64,000 nucleotides of DNA from a bacterium (GCA_041690355.1 JAWLHK010000002.1:1-64000), one strand, 5' to 3'; positions 1-64,000 are shown, counted from the stretch's first letter. Program-made: numbers and translations. The notes: generated by a model not told the origin, from the sequence alone.

Positions 1-2
1 AG

Positions 3-3000
3 TCGTACACGCTGTCGTCCGCGACGAACGGCGCCTACGCGATCCGCGTGCAGTACCGCGACGCGGCAGATAACCGCACGGCCTGTCTGCCGGCGCAGAC
101 GGTGACTTTGGATAATCAGGCGCCGGCCACGCCGTCCATCTCGATCAACTACGGTGCGCCGGCGACCTCGAGCGGCATTGTCACGCTGGTCCTCTCGGCG
201 ACGGATGCCGCCGAGATGCGCGTCAGTGAAAACTCGGGCTTCAATGACGCCGCCTGGGTGCCCTACACGGCGATGCGCACGTTTACGCTTTCGGCGGGCA
301 ACGGCACCAAGACCGTCTACGCGGAATTCCGCGACGCGGCCGACAACCGGTCCCTCGTGGTCAACGACGATATCCTCCTGGATACCACCTCGATCACGAC
401 CGCTTACGTGACGATTCAGGCCGATGTGACCTCGGCAACTGAAGTCGTGGCGCAGCTGGTCGCCTCGAACGCGGACTACATGAAGGTGTCGACGCAGGCG
501 ACGCTTGCCGACGCAACGTGGGTGCCGTACACCGGTTTCACGACGGCGACCTTCACGGGTCCCGATGGCGTGAAGACGCTGTACGCCCGCTTCAAGAAGT
601 CCACGGGCATCGAGACCGAGACCGTCAGTGATACGTATGTCCTCGACACGACGAAGCCGAACTACTCGGCATTGTCGATTAATGGCGGTGCGCTCTACAC
701 GACGAGCAGCCAGGTCACGCTCAGCCTGACGGGTATCGACGAGACCTCGGGCGTCCAGTACATGTACCTGTCCGAGGATCAGACGTTTGCAACCGACACC
801 GAGCAGGGATACCAGCAGGCAGTGGTGTTCCCGCTGACCGCCGGCGCGGGTGTCAAGACCCTCTGGGTCAAGTTTGGCGACCGCGCGCGCAACTATTCCG
901 ACCCCGTTTCGGCCTGGGTCATCCTCGATACCGACGTACCGGTGGTGAGCAGCTTCCAGCTCGAAGATGTGGGCGGGACGGCGCTCGCGTCGAGCACTTC
1001 TGCCCGTGTCATCGCCCATCTGGTGGCCACGGACACCAATCCGCTGGAGATGATGCTCAGCAACCGCGCCGACTTCGCGGGGAGCTCGTGGCAGCCTTAT
1101 CAGGAATACGTACAGTGGGACCTGCCGGCTTCGGCGGATGCGAATGGAGCGGCCCGCACGGTCTACGCGAAGGTGCGTGACGCGGCCGGACGCTCCGCCG
1201 ATGCGGGCAACTGGACGGTCACCCTCGACATGCAGGGTCCGACGAGTGCCGGCATCGACATCACGCCGAGTGCGACGACGACGACCACGGTGCCGGTGAC
1301 CTACGCCTACGCGAGTGCCGATTTCGTGGAGCTGGCGGATAACGTCGGTTTCTCGGGCAGCGTGGTGCACGCGGTCTCCGCCGCCCCCGCTACCTACACC
1401 TTCGCTTCCTCGGGTGCCGGCACGAAGACCCTCTACGCGCGCTACTGGGATGCCGCGGGGAACGTGAGCGTCACGGTGGCCGACAGCGTCGTCCTCGATA
1501 CGGCGCCGCCGCAGCTCGCTTCGGCCACGATCCAGCAGGGCGACTACACGAGTTCGCCGAGCATCAACCTGACGCTTTCGGCGGTGGATGCCGCCTGGAT
1601 GTACATCGGCGAGGGCAGCTGCATCAACGGTAACGCCCCCGGGTGGGAAGCGTACGCGGAATCGAAGGCCTACGCATTCGCTTCGGCGACCGAGGAGCTG
1701 AAGACCATTTACATCCGCTTCAAGGACGCGGCCGGCAACGCCACGGCCACCTGCCTCGAGCGCACGATCACGTACGACAAGACGCCGCCTGCCGCGGTCG
1801 GCTCGCCCATCCTCGTGGATGCCGATGCGCCGTTCACCAACGTGCGCACGGTAGAGTTGACCCTCTCGGTCAGCGGCGCCAGCGAAATGATGATTTCCGA
1901 AAGCGGCTCCTTCGTCGGCGCATCCTGGCAGGAATATGCCGCTTCGCTCACGTGGAATCTGACCACGGCCGACGGCCTGAAGACCGTCTACGCACAGTTC
2001 CGCGATGACGCCGGGAACGTCTACGGGGCGGTGTCCGATCAGATCGAGCTGGATACCGCGCCCCCAGCGTTCAACGCCATGGGTGCGCCGTCGTTGACGA
2101 ATTCCACGGCCATTACCCTGCAGATTTCCGCTTCGGGCGCCGCCGAGATGCGCTTCTCCGAGAACCCGGATCTGTCGGCCGTGGCCTGGACGGCCTACGA
2201 TGCAAATCCTGCCTTCACGCTTTCGGGAGGCGACGCCGAGAAGACCGTGTACGGTCAGCTGCGCGACGCCGCGGGCAACGAATCGCTGGTCCGCTCGGTA
2301 GCCATCCGTTTCGATACAGAAGCGCCAGAGCCGGTACGCTTTGCCCTCGCTACCGCGATCACCGCGTCGCTCGATGTCGAGGCGTCTCTGGAGGCGACCG
2401 GAGCCACGCTGATGCAGATCAGTGAGAATCCGGCATTTACGAGCGTCCTGTGGCGCGAGTATTCCGCTTCTCCGCTCGTGAAGCTCGTTGCGGGTCCGGA
2501 TGGCATGCGCACGGTGTACGTGCGGTTCAGCGACGCCGCGGGCAACGTGTCGGGTGCGCTCGATGCTTCGATTCTGCTCGACCGTACCGCGCCTTCGATC
2601 ACGGACTTCCAGCTCGCGGGCGCGTCGTCCTACACCCGGACCGAGCTGGTTTACGTCACCCTGGCCGGGTCCGACGGAGACACCGTCGCCGACTACATGC
2701 TCTCGAACAACGCGGGGTTTGTCGGCGGCGCCTGGATGCCGATGACCGACACCACCTCGTGGGTGCTTGAAGCGAGCGACGGTCTGAAGAACGTCTACCT
2801 CAAGGTGCGCGACCGGGCCGGCAACCAGTCGAGTCCGTCGGTTCGGTCGATCACCCTCGATACGACGCCGCCGCAGGGAGCCTTCGTCCAGATCAATGGC
2901 GGCGCAGCGTACACGACGTTGCCGGTGGTCACGGTGGAGCCGAGTGTCAGCGGCGCAACGCACATGATGCTTTCGACCCGCACCGATTTCCAGGGCGCCA

Positions 3001-6000
3001 CCTGGGTTGGAGCGGGCGCGCCCACGGCGTTCACGTTTACGACCGAGGGCCCGAAGACCGTCTATGCCCGGTTCCGCGACGCGGCCGGCAACGTCAGCGA
3101 AACGGTTTCGACGTCGATCACGTACGACGCGACCGCACCCTCGGTCGCGACTGTGTCGCTTGATGAAGCCCCCCTCAGCAACTCGCTGTCGGTCACCGTC
3201 CGCTCGAACGTGTCTGAAGCTGCGCAGATGTGGATCAGCGACGATGCGGGCTTCGCCGTCGGCAGCTGGCAGGCCTATCTGCCCGAACGCGCATTCCCGT
3301 TGACGAGCAGTCTCGACGGCGATCGCATGCTGTACGTCAAGTACCGCGACGCGGCCGGAAACGAGGTTTCCGCGACCCCGCTTCCGATCCGGATCGACCG
3401 CACGATCCCGGCCGTGACCAGCTTCGCGCTGAACAGCGGCCTGACCCATACGCAGACGAGTGTCGTCAACGTCGCGCTCGACGCCACGGACCTGAACGGG
3501 GTCACTGACATGATGCTCGCCGAGAACAGCAGCTTCGTCGGCGGCATGTGGGAACCCTTCACGACGGCGACGGCCTGGATTCTGTCGGGTACCGACGACG
3601 ACAAGACGCTGTATCTCAAGGTACGGGATGCCGCGGGCAACGAAAGCCTCGTCTCTCAGGCGCTCATTACGCTGGATACGACGCCGCCCGCGAACCCTGC
3701 CCTGGCCATCAACGGCGGGGCTGCCTATGCAACCTCGCGCATTCTGAACCTCGCTCCGTCGGCCATCGGGGCCACGGAGATGATCGTCTCCAACCGGAGC
3801 GATTTTACGGATACGAACTGGGTCGCCTACGCCACCAGCACGACCATCGAGGTGCCCGCCGACGGCCTTCGCAACGTGTACGTCCGGTTCCGCGACGCGG
3901 CGGGGAATCTCAGTGACGTCGCCCAGGATTCGATCCAGGTCGACACGGTGTTCCCCGAAGTCGATTCCGTCCGCATCAATCAGGCGCCGGTTACGAACAG
4001 CACGGCCATTACGCTGACGCTCTCGGTGTCAGGCGCCGACCAGGTGCAGATCAGCGAATCGTCGACCTTCTCGGGCGCGACGTGGAAGTCGTTCGTCGCG
4101 AACGCTTCCCACACGCTCGCGACGGGTGCCGACGGCGTGCGCATCGTGTACGTCCGCTTCCGCGACCTGGCGGGCAACACGACCGCCGCGTCCACGGCCA
4201 GCGTTTCGATCGACCGCACCGCACCCACCGGGACCTCGATTGCCATCAACGGCGGCGCTACGCATACCGTGCAGCAGCTCGTCACCTTGACGCTGGGCGC
4301 CACCGATGCTGCCGAGATGATCCTCTCGGAGTACGACACCTTCGTCGACGCCGCCTGGGAGCCGTTCGCGCAGCAGAAGGCCTTCCTCCTCTCGTCGGCT
4401 CAGGGAACCAAGACCGTCTATGCCCGGTTCCGCGACGCGGTCGGCAATGTCTCCGGTCTCGTGCAGGCCGTCATCGAGTATGACTCCCAGGCCCCGCAGA
4501 CCCCCTCGGTATCGGTGGTCACCCCGGTCGACGGCTATGCGAACAGCGTCGTGGTGTCGCTGATTCTGTCCGCCGCCAACGCGACGTCGATGATCGTGAG
4601 CGAGAGTTCGGCATTCACCGACGCAACCTGGCAGCCGTACGCCGCGAATGTCGCGTTCACCCTCAGCAACCAACAGGGGAGCCACACCGTATATGCCATG
4701 TTCAAGGATGACGCCGGCAACGAAACGGCAATCGTTTCCGATTCGGTCATTCTCGACTCGAATGCCCCGAGCGTGTCGCAGGTCAGCATTGACGAAGGCG
4801 AGTTCGCCACGGCCGGTAACATTCACCTGACTCTGTTTGCGACCGGCGCCGACACGATGAAGATCGGCGAGACGAGCGATATGGGGTTGATTGTCAGCCA
4901 GCCGTACGCCTCGGTCACCGCTTTCGATCTGTCCGCGGGGGACGGCGTGAAGACCGTTTACGTGGAATTTGCGGATACCGCCGGCAACACCACCCCGGTT
5001 TATGCGCGGGTCATTACCCTCGATACGGTGAAGCCCGCCGCGCCCACGGTCGCTATTAACGGCGGCGCCGGCTACGCGCGCTCCCGTGTGGTCACCCTCG
5101 CGCTGGGTAGCGACGGCTCGGCGCACGAAATGATGATTTCCGAGGATCCGCTCTTCGGCGGCGCCGCGTGGCAGCTTTACAACGGCTCGCTCGCCTACAC
5201 GCTGCAGACGGCCGACGACGGCACGAAGACGGTTCACGTCCGCTACCGCGATGAAGCGGGCAATGTTTCGGATTCCGGTTCGGCCTCCATCCAGCTCGAC
5301 ACGGTCGCCCCCGAAAGCCCCTTTGTGGCCAAGGCGAACGTCCCCTACGACTACGCCAACTCGACGAGCGTGACGATGCTCCTCGGCGCTGCCGGGGCGA
5401 GCCATTACCGGCTTTCCGTGGACGGTACGTTCGACACCGAAACCTGGCAGGCGATGGGCGTGTCGCCCGTCAATGCCGTCGCGGCGGTACCTTCCGGTGA
5501 CGGGCTCAAGAACGTCTGGGCGCAGTTCAAGGATCAGGCGGGTAACGAGAGCACGATTGCGCAGACCTCGTTCTTCCTCGACACGCTGTTGCCGCAGGGC
5601 GTCGACGTCCAATTCCTGCAGGGCAGCTACTCCAAGTCCGCCACCGTCGACGTCCTGCTCACGGCCGCGGGCGCCGATTTCTACGAGCTTTCGCTCGACG
5701 GCACGTTCGATACGGAGCCGCGGCTCAACTTCCAGCCTGCCGTGCGCCTCATCCTTCCGGGGGCAGACGGACTGAAGAGCGTCTGGGTCCGCTACAGCGA
5801 TCGCGCCGACAACTTCGCCACGCCGGTTTCGGCGAGCATCGTCCTCGATCGGGCCGCTCCGGTCGTGGCCGGCGGCGGAATCGTGATCAACGACGGCGAC
5901 GCCTATGCCACGAACGCCGTGGTCGCGCTGACTTTCATGGTGTCGGGCGCTTCTGAGATGCACGTCGCGAACGACCCGAAGTTCTCGACGGGAACGTGGG

Positions 6001-9000
6001 AGCCGGTGACGACGTCGACGGCCTGGGTCCTTACGACCTTGGATGGAAACAAGACCGTACACGTCAAATTCCGCGACGAAGCGGGCAACGTGGCGGGCCC
6101 TTTCAACGACAGCATTATCCTGGATACGAGCGCCCCGTCGAACTCGGGGTTGACGCTTGCCGAGGGCGGCTATTCCAACAAGGCGTTCGTCAAGTTGAAC
6201 TGGTCGCCGAGTCACGAAGGGAACATTTTCGAATATCGTCTGTTCGTTAACGACGGATTCGGCTATTCGGGACCGGTTTCGGATTTTGCGCCCGATGCGC
6301 GCGAGGCCGTGATGATCGGCTACCGCTATTCCGACAGCTTTGCGCTCCGGTCGAAGTTCACGGACCTGACCCGGTCTGCACTGTCCCGGGCGGCTGTTGA
6401 AGACGACGAGGTGCTCGCCACGCATCCGAAGTTCATGCTCGTCGTCGACCAGGATGACGGGCAGACAACCACCGAAAATATCGTCATTCCGCAGATTGAG
6501 GCGCTGGGGTATACGCCCGACATCTGGACGGCGCCTCCGACCTGGATGGGCTCGAGCGGCTTGACGGCGGCACAGCTTGCCCAGTACCAGCTCGTTGTCT
6601 GGAATAACCCGCAGGGCTCCCTCTCGCTCGAAGATCTGAACCTGCTCGACGGTTACACGCAAGGGGGCGGCAATCTGTTCCTTATCGCACCTTCGCTCCC
6701 CTCGAACTGGGGCGGCAGCGGCCTGCAGTTTGTCGACGAGACCCTCGGCATTCTCGGGCCCGACTGGACCTCGGGCGGGGGCGGGGCGGGCGGCTCGTCT
6801 ACCACGCTCTACGGTATCGGCGAAGCCGTCGGCGACGGTGTCAGCTTCGAGCCCCAACGTATGTCCTGGGCCTGGCAGACGCCAATCCTGAAAGATACGA
6901 GCGTGGCCGCGACCCTGGCCGACACCAACGGAGCCGTCTATGGAATCCGCTCGCCCAAGTCGGGCGATGCGACCAGCCGTGTCCTCTTCCAGTCGTACCC
7001 GCTGGAGTCGCTGATGTATAGCAATACGGTCAGCACCTTCGTCGAGGTGCCCGTGAGCTGGCGCGAGCCCGGCACCGACATCGGGTGGATATACGATCAG
7101 GACCGCGCCGAGTATACCTGGTTCGACTTCGGCTTCCCGTTCTTCGGTGATTACTACACGTATACGTACTTCAACGCGAACGGAAGTCTTTCGTTCGACT
7201 ACACCTGGTACATGGATCCGAGCGCCTATACGACGCCGATTCCTTCGTCGAACATGCCCAACCGCCTCATTGCGCCCCTGCGACGTGACCTCATGTTCGG
7301 GCCGACGAGCCGGATGTACATCAACCGTCAAAGCGACGTGTTCACCATGACCTGGTCGCAGATGCAGGACTATGGCGGCGCGAATACGTCGACCGTGCAG
7401 ACGAGTCTCTTCCCCGACGGCACCATCGAGTTCACGTACGCCCAGACGACGACGGGCCCGGCCACGGTCATCGGGATCGAAGACGGAACCGGAACGCGAG
7501 GCGTGACACTCCCGGTCGAAGCGTATACCGGCCGTACGTTCCGCTATTCGATTCCGATTGACCCGGATTTCGCAGCTTATCTGCAGCGCTCGATTCGCTG
7601 GCTCTCGGCTCCCGAGGCGGTCACGAAGACTCCGGTGCCCTACGTGACGATTCTCCCGTCGGCGGTCGGCGCCACCGAGATGCAGATCTCCATCGACGGG
7701 ACCTTTGACGACGAAGAATGGATCCCTTACACCACCGAGGTTCCGAACATGGTTCTGCCGCCGGGCGGCGGTTCGCAGACCATCTACATCCGCTACCGGG
7801 ACGAAGCCGGAAACGTATCGGTGGTTTCGAGCGCCAGTTCGACGCTCGATTACATTGCACCCTCGGCAGGCTCGGTGGTGGTTGACGGCGGCGCTGCTTA
7901 CACCAAGGCGGCCGACGGCAAGGTGACCCTCACGTTGTCGGCGACCGACAGCGGTTCGGGCGTTTCCAAGGTCATCCTGTCGAGCACCGATACGTTCCCC
8001 GAATCGGCACGTCAGGACTACAAGACGTCGCTCAGCTACGTGCTCAGCAGCGCAAGTGAAGGCACCCACTGGGTCTGGGCGCGCTTCATCGACGCCGCCG
8101 ACAACTACTCCGACCCCGTTTCGACGTCCATCATCATGGACCGCACGGCGCCGACGCCCTCGTCGATCTCGATTGCCGGCGGCGTTGCGAAGACGAACGA
8201 ACGGGTGGTCACCGTTGCCTTGAGCGCGAGCGACAACTACGTCGTCGCAGAGATGCAGCTGTCCGAGTCGTCGACCTTCACGGGCGCCTCGTGGCAATCA
8301 TATGCCGAGACGGCATCCTTTACCCTGTCGAACGGCGAAGGAACCAAGCGGGTCTACGTACGCTTCCGCGATGGCGCCGGCAACGTCAGCGCCACGCTCT
8401 CCGATACGGTGGAGCTCGATCAGACCGCGCCGGAAAGCCCGTCGATCTCGATTGCCGAAGGGCAGCTCACGAACAATACGTCCGGGGTCATCGCCTGGAA
8501 CCCCGTGGCGCAGCCGGGGGTTGAGGGCTATACGGTCTACACCTGCGACAACTGGTGCGGAAACGTCGGTACGCCGATCTCGACCGTCGACGTCGACGCC
8601 GATGCCTCCTTCTGGGTCCCTGCGCTGCCGGTCAACGACTACTCGAAGGGCTACGTCGTCGTCACCCGGTATGCCGACGGCTCAACGAGCCAGGCATCTC
8701 CTGAAGCATACTTCCCCTGGCAGCCGGTCTCGCAGGGCAAACCCCTGCTTGTCGTTGACGACGATGGAGACCAGGGGGCCACCGAGCTTCTCCTGGCCGA
8801 CCTGGATGCGCTGGGGTACGCCTACGAGGTCATCGAGGTACAGCCCGGGCTCGATGGCCCGTCGCAGATGGTGCTGAACGAGTACCACGTCATTCTCTGG
8901 TCGGCGGGCAACGACCCGGCGCCGTTGACGATGAACGACGAGTATGCGCTGTACAACGTCGGGTGGGAAGATCACACCATCGTTCTGCTGGCCCCGGGCT

Positions 9001-12000
9001 ACGTCGCCAACCCCACCTATTCGTGGATGTCGAATGAGCTTCTGGGCGCCTACACCTACGGAAGTGTTCCGTCCGGCGGCGTGGTCACCGGAACGACCGA
9101 GTTTGGATTCGCGGCCGACGCCAGCTTCCGCCCGGTCTGGTCGGGAAGCAATCTGGGCGCCTTCTCGGCCTATTACGACTGGCGGATGCGCCCGATGCTG
9201 AAACGGGGTTCAGACATCGTCGCCCTCGGCACGCGCTGGTACGGCGAGAACCGCCGTACGTTCCCCATCGGCTTCAGCTATGCCGAACTGGCAACCCGCG
9301 CCGCCGGCTACGAACAGGTCCCCTACCACTGGGGGCTGACGCCGAGCGACACCGGCATCCACAGCGACGACTACGGCAAGTCGTTCCCGCTGCCGTTTAC
9401 CTTCCCGTTCTATGGTGGGTACTTCGATATCGTCAACGTGACGACCAACGGGTTCCTCTCGTTCCAGTCGCAGAATCTGAGCGCGTACAGCCCGCCGCCA
9501 TTGCCGGGCGCCGGAACTCCGAATGCCGTGCTGGCGCTGCTCTGGCGCGATCTGAACAACTACACGCTGGGCGACATCAAGTATGCCAGCTATCCCGATG
9601 CATTCACGGTGGCCTATCTCGGGGTGCCGAACTACGGAACCTCGGTCACCAACTCATTCCAGGTGACCCTGCGGCCGAACGGCGAAATTACGTACTCCTA
9701 CGCGACGGTAACGGTCAAGAACCCGACCGAAATCGGCATCGAGAACCTCGACGGTACCGAGGCGGTACGGTACGACATCGGGGCGTTGGGCCTGCCGCCG
9801 GACGGCTCGTCCTGGAGCTTCTTCTCGAAGGTGAGCGACCCGACCCGCAAGCAGTTCCTCAAGGAGTTGCTGCAGTACGGCACGCCTCCGCGGCGCGTCC
9901 GGCGAACGGAGCTGCCGACGCTGACCCTTCAATTGAATGCGGTCGGCGCGACAGAGATGCAGATCTCGACGGACGGGGTGTTCGACGACGAACCCTGGAT
10001 CGCCTATCAGGACGAGATCGAGTACACGCTGCCTGACGGCCAGGGAACCAAGTATGTCTATGTCCGGTATCGCGACGAGGCGGGCAACGAGACCGTGGTC
10101 GTCAGTGAGTACACCGTCATCGATACTGTCGCGCCGTATCCGGAGTATCCGATCATCAACAACGGCGCGCAGTATACGAATTCGCGCTTCCTGACCATTC
10201 AGACGCCTGCGACCGAGGCGACCCGGATGGCGATTTCGGAAAACTGGGATTTTGCGGGGGCCGTTTCACAGCCCTGGGCGCCCACGGCCACCTACGTGCT
10301 GAGCTCGAACGCGCAGGGATACCGGTACGTATATGTCCGGTATTACGATGATGCGGGTAACTTCACGGATCGCAACACCTACATCATCTTCGACGAAATA
10401 GCGCCTGAAAACCCGCTGTTCGCGACGGCCTCGCAGACCGTCAACGCCACCTCGCTCACTGTCTCTCTGGTAAGCAACACGCCGCGCACGGGTGAGGCCT
10501 ACTTCAACAGCTATCAGCTGAAGGGCGGCCAGTACTCAACGTGGACCAACGTTTCCTCGTCAAGCGGGGCGACACCGCCAAGCTGGTCGATCAACCTCAA
10601 CGAAGGCGAAAATCGGATCTACGTCCGAGCCAAGGACCATGCGGGGAACGTGAGCGCCGAGGATTCGATCACAATCATCCGCGATACGACGACGCCCAAC
10701 GTACCGACCGGACTTACCGCCGACAGCGGTAACGGGTTCGTGCAGCTGAACTGGACGGCGTCGACGAGCAGCGACGTCGTCTATTACAACGTCTACTACG
10801 GCATCACGAGCACGAATCTTACCGGCTCATTTGCGGCCGAAGGGCCAAGCCCCGTCGATGCGGGTCTCAAGATCGCGCAGCGCCTCAACGGTCTCACGAA
10901 TAACACCCCCTTCTACGTCGCGGTATCGGCGGTAGATCGCGTCGGTCTTGAAAGCGCTCGGACGACGGCTATCAAGGTGCTGCCCAACCCGATCACCCCG
11001 GTCGAGCTTGCATCCACGAGCGTTACCAGTGGTTTAGGCCTGAGCTACGATCATCCGTATCTGGCCCAGGTGCGCAGCACCCAGGTCGTGATCGAGGACC
11101 GTTCGGACATCGTGAATCCGCAAAGCTATCTGACGATTTCCGGTACGGATATCCGGGCGGCCCGCCTTGACTGGCCGATTGTCTATCTCGTCGATCATAT
11201 CGGCGCGGGGTCAGACTGGCTGCGCGTTTATGACGTCAGCGCGGGCACGGCATCGAACATTCAGAATCATTTCATGAGTGACGTACCGATGGCCATGAGT
11301 GTGACGGCGGGAGCGGTCGTCGTAGCCACGGCGTCGGAGTTGAAGTACTACCAGCGTTCCGCTAATGGGACCGTTTCGCTCGCGAACAGTCTTCCGCTCT
11401 CGTATTCGAACACGTCGGCTATCGCTTGCGCCCCAGGCCTTTGCCTTGTGACGCGATCAGGCACGACCTACAACATGTACGCGTATGACACGAGAAACGC
11501 CACCCCGTCGTTTTCGCTTTACGGAACGGTCAATATGGGTGCGTATTCCCGAGGCATCCGAATTGCCGGGAGTCATGCGTATGTAGCGGCTGGCACCATC
11601 GGATTGCGTATCGTCGACATCTCCAATCCGAGCAGCATGTCGGTTGTCGGCGGACTTTCGACGGCCAATGCATACTCTGTCGAGGTTCAGGGGCCGTATG
11701 CGTACGTAGGCGACCACAGCGATAAGCGTGTGACCATCGTCGACATCGGAACGCCGACCAGTGTGAGAGTCGCGGGGGTCTATGAGTGGACGACTACGTC
11801 AGCGCCCTATTCCATCGCGGTTCACGGTAACCACATGTTCGTGGGTCAAGCCGGCTACACGAAGGTGGTCGAACTCAGCAAGCCCGTTGTGGTAAGCCCG
11901 CAGACCAACTACACCGGTGCCTACACGAGCATGTTTGGCCGGCTGGCGCTGGACGGCACCTACCTGGCGAGCGGCTATATCAGCCGTTCTGAAGTTGTCG

Positions 12001-12794
12001 ACGTCCGCAACATGAGTGCTCCCACCCAGGTCGGTTACACGAGCGTCAGCTACGGCATGGCCATGCGCGATGGCGTGCAGGTGCGTGCCTACTCGACCTC
12101 GGTCTATGTCGACAAAGTGAGACCGTCGGGCGTTACACAAATCGGCTCGGCGACGTTTACAGGCTCATCCTTCCAGGACGTCGTCTTGCAGGGTCAGCGG
12201 GCGTATCTCGCTGATGGGGATTACGGGCTGCGCGTCGTAGACGTCTCTTCTGCGACGCCGTCCGGTATTTCCGTATGCCGCCCGACCGCCGTTGGCGCCT
12301 GCAGCACGACGGCTGATATCGTTGACGACTATCGGTATGTCGGAGTATCGGGACGCTATGCCTTCATCGGCGAGTTCGGTTCGAGCGGCCAGGTCTGGGC
12401 CATCGACATCGCGAATCCGGCGGCTCCGGATCCGGTTGCTGTCTACTCGCACGGGTCCTACGTCTACGCGACCTGCTTTACCGGATTTGACGCCGTCGTC
12501 GGAGCATCGGGCGCTCCGCGATGGGTACGGTTCGATCCGTCGACCGAGACGTTTACAGAAGTAGCGACCCTTACTGGTACGTATGCGTACGGCTGTTTCC
12601 GTTCGGGTAACTATCTTTACGTCGGTCAGAGCTCGGCCGGTGTCAATGTCTACGATGTGTCGAATGCGTCGTCGCCGACTCTCGCCGCAACGCTCGACAC
12701 GTCAGACAACGTATACGACATCATTCCGACAGCGAACATCCTGTACATCGGCGATTACGGCAACGGCCTGATCAGCGCCAAGATCGAACCCTGA
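3..12794 (+). CDS. Giant repetitive extracellular/surface protein, 5'-truncated (about 29 Ig-like repeats, two inserted FN3/Rossmann-like/nidogen-like cassettes, FN3 domain, C-terminal LVIVD beta-propeller repeats)
   Basis: Frame is open from nt 3 (SYTLSSATNGAYAIRV...), so the true start lies upstream of the window. A ~95-aa unit ending in xRDAAGN-like motifs recurs about 29 times. Two F-x-F-P-F-[FY]-G...NG-x-LSF nidogen-like segments, an FN3-like PTGLTA...VQLNW...YNVYY segment and LVIVD-like repeats (GLRIVDISNP, GLRVVDVS) are present. Confidence 0.9.
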   Translation, partial: SYTLSSATNGAYAIRVQYRDAADNRTACLPAQTVTLDNQAPATPSISINYGAPATSSGIVTLVLSATDAAEMRVSENSGFNDAAWVPYTAMRTFTLSAGNGTKTVYAEFRDAADNRSLVVNDDILLDTTSITTAYVTIQADVTSATEVVAQLVASNADYMKVSTQATLADATWVPYTGFTTATFTGPDGVKTLYARFKKSTGIETETVSDTYVLDTTKPNYSALSINGGALYTTSSQVTLSLTGIDETSGVQYMYLSEDQTFATDTEQGYQQAVVFPLTAGAGVKTLWVKFGDRARNYSDPVSAWVILDTDVPVVSSFQLEDVGGTALASSTSARVIAHLVATDTNPLEMMLSNRADFAGSSWQPYQEYVQWDLPASADANGAARTVYAKVRDAAGRSADAGNWTVTLDMQGPTSAGIDITPSATTTTTVPVTYAYASADFVELADNVGFSGSVVHAVSAAPATYTFASSGAGTKTLYARYWDAAGNVSVTVADSVVLDTAPPQLASATIQQGDYTSSPSINLTLSAVDAAWMYIGEGSCINGNAPGWEAYAESKAYAFASATEELKTIYIRFKDAAGNATATCLERTITYDKTPPAAVGSPILVDADAPFTNVRTVELTLSVSGASEMMISESGSFVGASWQEYAASLTWNLTTADGLKTVYAQFRDDAGNVYGAVSDQIELDTAPPAFNAMGAPSLTNSTAITLQISASGAAEMRFSENPDLSAVAWTAYDANPAFTLSGGDAEKTVYGQLRDAAGNESLVRSVAIRFDTEAPEPVRFALATAITASLDVEASLEATGATLMQISENPAFTSVLWREYSASPLVKLVAGPDGMRTVYVRFSDAAGNVSGALDASILLDRTAPSITDFQLAGASSYTRTELVYVTLAGSDGDTVADYMLSNNAGFVGGAWMPMTDTTSWVLEASDGLKNVYLKVRDRAGNQSSPSVRSITLDTTPPQGAFVQINGGAAYTTLPVVTVEPSVSGATHMMLSTRTDFQGATWVGAGAPTAFTFTTEGPKTVYARFRDAAGNVSETVSTSITYDATAPSVATVSLDEAPLSNSLSVTVRSNVSEAAQMWISDDAGFAVGSWQAYLPERAFPLTSSLDGDRMLYVKYRDAAGNEVSATPLPIRIDRTIPAVTSFALNSGLTHTQTSVVNVALDATDLNGVTDMMLAENSSFVGGMWEPFTTATAWILSGTDDDKTLYLKVRDAAGNESLVSQALITLDTTPPANPALAINGGAAYATSRILNLAPSAIGATEMIVSNRSDFTDTNWVAYATSTTIEVPADGLRNVYVRFRDAAGNLSDVAQDSIQVDTVFPEVDSVRINQAPVTNSTAITLTLSVSGADQVQISESSTFSGATWKSFVANASHTLATGADGVRIVYVRFRDLAGNTTAASTASVSIDRTAPTGTSIAINGGATHTVQQLVTLTLGATDAAEMILSEYDTFVDAAWEPFAQQKAFLLSSAQGTKTVYARFRDAVGNVSGLVQAVIEYDSQAPQTPSVSVVTPVDGYANSVVVSLILSAANATSMIVSESSAFTDATWQPYAANVAFTLSNQQGSHTVYAMFKDDAGNETAIVSDSVILDSNAPSVSQVSIDEGEFATAGNIHLTLFATGADTMKIGETSDMGLIVSQPYASVTAFDLSAGDGVKTVYVEFADTAGNTTPVYARVITLDTVKPAAPTVAINGGAGYARSRVVTLALGSDGSAHEMMISEDPLFGGAAWQLYNGSLAYTLQTADDGTKTVHVRYRDEAGNVSDSGSASIQLDTVAPESPFVAKANVPYDYANSTSVTMLLGAAGASHYRLSVDGTFDTETWQAMGVSPVNAVAAVPSGDGLKNVWAQFKDQAGNESTIAQTSFFLDTLLPQGVDVQFLQGSYSKSATVDVLLTAAGADFYELSLDGTFDTEPRLNFQPAVRLILPGADGLKSVWVRYSDRADNFATPVSASIVLDRAAPVVAGGGIVINDGDAYATNAVVALTFMVSGASEMHVANDPKFSTGTWEPVTTSTAWVLTTLDGNKTVHVKFRDEAGNVAGPFNDSIILDTSAPSNSGLTLAEGGYSNKAFVKLNWSPSHEGNIFEYRLFVNDGFGYSGPVSDFAPDAREAVMIGYRYSDSFALRSKFTDLTRSALSRAAVEDDEVLATHPKFMLVVDQDDGQTTTENIVIPQIEALGYTPDIWTAPPTWMGSSGLTAAQLAQYQLVVWNNPQGSLSLEDLNLLDGYTQGGGNLFLIAPSLPSNWGGSGLQFVDETLGILGPDWTSGGGGAGGSSTTLYGIGEAVGDGVSFEPQRMSWAWQTPILKDTSVAATLADTNGAVYGIRSPKSGDATSRVLFQSYPLESLMYSNTVSTFVEVPVSWREPGTDIGWIYDQDRAEYTWFDFGFPFFGDYYTYTYFNANGSLSFDYTWYMDPSAYTTPIPSSNMPNRLIAPLRRDLMFGPTSRMYINRQSDVFTMTWSQMQDYGGANTSTVQTSLFPDGTIEFTYAQTTTGPATVIGIEDGTGTRGVTLPVEAYTGRTFRYSIPIDPDFAAYLQRSIRWLSAPEAVTKTPVPYVTILPSAVGATEMQISIDGTFDDEEWIPYTTEVPNMVLPPGGGSQTIYIRYRDEAGNVSVVSSASSTLDYIAPSAGSVVVDGGAAYTKAADGKVTLTLSATDSGSGVSKVILSSTDTFPESARQDYKTSLSYVLSSASEGTHWVWARFIDAADNYSDPVSTSIIMDRTAPTPSSISIAGGVAKTNERVVTVALSASDNYVVAEMQLSESSTFTGASWQSYAETASFTLSNGEGTKRVYVRFRDGAGNVSATLSDTVELDQTAPESPSISIAEGQLTNNTSGVIAWNPVAQPGVEGYTVYTCDNWCGNVGTPISTVDVDADASFWVPALPVNDYSKGYVVVTRYADGSTSQASPEAYFPWQPVSQGKPLLVVDDDGDQGATELLLADLDALGYAYEVIEVQPGLDGPSQMVLNEYHVILWSAGNDPAPLTMNDEYALYNVGWEDHTIVLLAPGYVANPTYSWMSNELLGAYTYGSVPSGGVVTGTTEFGFAADASFRPVWSGSNLGAFSAYYDWRMRPMLKRGSDIVALGTRWYGENRRTFPIGFSYAELATRAAGYEQVPYHWGLTPSDTGIHSDDYGKSFPLPFTFPFYGGYFDIVNVTTNGFLSFQSQNLSAYSPPPLPGAGTPNAVLALLWRDLNNYTLGDIKYASYPDAFTVAYLGVPNYGTSVTNSFQVTLRPNGEITYSYATVTVKNPTEIGIENLDGTEAVRYDIGALGLPPDGSSWSFFSKVSDPTRKQFLKELLQYGTPPRRVRRTELPTLTLQLNAVGATEMQISTDGVFDDEPWIAYQDEIEYTLPDGQGTKYVYVRYRDEAGNETVVVSEYTVIDTVAPYPEYPIINNGAQYTNSRFLTIQTPATEATRMAISENWDFAGAVSQPWAPTATYVLSSNAQGYRYVYVRYYDDAGNFTDRNTYIIFDEIAPENPLFATASQTVNATSLTVSLVSNTPRTGEAYFNSYQLKGGQYSTWTNVSSSSGATPPSWSINLNEGENRIYVRAKDHAGNVSAEDSITIIRDTTTPNVPTGLTADSGNGFVQLNWTASTSSDVVYYNVYYGITSTNLTGSFAAEGPSPVDAGLKIAQRLNGLTNNTPFYVAVSAVDRVGLESARTTAIKVLPNPITPVELASTSVTSGLGLSYDHPYLAQVRSTQVVIEDRSDIVNPQSYLTISGTDIRAARLDWPIVYLVDHIGAGSDWLRVYDVSAGTASNIQNHFMSDVPMAMSVTAGAVVVATASELKYYQRSANGTVSLANSLPLSYSNTSAIACAPGLCLVTRSGTTYNMYAYDTRNATPSFSLYGTVNMGAYSRGIRIAGSHAYVAAGTIGLRIVDISNPSSMSVVGGLSTANAYSVEVQGPYAYVGDHSDKRVTIVDIGTPTSVRVAGVYEWTTTSAPYSIAVHGNHMFVGQAGYTKVVELSKPVVVSPQTNYTGAYTSMFGRLALDGTYLASGYISRSEVVDVRNMSAPTQVGYTSVSYGMAMRDGVQVRAYSTSVYVDKVRPSGVTQIGSATFTGSSFQDVVLQGQRAYLADGDYGLRVVDVSSATPSGISVCRPTAVGACSTTADIVDDYRYVGVSGRYAFIGEFGSSGQVWAIDIANPAAPDPVAVYSHGSYVYATCFTGFDAVVGASGAPRWVRFDPSTETFTEVATLTGTYAYGCFRSGNYLYVGQSSAGVNVYDVSNASSPTLAATLDTSDNVYDIIPTANILYIGDYGNGLISAKIEP

Positions 12795-12814
12795 CGTACA
12801 AGGAACCCGATAAC

Positions 12815-12853
12815 AAAGGGCGCGCCGGAATGTTCTCCGGTGCGCCCTTTTTT
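12815..12853 (+). terminator. Rho-independent terminator
   Basis: AAAGGGCGCGCCGGA-atgttc-TCCGGTGCGCCCTTT-TTT, 20 nt after the stop of the giant gene. Confidence 0.85.
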
Positions 12854-12857
12854 CGGC

Positions 12858-13088
12858 TCAGTTCCACACGTCTCGAAACGAGGCCAGGACCGGCTCGAGA
12901 CCGGTGGCGACGGCGCAGGCGAATTCGAGATCGCCTTCGACTTCGATCTGGTAGCAGCCCGTGATTCCGTCCCGGGAAATGGACCAGCCGAGCAACATGC
13001 CGTGCGTCAGCATTTCGCGCTCGAGAAAGCGGTGGTCGACTGCGTCGGGAACGAGAAACCAGCGATGGCCTGCGCCGTTGATTTTCAT
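12858..13088 (-). CDS. Small hypothetical protein (~76 aa)
   Basis: ORF MKINGAGHRWFLVPDAVD... with protein-like composition fills the gap downstream of the kinase. No motif recognised. Confidence 0.45.
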   Translation of the reverse strand: MKINGAGHRWFLVPDAVDHRFLEREMLTHGMLLGWSISRDGITGCYQIEVEGDLEFACAVATGLEPVLASFRDVWN

Positions 13089-13160
13089 GAGTGGCTCGTG
13101 CGTGCAGGATAGTCGATCCAGCACTCCTGCCCGGTGTCCGCGCGGCGGCACGGCAGCGGG

Positions 13161-14831
13161 TCACTGGCCGGGGGCCTCGTTTGAAACCGCGGGGATCTCG
13201 ACGGTGAACCGCGTGCCGCCCCCTTCGCGCGCGGCGACCTGCACGTCGCCGCCGTGCTGGCGCACGATCTGGCGCGTGATGAAGAGCCCGATGCCGAGAC
13301 CGCCGAAATCGTGCGGCGTATCGGTATGGGCCCGGTAGAAGGGCTGAAACAGATGCTCCATCTTTTCGGCCGGAATACCGACGCCGCGGTCGCTGACGGT
13401 CACGCGCCAGATTCCCTCGATCACATCGGTTTCGACATTGATGGCGCCCCCCTCAGGAGAATACTTGACGGCGTTCTGAAGAAGATTTCCGAGCGCCTGC
13501 CGCAACCGCAGGCGATCGCCGGCGATAATCGAGGGCTCGCCCTGCCGGTACTTCAGTGCGTGTCGCGAAGTGGTTACCGCCTGCTCGCTCACGACCTCGC
13601 GCAGCAGTTCTTCGGCATCGAACGGCTTGACGTCGAGTACGTAGCGGGTGTTCATGCTCTGGAGTTTCAATGCGTCCAGCAGATCGGTCACCAGACGGCC
13701 CATCCGGTCGGCCCCCTGAACGATGGCCTGCAGAGAGGCGGCCGTGACCGGCTCGCCCTTCACGAGCCTGCCTGTCAGCGCCTGCGCGTAACCGCGCATG
13801 ACCGCGATGGGGGTGCGCAGTTCGTGCGCCGCCACCCGCAGGAACTGGTCCTTGAGGCGGTTCAATTCCTCGAGTTCGGTGATGTCGCGCCAGACCGCGA
13901 CCAGACCGGTGACGCTGCCGTCGGGGGCGCGCAGCGGCGAAGCGCTCGTGCGGAAATGCCGCTCGCCGCCCCGGACGGTAACCAGGATATCTTCATTCAG
14001 GACCGTTTCTCCGCGCAGGGCCCGCGCGCCGGGCAGACGATCGCGCTCCGGAGTGCTGCCGTCTGGAAGCTTGACGGGACCGAGCTGCGCCTCGATCTGC
14101 TCATTCGTCACCGGCCCCTCGATGGGAAGCCCCAGCAGCAGTCGCCCCGCGCGGTTCAGCAGGGTCACCCGGCCGGCGGTGTCCATTGCCAGAACGCTGT
14201 CGACCATGTTGTCGAGCACGGCCGTCAGGGCTTGCGCACGTTCCTGGGCCAACGTCTTTGCTCGGCGCAGGGCGTCGCCCTCGAGCGCCAGCGATACCAT
14301 GTCTGAGATCGCCATCGCGAAGGCCGCCTCTTCATCGGTCCAGTTTCGGAGCGAACCGACATGTTCGTTGCAGAGGATGCCGACGACTTCACCGTCGCGC
14401 CAGATGGGCACGTCGAGCAGCGACGCGATCCGGAGGGGGCGCAGGTAGCCTTCGGCGAATTCCGAAGTCCGGGAATCATTGCGGGCGTCGGGCGCACGGA
14501 TGTGACGCCAGGCATGCAAGGCCCGAAAATAACGAGGATAGTCGGCCTCCTTGACGCAGGTGCCCGGGGTTGAAAATTCACCGCGGTCGAGAAGCAGCGT
14601 CTGGCGCATCGAGCCCTTGCCCGGATCGAAAAACCACAAGCCCACCCGGGTCACGCGTAGTGATCCGGCGACCGAGGTCAGAATGGCGCGGATCGACTCC
14701 TCGAAGTTGTCCCGCTGGGCGCGAGCCAGATCGTAGAGCACCTTCTCGAACCGGAGGCGGTCTCCGTTTTCCGAGGCGTGCCTGTCTTCGGCGGGCGCCT
14801 GCGCCATCGCACCGGATCCATTTTTCCTCAT
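13161..14831 (-). CDS. GAF-PAS sensor histidine kinase
   Basis: N-terminal GAF (LLDVPIWRDGEVVGILCNEH), PAS, H-box AAHELRTP, N-box NLLQNAVKY, G1 DRGVG, G2 GLGIGL. Alternative start at 14807. Confidence 0.92.
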   Translation of the reverse strand: MRKNGSGAMAQAPAEDRHASENGDRLRFEKVLYDLARAQRDNFEESIRAILTSVAGSLRVTRVGLWFFDPGKGSMRQTLLLDRGEFSTPGTCVKEADYPRYFRALHAWRHIRAPDARNDSRTSEFAEGYLRPLRIASLLDVPIWRDGEVVGILCNEHVGSLRNWTDEEAAFAMAISDMVSLALEGDALRRAKTLAQERAQALTAVLDNMVDSVLAMDTAGRVTLLNRAGRLLLGLPIEGPVTNEQIEAQLGPVKLPDGSTPERDRLPGARALRGETVLNEDILVTVRGGERHFRTSASPLRAPDGSVTGLVAVWRDITELEELNRLKDQFLRVAAHELRTPIAVMRGYAQALTGRLVKGEPVTAASLQAIVQGADRMGRLVTDLLDALKLQSMNTRYVLDVKPFDAEELLREVVSEQAVTTSRHALKYRQGEPSIIAGDRLRLRQALGNLLQNAVKYSPEGGAINVETDVIEGIWRVTVSDRGVGIPAEKMEHLFQPFYRAHTDTPHDFGGLGIGLFITRQIVRQHGGDVQVAAREGGGTRFTVEIPAVSNEAPGQ

Positions 14832-14945
14832 CCTGTCCTATGATGAGTCAGATCGACATCACGCGGTCACCGAGAACGCACGACGGGCAAGGGCCTGCCT
14901 TCGCGGTCGCAGGGAACAGCACCCGCAGGAGGGGTGGGGGAAATC

Positions 14946-15365
14946 ATGGAAGCCCAGGAGCCGCAGCCGCATCGGGCGGATGCACGGGAGGCGCAGCCGC
15001 CGGCGCGTATTCTGCTCGTCGAAGACGACGCCGACGTCGCCGGTATGATTCGCTTCATTCTCGAGAGCGAGCGCTATGAGGTCGCTCATGCCGCGAACGG
15101 GCGCGAAGCGCTCGAGCTGCTCCGGGGAGCATCGGCCGCGGGGTCGCCGGAGCTCATCCTGCTCGACATGAAAATGCCGGTCATGGATGGCCGCGAGTTC
15201 GCGCGCCGCCTGCGTGAGGGGCCGGGCCCCCATCCCCCCATCGTCATTCTGACCGCGGCGGTCGAGGCGCAGGCGCTGGCGCACGAGGTCGGCGCCGACG
15301 CCTGGCTGGGAAAACCGTTCGACGTCGACGCCCTGACGGAGATCGCGCGGCGCATGACGCCTTGA
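14946..15365 (+). CDS. Single-domain response regulator (receiver)
   Basis: ILLVEDD, LLDMKMPVMDG, ILTA and KPF receiver motifs. Divergent from the kinase. Confidence 0.92.
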   Translation: MEAQEPQPHRADAREAQPPARILLVEDDADVAGMIRFILESERYEVAHAANGREALELLRGASAAGSPELILLDMKMPVMDGREFARRLREGPGPHPPIVILTAAVEAQALAHEVGADAWLGKPFDVDALTEIARRMTP

Positions 15366-15395
15366 GGAGGGAGCGGGTAGAACCCGGTTGGCCCG

Positions 15396-15797
15396 TCAAT
15401 CGGCGTTCTGGTCGGCGTAGCCCAAGGGCCCACCCGCATCTTCGGGCGGGATGTCCCGGTCGCCTTCGACGAGGTTGAACTCGCCCGGGTCAGCCGTGAT
15501 GGTTTCGACGGTGACGTCGAGCTCCCACTCCAGTTCGGCGCCGTAACGGTAGACCATGCGCACCCGGGGCCGGGGCGCGATCGCCTCGAGACGGGTCTTG
15601 CGGGCATTGGCGCGCCGCTCCCCAGGGGGTCCGTACAGAGAGCCCCGGATTTCAAATTCCCAATCTTCCTGACCGCTCCAGCCGAGCATGGTGTGGAGAT
15701 ACGCGTGAAGATCGGCGAGGGTGGCCCGTGAGGGGGCCGCGATACGCCGCCAGACGGGGGGCTGTATGCCTTCGAAGCGGAGGTTCAGTTCGTGCAT
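15396..15797 (-). CDS. Plasmid pRiA4b ORF-3-like family protein
   Basis: PPVWRRIAAP...TLADLH...LGW, YRYG...W and PPEDAGG motifs typical of this family. Confidence 0.8.
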   Translation of the reverse strand: MHELNLRFEGIQPPVWRRIAAPSRATLADLHAYLHTMLGWSGQEDWEFEIRGSLYGPPGERRANARKTRLEAIAPRPRVRMVYRYGAELEWELDVTVETITADPGEFNLVEGDRDIPPEDAGGPLGYADQNAD

Positions 15798-15800
15798 GGC

Positions 15801-17138
15801 TCAGGGAGTCTTTCGGCCCCGGGACCTGCGGCGGATCTGCTCGATCAGGTCTCCCTGGGCGATCTGGAAATCGTAGAGGTGCAGCCCCAGGCCGCTGTTC
15901 GCCAGCATGCCGTCGAGGTCGAGCGGGTCGCCGCGCAGGTCGCCGCCCGGCGGTGCGTGGAGGCCGACGGCCAGATGGGGTCCGCCCAGCGGATCGTTCC
16001 GGCAGGCCGTCGTGTACCGCCCGGGGAGATGCTGGGCGGCGGGATCGGTTCGCGGGCCGGCGTGCAGAAACGAGAAGAGATCGACGAGGTACGTGGCCGC
16101 GGCAAGGCGCAACGCCCCGGCATCGACGGGCGCTCCTGCGCCGTCGGTCGCCTGGGTCGCGTCGACGGGTGCGCCGACGGCCGGGTTGATGCAGGCGATT
16201 TCGTCGCCGTCGCGATCCATCTCGCGGTGCAGGAGCCCCTCGGCGGCGAGCACGGCGTCGGCGCCCCGGCCCCACCCGCCGTCGAAGGCGAACCCTTCGG
16301 GGTAGCTGCGGAAGTGGATGACGCACCCCCACTCGTCGCCCGCGTCGCAGAGGGGAAGATCGGAGAAGCTGCCCCCCACGCGCGCGCCGCGCGGCGTGAA
16401 GACGCCGAAGCCGATCGGAAGCGCGAGCACGAGCCGTTCGCGCAGCTCGCGGCTGCGGCGGCTCCCCGCGATGGCCGTCACGAAGCGATCGCCGTCAAAG
16501 TAGCCATGCAGGAGATACGACGCCATCTGCGCGCCCTGCGAGTGGCCGATGATGACGAGGGGGCGCCCCTGATTCCACGTCGCCAGGTAGTATTCAAAGG
16601 CGGCGGCCACGTCGGCGAAGGCGCGTCTGAAGTAGAAGGCCCCCGTCTCGGGCGCCTCGGCATAGGCGCCGAACGTGCCCTGCCGGTAGTACGGCGCAAA
16701 GACCCGGCAGGCGGCGCTGAAGGGGCCCGCCTGGGTCGTCACGGTGCGCGCGGGGAGCCGCACGTTGGTCATGTCGTCGTGGTTCGCCGACTGCAGCACG
16801 TTGAAATCGACGGTCGGGTAGATGTAAAAGCAGTCGACCGTGGGCGCCACGGCCGGGCGCAGCACGAAGTCGGTCTCCGTGCCGTCGGTGAGCCGCCGGG
16901 CCATCGGATAGTCGCGGTGACAGCGGTCGCCTTCGCGTCCGCTGCAGGCCCAGTACTCCTCGCGGGAGTAATCCAGCGAGGCGCGGCCGGCGGCGCGCTC
17001 CAGGCTGGCGGCATAGCCGGCGGGCCCACCGGCGGGGACCGGCGTCGCGGCCGTCACGGGACCTGCCCCGCAGGCGCCGGAAAGGTTGCCCGCGAGGGCA
17101 AGGAGCAGGATGCGAATCCCGGAGGAGTGGTTCTGCAT
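15801..17138 (-). CDS. DUF3089-type alpha/beta-hydrolase lipoprotein
   Basis: VDCFYIYPTV, VFAPYYRQ, DVAAAFEYYL, GHSQG nucleophile elbow, GLHLYDF. Signal peptide/lipobox LSGAC. Start chosen at the ATG 7 nt after a TATCGT -10 box. Confidence 0.82.
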   Translation of the reverse strand: MQNHSSGIRILLLALAGNLSGACGAGPVTAATPVPAGGPAGYAASLERAAGRASLDYSREEYWACSGREGDRCHRDYPMARRLTDGTETDFVLRPAVAPTVDCFYIYPTVDFNVLQSANHDDMTNVRLPARTVTTQAGPFSAACRVFAPYYRQGTFGAYAEAPETGAFYFRRAFADVAAAFEYYLATWNQGRPLVIIGHSQGAQMASYLLHGYFDGDRFVTAIAGSRRSRELRERLVLALPIGFGVFTPRGARVGGSFSDLPLCDAGDEWGCVIHFRSYPEGFAFDGGWGRGADAVLAAEGLLHREMDRDGDEIACINPAVGAPVDATQATDGAGAPVDAGALRLAAATYLVDLFSFLHAGPRTDPAAQHLPGRYTTACRNDPLGGPHLAVGLHAPPGGDLRGDPLDLDGMLANSGLGLHLYDFQIAQGDLIEQIRRRSRGRKTP

Positions 17139-17277
17139 GAAGGACACGATACCACGGGGGCCGCACCGACGCCGAATCGGAAGCCCCGCGCCCGGCCGGC
17201 GGGGGAAGTGTCGGCGAGGGGAGTGCCGGCGAGCGGTCGCGCTCACGGCCGTAGTCCATCCGGTGCATCCTGAACGC

Positions 17278-18051
17278 ATGGGTACGGTCGGACGAGTGTT
17301 CGTGTGGGCCATCTGTCTGATCGCTTCGACCGTCCTGCAGGGCGGAGCGGCGCCGGTCTGGGGGCGGGAGTGGCGCGTGCAGCTCGAACCGACCCGTCCG
17401 CCGTGGGAGCGTGCCGAAGGTCCGCCCGGCGAAGAGGCCGGGCAGCCGACGCCCCCCGCAGACACTTCGCCGCAGCCGCCTGCAGAAGCGCCCGAGCTAC
17501 CGCCGGCGCAACCGCCCGCGCAAGCGGAAGAAACGCCCCGGGAGGACCAGACCCTGGTTCCCGAAGGGATGCCGCCGGGAGAGGAAGAGGGGCCGGCGGC
17601 CGGTGACGAGGCGCCTGAGGAGCAGGTGACCGTCTCGCTCGCGCAGAGCGTCCAGGAACTCATCCGCGCCCGTTTTCCCGACCTTGTCACGACGGTGAGC
17701 GCCGACGTAGACGAGAACCTCGTGGAGCTCTACGGAACCACCGACCGGCTGTCGCGAAGTATCGCCCTCCAGGATGCCGTGCAGAACCTTCCCGGCAATA
17801 AACTCGTCGTCAACCGCATCGAGGTCAAGGCCCCGGAGCGCTCCGACCGGATCATTGCGGCCGAGGTTCGCGGCCTGCTTCGCGCCAATGAATCGCTCGG
17901 CGACCTGCCCATCGATGTGCGGGTCGAAGATCAGGTCGTGTTTCTCGAAGGGCGGGTGCCGACGGAAATCTTCGAGGAGCTGGCCCGTGAGCAGGCTGCC
18001 GAGGTGGCCGGGGTGCGGGCCGTCGAAAGTCGGCTGCGCACGGCGCTCTAA
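17278..18051 (+). CDS. Secreted BON-domain protein with Pro/Glu-rich linker
   Basis: Signal peptide, low-complexity linker, two BON-like units (SDRIIAAEVRGLL...IDVRVEDQVVFLEG...GVRAVESRL). Confidence 0.82.
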   Translation: MGTVGRVFVWAICLIASTVLQGGAAPVWGREWRVQLEPTRPPWERAEGPPGEEAGQPTPPADTSPQPPAEAPELPPAQPPAQAEETPREDQTLVPEGMPPGEEEGPAAGDEAPEEQVTVSLAQSVQELIRARFPDLVTTVSADVDENLVELYGTTDRLSRSIALQDAVQNLPGNKLVVNRIEVKAPERSDRIIAAEVRGLLRANESLGDLPIDVRVEDQVVFLEGRVPTEIFEELAREQAAEVAGVRAVESRLRTAL

Positions 18052-18060
18052 CCGCGTGTT

Positions 18061-20817
18061 TTACCAGACGGGGGGATTGGCCAGGAGCTCGGTCGCCGCT
18101 TCGGCGGGGACGGGACGCGAGAACAGGTAGCCTTGGCCGTAATCGCAGCCGAGCGCGCGGATGTCGCGCAGCTGCTCGGCTGTCTCGACCCCTTCGGCGA
18201 TGACCGGCATGCGCAGTCCATGGGCGAGGCGCACGATGGAGCGCACGATCTCATTGGCCTGCTCTTCCTTGTCGAGCCGGTCGACGAATGATCGATCGAT
18301 CTTCAGGGCGTCGAAGGGAAAGCGGTGCAGGTAGGCCAGCGATGAGTAGCCGGTACCGAAATCGTCAATCTGGAGCTTGCAGCGCAGCTGTTTCAGCTCG
18401 TTGAGCAGTTGCGAAACGCTCTCGGCGTAGGCCATGAGGTGGCTTTCGGTGATTTCGAGCCGCAGCGTACCGGGCACCATCCCGGTCTCTTGGAGAATGG
18501 ACGCCAGCGACTGCACCAGGTTGGTCTGCTCGAACTGTTTCGGCGACAGATTGACGCTCACGGTAAGACCGGCGGCGTCACGGAACCGGGTCTGCCAGAT
18601 GGCGGCCTGCCGGCAGGCCTCGAGCAGCACGAACTGGCCCAGCGGCAAAATGAGCCCGTTTTCCTCGACGATGGGGATGAACTCGGCCGGACTGACATAA
18701 CCCCGTTCCGGATGCTTCCAGCGCAGGAGCGCCTCGAAGCCGGTGATCTGCATGCTGCGCAGCGAGACGACAGGCTGGTAGAAGAGCTCGAAGCCTCGTT
18801 CATCGAGCGAGCGCCGCAGATCGTGTTCGATCTGGAGCCGCTCGACCGCATGACTGTGCATGCGCTGATCGAACACCGCGTACCGGGCCTTGCCGAGGGC
18901 CTTCGCGCGGTACATGGCCGTGTCGGCATCGCGCATGATGGCTTCGGGGTCGTCGTACTCGGTCGTGCAGTGCGTAATGCCGATGCTGGCCGAGGTTACG
19001 ATTTCATGGCCGGCGACGCGAAAGGGGCGCAGCAGCGCCTCCTGGATGCGCTCTGCGACCCGGATGGCGTCCTGGGGGCCCGACAGATCTTCGAGCAGGA
19101 GCGTGAATTCGTCGCCGCCGAACCGCGCGAGCGTGTCTTCGGGACGCAGGCAGGTGCGCAACCGGTCGGAGATCTCCATGAGGAGCTGATCGCCCACCGA
19201 GTGGCCGAGCCCGTCGTTGGCGACCTTGAACCGATCCAGGTCGAGAAAGAGCACGGCGAAGAGCCGCTTGTGCCGGCGCGCGCGGCCCAGGGCCCGCCGC
19301 AAGCGGTCGAGAAACATGTTGCGGTTCGGCAGGCGCGTGAGGGCGTCATGAAAAGCGTCGTGGATCAGGCGCGCCTCGGCCTCCTTGCGATCGGTCACGT
19401 CGGTCTGGGAACCGACCAGGCGAACCACTTTGCCGCCGTCATCGCGCACGGCGACCCCCCGGCTCAGCATCCAACGGTACTGGCCGTCGCGATGGCAGAC
19501 GCGGTGTTCGAATTCGAACTGCTCGGTACGGCCGCTGACGTGCGCGTCGAGTTCGACGAGAAAATCGGGCCGGTCTTCTTCGTGAATGCGCTGGACCCAC
19601 TCGTCGGGCGCATCGCCGATGGACTTGTCGTCGTAGCCGAGCAGCGACTTCCAGCGCGGGCTGTAGTAGACGCGGCCGCGCACCATGTCCCAATCAAAAA
19701 GGCCGTCGTTGGCCGCCTGCGCCGCAAGCTTGTAGCGCGACTCGCTCTCGGCGAGTTCGCGCTCGAGCCGCTTGCGCTCGGTTACGTCGCGGGCGACGCC
19801 CAGGAGGCCGATGGGCTGACCGTCGGCTGCGAGCAGCGAGCCGCTCATTTCCAGCGTGAGCCGCCCGCCGCCTTTGGCCAGAACTTCAATTTCGGAAACC
19901 GGAAGCTGCCCGGTTTCCAAACCGCTGCGCAGCATGGAGAGGGCGCGGTCGAGATGCTCGGCGACGATGATCTCGTCGACCCCCATCGTGAGCGCTTCGA
20001 CACGGCTGTAGCCGAGGAGACGCTCGCCCGATTGGTTCACCGACGTGATGTTTCCCTTCAGATCGATCGTGAAGATGATGTCATTGGCCCCCTCGAAGAT
20101 GGCTTTGTAGCGCACCTCGGTCTCTTCGAGCGCCGTCTGGGCCTGCTTGCGCCGGGAGATGTCCCAGACCGACCACGCAGCTGCGGGCCGCCCCTGGAAC
20201 GAAAGGTTGCGGGAACGGATCTCGAGGGGAAACTGGCGGCCGTCCTTGCGCTGCCCCACGGTTTCGCAGGGCGCAGCGTCCACCGCTGCTGCGTCGACGG
20301 GCCGGCTGAACAGCATGCGCAGCGGTTTGCCGAGCAGGGCATCTGCATCCCATCCGAACAGCACGGTCAGTGCATCGTTGACGGCCACGATTCTGCCGTC
20401 CTGGTGCACGACCATCCCTTCGAAGGCAGCCTCGGAAAGCATGCGGTTGCGTTCATCGCGGGCCGGCTCGTCCTGGGGAAGGGCGGCGGCGACGACGACG
20501 ACCCCCTGGAGCTGCTCGCCTGCCCGGATGGGGTGGGCCCGCAGCAGCCACGAGCCGCCCGCCATCGTGACGCGCGCGGCGGCGGCCTCGCCGGTAAAGG
20601 CCCGCCGGATCGTGCGTTGGGCTTCGGGATGGGCGGCAAAAACCTGCTCTGCCGGCTGGCCGATCAGCAGATTGCCTGTGATACCGAGCGTATCCAGGGC
20701 CGAGCCTTCGGCGCGCAGCAGCAGCCCTCCCGCGCTGAAGAGCAGCAGGGCCATGGGCGCGAGCTCGCCGGCGCGATCGAGAAGGTCTTCAGGGCTGGCG
20801 GAGTGATGAGCCGGCAT
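18061..20817 (-). CDS. Multi-PAS diguanylate cyclase/phosphodiesterase (GGDEF-EAL)
   Basis: About four PAS domains, HDALTRLPNR, RPED I-site before FGGDEF, FEALLRW and DDFGTGYSS all intact. Confidence 0.95.
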   Translation of the reverse strand: MPAHHSASPEDLLDRAGELAPMALLLFSAGGLLLRAEGSALDTLGITGNLLIGQPAEQVFAAHPEAQRTIRRAFTGEAAAARVTMAGGSWLLRAHPIRAGEQLQGVVVVAAALPQDEPARDERNRMLSEAAFEGMVVHQDGRIVAVNDALTVLFGWDADALLGKPLRMLFSRPVDAAAVDAAPCETVGQRKDGRQFPLEIRSRNLSFQGRPAAAWSVWDISRRKQAQTALEETEVRYKAIFEGANDIIFTIDLKGNITSVNQSGERLLGYSRVEALTMGVDEIIVAEHLDRALSMLRSGLETGQLPVSEIEVLAKGGGRLTLEMSGSLLAADGQPIGLLGVARDVTERKRLERELAESESRYKLAAQAANDGLFDWDMVRGRVYYSPRWKSLLGYDDKSIGDAPDEWVQRIHEEDRPDFLVELDAHVSGRTEQFEFEHRVCHRDGQYRWMLSRGVAVRDDGGKVVRLVGSQTDVTDRKEAEARLIHDAFHDALTRLPNRNMFLDRLRRALGRARRHKRLFAVLFLDLDRFKVANDGLGHSVGDQLLMEISDRLRTCLRPEDTLARFGGDEFTLLLEDLSGPQDAIRVAERIQEALLRPFRVAGHEIVTSASIGITHCTTEYDDPEAIMRDADTAMYRAKALGKARYAVFDQRMHSHAVERLQIEHDLRRSLDERGFELFYQPVVSLRSMQITGFEALLRWKHPERGYVSPAEFIPIVEENGLILPLGQFVLLEACRQAAIWQTRFRDAAGLTVSVNLSPKQFEQTNLVQSLASILQETGMVPGTLRLEITESHLMAYAESVSQLLNELKQLRCKLQIDDFGTGYSSLAYLHRFPFDALKIDRSFVDRLDKEEQANEIVRSIVRLAHGLRMPVIAEGVETAEQLRDIRALGCDYGQGYLFSRPVPAEAATELLANPPVW

Positions 20818-20883
20818 CGCAAGGGATTAAGGATACAACTGTATCACATCGGTGTCCAACCAGCCGTGATCATGCGCACAGGC

Positions 20884-22062
20884 TTACGGCGTTTCAGAGT
20901 CGGTCGCCTGCAGATCGGCGCAGGCCTGGTATCCCGGCTCGAGGGGAAAGACCTGATCGTCTTCGGGCCACGGACTGGCGGTGTCGACGGTCTCGCAGGG
21001 GATGCGGTCGATGAGCTGCGAGAGGGAATCGAGCGACGGGTTCTCCATGATGGCGCGCACCTCGGCGACGCTCAGCTTCGCGGGATAGCCCATGGCGACG
21101 AAAATGCACATTTCGTCGTCTGCCGTGGGGCCGGTGCGCACTTCGCGGTCTTCGCCGTTCACATAGTGACAGGCCCAGTGAATACCGTCGCCTACGTGCA
21201 GGGGATAGCTTTTGCCGCCGGTCCAGTCCTGCCGTTCGAAGAAGAGAATCGGGGGCGACTCCCAGTCTTTGTTGACGAAAAAGGGCTCGGGCGCGATGCT
21301 CTGCGAGGCGCCGTCATAGAAGTTCATGCTGAAACAGGCGCCCCGCGCGTGGGAGTGGCTCGAGATGGCGAACATGTTGATGTCGCGCTGTACGGCGCAG
21401 GTCCGCGATTCGATGCGTCGGCTCTTCGGCGGCAGCGTCACGTCGGAGATGCCCCCCGCGAAGGCGCTGGCGACATGCTGCACCTGCGACTCCGCCATCG
21501 TGCCGAGGTTGAGAACGGCATTGATCTTCACGGCACGCGTCGAGGTGTTGATATAGTGGTGCTCCATGATGAGCACGAGCGGCAGGGGCAGGGGAAAACC
21601 GACCCCGTCGGGCATCGAGCCCTTCTGATGGGTCTTCTGGCTCGGGTAGAGGGTCTGTACCTGCTGCTCCTCCATCAGATCCCCCAGCACGTCGCAGTCG
21701 TGCGCCCCCGCTTCGACGCCCAGCAGCTTCTCGGCATACCCGGGGGCCACGAAGGCGTCACCCACGGAAAAGATGCCGAAATTCACATTCATGTGGTGAC
21801 TGTGCAGCGAGCTGAGGCTTTCGAGGTCATGAATCCAGACGAGCTTCTCGCCGTCCTTCGGCTCGAGACGCACGACGTTGCACTTGTAGACCTCGGACAT
21901 CGGCGGAACCTCAATCACCTCGGTCTGCAGCTGGTATCCCTCGGCCGGAGGCGGGAGAGAAACCGTGAGGTCGAGCGGCCCGTCCTCTACCGCCGGAGCG
22001 GGCGAAGGCGAACAGGCGGCAGTGAAGCTCAGGAGCAGCGCGGCGAGAAGTCGGGTCGGCAT
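20884..22062 (-). CDS. Copper type II ascorbate-dependent monooxygenase-like lipoprotein (paralog 1)
   Basis: Lipobox FTAAC. HH, HHY, HSH and DEMC motifs occur in the order of the CuH/CuM ligands of PHM/DBM enzymes. Confidence 0.75.
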   Translation of the reverse strand: MPTRLLAALLLSFTAACSPSPAPAVEDGPLDLTVSLPPPAEGYQLQTEVIEVPPMSEVYKCNVVRLEPKDGEKLVWIHDLESLSSLHSHHMNVNFGIFSVGDAFVAPGYAEKLLGVEAGAHDCDVLGDLMEEQQVQTLYPSQKTHQKGSMPDGVGFPLPLPLVLIMEHHYINTSTRAVKINAVLNLGTMAESQVQHVASAFAGGISDVTLPPKSRRIESRTCAVQRDINMFAISSHSHARGACFSMNFYDGASQSIAPEPFFVNKDWESPPILFFERQDWTGGKSYPLHVGDGIHWACHYVNGEDREVRTGPTADDEMCIFVAMGYPAKLSVAEVRAIMENPSLDSLSQLIDRIPCETVDTASPWPEDDQVFPLEPGYQACADLQATDSETP

Positions 22063-22145
22063 GGCGGTTCCCCGGTTCCGAAAGTTGCCAACCAGTCTAT
22101 CAAACGGTAGGAAGAGAGACCACCGGCTCTCCGGGGCGGATACGC

Positions 22146-22958
22146 TCAGGAGGGCGGAGATCCGGGCCGTCCGGCGCATTCCGCCAGGTCGACGTCGTTT
22201 GCCGTGCGCACGACGCGGTGTGCGCCTGCCCCGGCAAGCGCTTCACGGTCGGCATGCCGATCAAGGCCCAGGACGAATGCGATGGCAGCTTGAGCGGCCG
22301 CCCGGGCCGTCTCGGGTCGCGTCGTCAGGAGCAAGGCCTCTTCGGGGTCCCCCTCGGCGGCCTCGAAGATCAGATCGGGCACGGGCAGGGGGAGAAATCC
22401 ATGGAGCACGGCATGGTCGCCGTCGAGGACGCGGTCGAAAAGATCCGCGAGCCGGTTGCGCTCGAGCAGGCGTACGGCGCCCGGTTCGAAATCGAGGCCG
22501 ACGAGGTGCATGCCGCGCATGCGGGCTTCCCGCAGCAGGGCGTAGACGTCCCGGAAGACCCCTGCCGGCGTCCGCAAGGTCTCGTCGTGGAAGAGGGTGC
22601 GCCAGCGCGCGGCGAGCCCGTAAAGCGTGGCCCTGCCGGGCCCCTCGGAGGGGCTGCCCTCGGGAACGACGACGCCGCGCCCCTCGAGAAAGAGACGCAT
22701 GGCCGAGGCGTCGGTCGCCGCTCTGGCCGTACGCAGGGCATCGGTGTCGGAATAGGGGGCCAGGGGGATGCCGCCGAGGCCCGGTTCGGCCGTGAAGCGC
22801 TCCCAGGCAGCGCGGCGAAGCGGCTCGAGATCGAGCAGCGTCCCGTCCAGATCGACGAGCAGCAGACGCAGTGCGGCGGCACGGGTGCGTCCGGAGGTAT
22901 GCCTCGGCGAGGCCTTCGACGGACTTCCGGGGGCAGGCGGTGGCGGCTGCGGCTCCAT
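22146..22958 (-). CDS. HAD-superfamily hydrolase (beta-phosphoglucomutase-like, degenerate C-terminal motifs)
   Basis: Motif I DLDGTL and the beta-PGM-like tail VLGLDR...LAGAGAHRVV. The usual KPxPD and EDxxxG motifs appear altered (LPVPD, TTRPET). Confidence 0.7.
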   Translation of the reverse strand: MEPQPPPPAPGSPSKASPRHTSGRTRAAALRLLLVDLDGTLLDLEPLRRAAWERFTAEPGLGGIPLAPYSDTDALRTARAATDASAMRLFLEGRGVVVPEGSPSEGPGRATLYGLAARWRTLFHDETLRTPAGVFRDVYALLREARMRGMHLVGLDFEPGAVRLLERNRLADLFDRVLDGDHAVLHGFLPLPVPDLIFEAAEGDPEEALLLTTRPETARAAAQAAIAFVLGLDRHADREALAGAGAHRVVRTANDVDLAECAGRPGSPPS

Positions 22959-23011
22959 GGGTGGAGTTTAGCACGTTCCGCCCCGGGCGGGTGGCGACAG
23001 GCGAGGGGCGA

Positions 23012-23455
23012 CTAACGGGGCAGGACGGCGAAGCGCTTCTCGAACTCGAGAATGCCGTCCTTTTCCAGGTAAGCCGGACAGGTACGGCAGGTGCGGCCGG
23101 CAAACTCGGCGCCGGGTCCGCGCGTCCAGCAGATGGCCCCCTCACTCGTGGCGGCGTAGCTGCAGACGTCGCCGGTACGGTCGCGGCGAAGTTCGTGCAG
23201 GCGTGCGATGCGCAGAACCCAGGCGGCGGCGGCGGGGCCGAGATGCCGTTCTTCGAGGTACGTGCGCAAGCGGCGAAGCCAGTCGACGTCGCGCATCGAA
23301 AAGAGGCGCTGACCGTTCTCGCGGCACGGGATCACCAGGCCGAGGTCCTCGTAGTTGCGCAGCGTCGATTGAGATACCCCCACCATGCGCGCGGCCTGGC
23401 CGATGCGCAGAATGGGACGTTCGCCGTCTTGGAAGATGGAGTCGAGCACCGACAT
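23012..23455 (-). CDS. MerR-family transcriptional regulator with Cys-rich C-terminus
   Basis: IGQAARMVGVSQSTLRNYEDLGLVIP.R..GQRLFS HTH. C-terminal C...CW...CxxCPAY. Confidence 0.88.
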   Translation of the reverse strand: MSVLDSIFQDGERPILRIGQAARMVGVSQSTLRNYEDLGLVIPCRENGQRLFSMRDVDWLRRLRTYLEERHLGPAAAAWVLRIARLHELRRDRTGDVCSYAATSEGAICWTRGPGAEFAGRTCRTCPAYLEKDGILEFEKRFAVLPR

Positions 23456-23631
23456 AACGCTCCGTGCATCGAGGGATAGGACGCTACCAATGCTAACAGC
23501 TCGGGCGAAAAACCGAAAGCCGACCTGCAATCTGAATTGTAGGGTTATTTGCAGGCCGGATGGGAAGATAATTGCCATGCCCGAACGCGCGGGGTAGACT
23601 TGGCACTCGATATCGCAAAGGAATTATCGCT

Positions 23632-24000
23632 ATGGCGCGTTCTGTGCTCCTGATCGACGACAGTCATACGGTGCTCGCGTTTCTGACCGACAGGTTCCGC
23701 AAGGCAGGCTATCGGGTCGCGGCGCTGCAGCGCTTCGTCGACCTGCCGACCCTTCTGCGTGATTTTCGCCCGGATCTCATCGTGCTCGACCTCGAGCTGC
23801 CGACCCTTCCGGGGACGACGATCGGGAACTATATCCGCAAGTATCAGTCTGCGCCCATCCCGATGTTCATCTACAGTTCGGCCGCCGAACCGGCGGCCCG
23901 GGCGGCCGCCGAACAGCTGGGCGCCGTTGCCTGTTTCACGAAGTCGCCCGATGTCGGCCCGCTGCTGAAGGCGGCCGAACGCGTTCTGGCCGGCCGCTGA
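23632..24000 (+). CDS. Single-domain response regulator
   Basis: VLLIDDS, PDLIVLDLELP, IYSS and FTK receiver motifs. AAGGA RBS upstream. Confidence 0.88.
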   Translation: MARSVLLIDDSHTVLAFLTDRFRKAGYRVAALQRFVDLPTLLRDFRPDLIVLDLELPTLPGTTIGNYIRKYQSAPIPMFIYSSAAEPAARAAAEQLGAVACFTKSPDVGPLLKAAERVLAGR

Positions 24001-24025
24001 GGCACGCAGAGCGGACCTGCAATGC

Positions 24026-25315
24026 TCAGGAACGCTTGGGGGCGGGTCTGGCTTCGAGCGTGCCGGTGCGCACGTGCACGTCGCGCTGGGGGAAGGGGAC
24101 GCGGACGCCATAGTGCTGCAGGCGGTCCCAGATGGCGAAGTTGATCAGGCTGCGGAAACGATCGGGGCGATGCGAGAGTGAATCGGTCCATACGAGCAGC
24201 TCGAACTGCAGTCCGTTCTCGCCGAACTCGCAGAGCTGGACTTCGGGGGCCGGTTCGGTGAGCACCCCGAGCGTCTGCCCGGCTGCCTCCTGGAGCGCCT
24301 GTACGACGACGGCGACGTCGCTTGCGTAATCGACGCGCACGGGCAGCCGGAAACGCACCTTTTCATTCGTGTAGCTCCAGTTGATGACGTTCTCGGTCAA
24401 GATCTTGGAGTTGGGGACGATGATCGCGATGTTGTCGTTCGTGACGACCGTGGTCGCGCGGGCGTGGATGGCGATGACGTCGCCCTCGACGTCGCCCACT
24501 TCAATGCGATCGCCGAGCTTGACCGGGCGCTCGAAGAGGATGATCAGGCCGCTCACCAGGTTGTTGGCGATGTTCTGCAGGCCGAAGCCCACGCCGATGC
24601 CCACGGCTCCCGCGACGACCTTGAGCGACGAGAGGTTGATGCCGGCGGAATCCAGAATGAGAAAAATGCCGAGCACCAGCACGCCGTAGCGCATGAAGAC
24701 GAGAACGGCCTGCTTGGTGGGCCCCGGCACCGAGCGGCGCTCGAGCATCGGGTCGACCACCATGCGGCTCATGCGCGCCGTCAGGTAGAAGAGCCCCAGC
24801 ACGCCCCCGGTGACGTAAAAGAGCGTCAGCAGGGTAAGCGAGCCGTGCTCCAGCGGCAGAATCGGGTGATTAAGCACCCGCGCGACATCGCGCAACAGGC
24901 GGACGAAAAAGGCGAGCGACAGCTTTTCGACGTTGTCGGCGAGCGGGTGATCGAACAGCAGGCTGACGATGCGGTGAAAGCCCGTGCCGAAATCGACGCC
25001 CAGGGGGCCGAAGATCAGGTTCAGCATCGGGAATACAAATCCGCCGGTGGCGAGTACCGACAGCAGACCGAGCACGGTCACGAAGACCGAAACCACGGTG
25101 CCCGCGGTGGCGCGCATGGGCTGGGGGACGGGGCTTTCGGCCAGGAGTTTGAAGACGAGCCAGCGGCGCACCCGCTTCGCAACCCAGGCGATAAGGGTGG
25201 CGGCGGCCAGAAAGTAGAGCAGTGCCCAGAGCGTAACGACGCTCCCCGCCAGGGTCGCCAGAGGCGTGTTCAGGAACACCCGTACGGCGTCTACCATATC
25301 GATCAGCCACCGCAT
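24026..25315 (-). CDS. Mechanosensitive ion channel, MscS/MscK family
   Basis: Multiple TM helices. GVGFGLQNIANNLVSGLIILFERPVKLGDRI, IIVPNS and PFPQRDVH signatures. Confidence 0.92.
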   Translation of the reverse strand: MRWLIDMVDAVRVFLNTPLATLAGSVVTLWALLYFLAAATLIAWVAKRVRRWLVFKLLAESPVPQPMRATAGTVVSVFVTVLGLLSVLATGGFVFPMLNLIFGPLGVDFGTGFHRIVSLLFDHPLADNVEKLSLAFFVRLLRDVARVLNHPILPLEHGSLTLLTLFYVTGGVLGLFYLTARMSRMVVDPMLERRSVPGPTKQAVLVFMRYGVLVLGIFLILDSAGINLSSLKVVAGAVGIGVGFGLQNIANNLVSGLIILFERPVKLGDRIEVGDVEGDVIAIHARATTVVTNDNIAIIVPNSKILTENVINWSYTNEKVRFRLPVRVDYASDVAVVVQALQEAAGQTLGVLTEPAPEVQLCEFGENGLQFELLVWTDSLSHRPDRFRSLINFAIWDRLQHYGVRVPFPQRDVHVRTGTLEARPAPKRS

Positions 25316-25481
25316 GCACCGATAGTGTGGCGCGGTTTCCCTGCGGATGCAAATTCCCCCCGGCCGCTCCGTATTGCGGTCTGCACCCGTTTCCGGCGGG
25401 TCGATCGATTTTTTGACGGCCGCCCGACGGAGGGGTATGCTCACTGCAATCGGGACCCAAAGGTCCGAAACGGGAGGCTCT

Positions 25482-28400
25482 ATGGCGACGACGTGGATGC
25501 GGTGGCTTACCGCGGTGGCGATGATGGCAGTCGTGCAGGCGTGCGGGGTTGAAGAGGCGCCCCCGCCGGCCGCGGTGAAAGTCAGCATCGAGGCAGGGAC
25601 CATCGAAGTGTCCGTGGCCGAAGACGGTTCGGCGACGGTGGAGCTGACCGCCGAAGTCGCGCCCGCCGGGAGCGACTTGCCGAGCTTCACGATTCTCGAG
25701 GGACCCGCGCACGGCGCTCTGGCGGGGACGGGAAGCTCGCTCACGTACACGCCCGAGACCGACTACTCGGGATCCGATTCCATCCGTTTTCAGGCTGCGG
25801 TCGGTGACGTCGTCGGCGAGGGGACGGTGCTCATTACCGTGACGCCCGTCAATGACAGACCCTCCTTCGTTCCGGGGAGCGCCGTGACGGTGCTGGAGGA
25901 CTCGGGTGCCTACGCGCAGACCTGGGCGACGGCCCTGAGCGCCGGCCCCGAGGATGAGGCAGCCCAGAAGCTCGCGTTCGCGGTAGCCGTCGACAATCCG
26001 GCTCTCTTCGCGGTCGAGCCCGCTGTCGCTGCCGACGGCACGCTCACCTTCACCCCCGCTGCAGATGCCAACGGTTCGGCGACACTCACGATCGTGCTCG
26101 CGGACGATGGGGGAACGACCGATGGCGGCGTCGACGCGGCCGATCCCGTCACGCTGAGCCTGACCGTACAGCCGGTAAACGATTCGCCGCTCTTTGACCT
26201 TCAGGGTGACGTGGAAATCACGGAGGGTGCGGGGCCCCAGGTGGTGGCAGGGTTTCTGACGGGCCGCGCGGCGGGGCCCGCCGACGAGGCCGCGCAGCAG
26301 ACCGTGCTCAACGTGAGCAACGACAACGGCGCGCTTTTCTCCTCCCCGCCGGCCATCGACGACAACGGAGCGTTGACGTTCGAGGCCTACGACTGGGCCA
26401 GCGGTTCTGCCTTCGTTACGGTGCGTCTGAGCGACGACGGTGGCGCCGGCGGAATCGCGCAGCGCACGTTTACCATCACCGTGCGTCCGGTAAACGACCC
26501 GCCGATGTTCACTCTGGCGGGCGGCAATCCGGCGGTTGCCGAGGACGCGCCCGGGCAGACGCTGGCCGGTTTTCTCACAGGCGTTACCCCAGGACCCGAT
26601 GAGTCGGCGCAGGCGGTCACGTTTGCAGTGACGACGGACAATGACGCCCTTTTTTCTTCGCTGCCCTTCATCACCCCCGCGGGCACCGAGGGGACGTTGA
26701 CGTTCACGCCCGCTCCCGACGCCAATGGGTCGGCGATCGTCACCGTCCAGGCCTGGGATGACGGCGGTACTGTGGACGGCGGCGTCAACAAGTCGAGCGC
26801 GCTCCAGTTCACGATTACGATCACGCAGGTCAATGACGTGCCGCGCTTCGCCGTGGGGGCGAACCCGACGGCGCTCGAGGACGCGTCTCTGCAAACCGTT
26901 GCCGGATTCCTGACCGGCATTGCGGGCGGGCCGGCCGACGAAGCGGCGCAGTCGGTGACGTTCTCTGTGTCGGCCGCGACCCCGTCTCTCTTCCAGACGC
27001 TCGGGATCGCAGCTGACGGGACGCTGACCTTCACGCCGGCGGCCGACGCCTTCGGCACGGATACGATCACGGTAACGGCATGGGACGACGGCACCCCCCA
27101 GGCGTCGTTGCAGAAGAACTTCACCATCACAATCTCTCCCGTGAACGATGCGCCGGCCTTCTTCGTCGGCATGCCGCCGGGCGCTGACGAGGACGCAGGC
27201 CCGCAGACGGTGACCGACTATATCACCGGGATCGCGGCGGGCCCCGCGAACGAGTCGGCGCAGGCCGTCACCTTCTCGGTTTCGACCGATAATGTCGCTC
27301 TCTTCTCTGTTCTGCCTGCCATTGAAGTCTCCGGCGGAACTTCAGGAACGCTCACCTTCACGCCTGCCGTCGATGCCAACGGCATGGCCACCGTGACGGT
27401 TCGCGCGTGGGACGACGGCGGTACGGCAGACGGTGGAATCCGGGTTTCACCGAGCGCGCAGTTTACGATCACGGTCCAGCCGGTGAACGATCCCCCGGCC
27501 TTCGCGGTCGGCACAGTACCGGCAGTCCTCGAGGATGCCGGCGAGCAGACTGTGCCCGGATTCGTTTCCGGCATCATCGGCGGGCCGGCCGACGAAAGTG
27601 CACAGGCGGTCACCTTTACGGCCTCGGCGGCGACCCCGTCGATGTTCGCTTCCATTTCAGTGGGGTCAGACGGCACGCTGACCTTCACGCCGGCGGCCGA
27701 CGCCTTCGGCACGGATACCGTGACCGTCACGGCCTGGGACGATGGAGCGCCGCAGGCTTCATTCCAGCGCACGTTCGACGTCACGATTACCGCGGTCAAC
27801 GACGCTCCCGGATTCCGCAAGGGGGCAGGGCAGGTCGTTACGGAAAATGCGGGTCCCCAGGAGGTTCTGAGCTGGGCTGCCGGCATCACGGCGGGGCCCG
27901 GCGAGAGCCAGGCACTCACATTTCAGCTGACCGCCGACAACCCGGCCCTCTTTTCGGCCGGGCCCACGGTCGATGCGGCGGGCACCCTCTCGTTCACGCC
28001 GGCGCTGAATGCCGCGGGAACGGCCAATGTGCGGATCACGGTCACCGACGATGGCGGGACGGACAACGGCGGGGTCGCGGTCTCTGCCGAGTACACCTTC
28101 AGCATTCAGATTGTTGCCGTGAACGATGCGCCGTCGTTCACGCCCGGTGGTCCGATCGCGCGGGATGAAGACGCAGGCGCGCAGGCGGTGGCCTGGGCGG
28201 CGGATATCAATCCGGGAGATCCGGGTGAGCTCTGGCAGTCGGTCACCTTCGAGGTGACGACCGACAATGACCCCCTCTTCGCTGAGCTGCCGACGATCGG
28301 TTCCGACGGTGTGTTGCGCTTCCGTGCGGCCGACGAAGCGAGCGGCTCGGCGGTGGTAACGGTCGTCGCGCGGGATAATGGCGGCACGGCGTTCGGCGGA

Positions 28401-31400
28401 TCCGACGAATCGGCGCCCGAACAGTTCACGCTCACCATCAACCCCGTCAACGATCCGCCCACGTTCACGCTGGCTGGAGATCTGTACGTTTCGGATACGG
28501 CGGGCGCGCAGACGGTGGCGGGATGGGTTTCGGGAATGTCGTCGGGTCCCGGCGAGTCCGACGCCCTGTTCCCCTTCGCGGTGACGACCGATAACGACGG
28601 CATCTTCAACGTGTTGCCGGCGGTGGATGTCTCCGGAACGTTGACCTTCACGCCGGCAACCGGCTTCACGGGCGTGGCCACGGTTTACGTCTCGCTGTCG
28701 GATAATGCCGGCGGTGACGACACGGCCGTCCGAACGGCGCTCATCTCCGTAGACAATGTCAACGACGACCCCTCGTTCACGGCCGGGCCGAACGTCTCTG
28801 TCGACGAAGACAGCGGGCCCTATGCCGGGGCCTGGGCGACGGCGATCTCGCCGGGACCGGGCGAATCGGGGCAGGGGGTTTCGTTCTCGGTGGTTGCCAA
28901 CTCGAATCCAGGACTGTTCGGCACGCAGCCCGCCATCGACCCTTCGGGTTTGCTTACCTTTGCGCCCGCCGCCGACGCCAACGGGGCAGCCACCCTGACG
29001 GCGCGCCTCACCGACGATCTCGGGGCATTCGTCGAGGCGACCTTCGACATCATCGTGCAGCCCGTGAACGATGCACCGGTCTTCACCGGCGGGGGATTCC
29101 TCCAGGTTTTCGAAGATCAGGGGAAAACCGGCATTTCCTTTCTCAGCGGCGTTTCGAGCGGCCCCTCGGATGAGGCCGGCCAGGCGTTGACCTGGGACGT
29201 CAAAGCCGACAACGAGGCCCTCTTCGCCGAGCCGATCACCGTGAACGGCGATACGGTGTGGCTGACGCCGGCCGCCGACGCCAACGGCGACACGCAGGTC
29301 ACCCTGACGCTCATCGACGACGGCGGCACCGCTTCGGGCGGGGTCGACCGGTATTCGATCACCGTCTGGGCGGGCATCGGCGCCGTGAACGACGCGCCGA
29401 CCTTCACCCCCGGGCCCGATCTGGTCATACTCGAGGACGACCCCGACGGGATCGGCTTCGGCACCCTCTGGGCCTCTGCCTTTGTCGTCGGTCCTGCCGA
29501 TGAAGCATGGCAATACTACTTCATGGACGTAACCAGCGACTCGCCGTTCAACAACGTCTGGCTCGATAACGGCGGCACGCTCTACTTCATGCCGCCGCCC
29601 GACTGGACGGGTTCAGCCGTCTTCTACGTCGACATGGTCGACTCTGGCGGGACCGATTTCGGCGGCACTGACACGTATCGCGCAACCTTCACGATTACGG
29701 TCCTGCCCGTGAACGAGGCCCCGGTGCTGCGTGCCGATTACGCGACGACGAGCGTCGACACCGAGACCTGGATCGGCGTCCTCTTCAACGATTACGAGCC
29801 GGACGGCGATGCCCTCGTGCTCACGGGCGTGTCAACGCCGACGTACGGCATCGCCGTCACCGACGGCAGCTTCGTGCGCTATACGCCGGGCTCAGGCTTC
29901 ACGGGAATCGACACGTTCACCTACTTCGCTTCTGACGGCACCCATCCGGTGAGCCAGACGATCGTCGTGACCGTCGGCCCCGATCTCGATCCGCCCGTTC
30001 TTCTTTCTTCTTCCATCACGGGGGGTGAGGAGCTGAACCGCGAAGAGGCATTCGGCTTCGTCGGCGTCCTGAGTCCGGTCATCTTCGTGTTTGACGACCC
30101 CTATCTAGACGGGGGAACACTCTCGGCGTGGGCCGAGTACGAGGGCGTCCCCATCTATGCGAACGTCTGGATTGATGGTCCGACGGTCTCGGTGATGATC
30201 CAGGAGTGGGATCTCTGGGGCTTGGCCGATCCCGAAGGCGGGTTGCTTACGGTGGGGCTCACCGGCATTCAGGACACGTTCGGCAACGCGGCGGCCGATC
30301 TGGACCGGACCGTCTGGTACGACGGGCGCGGCCCCCAGGTGTCGTTTCCGGACAGCGGGTACCCGGCGGCGCGCCGCTTCATCGCGCAGTTCGACGAGTC
30401 GATTGACCCGGCGTCTGCGATTCCCCAGTTCCGCCGCGTGACCGACGGCACGCAGATCGAGCTCGATATCACGGTCGAGGGAACTGCGTCTTCGGGACTG
30501 TTCACCCTGGCCAAGGCCAACGATGCCTACTACGCGGTCTCTGCCCGGCAGGAGCCGGTGGGGACGGAAGTGGAATTCGACGTTTCCGGTTTCCGCGATC
30601 TGGCGGGAAATCCGGTGGAGGGTTGGAACGCCGCCAGCGTCACGGTCTGCTGCGAACAACAGGGGCCGGGAGGGCTCGCGGTTACGGCTGTCGAGTTTGT
30701 CGATCGCTCCACCAGCCTCGCGGTTCTGAAAGTGGATGCTTCGGAAATCCGCAACGGATATTTCGTGGTGCCGAACACATTCGTGGGAGGCGACCACCTG
30801 GTGCGCGTCCTGCTCAGTGCGCCGATCAACCCCATGTACTCGTATGCGGAGCTGCGCCGGGTCTCTTCAGGCCCGCAGGAGTCGAGCGTGATGGGCGATG
30901 CGGCCGCGGCTTCGGTGCCGAACGACAGCTTCGTGTTCGATCCGACGTTGGCTTCGGAACCTTTCTTCTGGCAGAGCAAGGGCACATACCGCCTGTTCAT
31001 CGATGCGTCCGGCGAAACCGGCTGGGACCGAGTCTGGTTCGAGGCCGGGTTCGCTGTGCAAGGCGACTCCAGTGACGTGACGGCGCCGACCGTCTCAGCC
31101 CTGACCGCCGCCCGGATGTCGGGCACTGCGCCGGTTCTGAGGCCTCTCGACAGTCTTCGCCTCGGTTTCTCGGAGAAGGTTGATTACCGGGACGTGAACG
31201 TGACGCTGGCCAAAGATGGCTCGCCCATCCCCCTGCGGGTTCGACCGATGGGAGAGATGAGCGGTCTTGAAATCCGGGCACAGGATGAAGCCGGCGCTCC
31301 CGTATTTCTCGCGCCCGGCGACTACGACCTGACGGTTGACGCCGTAGCCGACCTCGCCACGCCCCAGAACGTCATGTCGCCTGCCTCGTTCGTCGTGCAC

Positions 31401-32492
31401 GTGGAGGCCGATGCCGCGCCGAAGGTCAGCTTGGTCGGCGTGCCCTCGGCGTCGCAGGAGCTGGCGACGAACGCGTCGCTGTGGGTGGCCTTCGACGGCC
31501 CCGTGGCCCTTCAGACCTTGCACGAAGACGGTGCGCTCGAAGAGCGTGGCCTATTTCTGGAAGAACGCTGGGGCAATGCATGGATTCCTGCGAAGGGCCT
31601 CGGCCATGGCGACTCCGAAAGCACGTCGGGCGCCGTGTTCCCGCTGCGGCGGCAGTACACGGGAATGCCGCCTGCGACCACGTACCGGCTGCGATTCCTG
31701 AGCGGACTGCGGGACGTCGACGGCAATCCGCTGTTCGACCTTGGCCAGCCGGTGACCTTCACGACTGTCGCTGACAACAGTTATCCCGCCGATCCGTACG
31801 CAGGGTATGCAGGACTCGAAGTCTTCGACCTGGGCACCGGGCAGCTCAACATCTTCGGCGGCGTGATGGCGAGCAATCTCGAGGTCAGGGCCTGGGCAGG
31901 CGATGATAACGCCGGCGATACCTGGGAAACCGGACTTGAGACGGCGACGCTCAGCCTGTACGGCGGCCCCAATGCCGATCAGGAGCAGCACGTGAGTATC
32001 GACGCGGCGCAGATGGATACGATGTTTCCGGGCGGGCTGACGCCGTACGAAATGGTCGTGCGGGACTCGACCGCGCGCGAATTGCGCCTGCCGTTCGCAG
32101 CGTACCGCCCGAAGCACGCCACGGTCGCCGAGGCACAGCCGGTGCTCGTTGCCGGCAGCGCCCCCGGAACCGTGCGGATCGAAGGCAGCATTACCGATCT
32201 CGTGGATGCCGACCACGTGGCCGGCATCGCCGTCTTCATCGGCATCGTGGACACGACGTACTATCCGCCGATGATGGTCGGCTTCGAGCGATTCGCCCTC
32301 GCGCAGACCGAACGCCATGCAGACGGGACGCTGAGCTTCACCTACGAGACGGCGGCCGAAGATCCGCTTCCGTCGCTGCCGCCGCCGCTGGGATATGTTG
32401 CCGCGGCGCAGATGTTCGTCGAGGTTCCGGTCGGCACGCCGGACGCCGAGTGGATGGTGATTTCGCCGATGTCTGCACCGTTCAACCCCTGA
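25482..32492 (+). CDS. Large surface lipoprotein with tandem cadherin-like/Ig-like (VNDxP) repeats, 2336 aa
   Basis: GGGAGG RBS, lipobox VVQAC, 13 V-N-[DE]-x-P repeat junctions with DGTLTFTPAADANG cores, then Ig-like domains. Confidence 0.9.
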   Translation: MATTWMRWLTAVAMMAVVQACGVEEAPPPAAVKVSIEAGTIEVSVAEDGSATVELTAEVAPAGSDLPSFTILEGPAHGALAGTGSSLTYTPETDYSGSDSIRFQAAVGDVVGEGTVLITVTPVNDRPSFVPGSAVTVLEDSGAYAQTWATALSAGPEDEAAQKLAFAVAVDNPALFAVEPAVAADGTLTFTPAADANGSATLTIVLADDGGTTDGGVDAADPVTLSLTVQPVNDSPLFDLQGDVEITEGAGPQVVAGFLTGRAAGPADEAAQQTVLNVSNDNGALFSSPPAIDDNGALTFEAYDWASGSAFVTVRLSDDGGAGGIAQRTFTITVRPVNDPPMFTLAGGNPAVAEDAPGQTLAGFLTGVTPGPDESAQAVTFAVTTDNDALFSSLPFITPAGTEGTLTFTPAPDANGSAIVTVQAWDDGGTVDGGVNKSSALQFTITITQVNDVPRFAVGANPTALEDASLQTVAGFLTGIAGGPADEAAQSVTFSVSAATPSLFQTLGIAADGTLTFTPAADAFGTDTITVTAWDDGTPQASLQKNFTITISPVNDAPAFFVGMPPGADEDAGPQTVTDYITGIAAGPANESAQAVTFSVSTDNVALFSVLPAIEVSGGTSGTLTFTPAVDANGMATVTVRAWDDGGTADGGIRVSPSAQFTITVQPVNDPPAFAVGTVPAVLEDAGEQTVPGFVSGIIGGPADESAQAVTFTASAATPSMFASISVGSDGTLTFTPAADAFGTDTVTVTAWDDGAPQASFQRTFDVTITAVNDAPGFRKGAGQVVTENAGPQEVLSWAAGITAGPGESQALTFQLTADNPALFSAGPTVDAAGTLSFTPALNAAGTANVRITVTDDGGTDNGGVAVSAEYTFSIQIVAVNDAPSFTPGGPIARDEDAGAQAVAWAADINPGDPGELWQSVTFEVTTDNDPLFAELPTIGSDGVLRFRAADEASGSAVVTVVARDNGGTAFGGSDESAPEQFTLTINPVNDPPTFTLAGDLYVSDTAGAQTVAGWVSGMSSGPGESDALFPFAVTTDNDGIFNVLPAVDVSGTLTFTPATGFTGVATVYVSLSDNAGGDDTAVRTALISVDNVNDDPSFTAGPNVSVDEDSGPYAGAWATAISPGPGESGQGVSFSVVANSNPGLFGTQPAIDPSGLLTFAPAADANGAATLTARLTDDLGAFVEATFDIIVQPVNDAPVFTGGGFLQVFEDQGKTGISFLSGVSSGPSDEAGQALTWDVKADNEALFAEPITVNGDTVWLTPAADANGDTQVTLTLIDDGGTASGGVDRYSITVWAGIGAVNDAPTFTPGPDLVILEDDPDGIGFGTLWASAFVVGPADEAWQYYFMDVTSDSPFNNVWLDNGGTLYFMPPPDWTGSAVFYVDMVDSGGTDFGGTDTYRATFTITVLPVNEAPVLRADYATTSVDTETWIGVLFNDYEPDGDALVLTGVSTPTYGIAVTDGSFVRYTPGSGFTGIDTFTYFASDGTHPVSQTIVVTVGPDLDPPVLLSSSITGGEELNREEAFGFVGVLSPVIFVFDDPYLDGGTLSAWAEYEGVPIYANVWIDGPTVSVMIQEWDLWGLADPEGGLLTVGLTGIQDTFGNAAADLDRTVWYDGRGPQVSFPDSGYPAARRFIAQFDESIDPASAIPQFRRVTDGTQIELDITVEGTASSGLFTLAKANDAYYAVSARQEPVGTEVEFDVSGFRDLAGNPVEGWNAASVTVCCEQQGPGGLAVTAVEFVDRSTSLAVLKVDASEIRNGYFVVPNTFVGGDHLVRVLLSAPINPMYSYAELRRVSSGPQESSVMGDAAAASVPNDSFVFDPTLASEPFFWQSKGTYRLFIDASGETGWDRVWFEAGFAVQGDSSDVTAPTVSALTAARMSGTAPVLRPLDSLRLGFSEKVDYRDVNVTLAKDGSPIPLRVRPMGEMSGLEIRAQDEAGAPVFLAPGDYDLTVDAVADLATPQNVMSPASFVVHVEADAAPKVSLVGVPSASQELATNASLWVAFDGPVALQTLHEDGALEERGLFLEERWGNAWIPAKGLGHGDSESTSGAVFPLRRQYTGMPPATTYRLRFLSGLRDVDGNPLFDLGQPVTFTTVADNSYPADPYAGYAGLEVFDLGTGQLNIFGGVMASNLEVRAWAGDDNAGDTWETGLETATLSLYGGPNADQEQHVSIDAAQMDTMFPGGLTPYEMVVRDSTARELRLPFAAYRPKHATVAEAQPVLVAGSAPGTVRIEGSITDLVDADHVAGIAVFIGIVDTTYYPPMMVGFERFALAQTERHADGTLSFTYETAAEDPLPSLPPPLGYVAAAQMFVEVPVGTPDAEWMVISPMSAPFNP

Positions 32493-32518
32493 TTCGGAAT
32501 TGACGGCGCAAGCCATTA

Positions 32519-32556
32519 CGGCCCTCCCTGCGTGAGCGGGGAGGGCCGCTCTTTTT
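32519..32556 (+). terminator. Rho-independent terminator
   Basis: CGGCCCTCCCTGC-gtga-GCGGGGAGGGCCG followed by CTCTTTTT. Confidence 0.8.
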
Positions 32557-32661
32557 CGAGGTCCACGTTACCTCCGATTCCCCGCCCGTAGAATCCGCGG
32601 GCGGCCTGCCGCGGGGGCGCGCGAATTCTCGGTTCTGCCCCGGGACGGATATAATGTCGGG

Positions 32662-35088
32662 ATGCCCGCAGAACTGCTCGCCCCCGCCGGGAACTGGGAT
32701 TCGCTACGCGCCGCCGTCGAGAACGGCGCCGACGCGGTGTATTTCGGCCTCGAGGCGTTCAACGCCCGGGCGCGGGCGAAGAATTTCTCGACGGCCGAGC
32801 TTCCCGACATCATGCGCTACCTGCGCACGCACGGCGTGAAGGGGTATCTGACTTTGAACGTGCTCGTATTCTCAGCGGAACTCGACGAGGCGGCACGGTT
32901 TCTTCTGGCGGCCTCGGAAGCCGGCGTCGATGCCGTACTCGTGCAGGATCTGGGGATGGCACGGCTGGCCGCCCGCATCGCTCCGGATCTTCCGATCCAC
33001 GCGTCGACCCAGATGACCGTGACCGATCCCCAGGCGATGGCGCTGCTTCGCGAGTGGGGGATTCAGCGGTTCGTGGTTCCGCGTGAATTCTCCATTTCTG
33101 AGATTGATCGCGTGCACCGGCAGGTCGACGTCGAGCTCGAAGCCTTCGTGCACGGCGCCCTTTGCGTCGCCTGGTCGGGGCAGTGCCTCACCTCTGAAGC
33201 GCTGGGCGGCCGCAGCGCCAATCGTGGGGAATGCGCGCAGGCGTGCCGGCAGCCCTACCGGATGCTCGTGGATGGAGAGCCGCGCGACCTCGGGGAGAAG
33301 CAGTATCTGCTCTCGCCGCAGGACCTGGCGGGGATTGAACTGATTCCGCAGATGCTCGCCGCCGGCGTCGTCTGCTTCAAGATCGAGGGGCGGTTGAAGA
33401 CGCCCGAGTACGTGGCGAACATCGTGGCGCACTACCGGAAGGCGCTCGACGCGGCGCTGGCGGGAAATCCGGTGGCGCTGGAGGACGCCGAAAAGCGCGA
33501 GATCGCCCAGTCGTTTTCCCGCGGGCTCACCCAGGGTTTTCTGGCGGGAGTCAACCACCAGAAGCTCGTGCACGGCCGGTTTCCCAAGAGCCGCGGGCTC
33601 GATCTCGGCACCGTGCTTGCCGTGCGTCCGCCACGGATTACCGTCGGGTGGACGGAGGTGCCGCTGACGGCCGGCGACGGCATCGTGGTCGACAACGGCG
33701 ACCCCGAGCGTAAGGAGCCCGGCGGTCCCGTCTACGAAGTGCGCGAAGGGCAGGGGACGCTGGAGATCGGTCTCGCGCATGGATTCCCCTTCCGCGACGT
33801 GCAGGTCGGCGATCGAGTGTGGAAGACGAGCGACGCGGATCTGAACCGTCGGCTCCGCGCCTCGTTCGCGGAGGAGCGGCGAACGGTTCCCCTCGCGATG
33901 ACGGTGGCCGGCGCATCGGGGCAGCCGCTACAGGTGGAAGCGCGCGCCGGCGGCCACACGGTAACCATGCAGTCCGGCGAAATGCTGACGCCGGCGACCG
34001 GGCAGGGGCTTTCCAGGGTGCTGCTCGAAGAGAAACTCGGCCGCCTGGGGAGCACACGGTTCCACCTCTCGTCTTTGACGGTGGACCTCCCGGACGGGCT
34101 CGCGCTTCCCGTGTCGGCGTTGAATCGCTTGCGGCGGGCGCTGGCGGAATCGCTCACGCGGGCGCTCGAGGCGCCGCCGGCGCGCCGCAGTTTTCCCGCG
34201 TCGATTCCGGAACGCCCGGTTCTGGAGGAATCGGTCGCGTCCGCAGCGCCGGAGCTTGCCGTGTTCTGCCGGACAGAGGCGCAGGTGCGCGCCGCCTGCG
34301 CTGCGGGCGTCGACCGGATCTACGCCGACTTCGAGGATCCCCGCGGATTCCGCGAGAGCGTGGCGGTGGCCCGCGAAGCAGGAATTCCCGTCTACCTGGC
34401 GACCCCGCGCATCGTGAAGCCGGGCGAGGAGGGGTTCTACCGCAAGCTGGCGGGCTACAAACCCGACGGCGTGCTCGTGCGGAACCTGGGCGGCCTGCTC
34501 TACTATCGCGCGAACCATCCGGACTTCGATCTGATCGGCGACTTTTCGCTCAACTGCGCGAACGAACTGACGGCGCGCGACCTGCGTGAACTCGGTCTGC
34601 GCAAAGTGACGCCGAGCTACGATCTGAATTCCCAACAGCTCGACGACATGCTGGCCAGAACGCCCGGCGAGTGGTTCGAGATCGTGCTCCATCAGTACAT
34701 GCCCATGTTCCACATGGAGCACTGCGTGTTCGCGGCCTTTCTCTCGACGGGCAAGGACTACCGCGACTGCGGGCGGCCCTGCGAGCAGCACGACGTGGCC
34801 CTGCGCGATCATACCGGCGCGCTGTTGCCCGTCAAGGCCGACGTCGGCTGCCGCAACACGGTCTTCAACGGTCACGCCCAGAGTGGCGCGCTCTATCTGG
34901 ATCGGTTTCTCACCCGCGGGGTCACGAGCTTCCGGGTGGAATTTCTCACCGAGGACGAAAGGCGCGTGCGGGAGGTGATCGCCACCTACCGGTCGCTGCT
35001 TCGCCGGGAGCGCACCGCGGAATCGGTCTGGTCATCGCTGCGGGCGACGCAGCGCCTCGGCGTCACGCGGGGCACGCTGGATCGGTAG
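32662..35088 (+). CDS. Long U32-family protein (RlhA-like Fe-S rRNA hydroxylase, DUF3656 type)
   Basis: ELLAPAG, GADAVYFG, HASTQM, EAFVHGALC..SGQC, NRGECAQACR and KIEGR, plus a second Cys cluster (MEHC, CGRPC, GCRN). Confidence 0.9.
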   Translation: MPAELLAPAGNWDSLRAAVENGADAVYFGLEAFNARARAKNFSTAELPDIMRYLRTHGVKGYLTLNVLVFSAELDEAARFLLAASEAGVDAVLVQDLGMARLAARIAPDLPIHASTQMTVTDPQAMALLREWGIQRFVVPREFSISEIDRVHRQVDVELEAFVHGALCVAWSGQCLTSEALGGRSANRGECAQACRQPYRMLVDGEPRDLGEKQYLLSPQDLAGIELIPQMLAAGVVCFKIEGRLKTPEYVANIVAHYRKALDAALAGNPVALEDAEKREIAQSFSRGLTQGFLAGVNHQKLVHGRFPKSRGLDLGTVLAVRPPRITVGWTEVPLTAGDGIVVDNGDPERKEPGGPVYEVREGQGTLEIGLAHGFPFRDVQVGDRVWKTSDADLNRRLRASFAEERRTVPLAMTVAGASGQPLQVEARAGGHTVTMQSGEMLTPATGQGLSRVLLEEKLGRLGSTRFHLSSLTVDLPDGLALPVSALNRLRRALAESLTRALEAPPARRSFPASIPERPVLEESVASAAPELAVFCRTEAQVRAACAAGVDRIYADFEDPRGFRESVAVAREAGIPVYLATPRIVKPGEEGFYRKLAGYKPDGVLVRNLGGLLYYRANHPDFDLIGDFSLNCANELTARDLRELGLRKVTPSYDLNSQQLDDMLARTPGEWFEIVLHQYMPMFHMEHCVFAAFLSTGKDYRDCGRPCEQHDVALRDHTGALLPVKADVGCRNTVFNGHAQSGALYLDRFLTRGVTSFRVEFLTEDERRVREVIATYRSLLRRERTAESVWSSLRATQRLGVTRGTLDR

Positions 35089-35121
35089 CCGGAAGGCCCC
35101 CCTGTCGTCCCCCGAAGGCCC

Positions 35122-35168
35122 GGTCCTTGCCGATTCCCCCACTCTCCCACTCCCCCGCTCCCCCCCTC
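35122..35168. repeat. 47-bp direct repeat, copy 1 (C-rich octamer tract plus GGTCCTTGCC anchor)
   Basis: GGTCCTTGCCGATTCCCCCACTCTCCCACTCCCCCGCTCCCCCCCTC, identical to 35933-35979. Confidence 0.95.
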
Positions 35169-35211
35169 TACGTCGGGAATCGTTTCTCGCTCCCCCCTCG
35201 TGCGCCGACCC

Positions 35212-35610
35212 TCAGGGCACCACAACCTTCGGTCCGGCTTTCTGGAGTCGCGTGGCGCGAGCGCGAAGCCGCCGGTCGAATGTCGCGAATCGCTCAGCGG
35301 GCGAAGACAGGGCGAGGTGCAGCGCGTCGGCGAAATCAAGGCCGCCGGCGTACCCTTTGAGGGCAGCCTCGACGGCCTCGGGGTGATCGGGTTCGACCTG
35401 CGGCAGCGCAAGCAACTTGCGGAGCGCGGCCTCGATTACTTCCTTACGGAGCTCGTAGGCCGCACGCAGCACCCACTCGGTTTCGAGCAGCACGGTGACC
35501 GGAATCCATACGCGCGGTTCGCGAGCGATCAGCGCGGCGGCGCGCCTTGCCTGAAGCGGGTCATCCGCGGTCAGCAGCCGGACGATGACGTTCGTGTCGA
35601 GCGCGACCAT
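35212..35610 (-). CDS. vapC: PIN-domain toxin (VapC family)
   Basis: MVALDTNVIVR, VLLETEWVL, DFADAL, FATFDR. The start overlaps the antitoxin stop (TGATG). Confidence 0.92.
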   Translation of the reverse strand: MVALDTNVIVRLLTADDPLQARRAAALIAREPRVWIPVTVLLETEWVLRAAYELRKEVIEAALRKLLALPQVEPDHPEAVEAALKGYAGGLDFADALHLALSSPAERFATFDRRLRARATRLQKAGPKVVVP

Positions 35611-35867
35611 CAGCGCTTCGCGCGGCGCCGCGCCTCCTTGCGCACCGCCTCCTCCATCGCTTCGATCGTCATGGCGGTCCCTTGATATCCGGTGCACCCG
35701 AGTACGTCGCTTACACTGACGTCCGCAGGCGGCACGATCGGCTTCAAGAGCAGCCCCTCGGGGCGATCTTCGATTTCGAACTCGGTTCCGGTGCGCCACC
35801 GATGCGCCTCCCGCACGGGGCGGGGAATCACGATCTGGCCCTTGGTCGAAAGCTTGGTCCGTGGCAT
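35610..35867 (-). CDS. AbrB/MazE/SpoVT-family antitoxin
   Basis: TKLSTKGQIVIPRPVRE swapped-hairpin motif. 85 aa, immediately upstream of vapC. Confidence 0.92.
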   Translation of the reverse strand: MPRTKLSTKGQIVIPRPVREAHRWRTGTEFEIEDRPEGLLLKPIVPPADVSVSDVLGCTGYQGTAMTIEAMEEAVRKEARRRAKR

Positions 35868-35873
35868 TCCGTT

Positions 35874-35902
35874 ATTGTAAGACGAGAGGTAAGACGGCGC
35901 AA
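35874..35902 (-). promoter_or_regulatory. Sigma70-type promoter with tandem operator repeats (leaderless TA operon)
   Basis: Minus strand TTGCGC-17 bp-TACAAT-6 nt-ATG. GTAAGACG is repeated at 35877-35884 and 35889-35896. Confidence 0.7.
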
Positions 35903-35932
35903 GCGCCCCGCGATGGGCACCGGATGTGACCT

Positions 35933-35979
35933 GGTCCTTGCCGATTCCCCCACTCTCCCACTCCCCCGCTCCCCCCCTC
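35933..35979. repeat. 47-bp direct repeat, copy 2
   Basis: Identical to 35122-35168. Similarity continues about 20 bp further (CGGGAATC...). Confidence 0.95.
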
Positions 35980-36002
35980 CAAGGCGGGAATCTTTCGTTC
36001 CC

Positions 36003-36779
36003 CTACTTCACTTTCGTGTACTGGGGAAACTCCTCGGCCACTTCCTCGACGCGCCGCAGGTAGATCTTCTTCCAATGCGGCGAGCTGACCTTGAAGTCGC
36101 CGGCGCGCACGAACTCGATGTGCGTCCAGCCTTCGTCGTACCGTTCGTAATCAGCCAGCACCTTGGCGAGCGTGAGGCGATTGGCGGCGCGGCGCGGCTC
36201 GAGCTCCACGGCGCGCGCGAGGTGCTTCAGGGCCTTGTCCTTATCCCCTTTGCCGAGCGGCCATCCGGGAAGCTGGTAGTAGAGCAGCCCCAGGCTGCGG
36301 TCGGCGCCGCCATCGTCGATCTTCGGGTCCAGCTCGGCCGCTTTGTGGAAGGTATCGAGCAGATCGTTGACGAGAAAGATCGCCTTCATGCGATGGAAGT
36401 CGAGGTAGCAGAGTCCGATGGTCGCATAGTAGTACACGAGTTGCGGGTGCTTCGGATGTTTCTCGACCAGCCGCTTGGCCAGCGCATAGCCCTGGTCTGC
36501 GGCCCATTGCTGATCATCACGCCGGTCACGTTCGGTCAGCTCGTCATAGTAATTGAAGTACGCGCGCACGAGACGCCAGGCGACTTCGGGATCTTCGATG
36601 TCGTGGTGCTGATAGGCGTCGATCGCCTTGCGGATCCGTTCAGGTTCCCCCGACAATGCGGCGGCATCGATGGCGGCGAGCGACGGCGGGGCAGATGGCG
36701 CCGGTTGCTCTGCCTGCGCCGGTGCGGCAGTGACGAGAAACGCGCAGAGCGACAGCCATGCGAACGGGAAATGCCTCAT
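36003..36779 (-). CDS. Secreted TPR-like protein (TatT-like)
   Basis: Signal peptide. Helical TPR-like pattern with GGADRSLGLLYYQLPGWPLGKGDKDKALKHLARAVELEP. Confidence 0.7.
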   Translation of the reverse strand: MRHFPFAWLSLCAFLVTAAPAQAEQPAPSAPPSLAAIDAAALSGEPERIRKAIDAYQHHDIEDPEVAWRLVRAYFNYYDELTERDRRDDQQWAADQGYALAKRLVEKHPKHPQLVYYYATIGLCYLDFHRMKAIFLVNDLLDTFHKAAELDPKIDDGGADRSLGLLYYQLPGWPLGKGDKDKALKHLARAVELEPRRAANRLTLAKVLADYERYDEGWTHIEFVRAGDFKVSSPHWKKIYLRRVEEVAEEFPQYTKVK

Positions 36780-37423
36780 TGCGACGCCTCGGTCTCCTGC
36801 GCCGGATCCTGTGCGGCTTCGGTCGGCGCTGTGGCCGCAACGGGGGCGACGGCAGGCACGGCGGCAGAAGCGACTTTGCCGACCCCTTCGGTTTTCACCT
36901 CGCTTACTCGCTTCAGCGCGGCGAGCCCTTTTTCGAAGTCTGCGCCGACCAGGGCATCCATGTCGAAGAAGAGTGAGAACGCCTTGCCGAAGAAGCTATT
37001 CCGGCCGGCCATCGACCAGACGATCCTGGTGTGACCGTCCTCCACGGGGCTGAGCGTGAACACGGTTTCGTTGCGCGCCTCCATCGGCTCGAGAAAGGCC
37101 AGGTCAATCGCGATGCGCTCCGGGTCCTTGCTTTCGATAATCTTCATGCTCCCCTTGCCGACCTTGTCGTTTCCCTCCCAGGAGTACTTCGCGCCGACCC
37201 CTTGGTGCGGGCCTTCATACGTGCGCTTCAGCTCCGGATCGAGCCCCTCCCAGGGAGACCACCCCTGCCAGGCCCGCAGGTCGTTGATGTGGCGGAAGAC
37301 GGCGTCGGGGGGTGCCTGGATGGTCGTCATGCGCACGATACGGAACGTGTCTGGCTGCAGGGCGACAACCGTCAGGAGAATGGCGATCAGCACGAGGGCG
37401 GCGACAGCGATCTTCTTCAGCAT
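36776..37423 (-). CDS. SRPBCC/START-family protein (polyketide cyclase-like) with N-terminal TM
   Basis: WQGWSPW, GVGAKYSWEGN..VGKGSM, VGADFEKGLAALK. Confidence 0.88.
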   Translation of the reverse strand: MLKKIAVAALVLIAILLTVVALQPDTFRIVRMTTIQAPPDAVFRHINDLRAWQGWSPWEGLDPELKRTYEGPHQGVGAKYSWEGNDKVGKGSMKIIESKDPERIAIDLAFLEPMEARNETVFTLSPVEDGHTRIVWSMAGRNSFFGKAFSLFFDMDALVGADFEKGLAALKRVSEVKTEGVGKVASAAVPAVAPVAATAPTEAAQDPAQETEASQ

Positions 37424-37487
37424 CCGAAGCTCCGGAAAAGAAAGCGGTAGCATACCACGCGAGGGCTTTAAGTGACGAGCGACGTGA

Positions 37488-37690
37488 ATTTACGATTGAC
37501 GATTTACGATTGACGATTTGCCGGAACGTACCTCTGCTGGCGCTTGTACGCCCAATCGTCCCGAGCTGACGGGCTGGAACGGAAGCGAAAGCCGACAGCG
37601 AGGGAGCGCGCCTGGGTACCCTTGCGCCTGTCTCGCCGTCGCCGTTCGCCCTGCTGCCGTCCGTCGGCTCGACACGAACGGGAAAAGGAC
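37488..37690. repeat. ~200-bp palindromic MITE/REP-like element, copy 1 (heptamer tract plus long hairpin)
   Basis: (ATT[TG]ACG)x4 at 37488-37515, then a body sharing identical 29-bp (37593-37621) and 22-bp (37661-37682) blocks with 54439-54636. Confidence 0.88.
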
Positions 37691-37715
37691 TGACGACTGA
37701 AGACTGGCGACTGCC
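37688..37715. repeat. Tandem heptamer tract (GACTGnn)x4
   Basis: GACTGAC GACTGAA GACTGGC GACTGCC, abutting the cytochrome stop codon. Reverse complement of the 44014-44048 family. Confidence 0.85.
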
Positions 37716-39209
37716 TCAGAGCGTCTTCAGGTACTCCAGGACCGCCTTGCGCTCGTCATTCGTGAGGTGGTCGCCGAAGGTGTGCCCCGCGTTCGACTGG
37801 CTCCAGTAGGTCGTGTCGTAGATGTGCGGGCGCTCGGCTTCGGGCGCGTCCTTCTGCGCGTAGGTCACCGTCTGGAACGGCCAGCCGAGGGCGCGCTTGT
37901 CGTAGTTCGTGGAGTCGTAGTCCGCCCGCTTCCAGTACTTCGGCCGCTTCCTGCTGTTCAGCACCAGCTCGAGGGTCGGAACGGAACCGTTGTGGAAAAA
38001 GGGCGCGGTCGCCCAGATGCCGTCGAGCGGCGGGGGCATGTAGCCGGGGAAGGGGTCGGCGGGCTGCATCCGCGTAATCTGGCCGTAGAAGGAGTTGTTG
38101 TACCACTCCACCAGTTCGGGCGAATGGACCACCCCCGCTTCGGCGACGACCGGATCGGTGCCGATGATGTCGAGCGGTATCAGCAGGTTCGGGTACCAGT
38201 CGTCGGCCTCCTCGTCTCCGTAGGTTCCGTGGCAGCCGGCGCAGGTCTCGACGAAGACGCGGTGGCCGTCTTCCGCAAGATCCCCGTCGACCGGCCAGGG
38301 ATATTTCGGCGCGCGGATGGTCGAGATGTAGGCCTGGATATCCTGGAACATGGCGTCGACCTCGGCGGCGCGCTCCACGTCGTCGACGCAGACCGACGTG
38401 GCGAGGGCCATCGTGCCGCGATGGTCGCCGCGCGCCATGCCGTTGTAGAAGAGCGCGTTCTTCTTGTGCGCGCGCCACCACGGCGGCGGGTCGCTGGTCA
38501 CGACGGGATCGGGAATCTGGTTCCCCTGGTGATCGCGGACACTGATGGGGGTCACCAGCTCGTCGCTCCACGCGAGCGTCTCCCGGTCGTGGTGGGCCAT
38601 GAGCACGACGGCGAGCATCTCGGCCGGGTTCATGCCGATCGTGCGCATGGTCGTGAAGGGAGCGAGGGCGACGCCGCGCTGGGCCATCTTGCGCATGTTG
38701 GCCTTCTCGACTGCGGTCAGGCCGAGCGGGTCGAGAAAGGCGTCGGTGAGGGGGAGCTGGTCGACGTCGGCCGAATTCGTGAAGTTCGCCGTGCTGTTGC
38801 CCAGGCCGATGACCAGCTCGCCGTTGAACGAGCCGCCATGGCACATCAGGCAGTTGGCGTTGATGACCTGGGCGCCGTCGGGGCTCTCGAAGGAATTGAG
38901 AAAGTAGGGCAGATCTTCGTTGTAGCCCGTGCGCCCCGGAATGCGGGGGGCCTCGTCGTCGCCGCCGAAGGCCACGGCGATCTGCGACTGGGCGATGCCG
39001 AGATCCCAGAGCTTGTGCGGAATTCCGCACGTCATGTAGCTGCCGTTGAGCAGCAGCTCGCGGCCGCGCACCGGGTCGCCCTTCGCCTGGGCGGCGGTGG
39101 GGAGCACCTTGCCGTCGTTCCACGGGCCGACGGCCGGGATCTGGAGTTCGCTTTCGCACCCGGCGGCGAGTACCGCCAGACCGAGCCACAGTCCGATTCG
39201 AAGATTCAT
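37716..39209 (-). CDS. Di-heme c-type cytochrome lipoprotein (RoxA/cytochrome c peroxidase-like fold)
   Basis: Lipobox LAAGC, heme motifs CLMCH and CAGCH, PPPWW, LDGIWATAPFFHNGSVPTL, SNAGHTFG...ERKAVLEYLKTL. Confidence 0.85.
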   Translation of the reverse strand: MNLRIGLWLGLAVLAAGCESELQIPAVGPWNDGKVLPTAAQAKGDPVRGRELLLNGSYMTCGIPHKLWDLGIAQSQIAVAFGGDDEAPRIPGRTGYNEDLPYFLNSFESPDGAQVINANCLMCHGGSFNGELVIGLGNSTANFTNSADVDQLPLTDAFLDPLGLTAVEKANMRKMAQRGVALAPFTTMRTIGMNPAEMLAVVLMAHHDRETLAWSDELVTPISVRDHQGNQIPDPVVTSDPPPWWRAHKKNALFYNGMARGDHRGTMALATSVCVDDVERAAEVDAMFQDIQAYISTIRAPKYPWPVDGDLAEDGHRVFVETCAGCHGTYGDEEADDWYPNLLIPLDIIGTDPVVAEAGVVHSPELVEWYNNSFYGQITRMQPADPFPGYMPPPLDGIWATAPFFHNGSVPTLELVLNSRKRPKYWKRADYDSTNYDKRALGWPFQTVTYAQKDAPEAERPHIYDTTYWSQSNAGHTFGDHLTNDERKAVLEYLKTL

Positions 39210-39326
39210 CGACCCCTCCGCAATGCCTACCGATCGGTTGGCAGGCCCTCTCGTTGTACCGGAAACGGCCGGTCGGGGCAAGAGTGCGCGGTGGCGGTTC
39301 TGCGGCGCGATGCCTATAATCAACGG

Positions 39327-39788
39327 ATGAGTGACGGCGACCGGGCCATTGCGATCAACCGCAAGGCGACCTTCAATTACGCGATCGAAGACACCTACGA
39401 GGCGGGGATGATCCTGACCGGCTCGGAGGTGAAGGCGCTGCGCGAGGGGCAGGCGAACATCGGCGACGCCTTCGCGCGCGTGGGGCCCGACGGCGTCTAC
39501 CTGATCAATCTTCATATTCCGCCCTACACCAAGACGGGCCAGTTCGACCAGCACGAGCCGACGCGCACCCGCAAGCTGCTGCTGCACGCGGGCGAAATCG
39601 AGAAGATGCGCGCGAAGACGCAGGAGAAGGGGCTCACCCTCGTGCCCATGCGCATGTACTGGAAGAACGGGTACGCCAAGGTGCTGCTCGGCCTCGGCAA
39701 GGGCAAGAAGATGCACGACAAGCGCGCCGACATCAAAAAGAAAGAGGTCGCGCGCGAGGTGGCAAGGGCGATAAGGCAGGGGCGATAG
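39327..39788 (+). CDS. smpB: SsrA-binding protein SmpB
   Basis: NRKATFNY..EDTYEAGMILTGSEVKALR, HEPTRTRKLLLH, GKGKKMHDKR. TATAAT at 39315-39320, 6 nt before the ATG. Confidence 0.97.
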   Translation: MSDGDRAIAINRKATFNYAIEDTYEAGMILTGSEVKALREGQANIGDAFARVGPDGVYLINLHIPPYTKTGQFDQHEPTRTRKLLLHAGEIEKMRAKTQEKGLTLVPMRMYWKNGYAKVLLGLGKGKKMHDKRADIKKKEVAREVARAIRQGR

Positions 39789-39794
39789 CAGTCA

Positions 39795-39866
39795 TCGGAC
39801 GCCGGACGTCGGACCCCCCATCCGCTTCGCTACGGGGGGCAAGGCGTCGGAGGTCGGTGAGGCAAG
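39795..39866. repeat. (CGGACG[TC]) heptamer tract interrupted by a short REP-like hairpin, with GGCAAG anchors
   Basis: TCGGACG CCGGACG TCGGACC, hairpin CCCCCC-ATCCGCTTCGCTAC-GGGGGG, GCGTCGG AGGTCGG. GGCAAG at 39838 and 39861. Confidence 0.75.
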
Positions 39867-40041
39867 GGCTTCAAACAAGCGCGGATCTGGACGCCTGACC
39901 TGCCCTCTCCCCCGGGACAACGGCTGTCCGACCCTACTGGTAGAATCTCGCTTGTGGATGTTTTTACCGAGCTACAAAGTAGACACCCGCGCACGGTTGG
40001 GCAGGCGGCCAGGGTAGGGTGACATTCGGCACGCCGAACGC

Positions 40042-40070
40042 TTGCAAAACCGTATGCGGGGATGTAGGAT
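40042..40070 (+). promoter_or_regulatory. Sigma70-type promoter of the ncRNA-abi unit
   Basis: TTGCAA-17 bp-TAGGAT. Predicted start near 40077, just before the structured RNA. Confidence 0.7.
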
Positions 40071-40076
40071 GGACTA

Positions 40077-40136
40077 CAACAAAACCTGCCAAGGCTATGC
40101 GCGAAAGCGTATCCTCAAAACGGTGGGTTCCTTTTT
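40077..40136 (+). ncRNA. Putative abiF-motif RNA (antitoxin RNA of an AbiF type III-like TA system)
   Basis: Outer stem AACCTGCC(40083-90)/GGTGGGTT(40122-29), inner stem AGG/CCT plus ATGCGC-GAAA-GCGTAT (GNRA loop), then a U-tract. Lies between the promoter and an Abi_2 gene. Confidence 0.7.
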
Positions 40137-40154
40137 CTGGGGGCGCTGACGTTC

Positions 40155-41057
40155 ATGCAGCGCCCCTTTTCTAAACCCCCGACAACCTACGCCCAGCAGC
40201 TCGCCCTGTTGCGCGACCGAGGCATGCAGATCGACGACCAGGCCGAGGCCGAGTTCTATCTGCAGCACTTGAATTACTACCGCCTGGGCGCCTACTGGCT
40301 TCCCTTTGAGTCGAACCACACGGAGCATCGCTTTGTTGAGGGCACGCGTTTTCGCGATGTTTTGAACCTTTACTTGTTCGACCGGGAGCTGCGTCTGTTA
40401 ACGATGGACGCCGTGGAGCGGTTCGAGGTTTCTGTACGCAGTCAGTGGGCCTATCATCTTGCGCATCGTCATGGCCCCCACGCGCACTTGGATTCGTCGC
40501 TCGCGTATGACGTCGAACTCTGGGCCAAAAACCTTGCCAAGCTGACCAAAGAAGTCAAACGCTCGAAAGAAACATTCGTTCGCCATATGGTTCGCACGTA
40601 TTCCGAGCAGCTACCCCCCGTGTGGGCCGTCTGTGAAATCATGACGCTCGGTCTCCTCTCCCAGTGGTTCAACAGTCTTCGGCCGATGGGTACCCGCGAT
40701 GCGATTGCCGGTACCTATGGCATTGACCACAAAGTGCTGGAGTCCTGGCTGCATCACTTGACGACCGTCCGGAATATCTGCGCCCATCATGCGCGCCTGT
40801 GGAACCGGGAGTTTACCGTCATTCCGAAGTTGCCGCGCAAGCCGCAGGAACTCGCGGCGCAGTTCGTTCCCGGGTCGCGGCACATCTACAATACATTTGT
40901 GCTCCTTTCTCATTCGCTCGACATTGTCTCGCGTAACCACCACTGGCGCGGTCGCCTGGTCAATTTGATTGAGAAGCATCAGATTGATCCCGGGCATATG
41001 GGCTTCCCACCGGATTGGCAGGCAAGGCCACCCTGGAACACAGGGGTGGATTCGTAA
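40155..41057 (+). CDS. Abi family (Abi_2, AbiD/AbiF-like) HEPN ribonuclease
   Basis: [50 protein letters not shown] and HEPN motif RNICAH(H). Visibly more AT-rich codons than neighbouring genes. Confidence 0.92.
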
Positions 41058-41149
41058 CCCGCCGAGCCCGGAACCCTTCCACGGCCCCCCGACAGGCCCG
41101 GGGCGAACACTCACGCGATGGTCCTCTTCGGGGCGTAACTGATACAGAA

Positions 41150-41189
41150 CGTTCTTGCCTGATTGGCGCTCAGTGCTCGGCGCTTGGCG
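41150..41189 (-). repeat. (AGCGCCA)-family heptamer tract plus CAGGCAAG anchor
   Basis: Minus strand CGCCAAGCGCCGAGCACTGAGCGCCAATCAGGCAAGAACG. Same family as the tracts at 44054 and 45387. Confidence 0.8.
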
Positions 41190-41290
41190 TGGTTGAATTG
41201 ATGTTGGGGGGGGTATCGAATGTTGGCTTGCAGGTGACGCGCAATACGGGAAATCACCGACCCCTTTCCCCTGCGGCGGGGGGCAGCGTC

Positions 41291-41299
41291 TGGTATACT
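41291..41299 (+). promoter_or_regulatory. Extended -10 promoter of ssrA
   Basis: TG-G-TATACT about 50 nt upstream of the tmRNA 5' end. Leader hairpin GGCTGAG-GGAAAC-TTCAGCC at 41309-41328. Confidence 0.55.
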
Positions 41300-41351
41300 G
41301 AATTTCATGGCTGAGGGAAACTTCAGCCGCACTCTTTCTCAAGTGAATCTG

Positions 41352-41702
41352 GGGGGCGACTGGTTTCGACGGGGATGTCGAAGCGTGGAGTCGCGTGTCG
41401 AGTTGCTGCCAGCTCGTTAAAACGGTAGAACACAATAATCGGCAACGATTACGACTACGCTCTGGCTGCTTAATTAAGCAACCACGGAAACGGTTGAACG
41501 CCCACGTCAATCGGTTCCGCTAATCAGTGGGCTGGCCTTTCGCGAACACCCGGTGCGCGAGGGGCGAGACAAAGGCCGGGTCCGTTCTCGGAGAATCCTG
41601 TCTATCGGAGTCCCTGAGAACCAGATCAAACGATAGACTACACACGTAGTGGCTTGCGTGTAGCTTCCTCGGACGTGGGTTCGATTCCCACCGCCTCCAC
41701 CA
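41352..41702 (+). ncRNA. ssrA: tmRNA
   Basis: 5' GGGGGCGACTGGTTTCGAC, 3' T-arm GTGGGTTCGATTCCCAC-CGCCTCC-ACCA with the G3:U alanine pair. Tag ORF 41441-41473 encodes GNDYDYALAA-stop. Confidence 0.97.
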
Positions 41703-41729
41703 TTTCAGATTCTTGCAGGTTCCAATTAC

Positions 41730-41761
41730 GCCCGTAAAGCTTCGGTTTTACGGGCTTTTTT
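41730..41761 (+). terminator. Rho-independent terminator of ssrA
   Basis: GCCCGTAAAGC-TTCG-GTTTTACGGGC-TTTTTT. Confidence 0.92.
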
Positions 41762-41805
41762 GTCTGGAGGCCCAGCGCGGTTGACGTCGGCGGGATCGAT
41801 CCGGC

Positions 41806-42234
41806 TCACGCCGCCCCGACCACCTCGAACCCCTCTTTCTCGGCTGCCCGGCTGAGTCGAGCGTCGAGACAGACGAAGGGTAAAGCGCCCGGCTTTCCCT
41901 CAGAGGCAACCCATGCCGCCGCAAGCTGCATGGCATCGGCCGCACGTAGATCGTGTACACGAAGGAGCCGGATGGAGACGTCGCGTACGCTCTCCGTCGG
42001 CGTGATTTCATGCCAGGCATCTTGAAGGACATGAAGCCGGCGAAACGCCTCCCTGACGCTGCCCAGCTCAATGCTCCCTTCGCGCTCAAGGCGGGAGAGT
42101 GCAGACGCACATTCGATAGCGGTGCTCCACCAGGTAAGCATGCCCGCATCCGCCGCGAGAAGTTGCTGCATTGCCGCCGAGGAAGCTTCTGCCGCCAGCA
42201 GTGGGACCATCGCCGAACTGTCCCAGTACCTCAT
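41806..42234 (-). CDS. vapC: PIN-domain toxin (VapC family)
   Basis: MRYWDSSAMVPLL, IECASAL, LRAADAMQLAAA, FVCLDARL. Overlaps the antitoxin stop (ATGA). Confidence 0.92.
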   Translation of the reverse strand: MRYWDSSAMVPLLAAEASSAAMQQLLAADAGMLTWWSTAIECASALSRLEREGSIELGSVREAFRRLHVLQDAWHEITPTESVRDVSIRLLRVHDLRAADAMQLAAAWVASEGKPGALPFVCLDARLSRAAEKEGFEVVGAA

Positions 42235-42527
42235 CGGCCCTCTTCCCGCTCGGTCAGGAGTGCGTTAAGCGCGCTTCGAGAACTCTGCGGGGGCGTCGAT
42301 TCGATGATTTCGCGGGGCAGGGAGCTGGTCTTTGCGCGCCGGACCAGGCCGTTACGTTCAAGGCGCTCGACAAGCCCCTCGGCTGCGCCCGCAGCACGGG
42401 CTTGCACCGGCATCAGTTGGGCCACCGGGATGTTCCGGTCCGTGACGATGACGGTTTCGCCGTTGCGGACGTGGTCGAGCAACTGGCTGAGACGATTCTT
42501 GGTCTCCGTGACCGATGCCTTTTTCAT
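42231..42527 (-). CDS. Phd/YefM-family antitoxin
   Basis: SVTETKNRLSQLLDHVRNGETVIVTDRNIPVAQLMP. Confidence 0.92.
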   Translation of the reverse strand: MKKASVTETKNRLSQLLDHVRNGETVIVTDRNIPVAQLMPVQARAAGAAEGLVERLERNGLVRRAKTSSLPREIIESTPPQSSRSALNALLTEREEGR

Positions 42528-42533
42528 AAGGCT

Positions 42534-42562
42534 ATTCTAGCTTGATGAAGGAGGCCTGTCTA
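42534..42562 (-). promoter_or_regulatory. Sigma70-type promoter (leaderless phd-vapC)
   Basis: Minus strand TAGACA-17 bp-TAGAAT-6 nt-ATG. Confidence 0.75.
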
Positions 42563-42576
42563 GCGTCCTTCCTTCC

Positions 42577-42611
42577 CCGACGTCCGACGTCCGGCGTCTG
42601 ATGTCCGAGGC
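42577..42611. repeat. Tandem heptamer tract (CCGACGT)x5, degenerate
   Basis: CCGACGT CCGACGT CCGGCGT CTGATGT CCGAGGC. Inverted relative to the tract at 39795. Confidence 0.85.
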
Positions 42612-42616
42612 GCCCG

Positions 42617-43969
42617 TCACCCCGCCAGCGCCTCGACCGAGTCGGCATCGGCCAAGTGTTCGAGGACGAGCGGAATCAGGTTGAGCTTCGGCGTGTACTT
42701 GTCGAGGGGCACCGACGGCGTGGCCAACATGCGGCCGACCAGCATGTACTCTTCGGGAATGTGCGCGATGGGATAGTCGCGGTTGAGCCCCTTCGCGCGC
42801 AGGGCGTGCTTCGCCAGGTTGTCCTTGAGGTGCGACGCAAGATCGCCCCCTTCGCGCCAGTGCTCGACGACGATGTCGCTGACTTCGAACCCGTACTGCA
42901 CCCACTTCTCGAACGATTCCACCTTGCCGTCCCGGGTGGCGAATCCGAGACCGGTGAGCACCTCGGCGACCAGGCGGGTGTCGCGGTTGATGTAGCCCTG
43001 CACGACCTTGATGGTCGCCTTGCGGAACTCGGGTTTCAATTCTTTCACGGAACCGAAATCGAGAAGCACGATGCGCTTGTCGGGGGTCACCATGAAGTTG
43101 CCCGGGTGATTGTCCGACTGGAAGCACCCCTTCACGACCACCGAGTAGAGCAGGCAGTCGCTGAAGGTCTCGAAGACGTCGGCCTTGTCGTCTTCGTTCG
43201 TCGAGGAGGAGAACCAGTCGACGATGCGCACCCCTTCGATGTACTCCATGCAGATGACCCGCCGCGTGCAGAGCTCCTTGACGAGTTCGGGAACTTTCAC
43301 GGTTTTCCAGTTCGCGAAGTGGCCGGCCATCTTCTCCTGGTAGTAAATCTCGTTGGCGTAGTCGAGCTCGCGGCCGATGTGCCCGAACAGTTCCGCGATG
43401 AGCGCCCTGTAGTTGATGGTCGTGCGCAGTTCCTTGAAGGTCGATTCCACCATGCGGATGGCAATCGGCACCATGGCGCCCACGAGCGCCAGGTCGGCGT
43501 GGAAGAAATCCTCGATCCCCGGATACTGCACCTTGACGACGACCTGCCGGCCATCCTTCAGGTCTGCCCGGTGCACCTGGCCGATGGAGGCGGCCGCCAG
43601 CGGCTTCTCTTCGATGGAGGTCAGGTGGGTGCGCCAGTCGGATCCCCATTCGCGCGCCAGGGCCGCCTCGATCTTGCGGAAGGAGACAGGCCGAACCTGA
43701 TCCTGCATCTTCGCGAACTCGATCAGGTAGGCGGGGGGCAGAAAGGCCTGCGTCGAGAGAAACTGGCCGAGCTTGATGTAGGCGCCGCGCAGGGACGCGA
43801 AGGTGTGGAAGAGCCGCTTCGCGCCGTTCTCGTGCAGGCGCTCGAAGGCGGCCTCGCGCTTTTCGGCATTCAGGAACGGATAGCGGACAATCCGGTACCA
43901 GAGGTACGAGAAGAGAACGAGGCCGATCTGGAAGACGGCGTACAGCGTGCGGAGAATACGGTTGTTCAT
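42617..43969 (-). CDS. AarF/ABC1/UbiB atypical kinase family protein
   Basis: [49 protein letters not shown]. Confidence 0.93.
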
Positions 43970-44013
43970 GTCGTAAGGAACCGGGAAAGCAACCAATCAG
44001 TGTACCCGGTTGG

Positions 44014-44138
44014 CAGTCATTAGTCGCCAGTCGCCAGTCAGCAGTCACTGAGGCAAGCGCCAAGCGCCAACCAGGCAAGTACCTGCTGCATCAGGCACCT
44101 TGCGGCAAATCGTCAATCGTAAATTGTCAATCGTAAAT
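44014..44138. repeat. Composite heptamer-repeat module (three tract families and anchors)
   Basis: (CAGTCnn)x5 at 44014-48, GGCAAG at 44052, (AAGCGCC)x2, CAGGCAAGTACCTG/CAGGCACCTTGC hairpin at 44072-44103, ([CT]GT[CA]AAT)x4 at 44111-38. Confidence 0.9.
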
Positions 44139-44206
44139 CCTTGTGACTCGTCACTTGCTAAGGAGGGGTCGGGGTGATATCGTTTCGGCAATCAAAGGGG
44201 TACGCC

Positions 44207-45376
44207 ATGCGACGCTTTGCCCGTCTCGTTTCCGTCCTTCTCCTTGCGGTCGCGGCCTGCGACGCGCCGGCCCCCGAGCCCGATGGGCCCCTTGATCTTC
44301 GCGTCCGGCTCGACCCGCCCGAGAACGGGTATCAGCTTCGCTCGACCCCGCGCCTGGTTCCCGCCTACAGCGAGGTTTATTCCTGCGAGGTCGTGCGCCT
44401 CGAGCCACACGCCGACGAGTACATCGTCTGGCTCGATACCTTCGAGAGCAAAAGCTCGGAATATACCCATCACATGAATGTCAACGCGGGGATCTTCTCC
44501 GTGGGGGACGCGATCTTCGGCCCTGGCTTTTCGGAGAAGCTCCTCGGCTTCCCCGTCGGGCAGTATGACTGCAAGGAGATGGGAAATCTGATGGAAAAGG
44601 GGTTGCAGACGGTATACCCCAGCCAGAAACCTCATCAGACCGGCGCCTTCCCGAAAGGGGTTGCCGTGCCGGCCATCGTGCCCCTCGTGCTGCTCATGGA
44701 GCACCACTACATCAACACGACGAGCAAGGACGTCCTCATCGACGCGGCGGTGAACCTGCACACGGTTCCCGAAGAACAGGTGAAGCATGTCGCCACGGGA
44801 TTCTTCGGCGGCTCGGACGTCACGCTTGCACCGGAGTCCCGCAAGATCATCGCGAACACCTGCCAGATCAGCCGCGACGTGAACCTCATGGCCATCTCGA
44901 CGCACTCGCACGAGCGTGGGGCCTGCTTCTCGCTGAACCGGTATGACGGCGAGACGCAGACCATCGATCCCGAGCCGTTCTTCGTGAACAAGGACTGGGA
45001 GTCGCCGCCGATTCTGTTCCCGGAGCACAAGGAGTGGACGGGCTACAGCACGATTCCCTACAAGGCGGGCGACGGAATCCATTGGGCTTGCCACTACCGT
45101 AATCCGGAAGATCGCATCGTGACCACCGGCGAAAAGGCCGAAGACGAAATGTGCATCTTCGTGGCTCTGGGCTATCCGTCGCCGCTGTCGGTGGCCGACG
45201 TGAAGAACATGATTTTGAATCCGGGCGGCGACGCCATGGAGAAGCTCGAGCAGGCCATCATCCCCTGCGATCCGGTCACCGACGCGGTCAGCCCCTGGCC
45301 CGAGGTCAACATCGACCTGCCGCTGTCGGAAGCGCCGCCCGAAGAGTGCGAGGGGTACGAGACGACCAGCGAGTGA
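44207..45376 (+). CDS. Copper type II ascorbate-dependent monooxygenase-like lipoprotein (paralog 2)
   Basis: Lipobox AVAAC, THHM, MEHHY, STHSH, DEMC. Collinear with 20884-22062 (shared PEPFFVNKDWESPPIL, GDGIHWACHY). Confidence 0.75.
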   Translation: MRRFARLVSVLLLAVAACDAPAPEPDGPLDLRVRLDPPENGYQLRSTPRLVPAYSEVYSCEVVRLEPHADEYIVWLDTFESKSSEYTHHMNVNAGIFSVGDAIFGPGFSEKLLGFPVGQYDCKEMGNLMEKGLQTVYPSQKPHQTGAFPKGVAVPAIVPLVLLMEHHYINTTSKDVLIDAAVNLHTVPEEQVKHVATGFFGGSDVTLAPESRKIIANTCQISRDVNLMAISTHSHERGACFSLNRYDGETQTIDPEPFFVNKDWESPPILFPEHKEWTGYSTIPYKAGDGIHWACHYRNPEDRIVTTGEKAEDEMCIFVALGYPSPLSVADVKNMILNPGGDAMEKLEQAIIPCDPVTDAVSPWPEVNIDLPLSEAPPEECEGYETTSE

Positions 45377-45386
45377 CGGCTTTGGG

Positions 45387-45483
45387 AAGCGCCAAGCGCC
45401 AAGCGCTGAGCGCCAACAACAGGCACCTTCCGCACGAGGTCCTTGCCGGGCAAATCGTCAATCGTCAATTGTAAATTGTCAAT
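45387..45483. repeat. Composite heptamer-repeat module, direct counterpart of 44054-44138
   Basis: (AAGCGCC)x4, CAGGCACCTT, GGTCCTTGCC at 45438-47, ([CT]GT[CA]AAT)x4 at 45456-83. Confidence 0.9.
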
Positions 45484-45892
45484 TGGCGGGTGCGCGGAGC
45501 CGGAGGCGCGGGAAGTGGCGCCGGTACCGGCGCGGGTCGCGGGTGAGCAGCGTGAGCCCCGCGATGGCCGCGTGGGCGCCGATGTAGAAGTCGGGGAGCG
45601 GCGAGCGTCTGGTTCCGCCTTCGCGACGATAGCGCAGGAAGCACTTTCCGGCGAGAAATCCGGCTTCCCAGGGGAGCGGCAAGCGTGTGAACTCTGCCGG
45701 CGGGAGCGCATCCTCCAGGGCTTCGATGGTGTCGAAACCGACCGAAACTTCCGCATAGATGAGCGGATTAATCGCCAGCCGCCCCGCATCCGCCGCGTCG
45801 GCGAGTGCCGCGGCCGACCACGCGAACCAGGCTGGATCCTCGGTGAGAACGTCGAGCAGGACGTTGCTGTCGACGAGGGTGATCTCAGTCAT
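45479..45892 (-). CDS. vapC: PIN-domain toxin (VapC family)
   Basis: LVDSNVLLD, IYAEVS, PLPDFYIGAHA, LLTRD. Confidence 0.93.
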   Translation of the reverse strand: MTEITLVDSNVLLDVLTEDPAWFAWSAAALADAADAGRLAINPLIYAEVSVGFDTIEALEDALPPAEFTRLPLPWEAGFLAGKCFLRYRREGGTRRSPLPDFYIGAHAAIAGLTLLTRDPRRYRRHFPRLRLRAPAN

Positions 45893-46185
45893 TACCGGGA
45901 GCGGCGGGTGTGTTTCGTCGCGCGACCAGAAGTTGCGGACCCCGAAGGGGGGACATCGTCATCGTCCCGGGTCAGCGCGAGAATCTCAGCGGTGCTCATG
46001 GACACGGTGCCCCGGCCGCGCAAGCGCTCGACCAGCGTTTCGCCGCGTGTAGGACGTCCGGCTGCCTTGCGGATTTCAACCGCATCGCCCACCCGCCGGA
46101 ACTCCACCTCCGTATTCGGATAGATCCCGAGCTCTTCGCGGATCTCCTGCGGTATTGTCACCTGGCCCTTGGTGGTCACCTTCAT
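45892..46185 (-). CDS. AbrB/MazE/SpoVT-family antitoxin
   Basis: MKVTTKGQVTIPQEIREELGI. The stop overlaps the vapC start (TAATG). Confidence 0.92.
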   Translation of the reverse strand: MKVTTKGQVTIPQEIREELGIYPNTEVEFRRVGDAVEIRKAAGRPTRGETLVERLRGRGTVSMSTAEILALTRDDDDVPPSGSATSGRATKHTRRSR

Positions 46186-46241
46186 GTCTTACTCTTACTG
46201 GTATTACTCCAATAATAGTCGGAGGGTCATCAGTGTGTCAA
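46186..46241 (-). promoter_or_regulatory. Sigma70 promoter and operator-like repeats of the third TA pair
   Basis: Minus strand TTGACA-18 bp-TATTAT, followed by GTAATAC, GTAAGA and GTAAGAC directly before the ATG. Confidence 0.7.
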
Positions 46242-46673
46242 TGCTACGCGGCGCCTCCGTTCACGTGCTTTGGTTCGCCGGATGCACGGAGTGGAGGTGC
46301 GCTACGGTGAGCTGTTCCTTCGAGACCGAACCATCGCATCGAGGGCTCCGATTGCGCCCGGGGTCGCGGATGGGGGTTCAGGAAGCGAGCCCCCGAGGGG
46401 CGGCTTATGGTAGCCCGGGCGGACGTGATCTCCCGCGCACACCACTGTTTCACAGGAGCACAATCGCTCCGCTTTGTGTTTCGCTCCGGGGAGCCGCTCC
46501 GTGGGCACGGCCGCCTTCGGCACGCCCCTTGCTCTCTCCGAGAGGTAAAGTAGACCGAGCACTCGCCGGTCGAGCGCCCGGAGAACGGACGCGCACCGGT
46601 TTGTAAATTCCGTCTCCCCTTCACAATGAGGATGGGAACCTGCGCGAAATTCGGGAGGGATGGGGAGATGGCC

Positions 46674-49163
46674 ATGAAGAAGTGGATCCGGCAGTTCGAG
46701 GACCTGGGCATGAATGACGTTCCGGTGGTGGGGGGCAAGAACGCCTCGCTGGGCGAAATGATCCGTGAACTTTCGCCCCTCGGCGTGAACGTGCCCGGCG
46801 GGTTCGCGGTAACCGCCGAGGCATACCGCTACTTTCTCCGCGAATCGGGGGCCGAGGCGAAACTGCGCGAGCTGCTTGGCGATCGGGAGCGCAGCGTCGA
46901 GACCCTGCTCGCCAACAGCCAGACCATCCAGGGGCTGCTGGTGGCGGCCGAACTTCCGCCCGATCTCGGTGCCGAGATCGACGACGCCTATCACGCCATG
47001 GCCGAACGGTACGGGCGCGAAGACCTCGACGTCGCCGTGCGCTCGTCGGCGACCGCCGAGGATCTCCCGACCGCGAGCTTCGCCGGACAGCAGGAGACCT
47101 ACCTGAACATCCGCGGCGTCGACGCTCTGAAGACGGCCGTGAAGCGCTGCTTCGCCAGCCTCTTCACGCCGCGCTCGATCAACTACCGCGAAGACATGGG
47201 CTTCGGGCACTTCGACGTGGCCCTCTCGGTCGGCGTCCAGAAGATGGTCCGCAGCGATCTGGCTTCGTCAGGGGTCATCTTCACGCTCGACACCGAGACG
47301 GGGCATCGCGGCTTCGTCATGGTGACCTCGAGCTGGGGGCTCGGCGAAAACGTCGTGCAGGGCAAGGTGACCCCCGACCAGTTCTACGTGCACAAGGGGA
47401 CCCTCGCAGAAGGATTCCGCCCGGTCGTGTGGAAGAAGCTGGGGACGAAGGAACTGCGCATGGTGTACGCGGCCGAGGGGCGCGAGCCGACGGTGAACGA
47501 GCCGGTGGCCGACCCCGATCGCCGCCGCTTTTCCCTCGCAGAAGACGATGTCCTCACCCTGGCACGGTGGGCGGTGCGCATCGAAGAGCACTACTCGAAG
47601 AGCCGCGGTTCCGATTCCCCCATGGATCTCGAGTGGGCGAAGGACGGCGAGACGGGCGAGCTCTTCATCGTGCAGGCGCGCCCCGAAACGGTGCACAGCC
47701 AGCGTACGGCGGGACGCTTCAAGGTGTTCCACCTGAAAGAGCAGGGGAGCCCTCTCGTGACCGGTGCGGCCATCGGCGACGCCATCGCGCAGGGTAAGGT
47801 ACGCGTCATCCACTCGCCCGAGGAGATCGGGCGCTTCCAGGAGGGCGAAGTGCTCGTGGCCGTGAACACCGATCCCGATTGGGAGCCGATCATGAAGAAG
47901 GCGGCCGCCATCGTGACCGATCACGGCGGAAGAACGTCGCACGCCGCCATCGTCTCGCGCGAGCTCGGCGTGCCGGCCCTCGTGGGCACGGGCAATGCCA
48001 CGTCGGCGCTCCGCGACGAACAGGAAGTCACCGTCTCGTGCGCCGAGGGGGATACGGGGAACGTGTACGAAGGCTCCCTTGCCTTCGACACCGAAGAGAT
48101 CGATGCCTCGACCCTGCCGCGGCCGCGCACGAAAATCATGCTCAACGTCGCGCAGCCCGACAAGGCGATCGGCTTGTCGCTGCTCCCTTCCGACGGCATC
48201 GGTCTGGCGCGCATGGAATTCGTTTTCAGCGGATGGGTCGGCGTACACCCGAAAGCCCTCCTTCATCCCGAGGACCAGCCCGACAACGTGCGTCCGGAGA
48301 TCGAACGGCTCACCGAAGGGTATTCCTCGGGAGCGGACTACTTCGTCGACAAACTGGCCCAGGGGATCGGAACCCTGGCGGCCGCCTTCTGGCCGCGCCC
48401 GGTGATCCTGCGGTTTTCGGACTTCAAGACCAACGAATACGCTTCGCTGGTCGGCGGCGCGCAGTACGAGCCGCAGGAAGAAAACCCCATGCTCGGCTGG
48501 CGGGGGGCGAGCCGCTATTATCACAAGGATTACAAGGAAGGCTTCCTGCTCGAAGTCGCGGCCGTGAAGCGGGTTCGCGAGGTGTTCGGGCTGACCAATC
48601 TCAAAGTCATGATCCCCTTCTGCCGCACGCCCGACGAGGGGGGCAAGGTGCTCGCGGTCATGCACGAAGGGGGCCTCGTGCGCGGCGAGAACGGCCTCGA
48701 GGTCTACGTCATGGCCGAAATTCCCTCGAACGTGCTGGCCGCCGACGAGTTCGCCATGATCTTCGACGGGTTCTCCATCGGTTCCAACGATCTGACGCAG
48801 CTCGTGCTCGGCGTCGACCGCGATTCGGCCACGGTAGCGCCGCTCTTCGACGAGCGCAATACGGCCGTCAAGCGGGCCTGCTCCATGCTGCTGCACACGG
48901 CGCACGCGGCGGGCCGCCCGGTGGGGATCTGCGGGCAGGCCCCGTCGGACTATCCCGACTTCGCTGCCTTTCTTGTCGAAGAAGGGATTCAGTCGATCAG
49001 TCTGAACCCCGACGCCTTGATTCGTACGACCCGCGAGATCCTGCGTGCCGAGGCCGGCCTGGACGTCGAAAAGCCGGCCTCCGATGCGATGCACACGCGA
49101 CCGCAAGGCAGAGGCCGGGAGGAATCGTCCCGGCAAGGTGCCGAAGGGGAGAGGCGGACCTGA
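46674..49163 (+). CDS. ppsA: Phosphoenolpyruvate synthase
   Basis: [76 protein letters not shown]. Alternative start at 46668. Confidence 0.96.
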
Positions 49164-49165
49164 GC

Positions 49166-50929
49166 ATGGAACATCGTGGTCCGAAGCGTATCGAAAAGGG
49201 AACCCCGCGCATTCCGCCGAACCTTGCGGACTATGAGGCGCTCCGCCGTTCGTTCGGCTGGGACGACGCTCGCCGCGAACTGGCGGGACTCCTCGGCGGC
49301 GGACTGAACATGGGGTACGAAGCCGTGGACCGGCATGCCGACGGACCCCTCGCCGCCAAGCTCGCGATCCGCTGGCTGGACAAGGCGGGGGCAGTTCGCG
49401 ATTTCACCTTTGCGGATCTGAAAGCGCAGACCGGCCGGTTCGCGAACGTCCTAAAGAACCTCGGGGTCGAGAAGGGCGACCGCGTCTTCGTGCTCATGGG
49501 GCGCGTGCCCGAACTGTATTTCGCGGTGCTCGGCGCCCTGCGCCACGGGGCCGTGGTCTCGCCGCTCTTTTCCGCCTTCGGCCCCGAGCCGGTCAAAGCG
49601 CGCCTGACCATCGGTGCCGGAAAGGTTCTCGTCACCACCGCCACGCTGTACCGGCGCAAGGTGGAACCGGTGCGCGCCGAGCTGCCGACCCTGCAACACG
49701 TGCTGGTGCTCCCCGACGAGGGGGGAACGTTTCCCGAGGGAACCCTGAATCTGCTCGAGCTGCTCGCCGGCGCGCCGGAGGAATTCCAGACCGCCGCCAC
49801 GCAGCCCGAGGATCCGGCTCTGCTCCACTTCACGAGCGGCACCACTGGCAAACCGAAAGGGGCGTTGCACGTGCACGACGCCGTGACCGAGCATCGCATC
49901 ACCGGCCGCTGGGCGCTCGATCTGCACGACGACGACGTCTTCTGGTGCACGGCCGATCCGGGCTGGGTCACCGGCATGTCGTATGGGATTCTCTCCCCGT
50001 TGGCCAATGGCGTGACGAGCATCGTCGACGAGGCCGACTTTGACGCCAGACGCTGGTACCGGATTCTGGCGGAACAGAAAGTAAGCGTCTGGTACACGGC
50101 GCCCACTGCTATCCGCATGATGATGAAGGCGGGGGCCGACCTGGCGAAGCAGCAGACCTTTCCGGCGTTGCGCTTCATCGCCAGCGTGGGCGAGCCGCTC
50201 AATCCCGAAGCGGTCTTCTGGGGACTCGATGCCTTCGGCCTTCCCATCCACGACAACTGGTGGCAGACGGAGACGGGGGGCATCATGATCGCCAATTTCG
50301 CCGCCCTCGACATCAAGCCCGGTTCCATGGGCCGCCCGATTCCCGGCGTCGAGGTCATGCTCGCCAAACGCGACGAGGCGGGGAACGTGTCGCCGGTGAC
50401 GAAGCCGGGCGAAGAGGGGGAGATCGCCATCCGCACGGGATGGCCCTCCATGTTCCGCACCTACCTTCACGAGGAAGAACGCTATCGCAAGTGCTTTGCC
50501 GGCGACTGGTACTTCTCGGGCGACCTGGCGACCTGCGACGCCGAGGGGTACTTCTGGTTCATGGGGCGCGTCGACGACGTCATCAAATCCGCCGGGCACC
50601 TGATCGGTCCCTTCGAGGTCGAGAGCGCGCTCATGGAGCATCCCGCCGTGGCCGAGGCGGGGGTCATCGGCAAGCCGGAACCGGTGGCCGGCGAAATCGT
50701 GAAAGCCTTCGTCGCCCTCAAGCACGGCTATGAAGACACGCCGGCCCTGCACCGCGACCTGCTCGGGTTCGCGCGCAAGCGGCTCGGCCCGGCCGTGGCG
50801 CCGCGGGAGATCGACATCGTTCCCACGCTCCCCCGCACGCGCAGCGGCAAGATCATGCGGCGCCTGCTCAAGGCCCGCGAACTGGGACTTCCCGAAGGGG
50901 ACACTTCGACACTGGAGAGCGGCGCATGA
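49166..50929 (+). CDS. acsA: Acetate--CoA ligase
   Basis: [60 protein letters not shown]. The real start is 2 nt after the ppsA stop. Confidence 0.93.
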
Positions 50930-51912
50930 GCCAGCCACGCGCGACCCGCGAAGAAGAACACCGGCTGCTCGGCGACATGCTGCGCATCCGCCGGTTCGAA
51001 GAGAAGTGCGCCGAGAAGTATACGGAGGGGAAGATTCGCGGTTTTCTTCACCTGTACATCGGCGAAGAAGCCATCGCCGCCGGGGCCCATGCCGCGCTGG
51101 AGGAAGGGGACAACGTGCTCACGACGTACCGCGAACACGGTCACGCGTTGTTGCGCGGCGTTCCGGCCGACCGCATCATGGCCGAAATGTACGGCAAATA
51201 CGAAGGGTGCAGCCGGGGACGCGGCGGATCGATGCACCTGTTCGATGTCTCGAAACGCTTCTACGGCGGCAACGCCATCGTCGCGGGGCATCTCCCCATT
51301 GCCGTCGGTCTGGCGCTCGCCGACCGGATGAAGAACCGCGCCCAGCTGACGGCCTGCTTCTTCGGCGAAGGGGCGATGGCCGAGGGGGCCTTCCACGAAT
51401 CGATGAACCTCGCGGCCCTGTGGAAGCTGCCGGTGCTCTTTCTCTGCGAAAACAATTATTACGCCATGGGGACGGCGCTCGCGCGATCGGAATCGCAGCT
51501 CGACCTGTGCGCCAAGGCCCGCTCCTACAACGTACCGGCCGAGTCGGTCGACGGCATGGACGTGACCGCGGTAGCCGAAGCCGTGCACTATGCGGGCGGG
51601 CGGGTACGGAGCGGCGAGGGTCCGATGTTCCTTGAGTTCCGCACCTATCGCTTCCGCGCCCACTCGATGTTCGATGCGGAGCTATACCGTGACAAGGGCG
51701 AGGTGAAGGAAGCGAAGAAACGGGATCCCATCCAGCTCTTTTCCGAGCGCCTGCGGGCGGCGGGGCGGCTGACCGACGAGGAATACGCGAAGCTCGACAC
51801 GCAGGCGAACGAAGAAGTCGAAGCGGCCGTCGCCTTCGCCGAGCGGGGGACGTGGGAGCCGGTCGAGGACCTGACCCGCGATGTCTACTGCCGGGAGGTG
51901 AACTGTGGCTGA
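50926..51912 (+). CDS. pdhA: Pyruvate/2-oxoacid dehydrogenase E1 alpha subunit
   Basis: [28 protein letters not shown] motif FFGEGA...[12 protein letters not shown]. Confidence 0.93.
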
Positions 51913-52915
51913 GAAGGCAGGCGAATCGTCCGGCGCCCCGCAGCGCATGACCTACCGCGAAGCCGTGCGCCAGGCGCTGCGCGAGGCCCTCGCGGGGGAC
52001 CCGAACGTGTTTCTCATGGGCGAAGACGTCGGGATGTACGGGGGAACCTATGCGGCCAGCAAGGGGCTCATCGAGGAGTTCGGTCCCGAACGCGTTCGCG
52101 ATGCGCCGCTCTCCGAGGTCGGCTTCACCGGCGCGGGGGTCGGCGCCGCGCTGGGCGGCGTACGTCCTATCGTCGAGATCATGACGGTGAACTTCGCGCT
52201 GCTGGCCCTCGATCAGATCGTGAACAATGCGGCGACCCTGCGGCACATGTGCGGCGGCCAGGTGAGCGTGCCGCTCGTCATCCGCATGGCGACCGGCGCG
52301 GGCAGGCAGCTTGCCGCCCAGCACTCGCACAGCCTCGAGGGCTGGCTCGCCCACGTTCCGGGGATTCGCGTGGTTGCGCCCGCGACCGTCAGCGACGCGC
52401 GCACGATGCTGCGGGCCGCGCTCGACGACCCCGATCCCGTCATCATTGCGGAACATGCGACGCTCTACAACGTGGAGGAGGAACTCGACCCCGCGGTGAA
52501 GCCCGACATCGATCACGCGGTCGTGCGCCGGCCCGGCAAGGACCTGTCGCTGATCACGTATGGAGGAATGCTGCGGCGCACCCTCGACGCCGCCACAGAG
52601 CTGGCCGGGGAGGGGATCGACGCCGAAGTGCTCGACCTGCGCACGCTGCGGCCGCTCGACGAGAAGGCCATCCTCGACACGGTGCGCAAGACGAAGCGCG
52701 CCGTCATCATTGACGAAGCCTGGCGCAGCGGGAGCCTTTCCGCCGAAATCTCAGCGCGTCTTCACGAACGTCTTTTCTACGAACTCGAGGCTCCGGTGGC
52801 CCGCGTCTGCGGCGCCGAAACGCCGATCCCTTACCCGAAGCACCTCGAAGAGGCCGCCGTGCCGCAGACACCCACTATCGTCGCCGAGGTCAAGCGGCTC
52901 ATGGGGCGCACATGA
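51905..52915 (+). CDS. pdhB: Pyruvate/2-oxoacid dehydrogenase E1 beta subunit
   Basis: [47 protein letters not shown]. Confidence 0.92.
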
Positions 52916-54189
52916 AGGAATTCCGCATGCCCTCGCTCGGGGCCGACATGGACGCCGGGACCCTTGCGGAGTGGTCCGTGAAGCCGGGCGATCGCGTCTC
53001 GAAGGGCGACATCGTCGCCGTCGTCGAGACCGACAAAGGGGCCATCGAAGTGGAGTGCTTCGACGAGGGCATCGTCGATACGCTGCTGGTGGAACCGGGG
53101 ACGCGCGTGCCGGTGGGTACCGCGATGGCCATGCTGCGGTCCCCCGAAGAGGATTCCGCTGCCGCACCCCCGGCGCCGGCGGCCGCGGAGCCTGCCCGTG
53201 CCGAGCCGGAGGCTCTTCCCCAAATCCCTGAGGCGGCGCCGGCGGAACCCGCCGCCGCCCCGCCCGAAGTTCCGCCCGTGGCCGAGCGGCCGCAACCGGA
53301 AGGTCCTTCCGTGCCGAAGGAGGAAGCGGGGATCCGTGCGGTGCCCGGCGCGCGCAAACTGGCCGCCGAAGCCGGGGTCGAACTGCGCGACGTGCGCGGA
53401 ACCGGCGAAGAGGGTTCCATCACCCGGGCCGACGTCGAGCGCCATCTGGCCGCGCGCAAGCCGCGCGAAGTTCCGCCGGCGAAAGCGGACCCGGCCGTCG
53501 ATCGGCAGGCCGCCATGCGACGGGCCATCGCCGCGGCCATGGCCAAGGCGAATCGCGAAATTCCGCATTACTACCTGAGCGACAATATCGACGTCACCGA
53601 AACGCTGCGCTGGCTCGAAGCGCGCAACGCCGAAAAGCCGCTGCGGGAGCGGGTGCTGGCGGGGGTTCTCTTTCTCAAGGCGGTGGCGATGGCCGCGAAG
53701 CGCGTCCCCGAGGTCAACGGTTTCTGGAAGGACGACCATTTCGAACCTTCTGCCGCCGTGCACGCGGGGGCCGCCATCGCGCTGCGCCAGGGCGGGCTCG
53801 TCGCCCCCGCCATTCGCGATGCCGACCGGCTGACGATCGACGAACTCATGCAGAAGCTCGCCGATCTCATCGGGCGCACCCGCAGAGGGGGGCTGCGCAG
53901 CTCGGAGCTGAGCGACGCGACGATCACGGTGACGAGTCTCGGCGATCTCGGCGTCGAGACGGTGTGGGGGGTGATCTATCCGCCGCAGGTTGCTCTGGTC
54001 GGATTCGGGGCGCCGGTCGAACGACCGTGGATCCACGAGGGGGAGCTTGCCATCCGCAAGGTGGTCACGGTGACGCTGGCCGCCGACCACCGGGCCAGCG
54101 ACGGCCTGCGCGGCGCCAAATTTCTCCAGCTCGTGAAGCGCTATCTGGCGCGTCCTGAGCACTTGGAAGAAACGGAAGGGACGACATGA
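52912..54189 (+). CDS. Dihydrolipoamide acyltransferase (E2)
   Basis: One lipoyl domain ([10 protein letters not shown]), Pro/Ala linker, E1/E3-binding [13 protein letters not shown], catalytic DHRASDG. Confidence 0.92.
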
Positions 54190-54443
54190 CGCGTGAAGAA
54201 ATCCGCAAGGCGTTCGAGACGGCGCTCGGCGAGATCGCGCCGGAGATCGACCTGTCGACCATCGACCCGGCGCGCTCCTTCCGCGAGCAGGCCGAGATCG
54301 ACTCCTTCGACAATCTGAACCTGCTCATCCGCCTGCACGAGCTGACGGGCGTCGAAATTCCGGAATCCGACTACGACCAGATCCAGACGCTGGACGGCCT
54401 GATCGACTACGTGAAGTCACGAGTTACGAGTGACGGGAATTGA
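54186..54443 (+). CDS. Acyl carrier protein
   Basis: 85 aa, acidic, IDSFD phosphopantetheine site, GVEIPESDY...TLDGLIDYV. Overlaps the E2 stop (ATGA). Confidence 0.88.
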   Translation: MTREEIRKAFETALGEIAPEIDLSTIDPARSFREQAEIDSFDNLNLLIRLHELTGVEIPESDYDQIQTLDGLIDYVKSRVTSDGN

Positions 54444-54636
54444 CGATTTACAATTTACGATTGACGATTTACCGGCAAGTACCTGTGAGCACCCTTGTCC
54501 GTTCGTCCCGAGCTGACCGACCGGAACAGGATGGAGGTCGACAGCGAGGGAGCGCGCCTGGGTACCCCCGCGCCTGTCTCGCCGTCGTTCAGGCTCTGCC
54601 TTCACCGTCGGCTCGACACGAACGGGCAAGGGGGAC
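54439..54636. repeat. ~200-bp palindromic MITE/REP-like element, copy 2
   Basis: (ATT[TG]AC[GA])x4 plus GGCAAGTACC at 54474. 15-bp arms 54492-54506/54618-54632 close a long imperfect hairpin with GGGTACCC near its centre. Confidence 0.9.
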
Positions 54637-54662
54637 GGGTCGGCCATTGGCCATACCATTCC

Positions 54663-55136
54663 TTATCCAGCTTGCAGTTCCCCGAACCGCTCGGCGAGCA
54701 CGCGGCGGCGGAAGTCGAAGATTTGCTCCAGCTGCGGACGCACGATCCACGGTTCCACCAGCCGTCCCAGGGGACCGAACGGAAGCCGGTAGTGCACGAT
54801 GTCTTCCATCTCGACGCCCCCGTCGAGCGGCTGCAGGCGGTGCTGGTGGTGCCAGAAGGCGTAGGGGCCGACGCGCTGCTCATCCACGAAGAAGTAGGGA
54901 GCATCCACGTGCGTGATCTCGGTGACCCAGTGCACGGGAATGTCGAGCAGCGGCCGCACCGTGTACTCGATGATCTGGCCGGCGAAGGTCGTGGCGCCCG
55001 GGTCGCGCAGGACCGTGAAGCGCATGGCCGGCGGCGTAATCCGCGCAAGGTTGTGCGGATCGCAGAAAAAGGCCCACGCGTCTTCAAGCGGAACGCGCAG
55101 GCGCTGACGGCGGTGAAGACGGTGCAGCGCGGGCAT
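54663..55136 (-). CDS. SRPBCC-family protein
   Basis: AWAFFCDPHNLARITPP, WVTEIT, FVDEQRVGPYAFWHHQH, IFDFRR. Confidence 0.88.
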   Translation of the reverse strand: MPALHRLHRRQRLRVPLEDAWAFFCDPHNLARITPPAMRFTVLRDPGATTFAGQIIEYTVRPLLDIPVHWVTEITHVDAPYFFVDEQRVGPYAFWHHQHRLQPLDGGVEMEDIVHYRLPFGPLGRLVEPWIVRPQLEQIFDFRRRVLAERFGELQAG

Positions 55137-55231
55137 GGGTTCAGCCTGAGGCGCGGCGGCGGAATCGTCAAGCCGTCCCTGAATGTTTTGCATCGAAGGG
55201 CCCAGGGGCTCCTCCAGTTTCGCCGTCTCTC

Positions 55232-55384
55232 CTAGTGCGCTTCCCGTGCCGATTGCCCCTGGGCCGCCGTTCGAGTGTCCGGGACAGAGTCCCGGTCGAC
55301 TACCTTGCCGACGAAGGCGAGCGTAACGAGCGTGAAAAGCGCCAGAATGAACCAGTCTGAGGGGCTGCGAAGCCGAGAGAACAT
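55232..55384 (-). CDS. Small single-TM membrane protein (50 aa)
   Basis: GAGGAG RBS, MFSRLRSPSDWFILALFTLVTLAFVGK... with one hydrophobic helix. Confidence 0.55.
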   Translation of the reverse strand: MFSRLRSPSDWFILALFTLVTLAFVGKVVDRDSVPDTRTAAQGQSAREAH

Positions 55385-55607
55385 GGGGCGAGTCTCCTCT
55401 TCCAGAAAGGGGGGGAATTGTGAAGACGGCGGCCCGGTTCTCCCAGGGAGTCTGTGCGGAATTCCCGGGCCGCGTCTCCTGGGATTCATTCTCGGTTACA
55501 GCGGCGGCGCCGGGTATGACATCGATCATAGGGGGCGCAGGCGCCTGCATTCCTGCCGTCTCTCTCGTAGAATTGCCCTCCGCCGACCGTCCGCGTACCA
55601 TGCAGGG

Positions 55608-56552
55608 ATGCACTTTGCGAACCTTTGCTCCGGCCATGTTTCCAGATGGAAGCGGGCGGCCTGCGCGGCCGTCCTTGTGCTGGCCGTCGGCGCCTGTACA
55701 GCGACGGAACCCGATCCGGTCGCGGGACCGAAGCTCGATCCGAATCCCTCGCTGACGATCGGCGGCGACCGGCCCGCCAAGGTCGTGCTCCCCGAGGACT
55801 ATTCGATTCACGCCAGGTATCCGCTCGTCGTTCTGCTGCACGGCTACGGCGCGAACGCCGAGGCGCAGGACTTCGTGTTTCACCTGCGGCGGCGGGTGAC
55901 CAAGCGGCAATTCATTCTCGTGCTTCCCGAGGGGAACCTCGATCCGACCGGCGCGCAGTACTGGAATTCGATGCCTGACTGCTGCGACCTGGGCCTGCCC
56001 AACGACATTGACGACGTCGCGTACCTGTCCGGCCTTCTCGACGAGGCGGCGGAGTTGTACGCGATCGACCCGGCGCGCGTGAACTTCGTCGGGCACTCGA
56101 ACGGCGGATACATGTCATACCGCATGGCTTGCGAAATTCCCGAGCGGATTCACGCCGTGGCCGTGCTGGCCGGTTCGGTCTTTCTCGATGAGGCCGACTG
56201 CAAGGGCACCGAGCCGGTCTCGGTCCTGCACATGCACGGCACGGCCGACGACGTCGTTCCCTATGAAGAGGACCTGGTGATGGAGCCCGGCGAGTTCCCC
56301 CTGATCACGGTGGGGGCCGAGGCCGCCGTCCAGCGCTGGGTCGACAAGGCCGGGTGCACGGGAAATCCCGCGACGGCGGCGGCCGATCTGCTGTCCGGAA
56401 TCGCGGGCGCCGAGACCGAGATGCGCACCTGGTCGACCTGCGCCGACGGGGTGACCGTCAGCCTCTGGCGCATGACGGGCGGCGACCATCTGGTGCTCGA
56501 CGTGAACGACACCTTCCGTGACGGGGTCGTCGACTTCCTGCTCGCCCCCTAG
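55608..56552 (+). CDS. PHB-depolymerase/LpqC-like esterase lipoprotein
   Basis: Lipobox AVGAC, PLVVLLHG, DDVAYL, IDPARV..GHSNGG, HMHGTADDVVP, GGDH. Confidence 0.88.
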   Translation: MHFANLCSGHVSRWKRAACAAVLVLAVGACTATEPDPVAGPKLDPNPSLTIGGDRPAKVVLPEDYSIHARYPLVVLLHGYGANAEAQDFVFHLRRRVTKRQFILVLPEGNLDPTGAQYWNSMPDCCDLGLPNDIDDVAYLSGLLDEAAELYAIDPARVNFVGHSNGGYMSYRMACEIPERIHAVAVLAGSVFLDEADCKGTEPVSVLHMHGTADDVVPYEEDLVMEPGEFPLITVGAEAAVQRWVDKAGCTGNPATAAADLLSGIAGAETEMRTWSTCADGVTVSLWRMTGGDHLVLDVNDTFRDGVVDFLLAP

Positions 56553-56568
56553 CGCCCCCTCCGGGGCC

Positions 56569-56691
56569 GCATTCCTGATGCCTGATTCTTGATTCCTGAG
56601 CGGCAAGGGCCCCGCCCCGGCATTCATCACCCGACTTTTGTCTTGCCTGCTCTTGCTTCGTCAAGAATCAGGAATCAGGAATCAGGAATGC
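56569..56691. repeat. 123-bp element with ~30-bp terminal inverted repeats made of (ATTCCTG) heptamers
   Basis: GC(ATTCCTG)x4 at 56569-98 with GGCAAG at 56602. Mirrored CTTGCC at 56642 and (CAGGAAT)x4-GC at 56662-91. Confidence 0.88.
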
Positions 56692-56811
56692 TTGCGCGCA
56701 CCCGAGCCCCCTCGAGGTGGGCGTTCGATCGCCCTTTTGGGTACGATAGAGGTACTCTCGTGAGTCGCCGATTCGATTCGCGGCCGCTTGGTCGCGCCCT
56801 GAGGATCCTGT

Positions 56812-58428
56812 ATGAAACCGAACCTTCGCGCCGCTGCTCTTTTTCCCCTCCTTGCCTTCGCCGCCTGCGAGAGTGTCACGCCCGATACCGACGGGTACGA
56901 TGCGAACGCCGCCTGTACGGTTCCCTTCGATCCGGCCTCGGTGGGGCCGCTGCCGACGGACCTCGCCTCCTATACCCACGCTGGGCCGCAGGGACCTGCG
57001 GAGGCGTTCAGCCACGGGGTTGCCAGCGGCGATCCGACCGAGGACGCGGTCATTCTCTGGACGCGGGTGACCACCGACGTCACGTCGCCCGAGGTCGTGC
57101 CGGTCTTCTACGAAGTCGCCCTCGATGAAGCGTTCACCGATCGCGTGGCCGCCGGCGAAGTCACCACCGGCGCCTTCCGTGACCACACTGTCAAGGTCGA
57201 CGTCACGGGGCTGAAGTGGGGGCGCGACTACTTCTACCGCTTTCACGCTCTGGGGCGCACGTCGCCCGTCGGCAAGACCCGGCTCGCGCCGGGCGAGGCC
57301 GGCGCCCGCTGTGCCCGCTTCGCCGTCGTCTCCTGCTCGAGCTATGCCCACGGCTACTTTCATGCATATGGTCACATCGCAGCCCGGCCCGACGTCGATC
57401 TCGTGCTGCACCTCGGCGATTACATCTATGAATACGGCACCGACCAGTACGGCGGCGTGCGCGCCTATGAGCCGGCGCACGAGATCAAGACTCTCGCCGA
57501 TTACCGCACCCGGTATGCGCAATACCGGCGGGATCCCGACCTGCAGGCCATTCACCGGGCGCATCCGATGATCGCCGTCTGGGACGACCATGAGACCGCC
57601 GATAACTCTTTTGCCGACGGGGCCAACAATCACCAGGACGACGAGGGAGACTGGCAGCTTCGCAAGGCCGTCGCGACGCAGGCCTACTTCGAGTGGATGC
57701 CGATTCGCGACAATCCCGCACAGCATATCTGGCGTGCGTTTCGCTACGGCGAGCTGGCCGATCTGATCTTCCTCGACACGCGCATTGCCGGCCGCGACGA
57801 GCAGATCGGCGACCCGGCCGGCGACGGCCCCGAGCGCCACATTCTCGGCGACGAGCAGGAAGCCTGGCTGCGCGCGCAGCTGCGCGACGGGTCGGGCCAG
57901 TGGCGCATCATCGGCCAGCAGGTCATGGTGGCCCACCTGCAGTCGGGGTCGGTCCCCTTCAACATGGATCAGTGGGACGGCTACTCGAACGCCCGCGGCC
58001 GGCTTTTCGACATGCTCGCAGAGTATACCGACGAGAATGCCGTCGTGCTGACCGGCGACATCCACTCGAGCTGGGGGCTCGAGCTGGCGCGCGATCCGTT
58101 CGCGGCCGATTACGATCCGGCCCGCGATAACCTGGGGGTCGAATTCGTCGTTCCCGGCATCACGTCGCCGGGGTTTCCGACGGGTATCGGTGACCTGGCG
58201 AGCGAGAAATTTGCCAACTCCAACCCGCACCTGAAGTACAGCAACCTCGAACAGCGCGGTTACATGCTGCTTGACGTCGATCCGAAGCGGGTTCAGGCCG
58301 ACTATTATGTACTCGACGGCGTCGAAAAGAACCAGGGAACCCAGACGTTCGACGCCGGCCTGACGGCCCGGCGCGGCGACGCGCGTCTTTCTTTTGCCGC
58401 CGGCCCCGTCGATCGGGACAGCGAGTAA
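56812..58428 (+). CDS. phoD: Alkaline phosphatase D family lipoprotein
   Basis: FSHGVASGDP, VSCS, HLGDYIYE, VWDDHE, LDTR, DQWDGY, LTGDIH. Lipobox AFAAC. Confidence 0.93.
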   Translation: MKPNLRAAALFPLLAFAACESVTPDTDGYDANAACTVPFDPASVGPLPTDLASYTHAGPQGPAEAFSHGVASGDPTEDAVILWTRVTTDVTSPEVVPVFYEVALDEAFTDRVAAGEVTTGAFRDHTVKVDVTGLKWGRDYFYRFHALGRTSPVGKTRLAPGEAGARCARFAVVSCSSYAHGYFHAYGHIAARPDVDLVLHLGDYIYEYGTDQYGGVRAYEPAHEIKTLADYRTRYAQYRRDPDLQAIHRAHPMIAVWDDHETADNSFADGANNHQDDEGDWQLRKAVATQAYFEWMPIRDNPAQHIWRAFRYGELADLIFLDTRIAGRDEQIGDPAGDGPERHILGDEQEAWLRAQLRDGSGQWRIIGQQVMVAHLQSGSVPFNMDQWDGYSNARGRLFDMLAEYTDENAVVLTGDIHSSWGLELARDPFAADYDPARDNLGVEFVVPGITSPGFPTGIGDLASEKFANSNPHLKYSNLEQRGYMLLDVDPKRVQADYYVLDGVEKNQGTQTFDAGLTARRGDARLSFAAGPVDRDSE

Positions 58429-58457
58429 CGTCGTGTGCAACCGGGACGAGGTGCGGC

Positions 58458-59594
58458 GTGATGCTTGACGTTCTCCAGGCGCTGGCGTACGTCCTGTTTC
58501 CGGCCCTGGTGCTCAAGCTCGAACGCCGGTTCAAGATCGTCGAGACGTTGAGCCCGGTCGTTGTCAGCTACGCGGCCGGGATCATTCTCGGCAATCTGCC
58601 CGGTGTCGGTCTGAACCGCGCGCTGACGGGAAACGTGACCGAGGCGGCGGTTCTGCTGGCCATTCCGCTGCTGCTTTTTCCCACCGATTTCGGTCACTGG
58701 ATGGGCATCGCGCGCGAGACCGTCATCGCCTTCGGGCTCGCCATCGTCGCCATCTGCGTCGCCTCGGCCGCCGGGGTGTTGCTTTTCGGGGGGCTCGTCG
58801 AACGGCCGGCCGACATCGCCGGCATGCTCGTCGGCGTCTACACGGGGGGCACGCCGAACATGACCGCCATCGCCATGGCGCTCGAGGTGCCCCAGGAGAC
58901 CTTCATTCTCGTCAACGGCGCCGACATGCTGCTCGGCAGCACGTACCTTCTGTTTCTGATGACAGCCGCGAAGCCGCTGCTGAAGCGGTTCTACCCGCCG
59001 TTCCGCTTCCGGGGCGAACCGATGCACCCCGACGAGCCGGCTCAGCCGCAGAAGGGGTTGGGCGTCCGGTTCACGCCGCGCAGCGTGGTGACGGTGATCG
59101 CCGCGGCGGCCGGCCTGGCCGGAGTGTCGGTCGGCATCTCCATGCTCCTCTTTCAGCGCCTCTCGGCGCCCACCATCATTCTCTCGCTGACGACGCTCGC
59201 GATTCTGGCCAGTTTCTACCGGCCGCTGCGCAACACCGGGGGCAGCTACGAGGCCGGCCAGTATCTGATGCTGATCTTCTGCTTCGCCATCGGCACGCTC
59301 GCCGACGTGCAGACGCTGGCCGCCGCCGTGTCGACCGTGCTTCTCTACGTCGCCTTCGTGCTCGTGTTTTCGATTGTGCTTCATCTGCTGCTGGCGAAGC
59401 TGTTCCCGAGCATCGACGTCGACACGCTGATCATGGCCTCGACGGCCGCGGTGTTCGGACCCCCCTTCGTGGGCCCGATTGCCAACGTGCTCAAGAACCG
59501 CGAAGTCATCCCCTCGGGCATGACGGCGGGGGTGGTCGGCCTCGCCATCGGCAACTATCTGGGCATCGGCATGGCCATGCTGCTCGGCGGCTGA
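58458..59594 (+). CDS. DUF819-family integral membrane protein
   Basis: About 11 TM helices, GVYTGGTPNMTAI, MASTAAVFGPPF, GLAIGNYLG. Confidence 0.82.
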   Translation: MMLDVLQALAYVLFPALVLKLERRFKIVETLSPVVVSYAAGIILGNLPGVGLNRALTGNVTEAAVLLAIPLLLFPTDFGHWMGIARETVIAFGLAIVAICVASAAGVLLFGGLVERPADIAGMLVGVYTGGTPNMTAIAMALEVPQETFILVNGADMLLGSTYLLFLMTAAKPLLKRFYPPFRFRGEPMHPDEPAQPQKGLGVRFTPRSVVTVIAAAAGLAGVSVGISMLLFQRLSAPTIILSLTTLAILASFYRPLRNTGGSYEAGQYLMLIFCFAIGTLADVQTLAAAVSTVLLYVAFVLVFSIVLHLLLAKLFPSIDVDTLIMASTAAVFGPPFVGPIANVLKNREVIPSGMTAGVVGLAIGNYLGIGMAMLLGG

Positions 59595-59729
59595 CCCGGT
59601 ACCGGCTCGGGTGGCGACCGGCCGCTGAAATCGCATATAATGTCGTGACTCGGGGGCTGGGTGCCCGGTTACCCGACAAGCTTTCTGTTTGCGTTTTTCG
59701 GGAAGAAGCCCTTCCCCAGTGAGGAATCC

Positions 59730-60407
59730 ATGAAGAAACTTTTTGCTCTTTCGCTCATTTCGGCGCTGACCCTCGGCGCCTGCAGCATCGAATCAACGCT
59801 CGACGACATCGGCAACGACCTGCAGCAGCAGCTCGACGATGCCCAGAAGCAGGAACTCGCCAAGGCCGCCGCGCCCCTGCTGGCCGCGCAGATCGGCAAG
59901 GCGGTCGGCAGCGCCGCCGCCGAAACCGACGCCACGATGGCTCCGTTTCACCCGCTGCTCGACATCATCAACGAGTCGATCACGCTCAATGAAACCGTCG
60001 AAATCGACGGCGGCGGTTCGGTGACCGTCGAAGGTACGGTGACCATGCTCGTGACCGGCGACGACGTGACCGCGCCCACCGACTGGGCCGCCACGCAGGA
60101 CCTGACCGTGACGTGGACCGACGTGACGCTTTCGGTGCAGGGACAGAGCCTGGCCAGCAGCGGCAGCGAAACCATCACGGCCGACTTTGCCGGCAGCGTT
60201 TCGGATACGACGACCTACGCCGGCACGGTCGTGCTCGCCGGCTCGTTCACCCTGGGTGAAGACGAGCACGAGTTCGACATGACGATCACCGCCGACGCCA
60301 ACGGGGCCAGCTACACGGGCACCGTGAACGGCGAAGAGATCAGCGGCACGATTGACTACGAAACGCCCGAAGGCTACTCGCAGCCGGAGACGGAAGTCAC
60401 GTTCTGA
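59730..60407 (+). CDS. Hypothetical beta-rich lipoprotein
   Basis: GAGGA RBS, MKKLFALSLISALTLGAC lipobox, Thr/Asp-rich beta pattern. Confidence 0.8.
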   Translation: MKKLFALSLISALTLGACSIESTLDDIGNDLQQQLDDAQKQELAKAAAPLLAAQIGKAVGSAAAETDATMAPFHPLLDIINESITLNETVEIDGGGSVTVEGTVTMLVTGDDVTAPTDWAATQDLTVTWTDVTLSVQGQSLASSGSETITADFAGSVSDTTTYAGTVVLAGSFTLGEDEHEFDMTITADANGASYTGTVNGEEISGTIDYETPEGYSQPETEVTF

Positions 60408-60430
60408 TCTTCTGCTGAGCTTGATATCTG

Positions 60431-60461
60431 AGGAGGGGGCTTCGGCCCCCTTTCTTTTTTT
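60431..60461 (+). terminator. Rho-independent terminator
   Basis: AGGAGGGGGC-TTCG-GCCCCCTTTCT-TTTTTT between convergent genes. Confidence 0.88.
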
Positions 60462-60463
60462 CG

Positions 60464-61120
60464 TCAGGCGGATCGGTGCAGGCGCACCGTGGTGAACTGC
60501 GGATCCCCGAAGGCGGGCAGCGTGTCGCCGGCATAGGTGCCGACGAGGGGCAATCCGTGCCGTTCCAGCTCGGCGCACCGGGACTCGGCGACGAGCAGGT
60601 CTCCACAGACGGCGCGGAAGGTCGCAATCAGCGGCAGATTCGCCGGGTCGTAGAAGAAGTCGGCCAGGACGAGGAGGTCTGCCGGACGCGCCAGCTCCCC
60701 CAGGTCGCCGACGATGGAGAACGCCACCCTGCTGGCGCGCGCGTTCTCGGCCGTCACCCGGCGCGCCACGGGGTCTCGATCCACCGCCGTGACCTTCGCG
60801 GCCCCGTTCAGCGCGGCTGCTATCGCGGCCACTCCCGAGCCGCATCCCAGATCGACGACATGCTTCCCCCGCACGAGTTCGGGTTCTGAGCGGAACCGTG
60901 CGGCCAGGCAGCGCCCGGCCGGCCAGCAGAGCGACCAGAAGGGCGGGGCGTCGGCTGCTGCCCGGGCCTGCTCCGTGCGCAACGGCCGCCGGCTGGCCTC
61001 CTCGTCCAGCAGCCAGAGGCGAATCCGTTCGTCTTCGGGGAGCGTCGTCAGGCAAAGCGGCATGCCGAACGGCGCCAATGCGGCTACGGAGTCCAAGGCG
61101 GCAGCGTGCAGATCGTGCAT
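60464..61120 (-). CDS. Class I SAM-dependent methyltransferase (protein N-methyltransferase-like)
   Basis: PPFWSLCWPAGRCLA, VVDLGCGSG, LVLADFFYD. Confidence 0.85.
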   Translation of the reverse strand: MHDLHAAALDSVAALAPFGMPLCLTTLPEDERIRLWLLDEEASRRPLRTEQARAAADAPPFWSLCWPAGRCLAARFRSEPELVRGKHVVDLGCGSGVAAIAAALNGAAKVTAVDRDPVARRVTAENARASRVAFSIVGDLGELARPADLLVLADFFYDPANLPLIATFRAVCGDLLVAESRCAELERHGLPLVGTYAGDTLPAFGDPQFTTVRLHRSA

Positions 61121-61282
61121 TCCATCGTTGTACCCGCCGGCGGCGCCCGGCGCCATACGAGGCCGCCCCGCGCCCCCATCCGGCCGTGCCCGATTTTGAC
61201 CGGTGCGCTCGGCCTGATAGGATTTGGAGTGAGCAAAACGGCCCCGCGGATGTTCGGCGGCGGCCGAGCCAGGGAGTATTGC

Positions 61283-61777
61283 ATGTCCAGTCTCGACAAA
61301 CTCGATCTGCTCGAAGGGATGGAAGGATCCGATCTCGTACAGGAAACCTTCCTTTTTCGCGAGCTTGGCTTCGACGAAACGGCGAAGCTGGCGGGCGCCT
61401 TCATGAAGCGCACTTTTGCCGACGGGGCGCACATCATCGAGGAGAACGCCATCGGCGACGCCCTCTACATCATCCAGAGCGGCACCGTGCAGATCGCGAA
61501 GTCCGACGGCGGATCGGAGCGTGTCCTCACCGAACTCGGCAAGGGGGAACTCGTGGGCGAGATGTCGCTCATCGAGGCTTCGCTCACCTCGGCCATGGTC
61601 AAGGCGAAAGGGCCGGTCGAGTGCCTGGTGCTCGCCAAGCGGGACCTGGACGCAATGATGCGCGACAACGCCGATCTGGCGCTCAAGGTCTACAAGGCAT
61701 TCTGCCACGTCCTGTCCGAACGCCTGCGCCGCACCTCGCAGGAACTCTTCGAACTGCAGCGCAAGCAGGGGAGCTGA
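61283..61777 (+). CDS. Stand-alone cyclic nucleotide-binding domain protein
   Basis: IIEENAIGDALYIIQSGTV, GELVGEMSLI...TSAMVKA. No HTH follows. GGGAG RBS. Confidence 0.88.
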   Translation: MSSLDKLDLLEGMEGSDLVQETFLFRELGFDETAKLAGAFMKRTFADGAHIIEENAIGDALYIIQSGTVQIAKSDGGSERVLTELGKGELVGEMSLIEASLTSAMVKAKGPVECLVLAKRDLDAMMRDNADLALKVYKAFCHVLSERLRRTSQELFELQRKQGS

Positions 61778-61779
61778 CC

Positions 61780-62856
61780 ATGAACCTCGAGTACCTCAAC
61801 AAGCTGCTCACGATCGGCGTTCAGAACCACGCCTCCGACATCCACCTGAAGGTCGACCGCGCCCCCATGTTCCGCATCAACGGGGAACTCAAGGAGATCA
61901 AGGCGCCCAAGCTGAAGGCCGAGGATACGCAGGCCATCGTCGAAGGGCTGGTGAAGAACCACCCGGGCGCGCCCGACGTCAAGAAGATGACCGAATACGA
62001 CTCGTCGTATGCCCTGGCCGACGTCGGCCGGTTCCGCGTCAACGTCTTCCGGCAGCGCGGGTCGCTCGCCGTCATCCTGCGCGTCATCCCGATCAGCATC
62101 CCCTCGTTCGCGCAGCTCGGGCTGCCCAAGGTTCTCGAGAAGATCGCGGGGTACAAGCGCGGCCTCATCCTCGTGACCGGCGTGACCGGCAGCGGCAAAT
62201 CGTCGACCCTGGCGGCCATCATCGACCACATCAACACCCACCGGCAGGAGCACATTCTGACGCTGGAAGATCCCATTGAGTTCGTGCACGCCGACAAGCG
62301 TTCGTCGGTAAGCCAGCGCGAGATCGGCAGCGACAGCCAGGACTTTGCCGGGGCCCTGCGCGGCGCCCTGCGCCAGGACCCCGACGTGATTCTCATCGGC
62401 GAAATGCGCGACTTTGAAACCGTCGACATCGCGCTCAAGGCGGCCGAAACCGGTCACCTCGTACTGTCGACGGTGCACACGACCGACGCCGCCCGCACCA
62501 TCGGCCGCCTCATCGGCGTGTTTCCCGCGAATCAGCAGGACGGCGCGCGCATCCGCATCGCCGAGAATCTCAAGGCGAGCATCTCACAACGCCTGCTGCC
62601 GAAGGCCGAGGGCGCCGGCCGCGTGGTTGCCGCCGAAATCATGGTCAGCAACATGGGGGTCGAGGAGTGCATCAAGGATCCCGATAAGACGTCGCTCATG
62701 AAGGACGTCATCGCTCGCGGCAACCTCGACATCGGCTCGCAGACCTTCGACCAGCACCTGACCGAGCTGTACAAGTCGGGTCAGATCACGATGGATTCGG
62801 CGAAGTCGGCGGCGACGAACCCGTCGGACTTCGAGCGCGCCCTCGCGTTCGAGTAA
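61780..62856 (+). CDS. pilT: PilT/PilU-family type IV pilus retraction ATPase paralog
   Basis: ASDIHL, Walker A GVTGSGKS, TLEDPIE, ALRQDPDVILIGEMRD, AETGHLVLSTVH. Confidence 0.9.
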   Translation: MNLEYLNKLLTIGVQNHASDIHLKVDRAPMFRINGELKEIKAPKLKAEDTQAIVEGLVKNHPGAPDVKKMTEYDSSYALADVGRFRVNVFRQRGSLAVILRVIPISIPSFAQLGLPKVLEKIAGYKRGLILVTGVTGSGKSSTLAAIIDHINTHRQEHILTLEDPIEFVHADKRSSVSQREIGSDSQDFAGALRGALRQDPDVILIGEMRDFETVDIALKAAETGHLVLSTVHTTDAARTIGRLIGVFPANQQDGARIRIAENLKASISQRLLPKAEGAGRVVAAEIMVSNMGVEECIKDPDKTSLMKDVIARGNLDIGSQTFDQHLTELYKSGQITMDSAKSAATNPSDFERALAFE

Positions 62857-62898
62857 GCCGCGGTTCCCTCGGCGCGGCTTTTCGGGTACCTTGTCAGC

Positions 62899-63129
62899 AT
62901 GGCGCCCGTGCTTTATCCCGACGGCGATCGGTTCGAGATCGTTCTGCTGCACGAAGACAACGTCGGCCCGACCGTCGCCGTATTTGTTCGGGAGACCGAC
63001 GCCCGGCGGGCGATGGACCTGTGGGCCGGGAGCGAAGACGACTCCGGCGAGAAGGCACTGGCGGGCATGCGCGCGGCCATCCGGGCGGCCGGAATTCCGG
63101 CCGAATTTCCGGATCGGACCGATCCCTGA
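62899..63129 (+). CDS. Hypothetical protein (76 aa)
   Basis: Host-like codon usage. TACCTT-6 nt-ATG leaderless-type start. Confidence 0.55.
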   Translation: MAPVLYPDGDRFEIVLLHEDNVGPTVAVFVRETDARRAMDLWAGSEDDSGEKALAGMRAAIRAAGIPAEFPDRTDP

Positions 63130-63169
63130 CCGGAACAGACACTGAGCGGAATCGGAAAGGAAGTCCTGC

Positions 63170-63364
63170 GTGAAGTCAGCCCCTACGTCGTGCGGATTCG
63201 ACCCCGCGCAGTTCCGCGAGCTGAAAGAGCAGCTCAAGGCCGGCTTGGTGACCGCCGTCTTTCACAAGCCGACGGGCCGCGTGCTCTATCTGGAACCCGC
63301 CGAGCTGGCGGCGCTGCCTGAAGCAGACTACGTCCCGGTGCGTTCCGGCCCGCCGGCACCCTGA
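63170..63364 (+). CDS. Hypothetical protein (64 aa)
   Basis: AAGGAAG RBS before GTG, host-like codon usage. No motif recognised. Confidence 0.5.
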   Translation: MKSAPTSCGFDPAQFRELKEQLKAGLVTAVFHKPTGRVLYLEPAELAALPEADYVPVRSGPPAP

Positions 63365-63386
63365 CCTTGCCTCGGCGAGGGCGCGC

Positions 63387-64000
63387 TCAGTCGAGCATGC
63401 CCGCCTTGATGGCCTTCGTGACCGCTTCGGTGCGCGAGTGCACGCCGAGTTTCTTGTAGATGTGCTTGATGTGCACCTGAACCGTTCCGGCGCTGATCTG
63501 CAGGTGGCCGGCAATCTCGTCGTAGGTGTACCCGCCGATGAGCAGGTCGAGCACGTCCCGCTCACGACGCGACAGCTCGACCTCCGGGTCGCGTTCCTTG
63601 TCGGGCCCCAGGCTGTCTTCGGGCTGAAACTCGCGAAGGACGCGCCTGGCCACGGCCGGCGACATGGGCGCGCCTCCGTCGAGCACTTCGTTCATCCAGC
63701 GCACGATGTCTTCGAACGGCGCGTCTTTCAGAATGTAGCCGGAGGCTCCGGCCTTGAGGGCCGCCAGCAGCGTTTCGCGGTCGTCGAACACGGTGAGCAC
63801 CAGCACCTCGGGCGCATTGTCGAGGCGGCGCAGGCGCCGGATGGCATCGGTGCCGTGCATGCCCGGCAGGTCGAGGTCGAGCAGCACGATGTCGCAGGGG
63901 GGCGAAAACGTGCCCACCGCTTCGAGCAGGGCCTCGGCGGTTGCATAATGGCCGGCGATGTCGAAGCCGCGCCTCGAAAGCAGGTATACGAGGCTCTCGC
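63387..64000 (-). CDS. NarL/LuxR-family response regulator, 5'-truncated by the window edge
   Basis: LLDLDLPG, LTVFDD, GASGYILK receiver plus LSRRERDVL...GTVQVHIKHIYKKLGV HTH. Frame stays open to the window end. Confidence 0.93.
   Translation of the reverse strand, partial: ESLVYLLSRRGFDIAGHYATAEALLEAVGTFSPPCDIVLLDLDLPGMHGTDAIRRLRRLDNAPEVLVLTVFDDRETLLAALKAGASGYILKDAPFEDIVRWMNEVLDGGAPMSPAVARRVLREFQPEDSLGPDKERDPEVELSRRERDVLDLLIGGYTYDEIAGHLQISAGTVQVHIKHIYKKLGVHSRTEAVTKAIKAGMLD

Follow-up and report, generated by a model that had tools for sequence, protein, structure and literature searches.

Tandem tracts and boxes in the window

The stretch of DNA analyzed here (C2:1-64000; 64,000 nt, referred to as the window) raises the question of why short tandem tracts built from different 7- or 8-nt words should be followed by one and the same box, GGCAAG. 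The initial annotation had listed about 14 tracts of unrelated unit families and had ascribed them to a single trans-acting enzyme recognizing this box. The tracts were re-listed with TRF (period 7 or 8, at least 2.4 copies), which recovered the listed sites with starts at 35135, 35946, 37488, 37688, 39796, 42577, 44014/44022, 44054, 44107, 45387, 45453, 54439, 56571, and 56661. At 41163, the repeat units were too degenerate for TRF and legible by eye only. As had also been noticed, the first 35 kb were empty, no tract with at least 2.4 copies being found by TRF before position 35000. Exact anchors (GGCAAG on the plus or CTTGCC on the minus strand) were present at 35126-, 35937-, 39861+, 41154-, 44052+, 44074+, 45442-, 54474+, 56602+, and 56642-, i.e. 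where they had been placed, or 4 nt away where counting had started from GGTCCTTGCC. The window contained 56 copies of GGCAAG compared with 32.6 ± 5.4 in 100 shuffles, none of which reached 56.

What we call an arm consists of a tract, in which a 7-nt word is repeated about 4.4 times over about 31 nt, a short linker specific to the family, and a box on the inner side. Two arms oppose each other over an interior of 20-70 nt, often with different units, and some interiors also hold a 126-nt palindromic module. The features of the window are as follows (arms from TRF and the sequence, unless indicated otherwise).

35126..35168, minus strand: arm, CTTGCC anchor and C-rich octamer tract (TCCCCCAC, 4.2 copies)
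35937..35980, minus strand: arm, second copy of CTTGCC and the C-rich octamer tract (4.4 copies)
37488..37532, plus strand: arm, ATTKACG (4.4 copies), then degenerate anchor GGAACGTACC
37556..37681, unstranded: 126-nt palindromic repeat module (from its fold and its copies in the genome)
37688..37713, plus strand: tract of GACTGAC/GACTGRM (3.7 copies) without exact anchor (TRF)
39796..39866, plus strand: arm, CGGACGY (2.7 copies), then GGCAAGG at 39838 and 39861
40155..41057, plus strand: Abi_2 (abortive-infection-like) gene (PF07751, E = 1.6e-57)
41154..41190, minus strand: arm, CTTGCC and degenerate GGCGCT-type tract, reverse complement of AAGCGCC (sequence)
42564..42608, minus strand: arm, degenerate anchor (CGTCCTTCC) and CCGACGT (4.6 copies)
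44014..44057, plus strand: arm, CAGTCRC (5 copies), then GGCAAG at 44052
44054..44083, plus strand: arm, AAGCGCC (2.4 copies), then GGCAAGTACC at 44074
44094..44139, minus strand: arm, degenerate anchor GGCACCTTGCG and AAATCGT/CAATCGT (4.7 copies), reverse complement of ATTKACG
45387..45416, plus strand: arm, AAGCGCC (4.3 copies), anchor degenerate only (GGCACC)
45438..45485, minus strand: arm, GGTCCTTGCC and AATYGTC (4.7 copies)
54425..54483, plus strand: arm, two GAGTKAC units, then ATTKACR (4.9 copies), then GGCAAGTACC at 54474
54503..54632, unstranded: the palindromic 126-nt module again, with 82% identity to the copy at 37556 (sequence)
56571..56611, plus strand: arm, ATTCYTG (4.1 copies), then GGCAAGGGCC
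56642..56689, minus strand: arm, CTTGCC/CTTGCT and TCAGGAA (4.1 copies), complementary to the 56571 arm

The arm at 35126 belongs to the first copy of a direct repeat of about 75 nt around a toxin-antitoxin pair of the PIN/MazE type (35212-35867). The Abi_2 gene, enclosed by the 39796 and 41154 arms, which face inward, is context or cargo and lies outside the repeat proper. The palindromic modules form a repeat family of their own, present about 60 times or more in the genome; the copy at 37556 forms a long hairpin (-70.4 kcal/mol, z -4.83) with GGGTACCCTTGCG at its tip. Folding of the opposed arms differed from pair to pair. The heterologous pair formed by the 44054 and 44094 arms (44050-44141) folded like shuffled sequence (z -0.08), and the element in which the 45438 arm opposes the likewise heterologous 45387 arm reached a z of -1.18 over its whole length (45385-45487). 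The arms at 56571 and 56642 (56571-56689) together gave a long hairpin (-64.5 kcal/mol, z -6.55).

Census of tracts in the genome

TRF detected 744 merged period-7 tracts in the 4.64-Mb genome. They represented 86 canonical units, the top six accounting for 432 tracts. Among TRF rows with at least 3.5 copies, 667 had period 7, 108 had period 6, and 66 had period 8. Tract length was narrowly distributed (median 31 nt, 5-95% range 22-50). As judged with a crude gene caller of our own, to which 6 of the 10 PF05635 genes described below were lost, 688 of the 744 tracts (about 92%) were intergenic. Convergent spacers were the densest (170 tracts in 108 kb) and divergent ones the sparsest (145 tracts in 192 kb), and tract direction was unbiased relative to that of the neighboring gene (17 versus 14). 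Variation within the units was position-specific, with the remaining positions 93-100% conserved. ATTKACG and AGTKACG (GAGTGAC) are a single base apart, so that the families are not all unrelated as had been supposed. Switches of the word throughout a tract, as between these two, do occur.

Enrichment and polarity of the box

GGCAAG was the most enriched hexamer next to the tracts, occurring in 157 of 1488 outward-read 40-nt flanks compared with 25.0 expected (6.3-fold); in 143 cases it lay 0-9 nt past the tract end. A peak of the partner CTTGCC followed 20-29 nt beyond the tract-adjacent GGCAAG. Intergenic copies of the hexamer had a tract on the 5' side in 155 cases, on the 3' side in 15, and no tract in 576. 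The association of box and tracts had been staked beforehand on this genome-wide comparison of enrichment and orientation, and it withstood it. After removal of the tract-adjacent copies, the density of GGCAAG between genes was no higher than inside genes. When the anchor was relaxed (consensus CGGCAAGGAC), 235 of 512 tracts had the box on the side predicted and 8 had it at the opposite end. The consensus of the anchor is C(G/A)GCAAG(G)(A/G)C, also written GGCAAGGRC. Each unit was polarized: GCAAG followed ATTGACG at 41 of 119 tracts (0-1 for the opposite arrangements) and ATTCCTG at 38 of 81 (versus 0), and for the C-rich octamer it lay on the predicted side in 34 of 66 cases and on the other side in 4. 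Thus, the box is real, enriched, and oriented, but the impression that it accompanies most tracts did not extend to the genome, where about 37-46% carry it and over half do not.

The bases following GCAAG and CTTGC in paired anchors did not covary (n = 38; 1.47 of 4 compared with 1.71 in shuffles); what is conserved in the anchors is their sequence and not a pairing stem. Among 83 ATTKACG tracts at 80 loci in other genomes, picked irrespective of their flanks, one had GGCAAG within 25 nt. Outside the genome studied, the anchor does not generally accompany same-unit tracts.

Paired arms and copying of whole elements

Arms 20-70 nt apart faced inward in 72 cases and outward in 1. Of the 73 close inward pairs, 62 had heterologous arms and 11 had arms of the same family. 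The commonest pairings, ATTKACG with AAGCGCC (34 pairs) and AGTKACG with AAGCGCC (19 pairs), together made up 53 of the 73. AAGCGCC on one arm and ATTKACG or AGTKACG on the other make up a single composite family of elements. Much of the sharing of one anchor among "unrelated" units, a trait that had not been recognized from known repeats, is accounted for by this composite build. Junction sequences recurred in fixed order, and the outer flanks of many elements consisted of further tracts. Of 121 interiors, 31% had a homologue at another locus with a normalized score of 0.6 or higher and 15% had one with 0.75 or higher, compared with 0% for shuffled sequence. The non-random pairings and the homology of interiors between loci show that whole elements were copied rather than tracts added singly.

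Candidate trans-acting enzymes

As had been stated, the window encodes no enzyme of the envisaged kind: C2:1-64000 contained no match to the PF05635, Y1_Tnp, or RVT_1 profiles. The proposed link to an HUH/RAYT nuclease was not borne out elsewhere in the genome. Its single IS200-like Y1 gene (Y1_Tnp, C3:284649-284990) had no tract within 4.9 kb, the nearest ones being 15.1 and 4.9 kb away, and its flanks were unique by BLAST. The sole reverse transcriptase had no tract within 3.2 kb; it adjoins an Abi_C gene in a defense-type layout, away from tracts and PF05635 genes. A search for an integrase link found none.

These results bear on the idea that a single anchor-recognizing enzyme (HUH/RAYT nuclease, recombinase, or template-reiterating polymerase/RT) binds GGCAAGGRC and lays or copies a tract of about 31 nt 5' of it, so that the two strands of a palindromic anchor pair gain tracts independently. 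The strict polarity (155 versus 15 and 235 versus 8), the constant distance of 0-9 nt, the narrow tract length, and the retention of anchors as sequence would all fit such an enzyme. Different words on paired arms (62 of 73) are what independent acquisition predicts, and whole-tract changes such as ATTKACG versus AGTKACG imply joint renewal of all units. We nevertheless regard this explanation as unlikely: the only Y1/HUH gene and the only RT are unassociated with tracts or anchors, the recurrent pairings (34 and 19) and homologous interiors amount to whole-element copying, more than half of the tracts are anchor-less, same-word tracts elsewhere lack the anchor (1 of 83 with it), and anchor-less PF05635 cassettes exist in the same genome.

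PF05635 genes between matched arms

Ten genes of the genome scored above the Pfam cut-off for PF05635, the Avd-like 23S-rRNA-IVS protein family of four-helix bundles, all of them outside the window. Tracts flanked eight of the ten on both sides and the other two on one side. The arms of the eight two-sided cassettes were inverted copies of the same word with at most one mismatch in six cases, inverted with two mismatches in one, and direct in one. With a stricter criterion (merged period-7 tracts within 200 nt), both sides were flanked in 6 of the 10 PF05635 genes as against 67 of 3719 genes overall (1.8%). Every cassette has a word of its own. In four cassettes, the anchor lay on the inner side of the arm; the genome also holds cassettes without it. 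PF05635 was the only recurrent cargo between matched arms, the other genes found there being housekeeping genes such as NDK, YaeQ, and transaldolase, and the PF05635 cassettes contained no transposase. No catalytic activity is known for PF05635 proteins; like the lack of a transposase, this counts against the interpretation given below. Their closest solved homologue is 2GSC (E = 4e-24); the entries 2GSC and 2RLD each have five chains.

Allowing one mismatch and counting either strand, 597 of the 727 orphan tracts (82%; 259 exact) matched a cassette word of the same genome, compared with 13.9% (0.6% exact) of random GC-weighted heptamers. Full-length relatives of the window elements consist of inverted arms of one word around a small PF05635 gene, and the window has gene-less forms only, the hairpin at 56571-56689 being the gene-less form of a PF05635 cassette. 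It counts against a cassette reading that the abundant words AAGCGCC and AGTKACG have no same-polarity cassette in the genome.

The word match is also at odds with the view that the tracts are ordinary microsatellites (long simple sequence repeats) arising by replication slippage, with GGCAAG adjacent by chance in high-GC DNA. According to Mrazek et al. 2007, as summarized in PMC4679880, heptanucleotides are the commonest class of long simple sequence repeats in many bacteria and are ascribed to polymerase slippage. Here, the 6.3-fold enrichment of the hexamer with its 10:1 polarity, a length held at about 31 nt without free growth, the inward-facing arm pairs, and the agreement with PF05635 cassette words already contradict slippage, which we consider highly improbable.

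Cassettes and words in other genomes

Among 55 full-flank PF05635 loci from Acidobacteriota, Planctomycetota, Chloroflexota, Bacteroidota, and others, 44 had tracts of 7-9-nt units, on both sides in 26 (23 with the same word inverted) and on one side in 18; 11 had none. At these 55 loci, tract density fell from 2.8 per kb beside the gene to 0.26 per kb at greater distance. In a sample of relatives with 26 PF05635 loci, tracts were two-sided in 12, one-sided in 8, and absent in 6. PF05635 protein identity tracked word similarity (Spearman -0.28), a value reached in 0 of 500 permutations. In 400-kb samples, a period-7 peak was seen in three of five PF05635-positive genomes and in none of three negative ones; G021, a genome with 19 weak matches, showed no such peak. 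CCCCAGT, the classical STRR1 word, bracketed a PF05635 gene in Nodularia, arranged as in the genome studied, and also in a proteobacterial MAG. Only 2 of 80 STRR1 loci, however, had a PF05635 ORF within 1 kb, which counts against a partnership.

The genomes compared included three of the same phylum and one of the same family (G001). ATTKACG in three copies occurred in 0 of 30 relatives (G001 and 29 more), in which the words and anchor are absent; G001 uses other heptamer words. Its smpB-tmRNA spacer is about 93 nt long and tract-free. Here, the spacer measures 1563 nt with arms at both ends, and the arm at 39796 is the left boundary of the stretch of about 1.4 kb missing from the G001 spacer. 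A comparison of filled and empty sites, as had been suggested, yielded this one case, with a genome whose coding DNA is about 68% identical.

These comparisons are pertinent to a role of the arms as host cis-elements, i.e. selected intergenic arrays bound by a factor of the nucleoid, of termination, or of RNA stability, which might be a domesticated PF05635 protein. Words that stay 93-100% conserved at most positions while interiors diverge, degeneracy confined to certain positions as in a binding motif, the intergenic location of 688 of 744 tracts, and their accumulation in convergent and scarcity in divergent spacers would suit this role. An orientation unbiased relative to neighboring genes, the missing words and anchor in G001 and 29 further relatives, the different words of G001, the tract-free first 35 kb of the window, and the empty G001 version of the conserved smpB-tmRNA spacer argue against it, and its probability appears low.

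Interpretation of the elements

The elements' anatomy and polarity, their copying as wholes to several loci, the agreement of orphan with cassette words, and the cross-phylum cassette build are established. On balance, we think it probable that the tracts with a GGCAAGGRC box form the arms of small mosaic repeats, a family that extends over the whole genome and has PF05635 gene-bearing relatives; the elements would be selfish DNA that is or was mobile. The data point to the PF05635 four-helix-bundle family as the candidate trans-acting partner. Each paralogue may read a heptamer word of its own, perhaps with every protomer of a pentamer taking one word. As for the anchor, among the genomes sampled it would be peculiar to the one studied and common to its element families; it might serve as the inner junction joining arms of different words or mark the site of a shared host factor. 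That heterologous pairs fold no better than shuffles is unlike a simple decayed cassette hairpin and counts against the reading as arms of PF05635-related elements.

Relation to known repeats

STRR units are reportedly the cyanobacterial heptanucleotide repeats of Mazel et al. 1990. The tracts resemble these and other long simple sequence repeats (LSSR) through the period-7 excess of tandem units of at least three copies and as dispersed, mostly intergenic runs of several word families in hundreds of copies, for which no function or origin is generally accepted. They differ in the constant oriented box after 37-46% of tracts, in the inward-facing pairs, and in the length fixed near 31 nt. In the literature searched, with subscription journals mostly outside reach, no description of an anchor or protein partner of STRR/LSSR was found. 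With PF05635, the present analysis links bacterial heptamer repeats, which have long gone unexplained, to a candidate partner among proteins. The TAACTGA repeats of marine Beggiatoaceae, shared with some cyanobacteria and Bacteroidetes, are likewise abundant intergenic heptamers in 2-6 copies for which mobility or a regulatory role is suspected, but they have one word, mostly oriented toward downstream start codons (PMC4679880); here, many words, no gene-orientation bias, and a constant anchor were found.

REP/BIME elements with RAYT (PMC3733652) are similar in being high-copy intergenic mosaics: a few short motifs recur in certain orders, inverted pairs occur, and a single trans-acting protein has been proposed. 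REPs, however, are 20-40-bp palindromes with a GTAG or CGTC tag rather than tandem heptamers. The anchor consensus C(G/A)GCAAG(G)(A/G)C heads no GTAG/CGTC palindrome, the anchor pair shows no stem covariation, and the Y1 gene is not flanked by elements in RAYT fashion. MITEs are comparable in being roughly 100-130 bp long, gene-less, inverted at their ends, present in many copies and either orientation, and related to a longer gene-bearing form. In the elements studied, polarity and anchor are inverted (72 inward versus 1 outward), whereas the words usually differ, and the two ends can come from separate word families. No transposase is encoded by the gene-bearing form, the sole recurrent cargo between matched arms being PF05635.

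The candidate partner shares fold and family with Avd of diversity-generating retroelements, PF05635 being treated as Avd-like in PMC10053308. The genome has no such retroelement, and its sole RT lies beside Abi_C, away from the PF05635 genes.

The ORF-bearing intervening sequences (IVSs) of 23S rRNA also carry a small PF05635 gene between complementary arms; in the genome studied, eight such genes have two-sided tracts. IVSs are defined by their excision by RNase III. The window elements differ in lying between protein genes, in being ORF-less, in having an extra constant box, and mostly in having unpairable arms of different words; the element at 56571-56689 (z -6.55) is a gene-less hairpin of the IVS kind.

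Many heptamer tracts of the genome carry an oriented GGCAAG box

All tracts that the initial annotation had listed in the window were recovered by TRF and by reading the sequence by eye. TRF called period-7/8 arrays at 35135, 35946, 37488, 37688, 39796, 42577, 44014/44022, 44054, 44107, 45387, 45453, 54439, 56571, and 56661; the tract at 41163 was degenerate and legible by eye. Exact GGCAAG or CTTGCC sites were found at the positions reported for them, or 4 nt away where counting had begun at GGTCCTTGCC. GGCAAG occurred 56 times in the window versus 32.6 ± 5.4 times in shuffled sequences, and this count was reached by 0 of 100 shuffles. At the Rfam gathering threshold, the tmRNA was the sole match in the window and no repeat element was matched. 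ARAGORN called a tRNA-Lys(CTT) at 57430-57523, which at 94 nt is unusually long; an intron, an insertion, or a wrong call could explain this.

The whole genome (GCA_041690355.1; 4.64 Mb, 42 contigs, ~65% GC) was scanned with TRF. Rows of at least 3.5 copies numbered 667 for period 7, compared with 108 (period 6) and 66 (period 8). Merging of all rows with at least 3 copies yielded 744 period-7 tracts with 86 canonical units, led by AATCGTC (119), ACGAGTG (90), AATCAGG (81), AAGCGCC (63), AAATCGT (44), and ACGTCCG (35). The median tract length was 31 nt (5-95% range 22-50), and 688 of the 744 tracts lay outside predicted genes; for this and the other intergenic counts, genes were predicted with a crude codon-bias caller made for this analysis. 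With ~1 heptamer tract per 6 kb on average, the genome is an extreme case. Compared with this average, positions 1-35000 of the window stand out as tract-free, as the initial annotation had noticed and TRF confirmed.

When 40-nt tract flanks were read outward, GGCAAG was the top hexamer, present in 157 of 1488 flanks compared with 25.0 expected from random genome windows. It lay 0-9 nt beyond the tract end in 143 cases, and its partner CTTGCC peaked 20-29 nt further on. Each tract unit, hereafter word, showed one polarity: ATTGACG was followed by GCAAG at 41 of 119 tracts versus 0-1 in the opposite arrangements, and GCAAG accompanied ATTCCTG (38/81), GAGTGAC (29/90), and AAGCGCC (23/63) in their single polarity as well. 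Among intergenic GGCAAG sites, a tract was located 5' in 155 and 3' in 15, with no tract at 576; once tract-adjacent copies were set aside, the density of GGCAAG between genes was not above that within genes. The consensus derived from 255 tract-adjacent sites was C(G/A)GCAAG(G)(A/G)C, 85% of the sites having C at +7. Among the five main families (512 tracts), a relaxed box (at most 2 mismatches to GGCAAGGAC) was present on the predicted side of 235 tracts and on the far side of 8. Beside C/G-rich octamers, the corresponding numbers were 34 and 4 of 66. GGCAAG is thus enriched and oriented beside tracts throughout the genome, which was the test that the initial annotation had proposed for its observation, and the phenomenon extends far beyond what is visible in the window.

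Anatomy of the elements

Each arm consisted of a tract, a linker, and the box. Consecutive arms of the five main families separated by 20-70 nt faced each other in 72 cases versus 1 facing away, and 62 of these 73 close pairs had different words on their two arms. The pairing was non-random: ATTKACG was combined with AAGCGCC in 34 pairs and AGTKACG with AAGCGCC in 19. ATTKACG and AGTKACG differ by one base, and the box is common to all three words because these sit at opposite ends of a single composite element. The earlier description of unrelated unit families sharing one box therefore held for the sharing and had to be revised, for these three words, as to the lack of relationship. Larger arrays recurred with the same order of words and invariant junctions, e.g. 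(CGTCACT)n-GGGGTG-(AAGCGCC)n and (AATCGTC)n-TGCCCTGATT-(CGTCACT)n. Variation within a word was limited to 1-2 positions, as in ATT[G/T]ACG or ATTC[C/T]TG, and the remaining positions were 93-100% conserved over hundreds of units. By eye, three-frame stop codons as the reason for the words fitted ATTKACG, GAGTGAC, and ATTCCTG and failed for AAGCGCC and CGGACGT; this explanation was discarded.

The four bases past GCAAG and CTTGC were compared between paired arms. After complementing, 1.47 of 4 were identical versus 1.71 ± 0.12 in shuffled pairs (n = 38). This absence of covariation rules out a maintained stem and indicates that the box is conserved as sequence. Elements with heterologous arms folded no better than shuffled sequences (z -1.18 and -0.08), and the same-word element at 56571-56689 formed a long hairpin (z -6.55). 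Interiors were partly homologous between loci, 31% of 121 reaching a normalized score of at least 0.6 (a class inflated in its lower-score part by the shared boxes) and 15% at least 0.75, with none after shuffling. Thus, whole elements have been copied. Four copies of a 65-nt unit (an AATCGTC arm and a 34-nt interior), arranged head to tail at positions 71786-72099 of contig C14 show that they can also amplify in tandem.

Elements were found in every type of spacer, at the highest density between convergent genes. Their orientation relative to neighboring genes was unbiased (17 against 14), and an orientation-dependent function at the RNA level was dropped on this ground. That the arms serve a domesticated host function seems improbable to us.

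A 126-nt palindromic module was also observed, in ~60 or more genome copies at 70-88% identity, two of them in the window (37556-37681 and 54503-54632). Copies frequently sit between heptamer arms. The module had no match in Rfam and forms an extended hairpin (z -4.83), at whose tip lies the anchor-like GGGTACCCTTGCG.

Genes between arms in the window and candidate enzymes

The distance from the smpB stop codon to the tmRNA gene is ~93 nt, free of tracts, in G001, the only genome of the same family in our sample, versus 1563 nt in this genome (window 39789-41351). The extra DNA and a second locus with bracketing arms contain the following features.

39796-39866, left arm of the smpB-tmRNA extra DNA, CGGACGY plus GGCAAGG
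40155-41057, Abi_2 (abortive-infection-like) gene within the extra DNA, of lower GC content, between two inward-facing arms
41154-41190, right arm of the extra DNA, CTTGCC plus a GGCGCT-type tract
35212-35867, minus strand, PIN toxin and MazE/AbrB-type antitoxin pair, within 35122-36010

The PIN/MazE pair is bracketed by two direct ~75-nt copies of an arm composed of the anchor and the C-rich octamer. Both loci are single cases. A second PIN gene (45479-45892) directly adjoins the element at 45387-45485.

From the constant anchor, the initial annotation had proposed a single trans-acting enzyme, namely a REP-type HUH nuclease, a recombinase, or a template-reiterating polymerase or reverse transcriptase, that recognizes it. 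The only IS200-like Y1/HUH gene of the genome is located at 284649-284990 of contig C3, with unique flanks. The only reverse transcriptase (532 aa) is encoded on contig C18 with a 283-aa Abi_C-domain gene directly upstream (60746-63206), which is the layout of a defense-type reverse transcriptase system unrelated to the repeats. Neither gene adjoins tracts or boxes, so that association of HUH/RAYT or reverse transcriptase genes with the tracts is ruled out. The shared, oriented box is what one anchor-reading enzyme writing the tracts would leave behind; we nevertheless consider this model unlikely.

Heptamer tracts beside PF05635 genes

The sole recurrent cargo between matched arms in the genome was PF05635; other genes between matched inverted tracts were ordinary housekeeping genes, which were dismissed as neighbors. 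Ten PF05635 genes scored above the Pfam cut-off, none of them in the window; the paralogues include those at C20:48752, C7:230799, C23:56172, and C2:371993. Eight had tracts on both sides within ~180 nt and the other two a one-sided tract. The two-sided cassettes carried the same word inverted with at most 1 mismatch in six cases, inverted with 2 mismatches in one, and in direct orientation in one. When, more strictly, only merged period-7 tracts within 200 nt were accepted, two-sided flanking was seen for 6 of 10 PF05635 genes compared with 67 of 3719 genes (1.8%) overall. The words were cassette-specific: CGGACGT, GCGCTGG, GTAAGTC, ATTCCTG, GGCATTT, ATTGACG, CAATGGT, and a G-rich octamer. 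Four cassettes had the box at the inner side of an arm, in the expected polarity. Three near-identical cassettes with the word CGGACGT were seen at C5:69058, C5:71706, and C2:371993; the same downstream gene start follows two of them, and some copies are thus part of larger duplications rather than cassette-only moves.

Tracts away from any PF05635 gene (orphan tracts) used the same vocabulary. Counting matches on either strand, 597 of 727 had a word that differed by at most 1 base from one of the seven heptamers of the cassettes, including 259 identical to one, versus 13.9% and 0.6% of random GC-weighted heptamers. The abundant AAGCGCC family had no strictly cognate cassette once polarity was counted.

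Of 61 genomes sampled around this lineage, 24 contained PF05635 matches. At 26 loci of the other genomes, 7-8-nt tracts were present on both sides in 12, on one side in 8, and absent in 6. With one protein of this genome as query, 62 loci were returned from Acidobacteriota, Planctomycetota, Chloroflexota, Bacteroidota, WOR-3, Verrucomicrobiota, and a gammaproteobacterium. The 55 loci with full flanks had tracts on both sides in 26 cases (23 with the same word inverted), on one side in 18, and on neither in 11, and tract density fell from 2.8 per kb in the 250 nt nearest the PF05635 gene to 0.26 per kb further out. Over 77 loci, protein identity correlated with word distance (Spearman -0.28; reached in 0 of 500 permutations); because kin are not independent, this shows co-descent and not specificity. 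Words turned over fast, only 21% of pairs at 60-80% protein identity having one in common.

In 400-kb samples, a small set, period 7 peaked above periods 6 and 8 in three of five PF05635-positive genomes (this genome 68, G001 29, G043 18). The peak was not seen in the PF05635-positive genomes G008 and G021 nor in three of three PF05635-negative ones. The STRR1 word, which we take to be CCCCAGT, was scanned as three units and gave 80 loci, mostly in Nostocales. A PF05635 open reading frame lay within 1 kb at two of them (Nodularia and a proteobacterial metagenome-assembled genome), both bracketed GGGGAYT...CCCCAGT, so that STRR1 tracts are not regular neighbors of PF05635. Most STRR tracts, like most tracts of this genome, are orphans.

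Interpretation of the arms

On balance, we favor the view that the tracts form the arms of a mosaic element family that is related to the PF05635 cassettes and probably mobile, with paralogous four-helix-bundle proteins as likely partners and the GGCAAGGRC box as an inner junction that its arms share and that is particular to this genome. A more far-reaching reading, possible though doubtful, is that STRR/LSSR are recognition arms of PF05635/Avd-like pentamers, with a word for each paralogue and the box as a common site for arm recombination. The solved homologues 2GSC and 2RLD have five chains each. Each paralogue might read its own 7-nt word, one per protomer, which would account for an arm of ~4.4-5 units and 31 nt. 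The common box of this genome would then be the site of docking, cleavage, or joining, and would let arms of different words recombine into new elements. The outcome would be a combinatorial, protein-addressed grammar of mobile elements. Protein-word recognition, the pentamer arithmetic, and any role of the box are what we infer from these patterns.

To our knowledge, heptanucleotide arrays have been catalogued for decades in cyanobacteria and many other bacteria with no accepted origin or partner protein, and PF05635 is otherwise known only as the diversity-generating retroelement accessory protein Avd and as an open reading frame inside rRNA intervening sequences. Here, the range of repeat words resembles the set that brackets the genome's own PF05635 genes, and the constant oriented box gives the arms direction. 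A descriptive curiosity thereby becomes a set of testable claims, namely binding of words by paralogues, a box binder, and movement or swapping of arms between strains. If true, they would provide a function for a very widespread family. Passages of one source describe heptamer LSSRs and TAACTGA repeats as unexplained (PMC4679880), and passages of another treat PF05635 as Avd-like, with some members encoded by intervening sequences (PMC10053308). A literature search found no paper in which heptamer repeats were tied to PF05635 or to genes for four-helix-bundle proteins; most subscription journals were outside its reach, so that absence is unproven.

Occurrence of the box beyond this genome

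The word ATTKACG was found in many phyla. It was seen, often as tract, spacer, and inverted tract, in Acidobacteriota, Bacteroidota, Verrucomicrobiota, Chloroflexota, Planctomycetota, a cyanobacterium, and Desulfobacterota. Its presence in very distant phyla suggests either that the element spread horizontally or that this one word arose repeatedly by convergence. For 83 ATTKACG tracts of other genomes, chosen regardless of flank, GGCAAG occurred within 25 nt downstream in 1, which rules it out as a universal companion of the word; the shorter GCAAG was found downstream of 3 and on the other side of 2. Three units of ATTKACG were present in 0 of 30 relatives, and a search of metagenomes for close relatives through the ABC1 kinase confirmed none. 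G001, ~68% identical in coding DNA, had heptamer words of its own and no GGCAAG box. From the foreign tracts, the relatives, and G001 together, we deduced that the box is rare outside this genome. Thirty metagenome contigs had a tract with GGCAAG; they were chosen for that pairing and are uninformative on its frequency. The box could be a host-factor site, a junction for arm exchange, or an inheritance from a founder element. In G001, GTGCA/TGCAC-type motifs such as CCGTGCAACCGTGCAGC were observed in 11 of 68 flanks of tracts with other words (a 400-kb sample, too small to call) and may represent that genome's own constant box.
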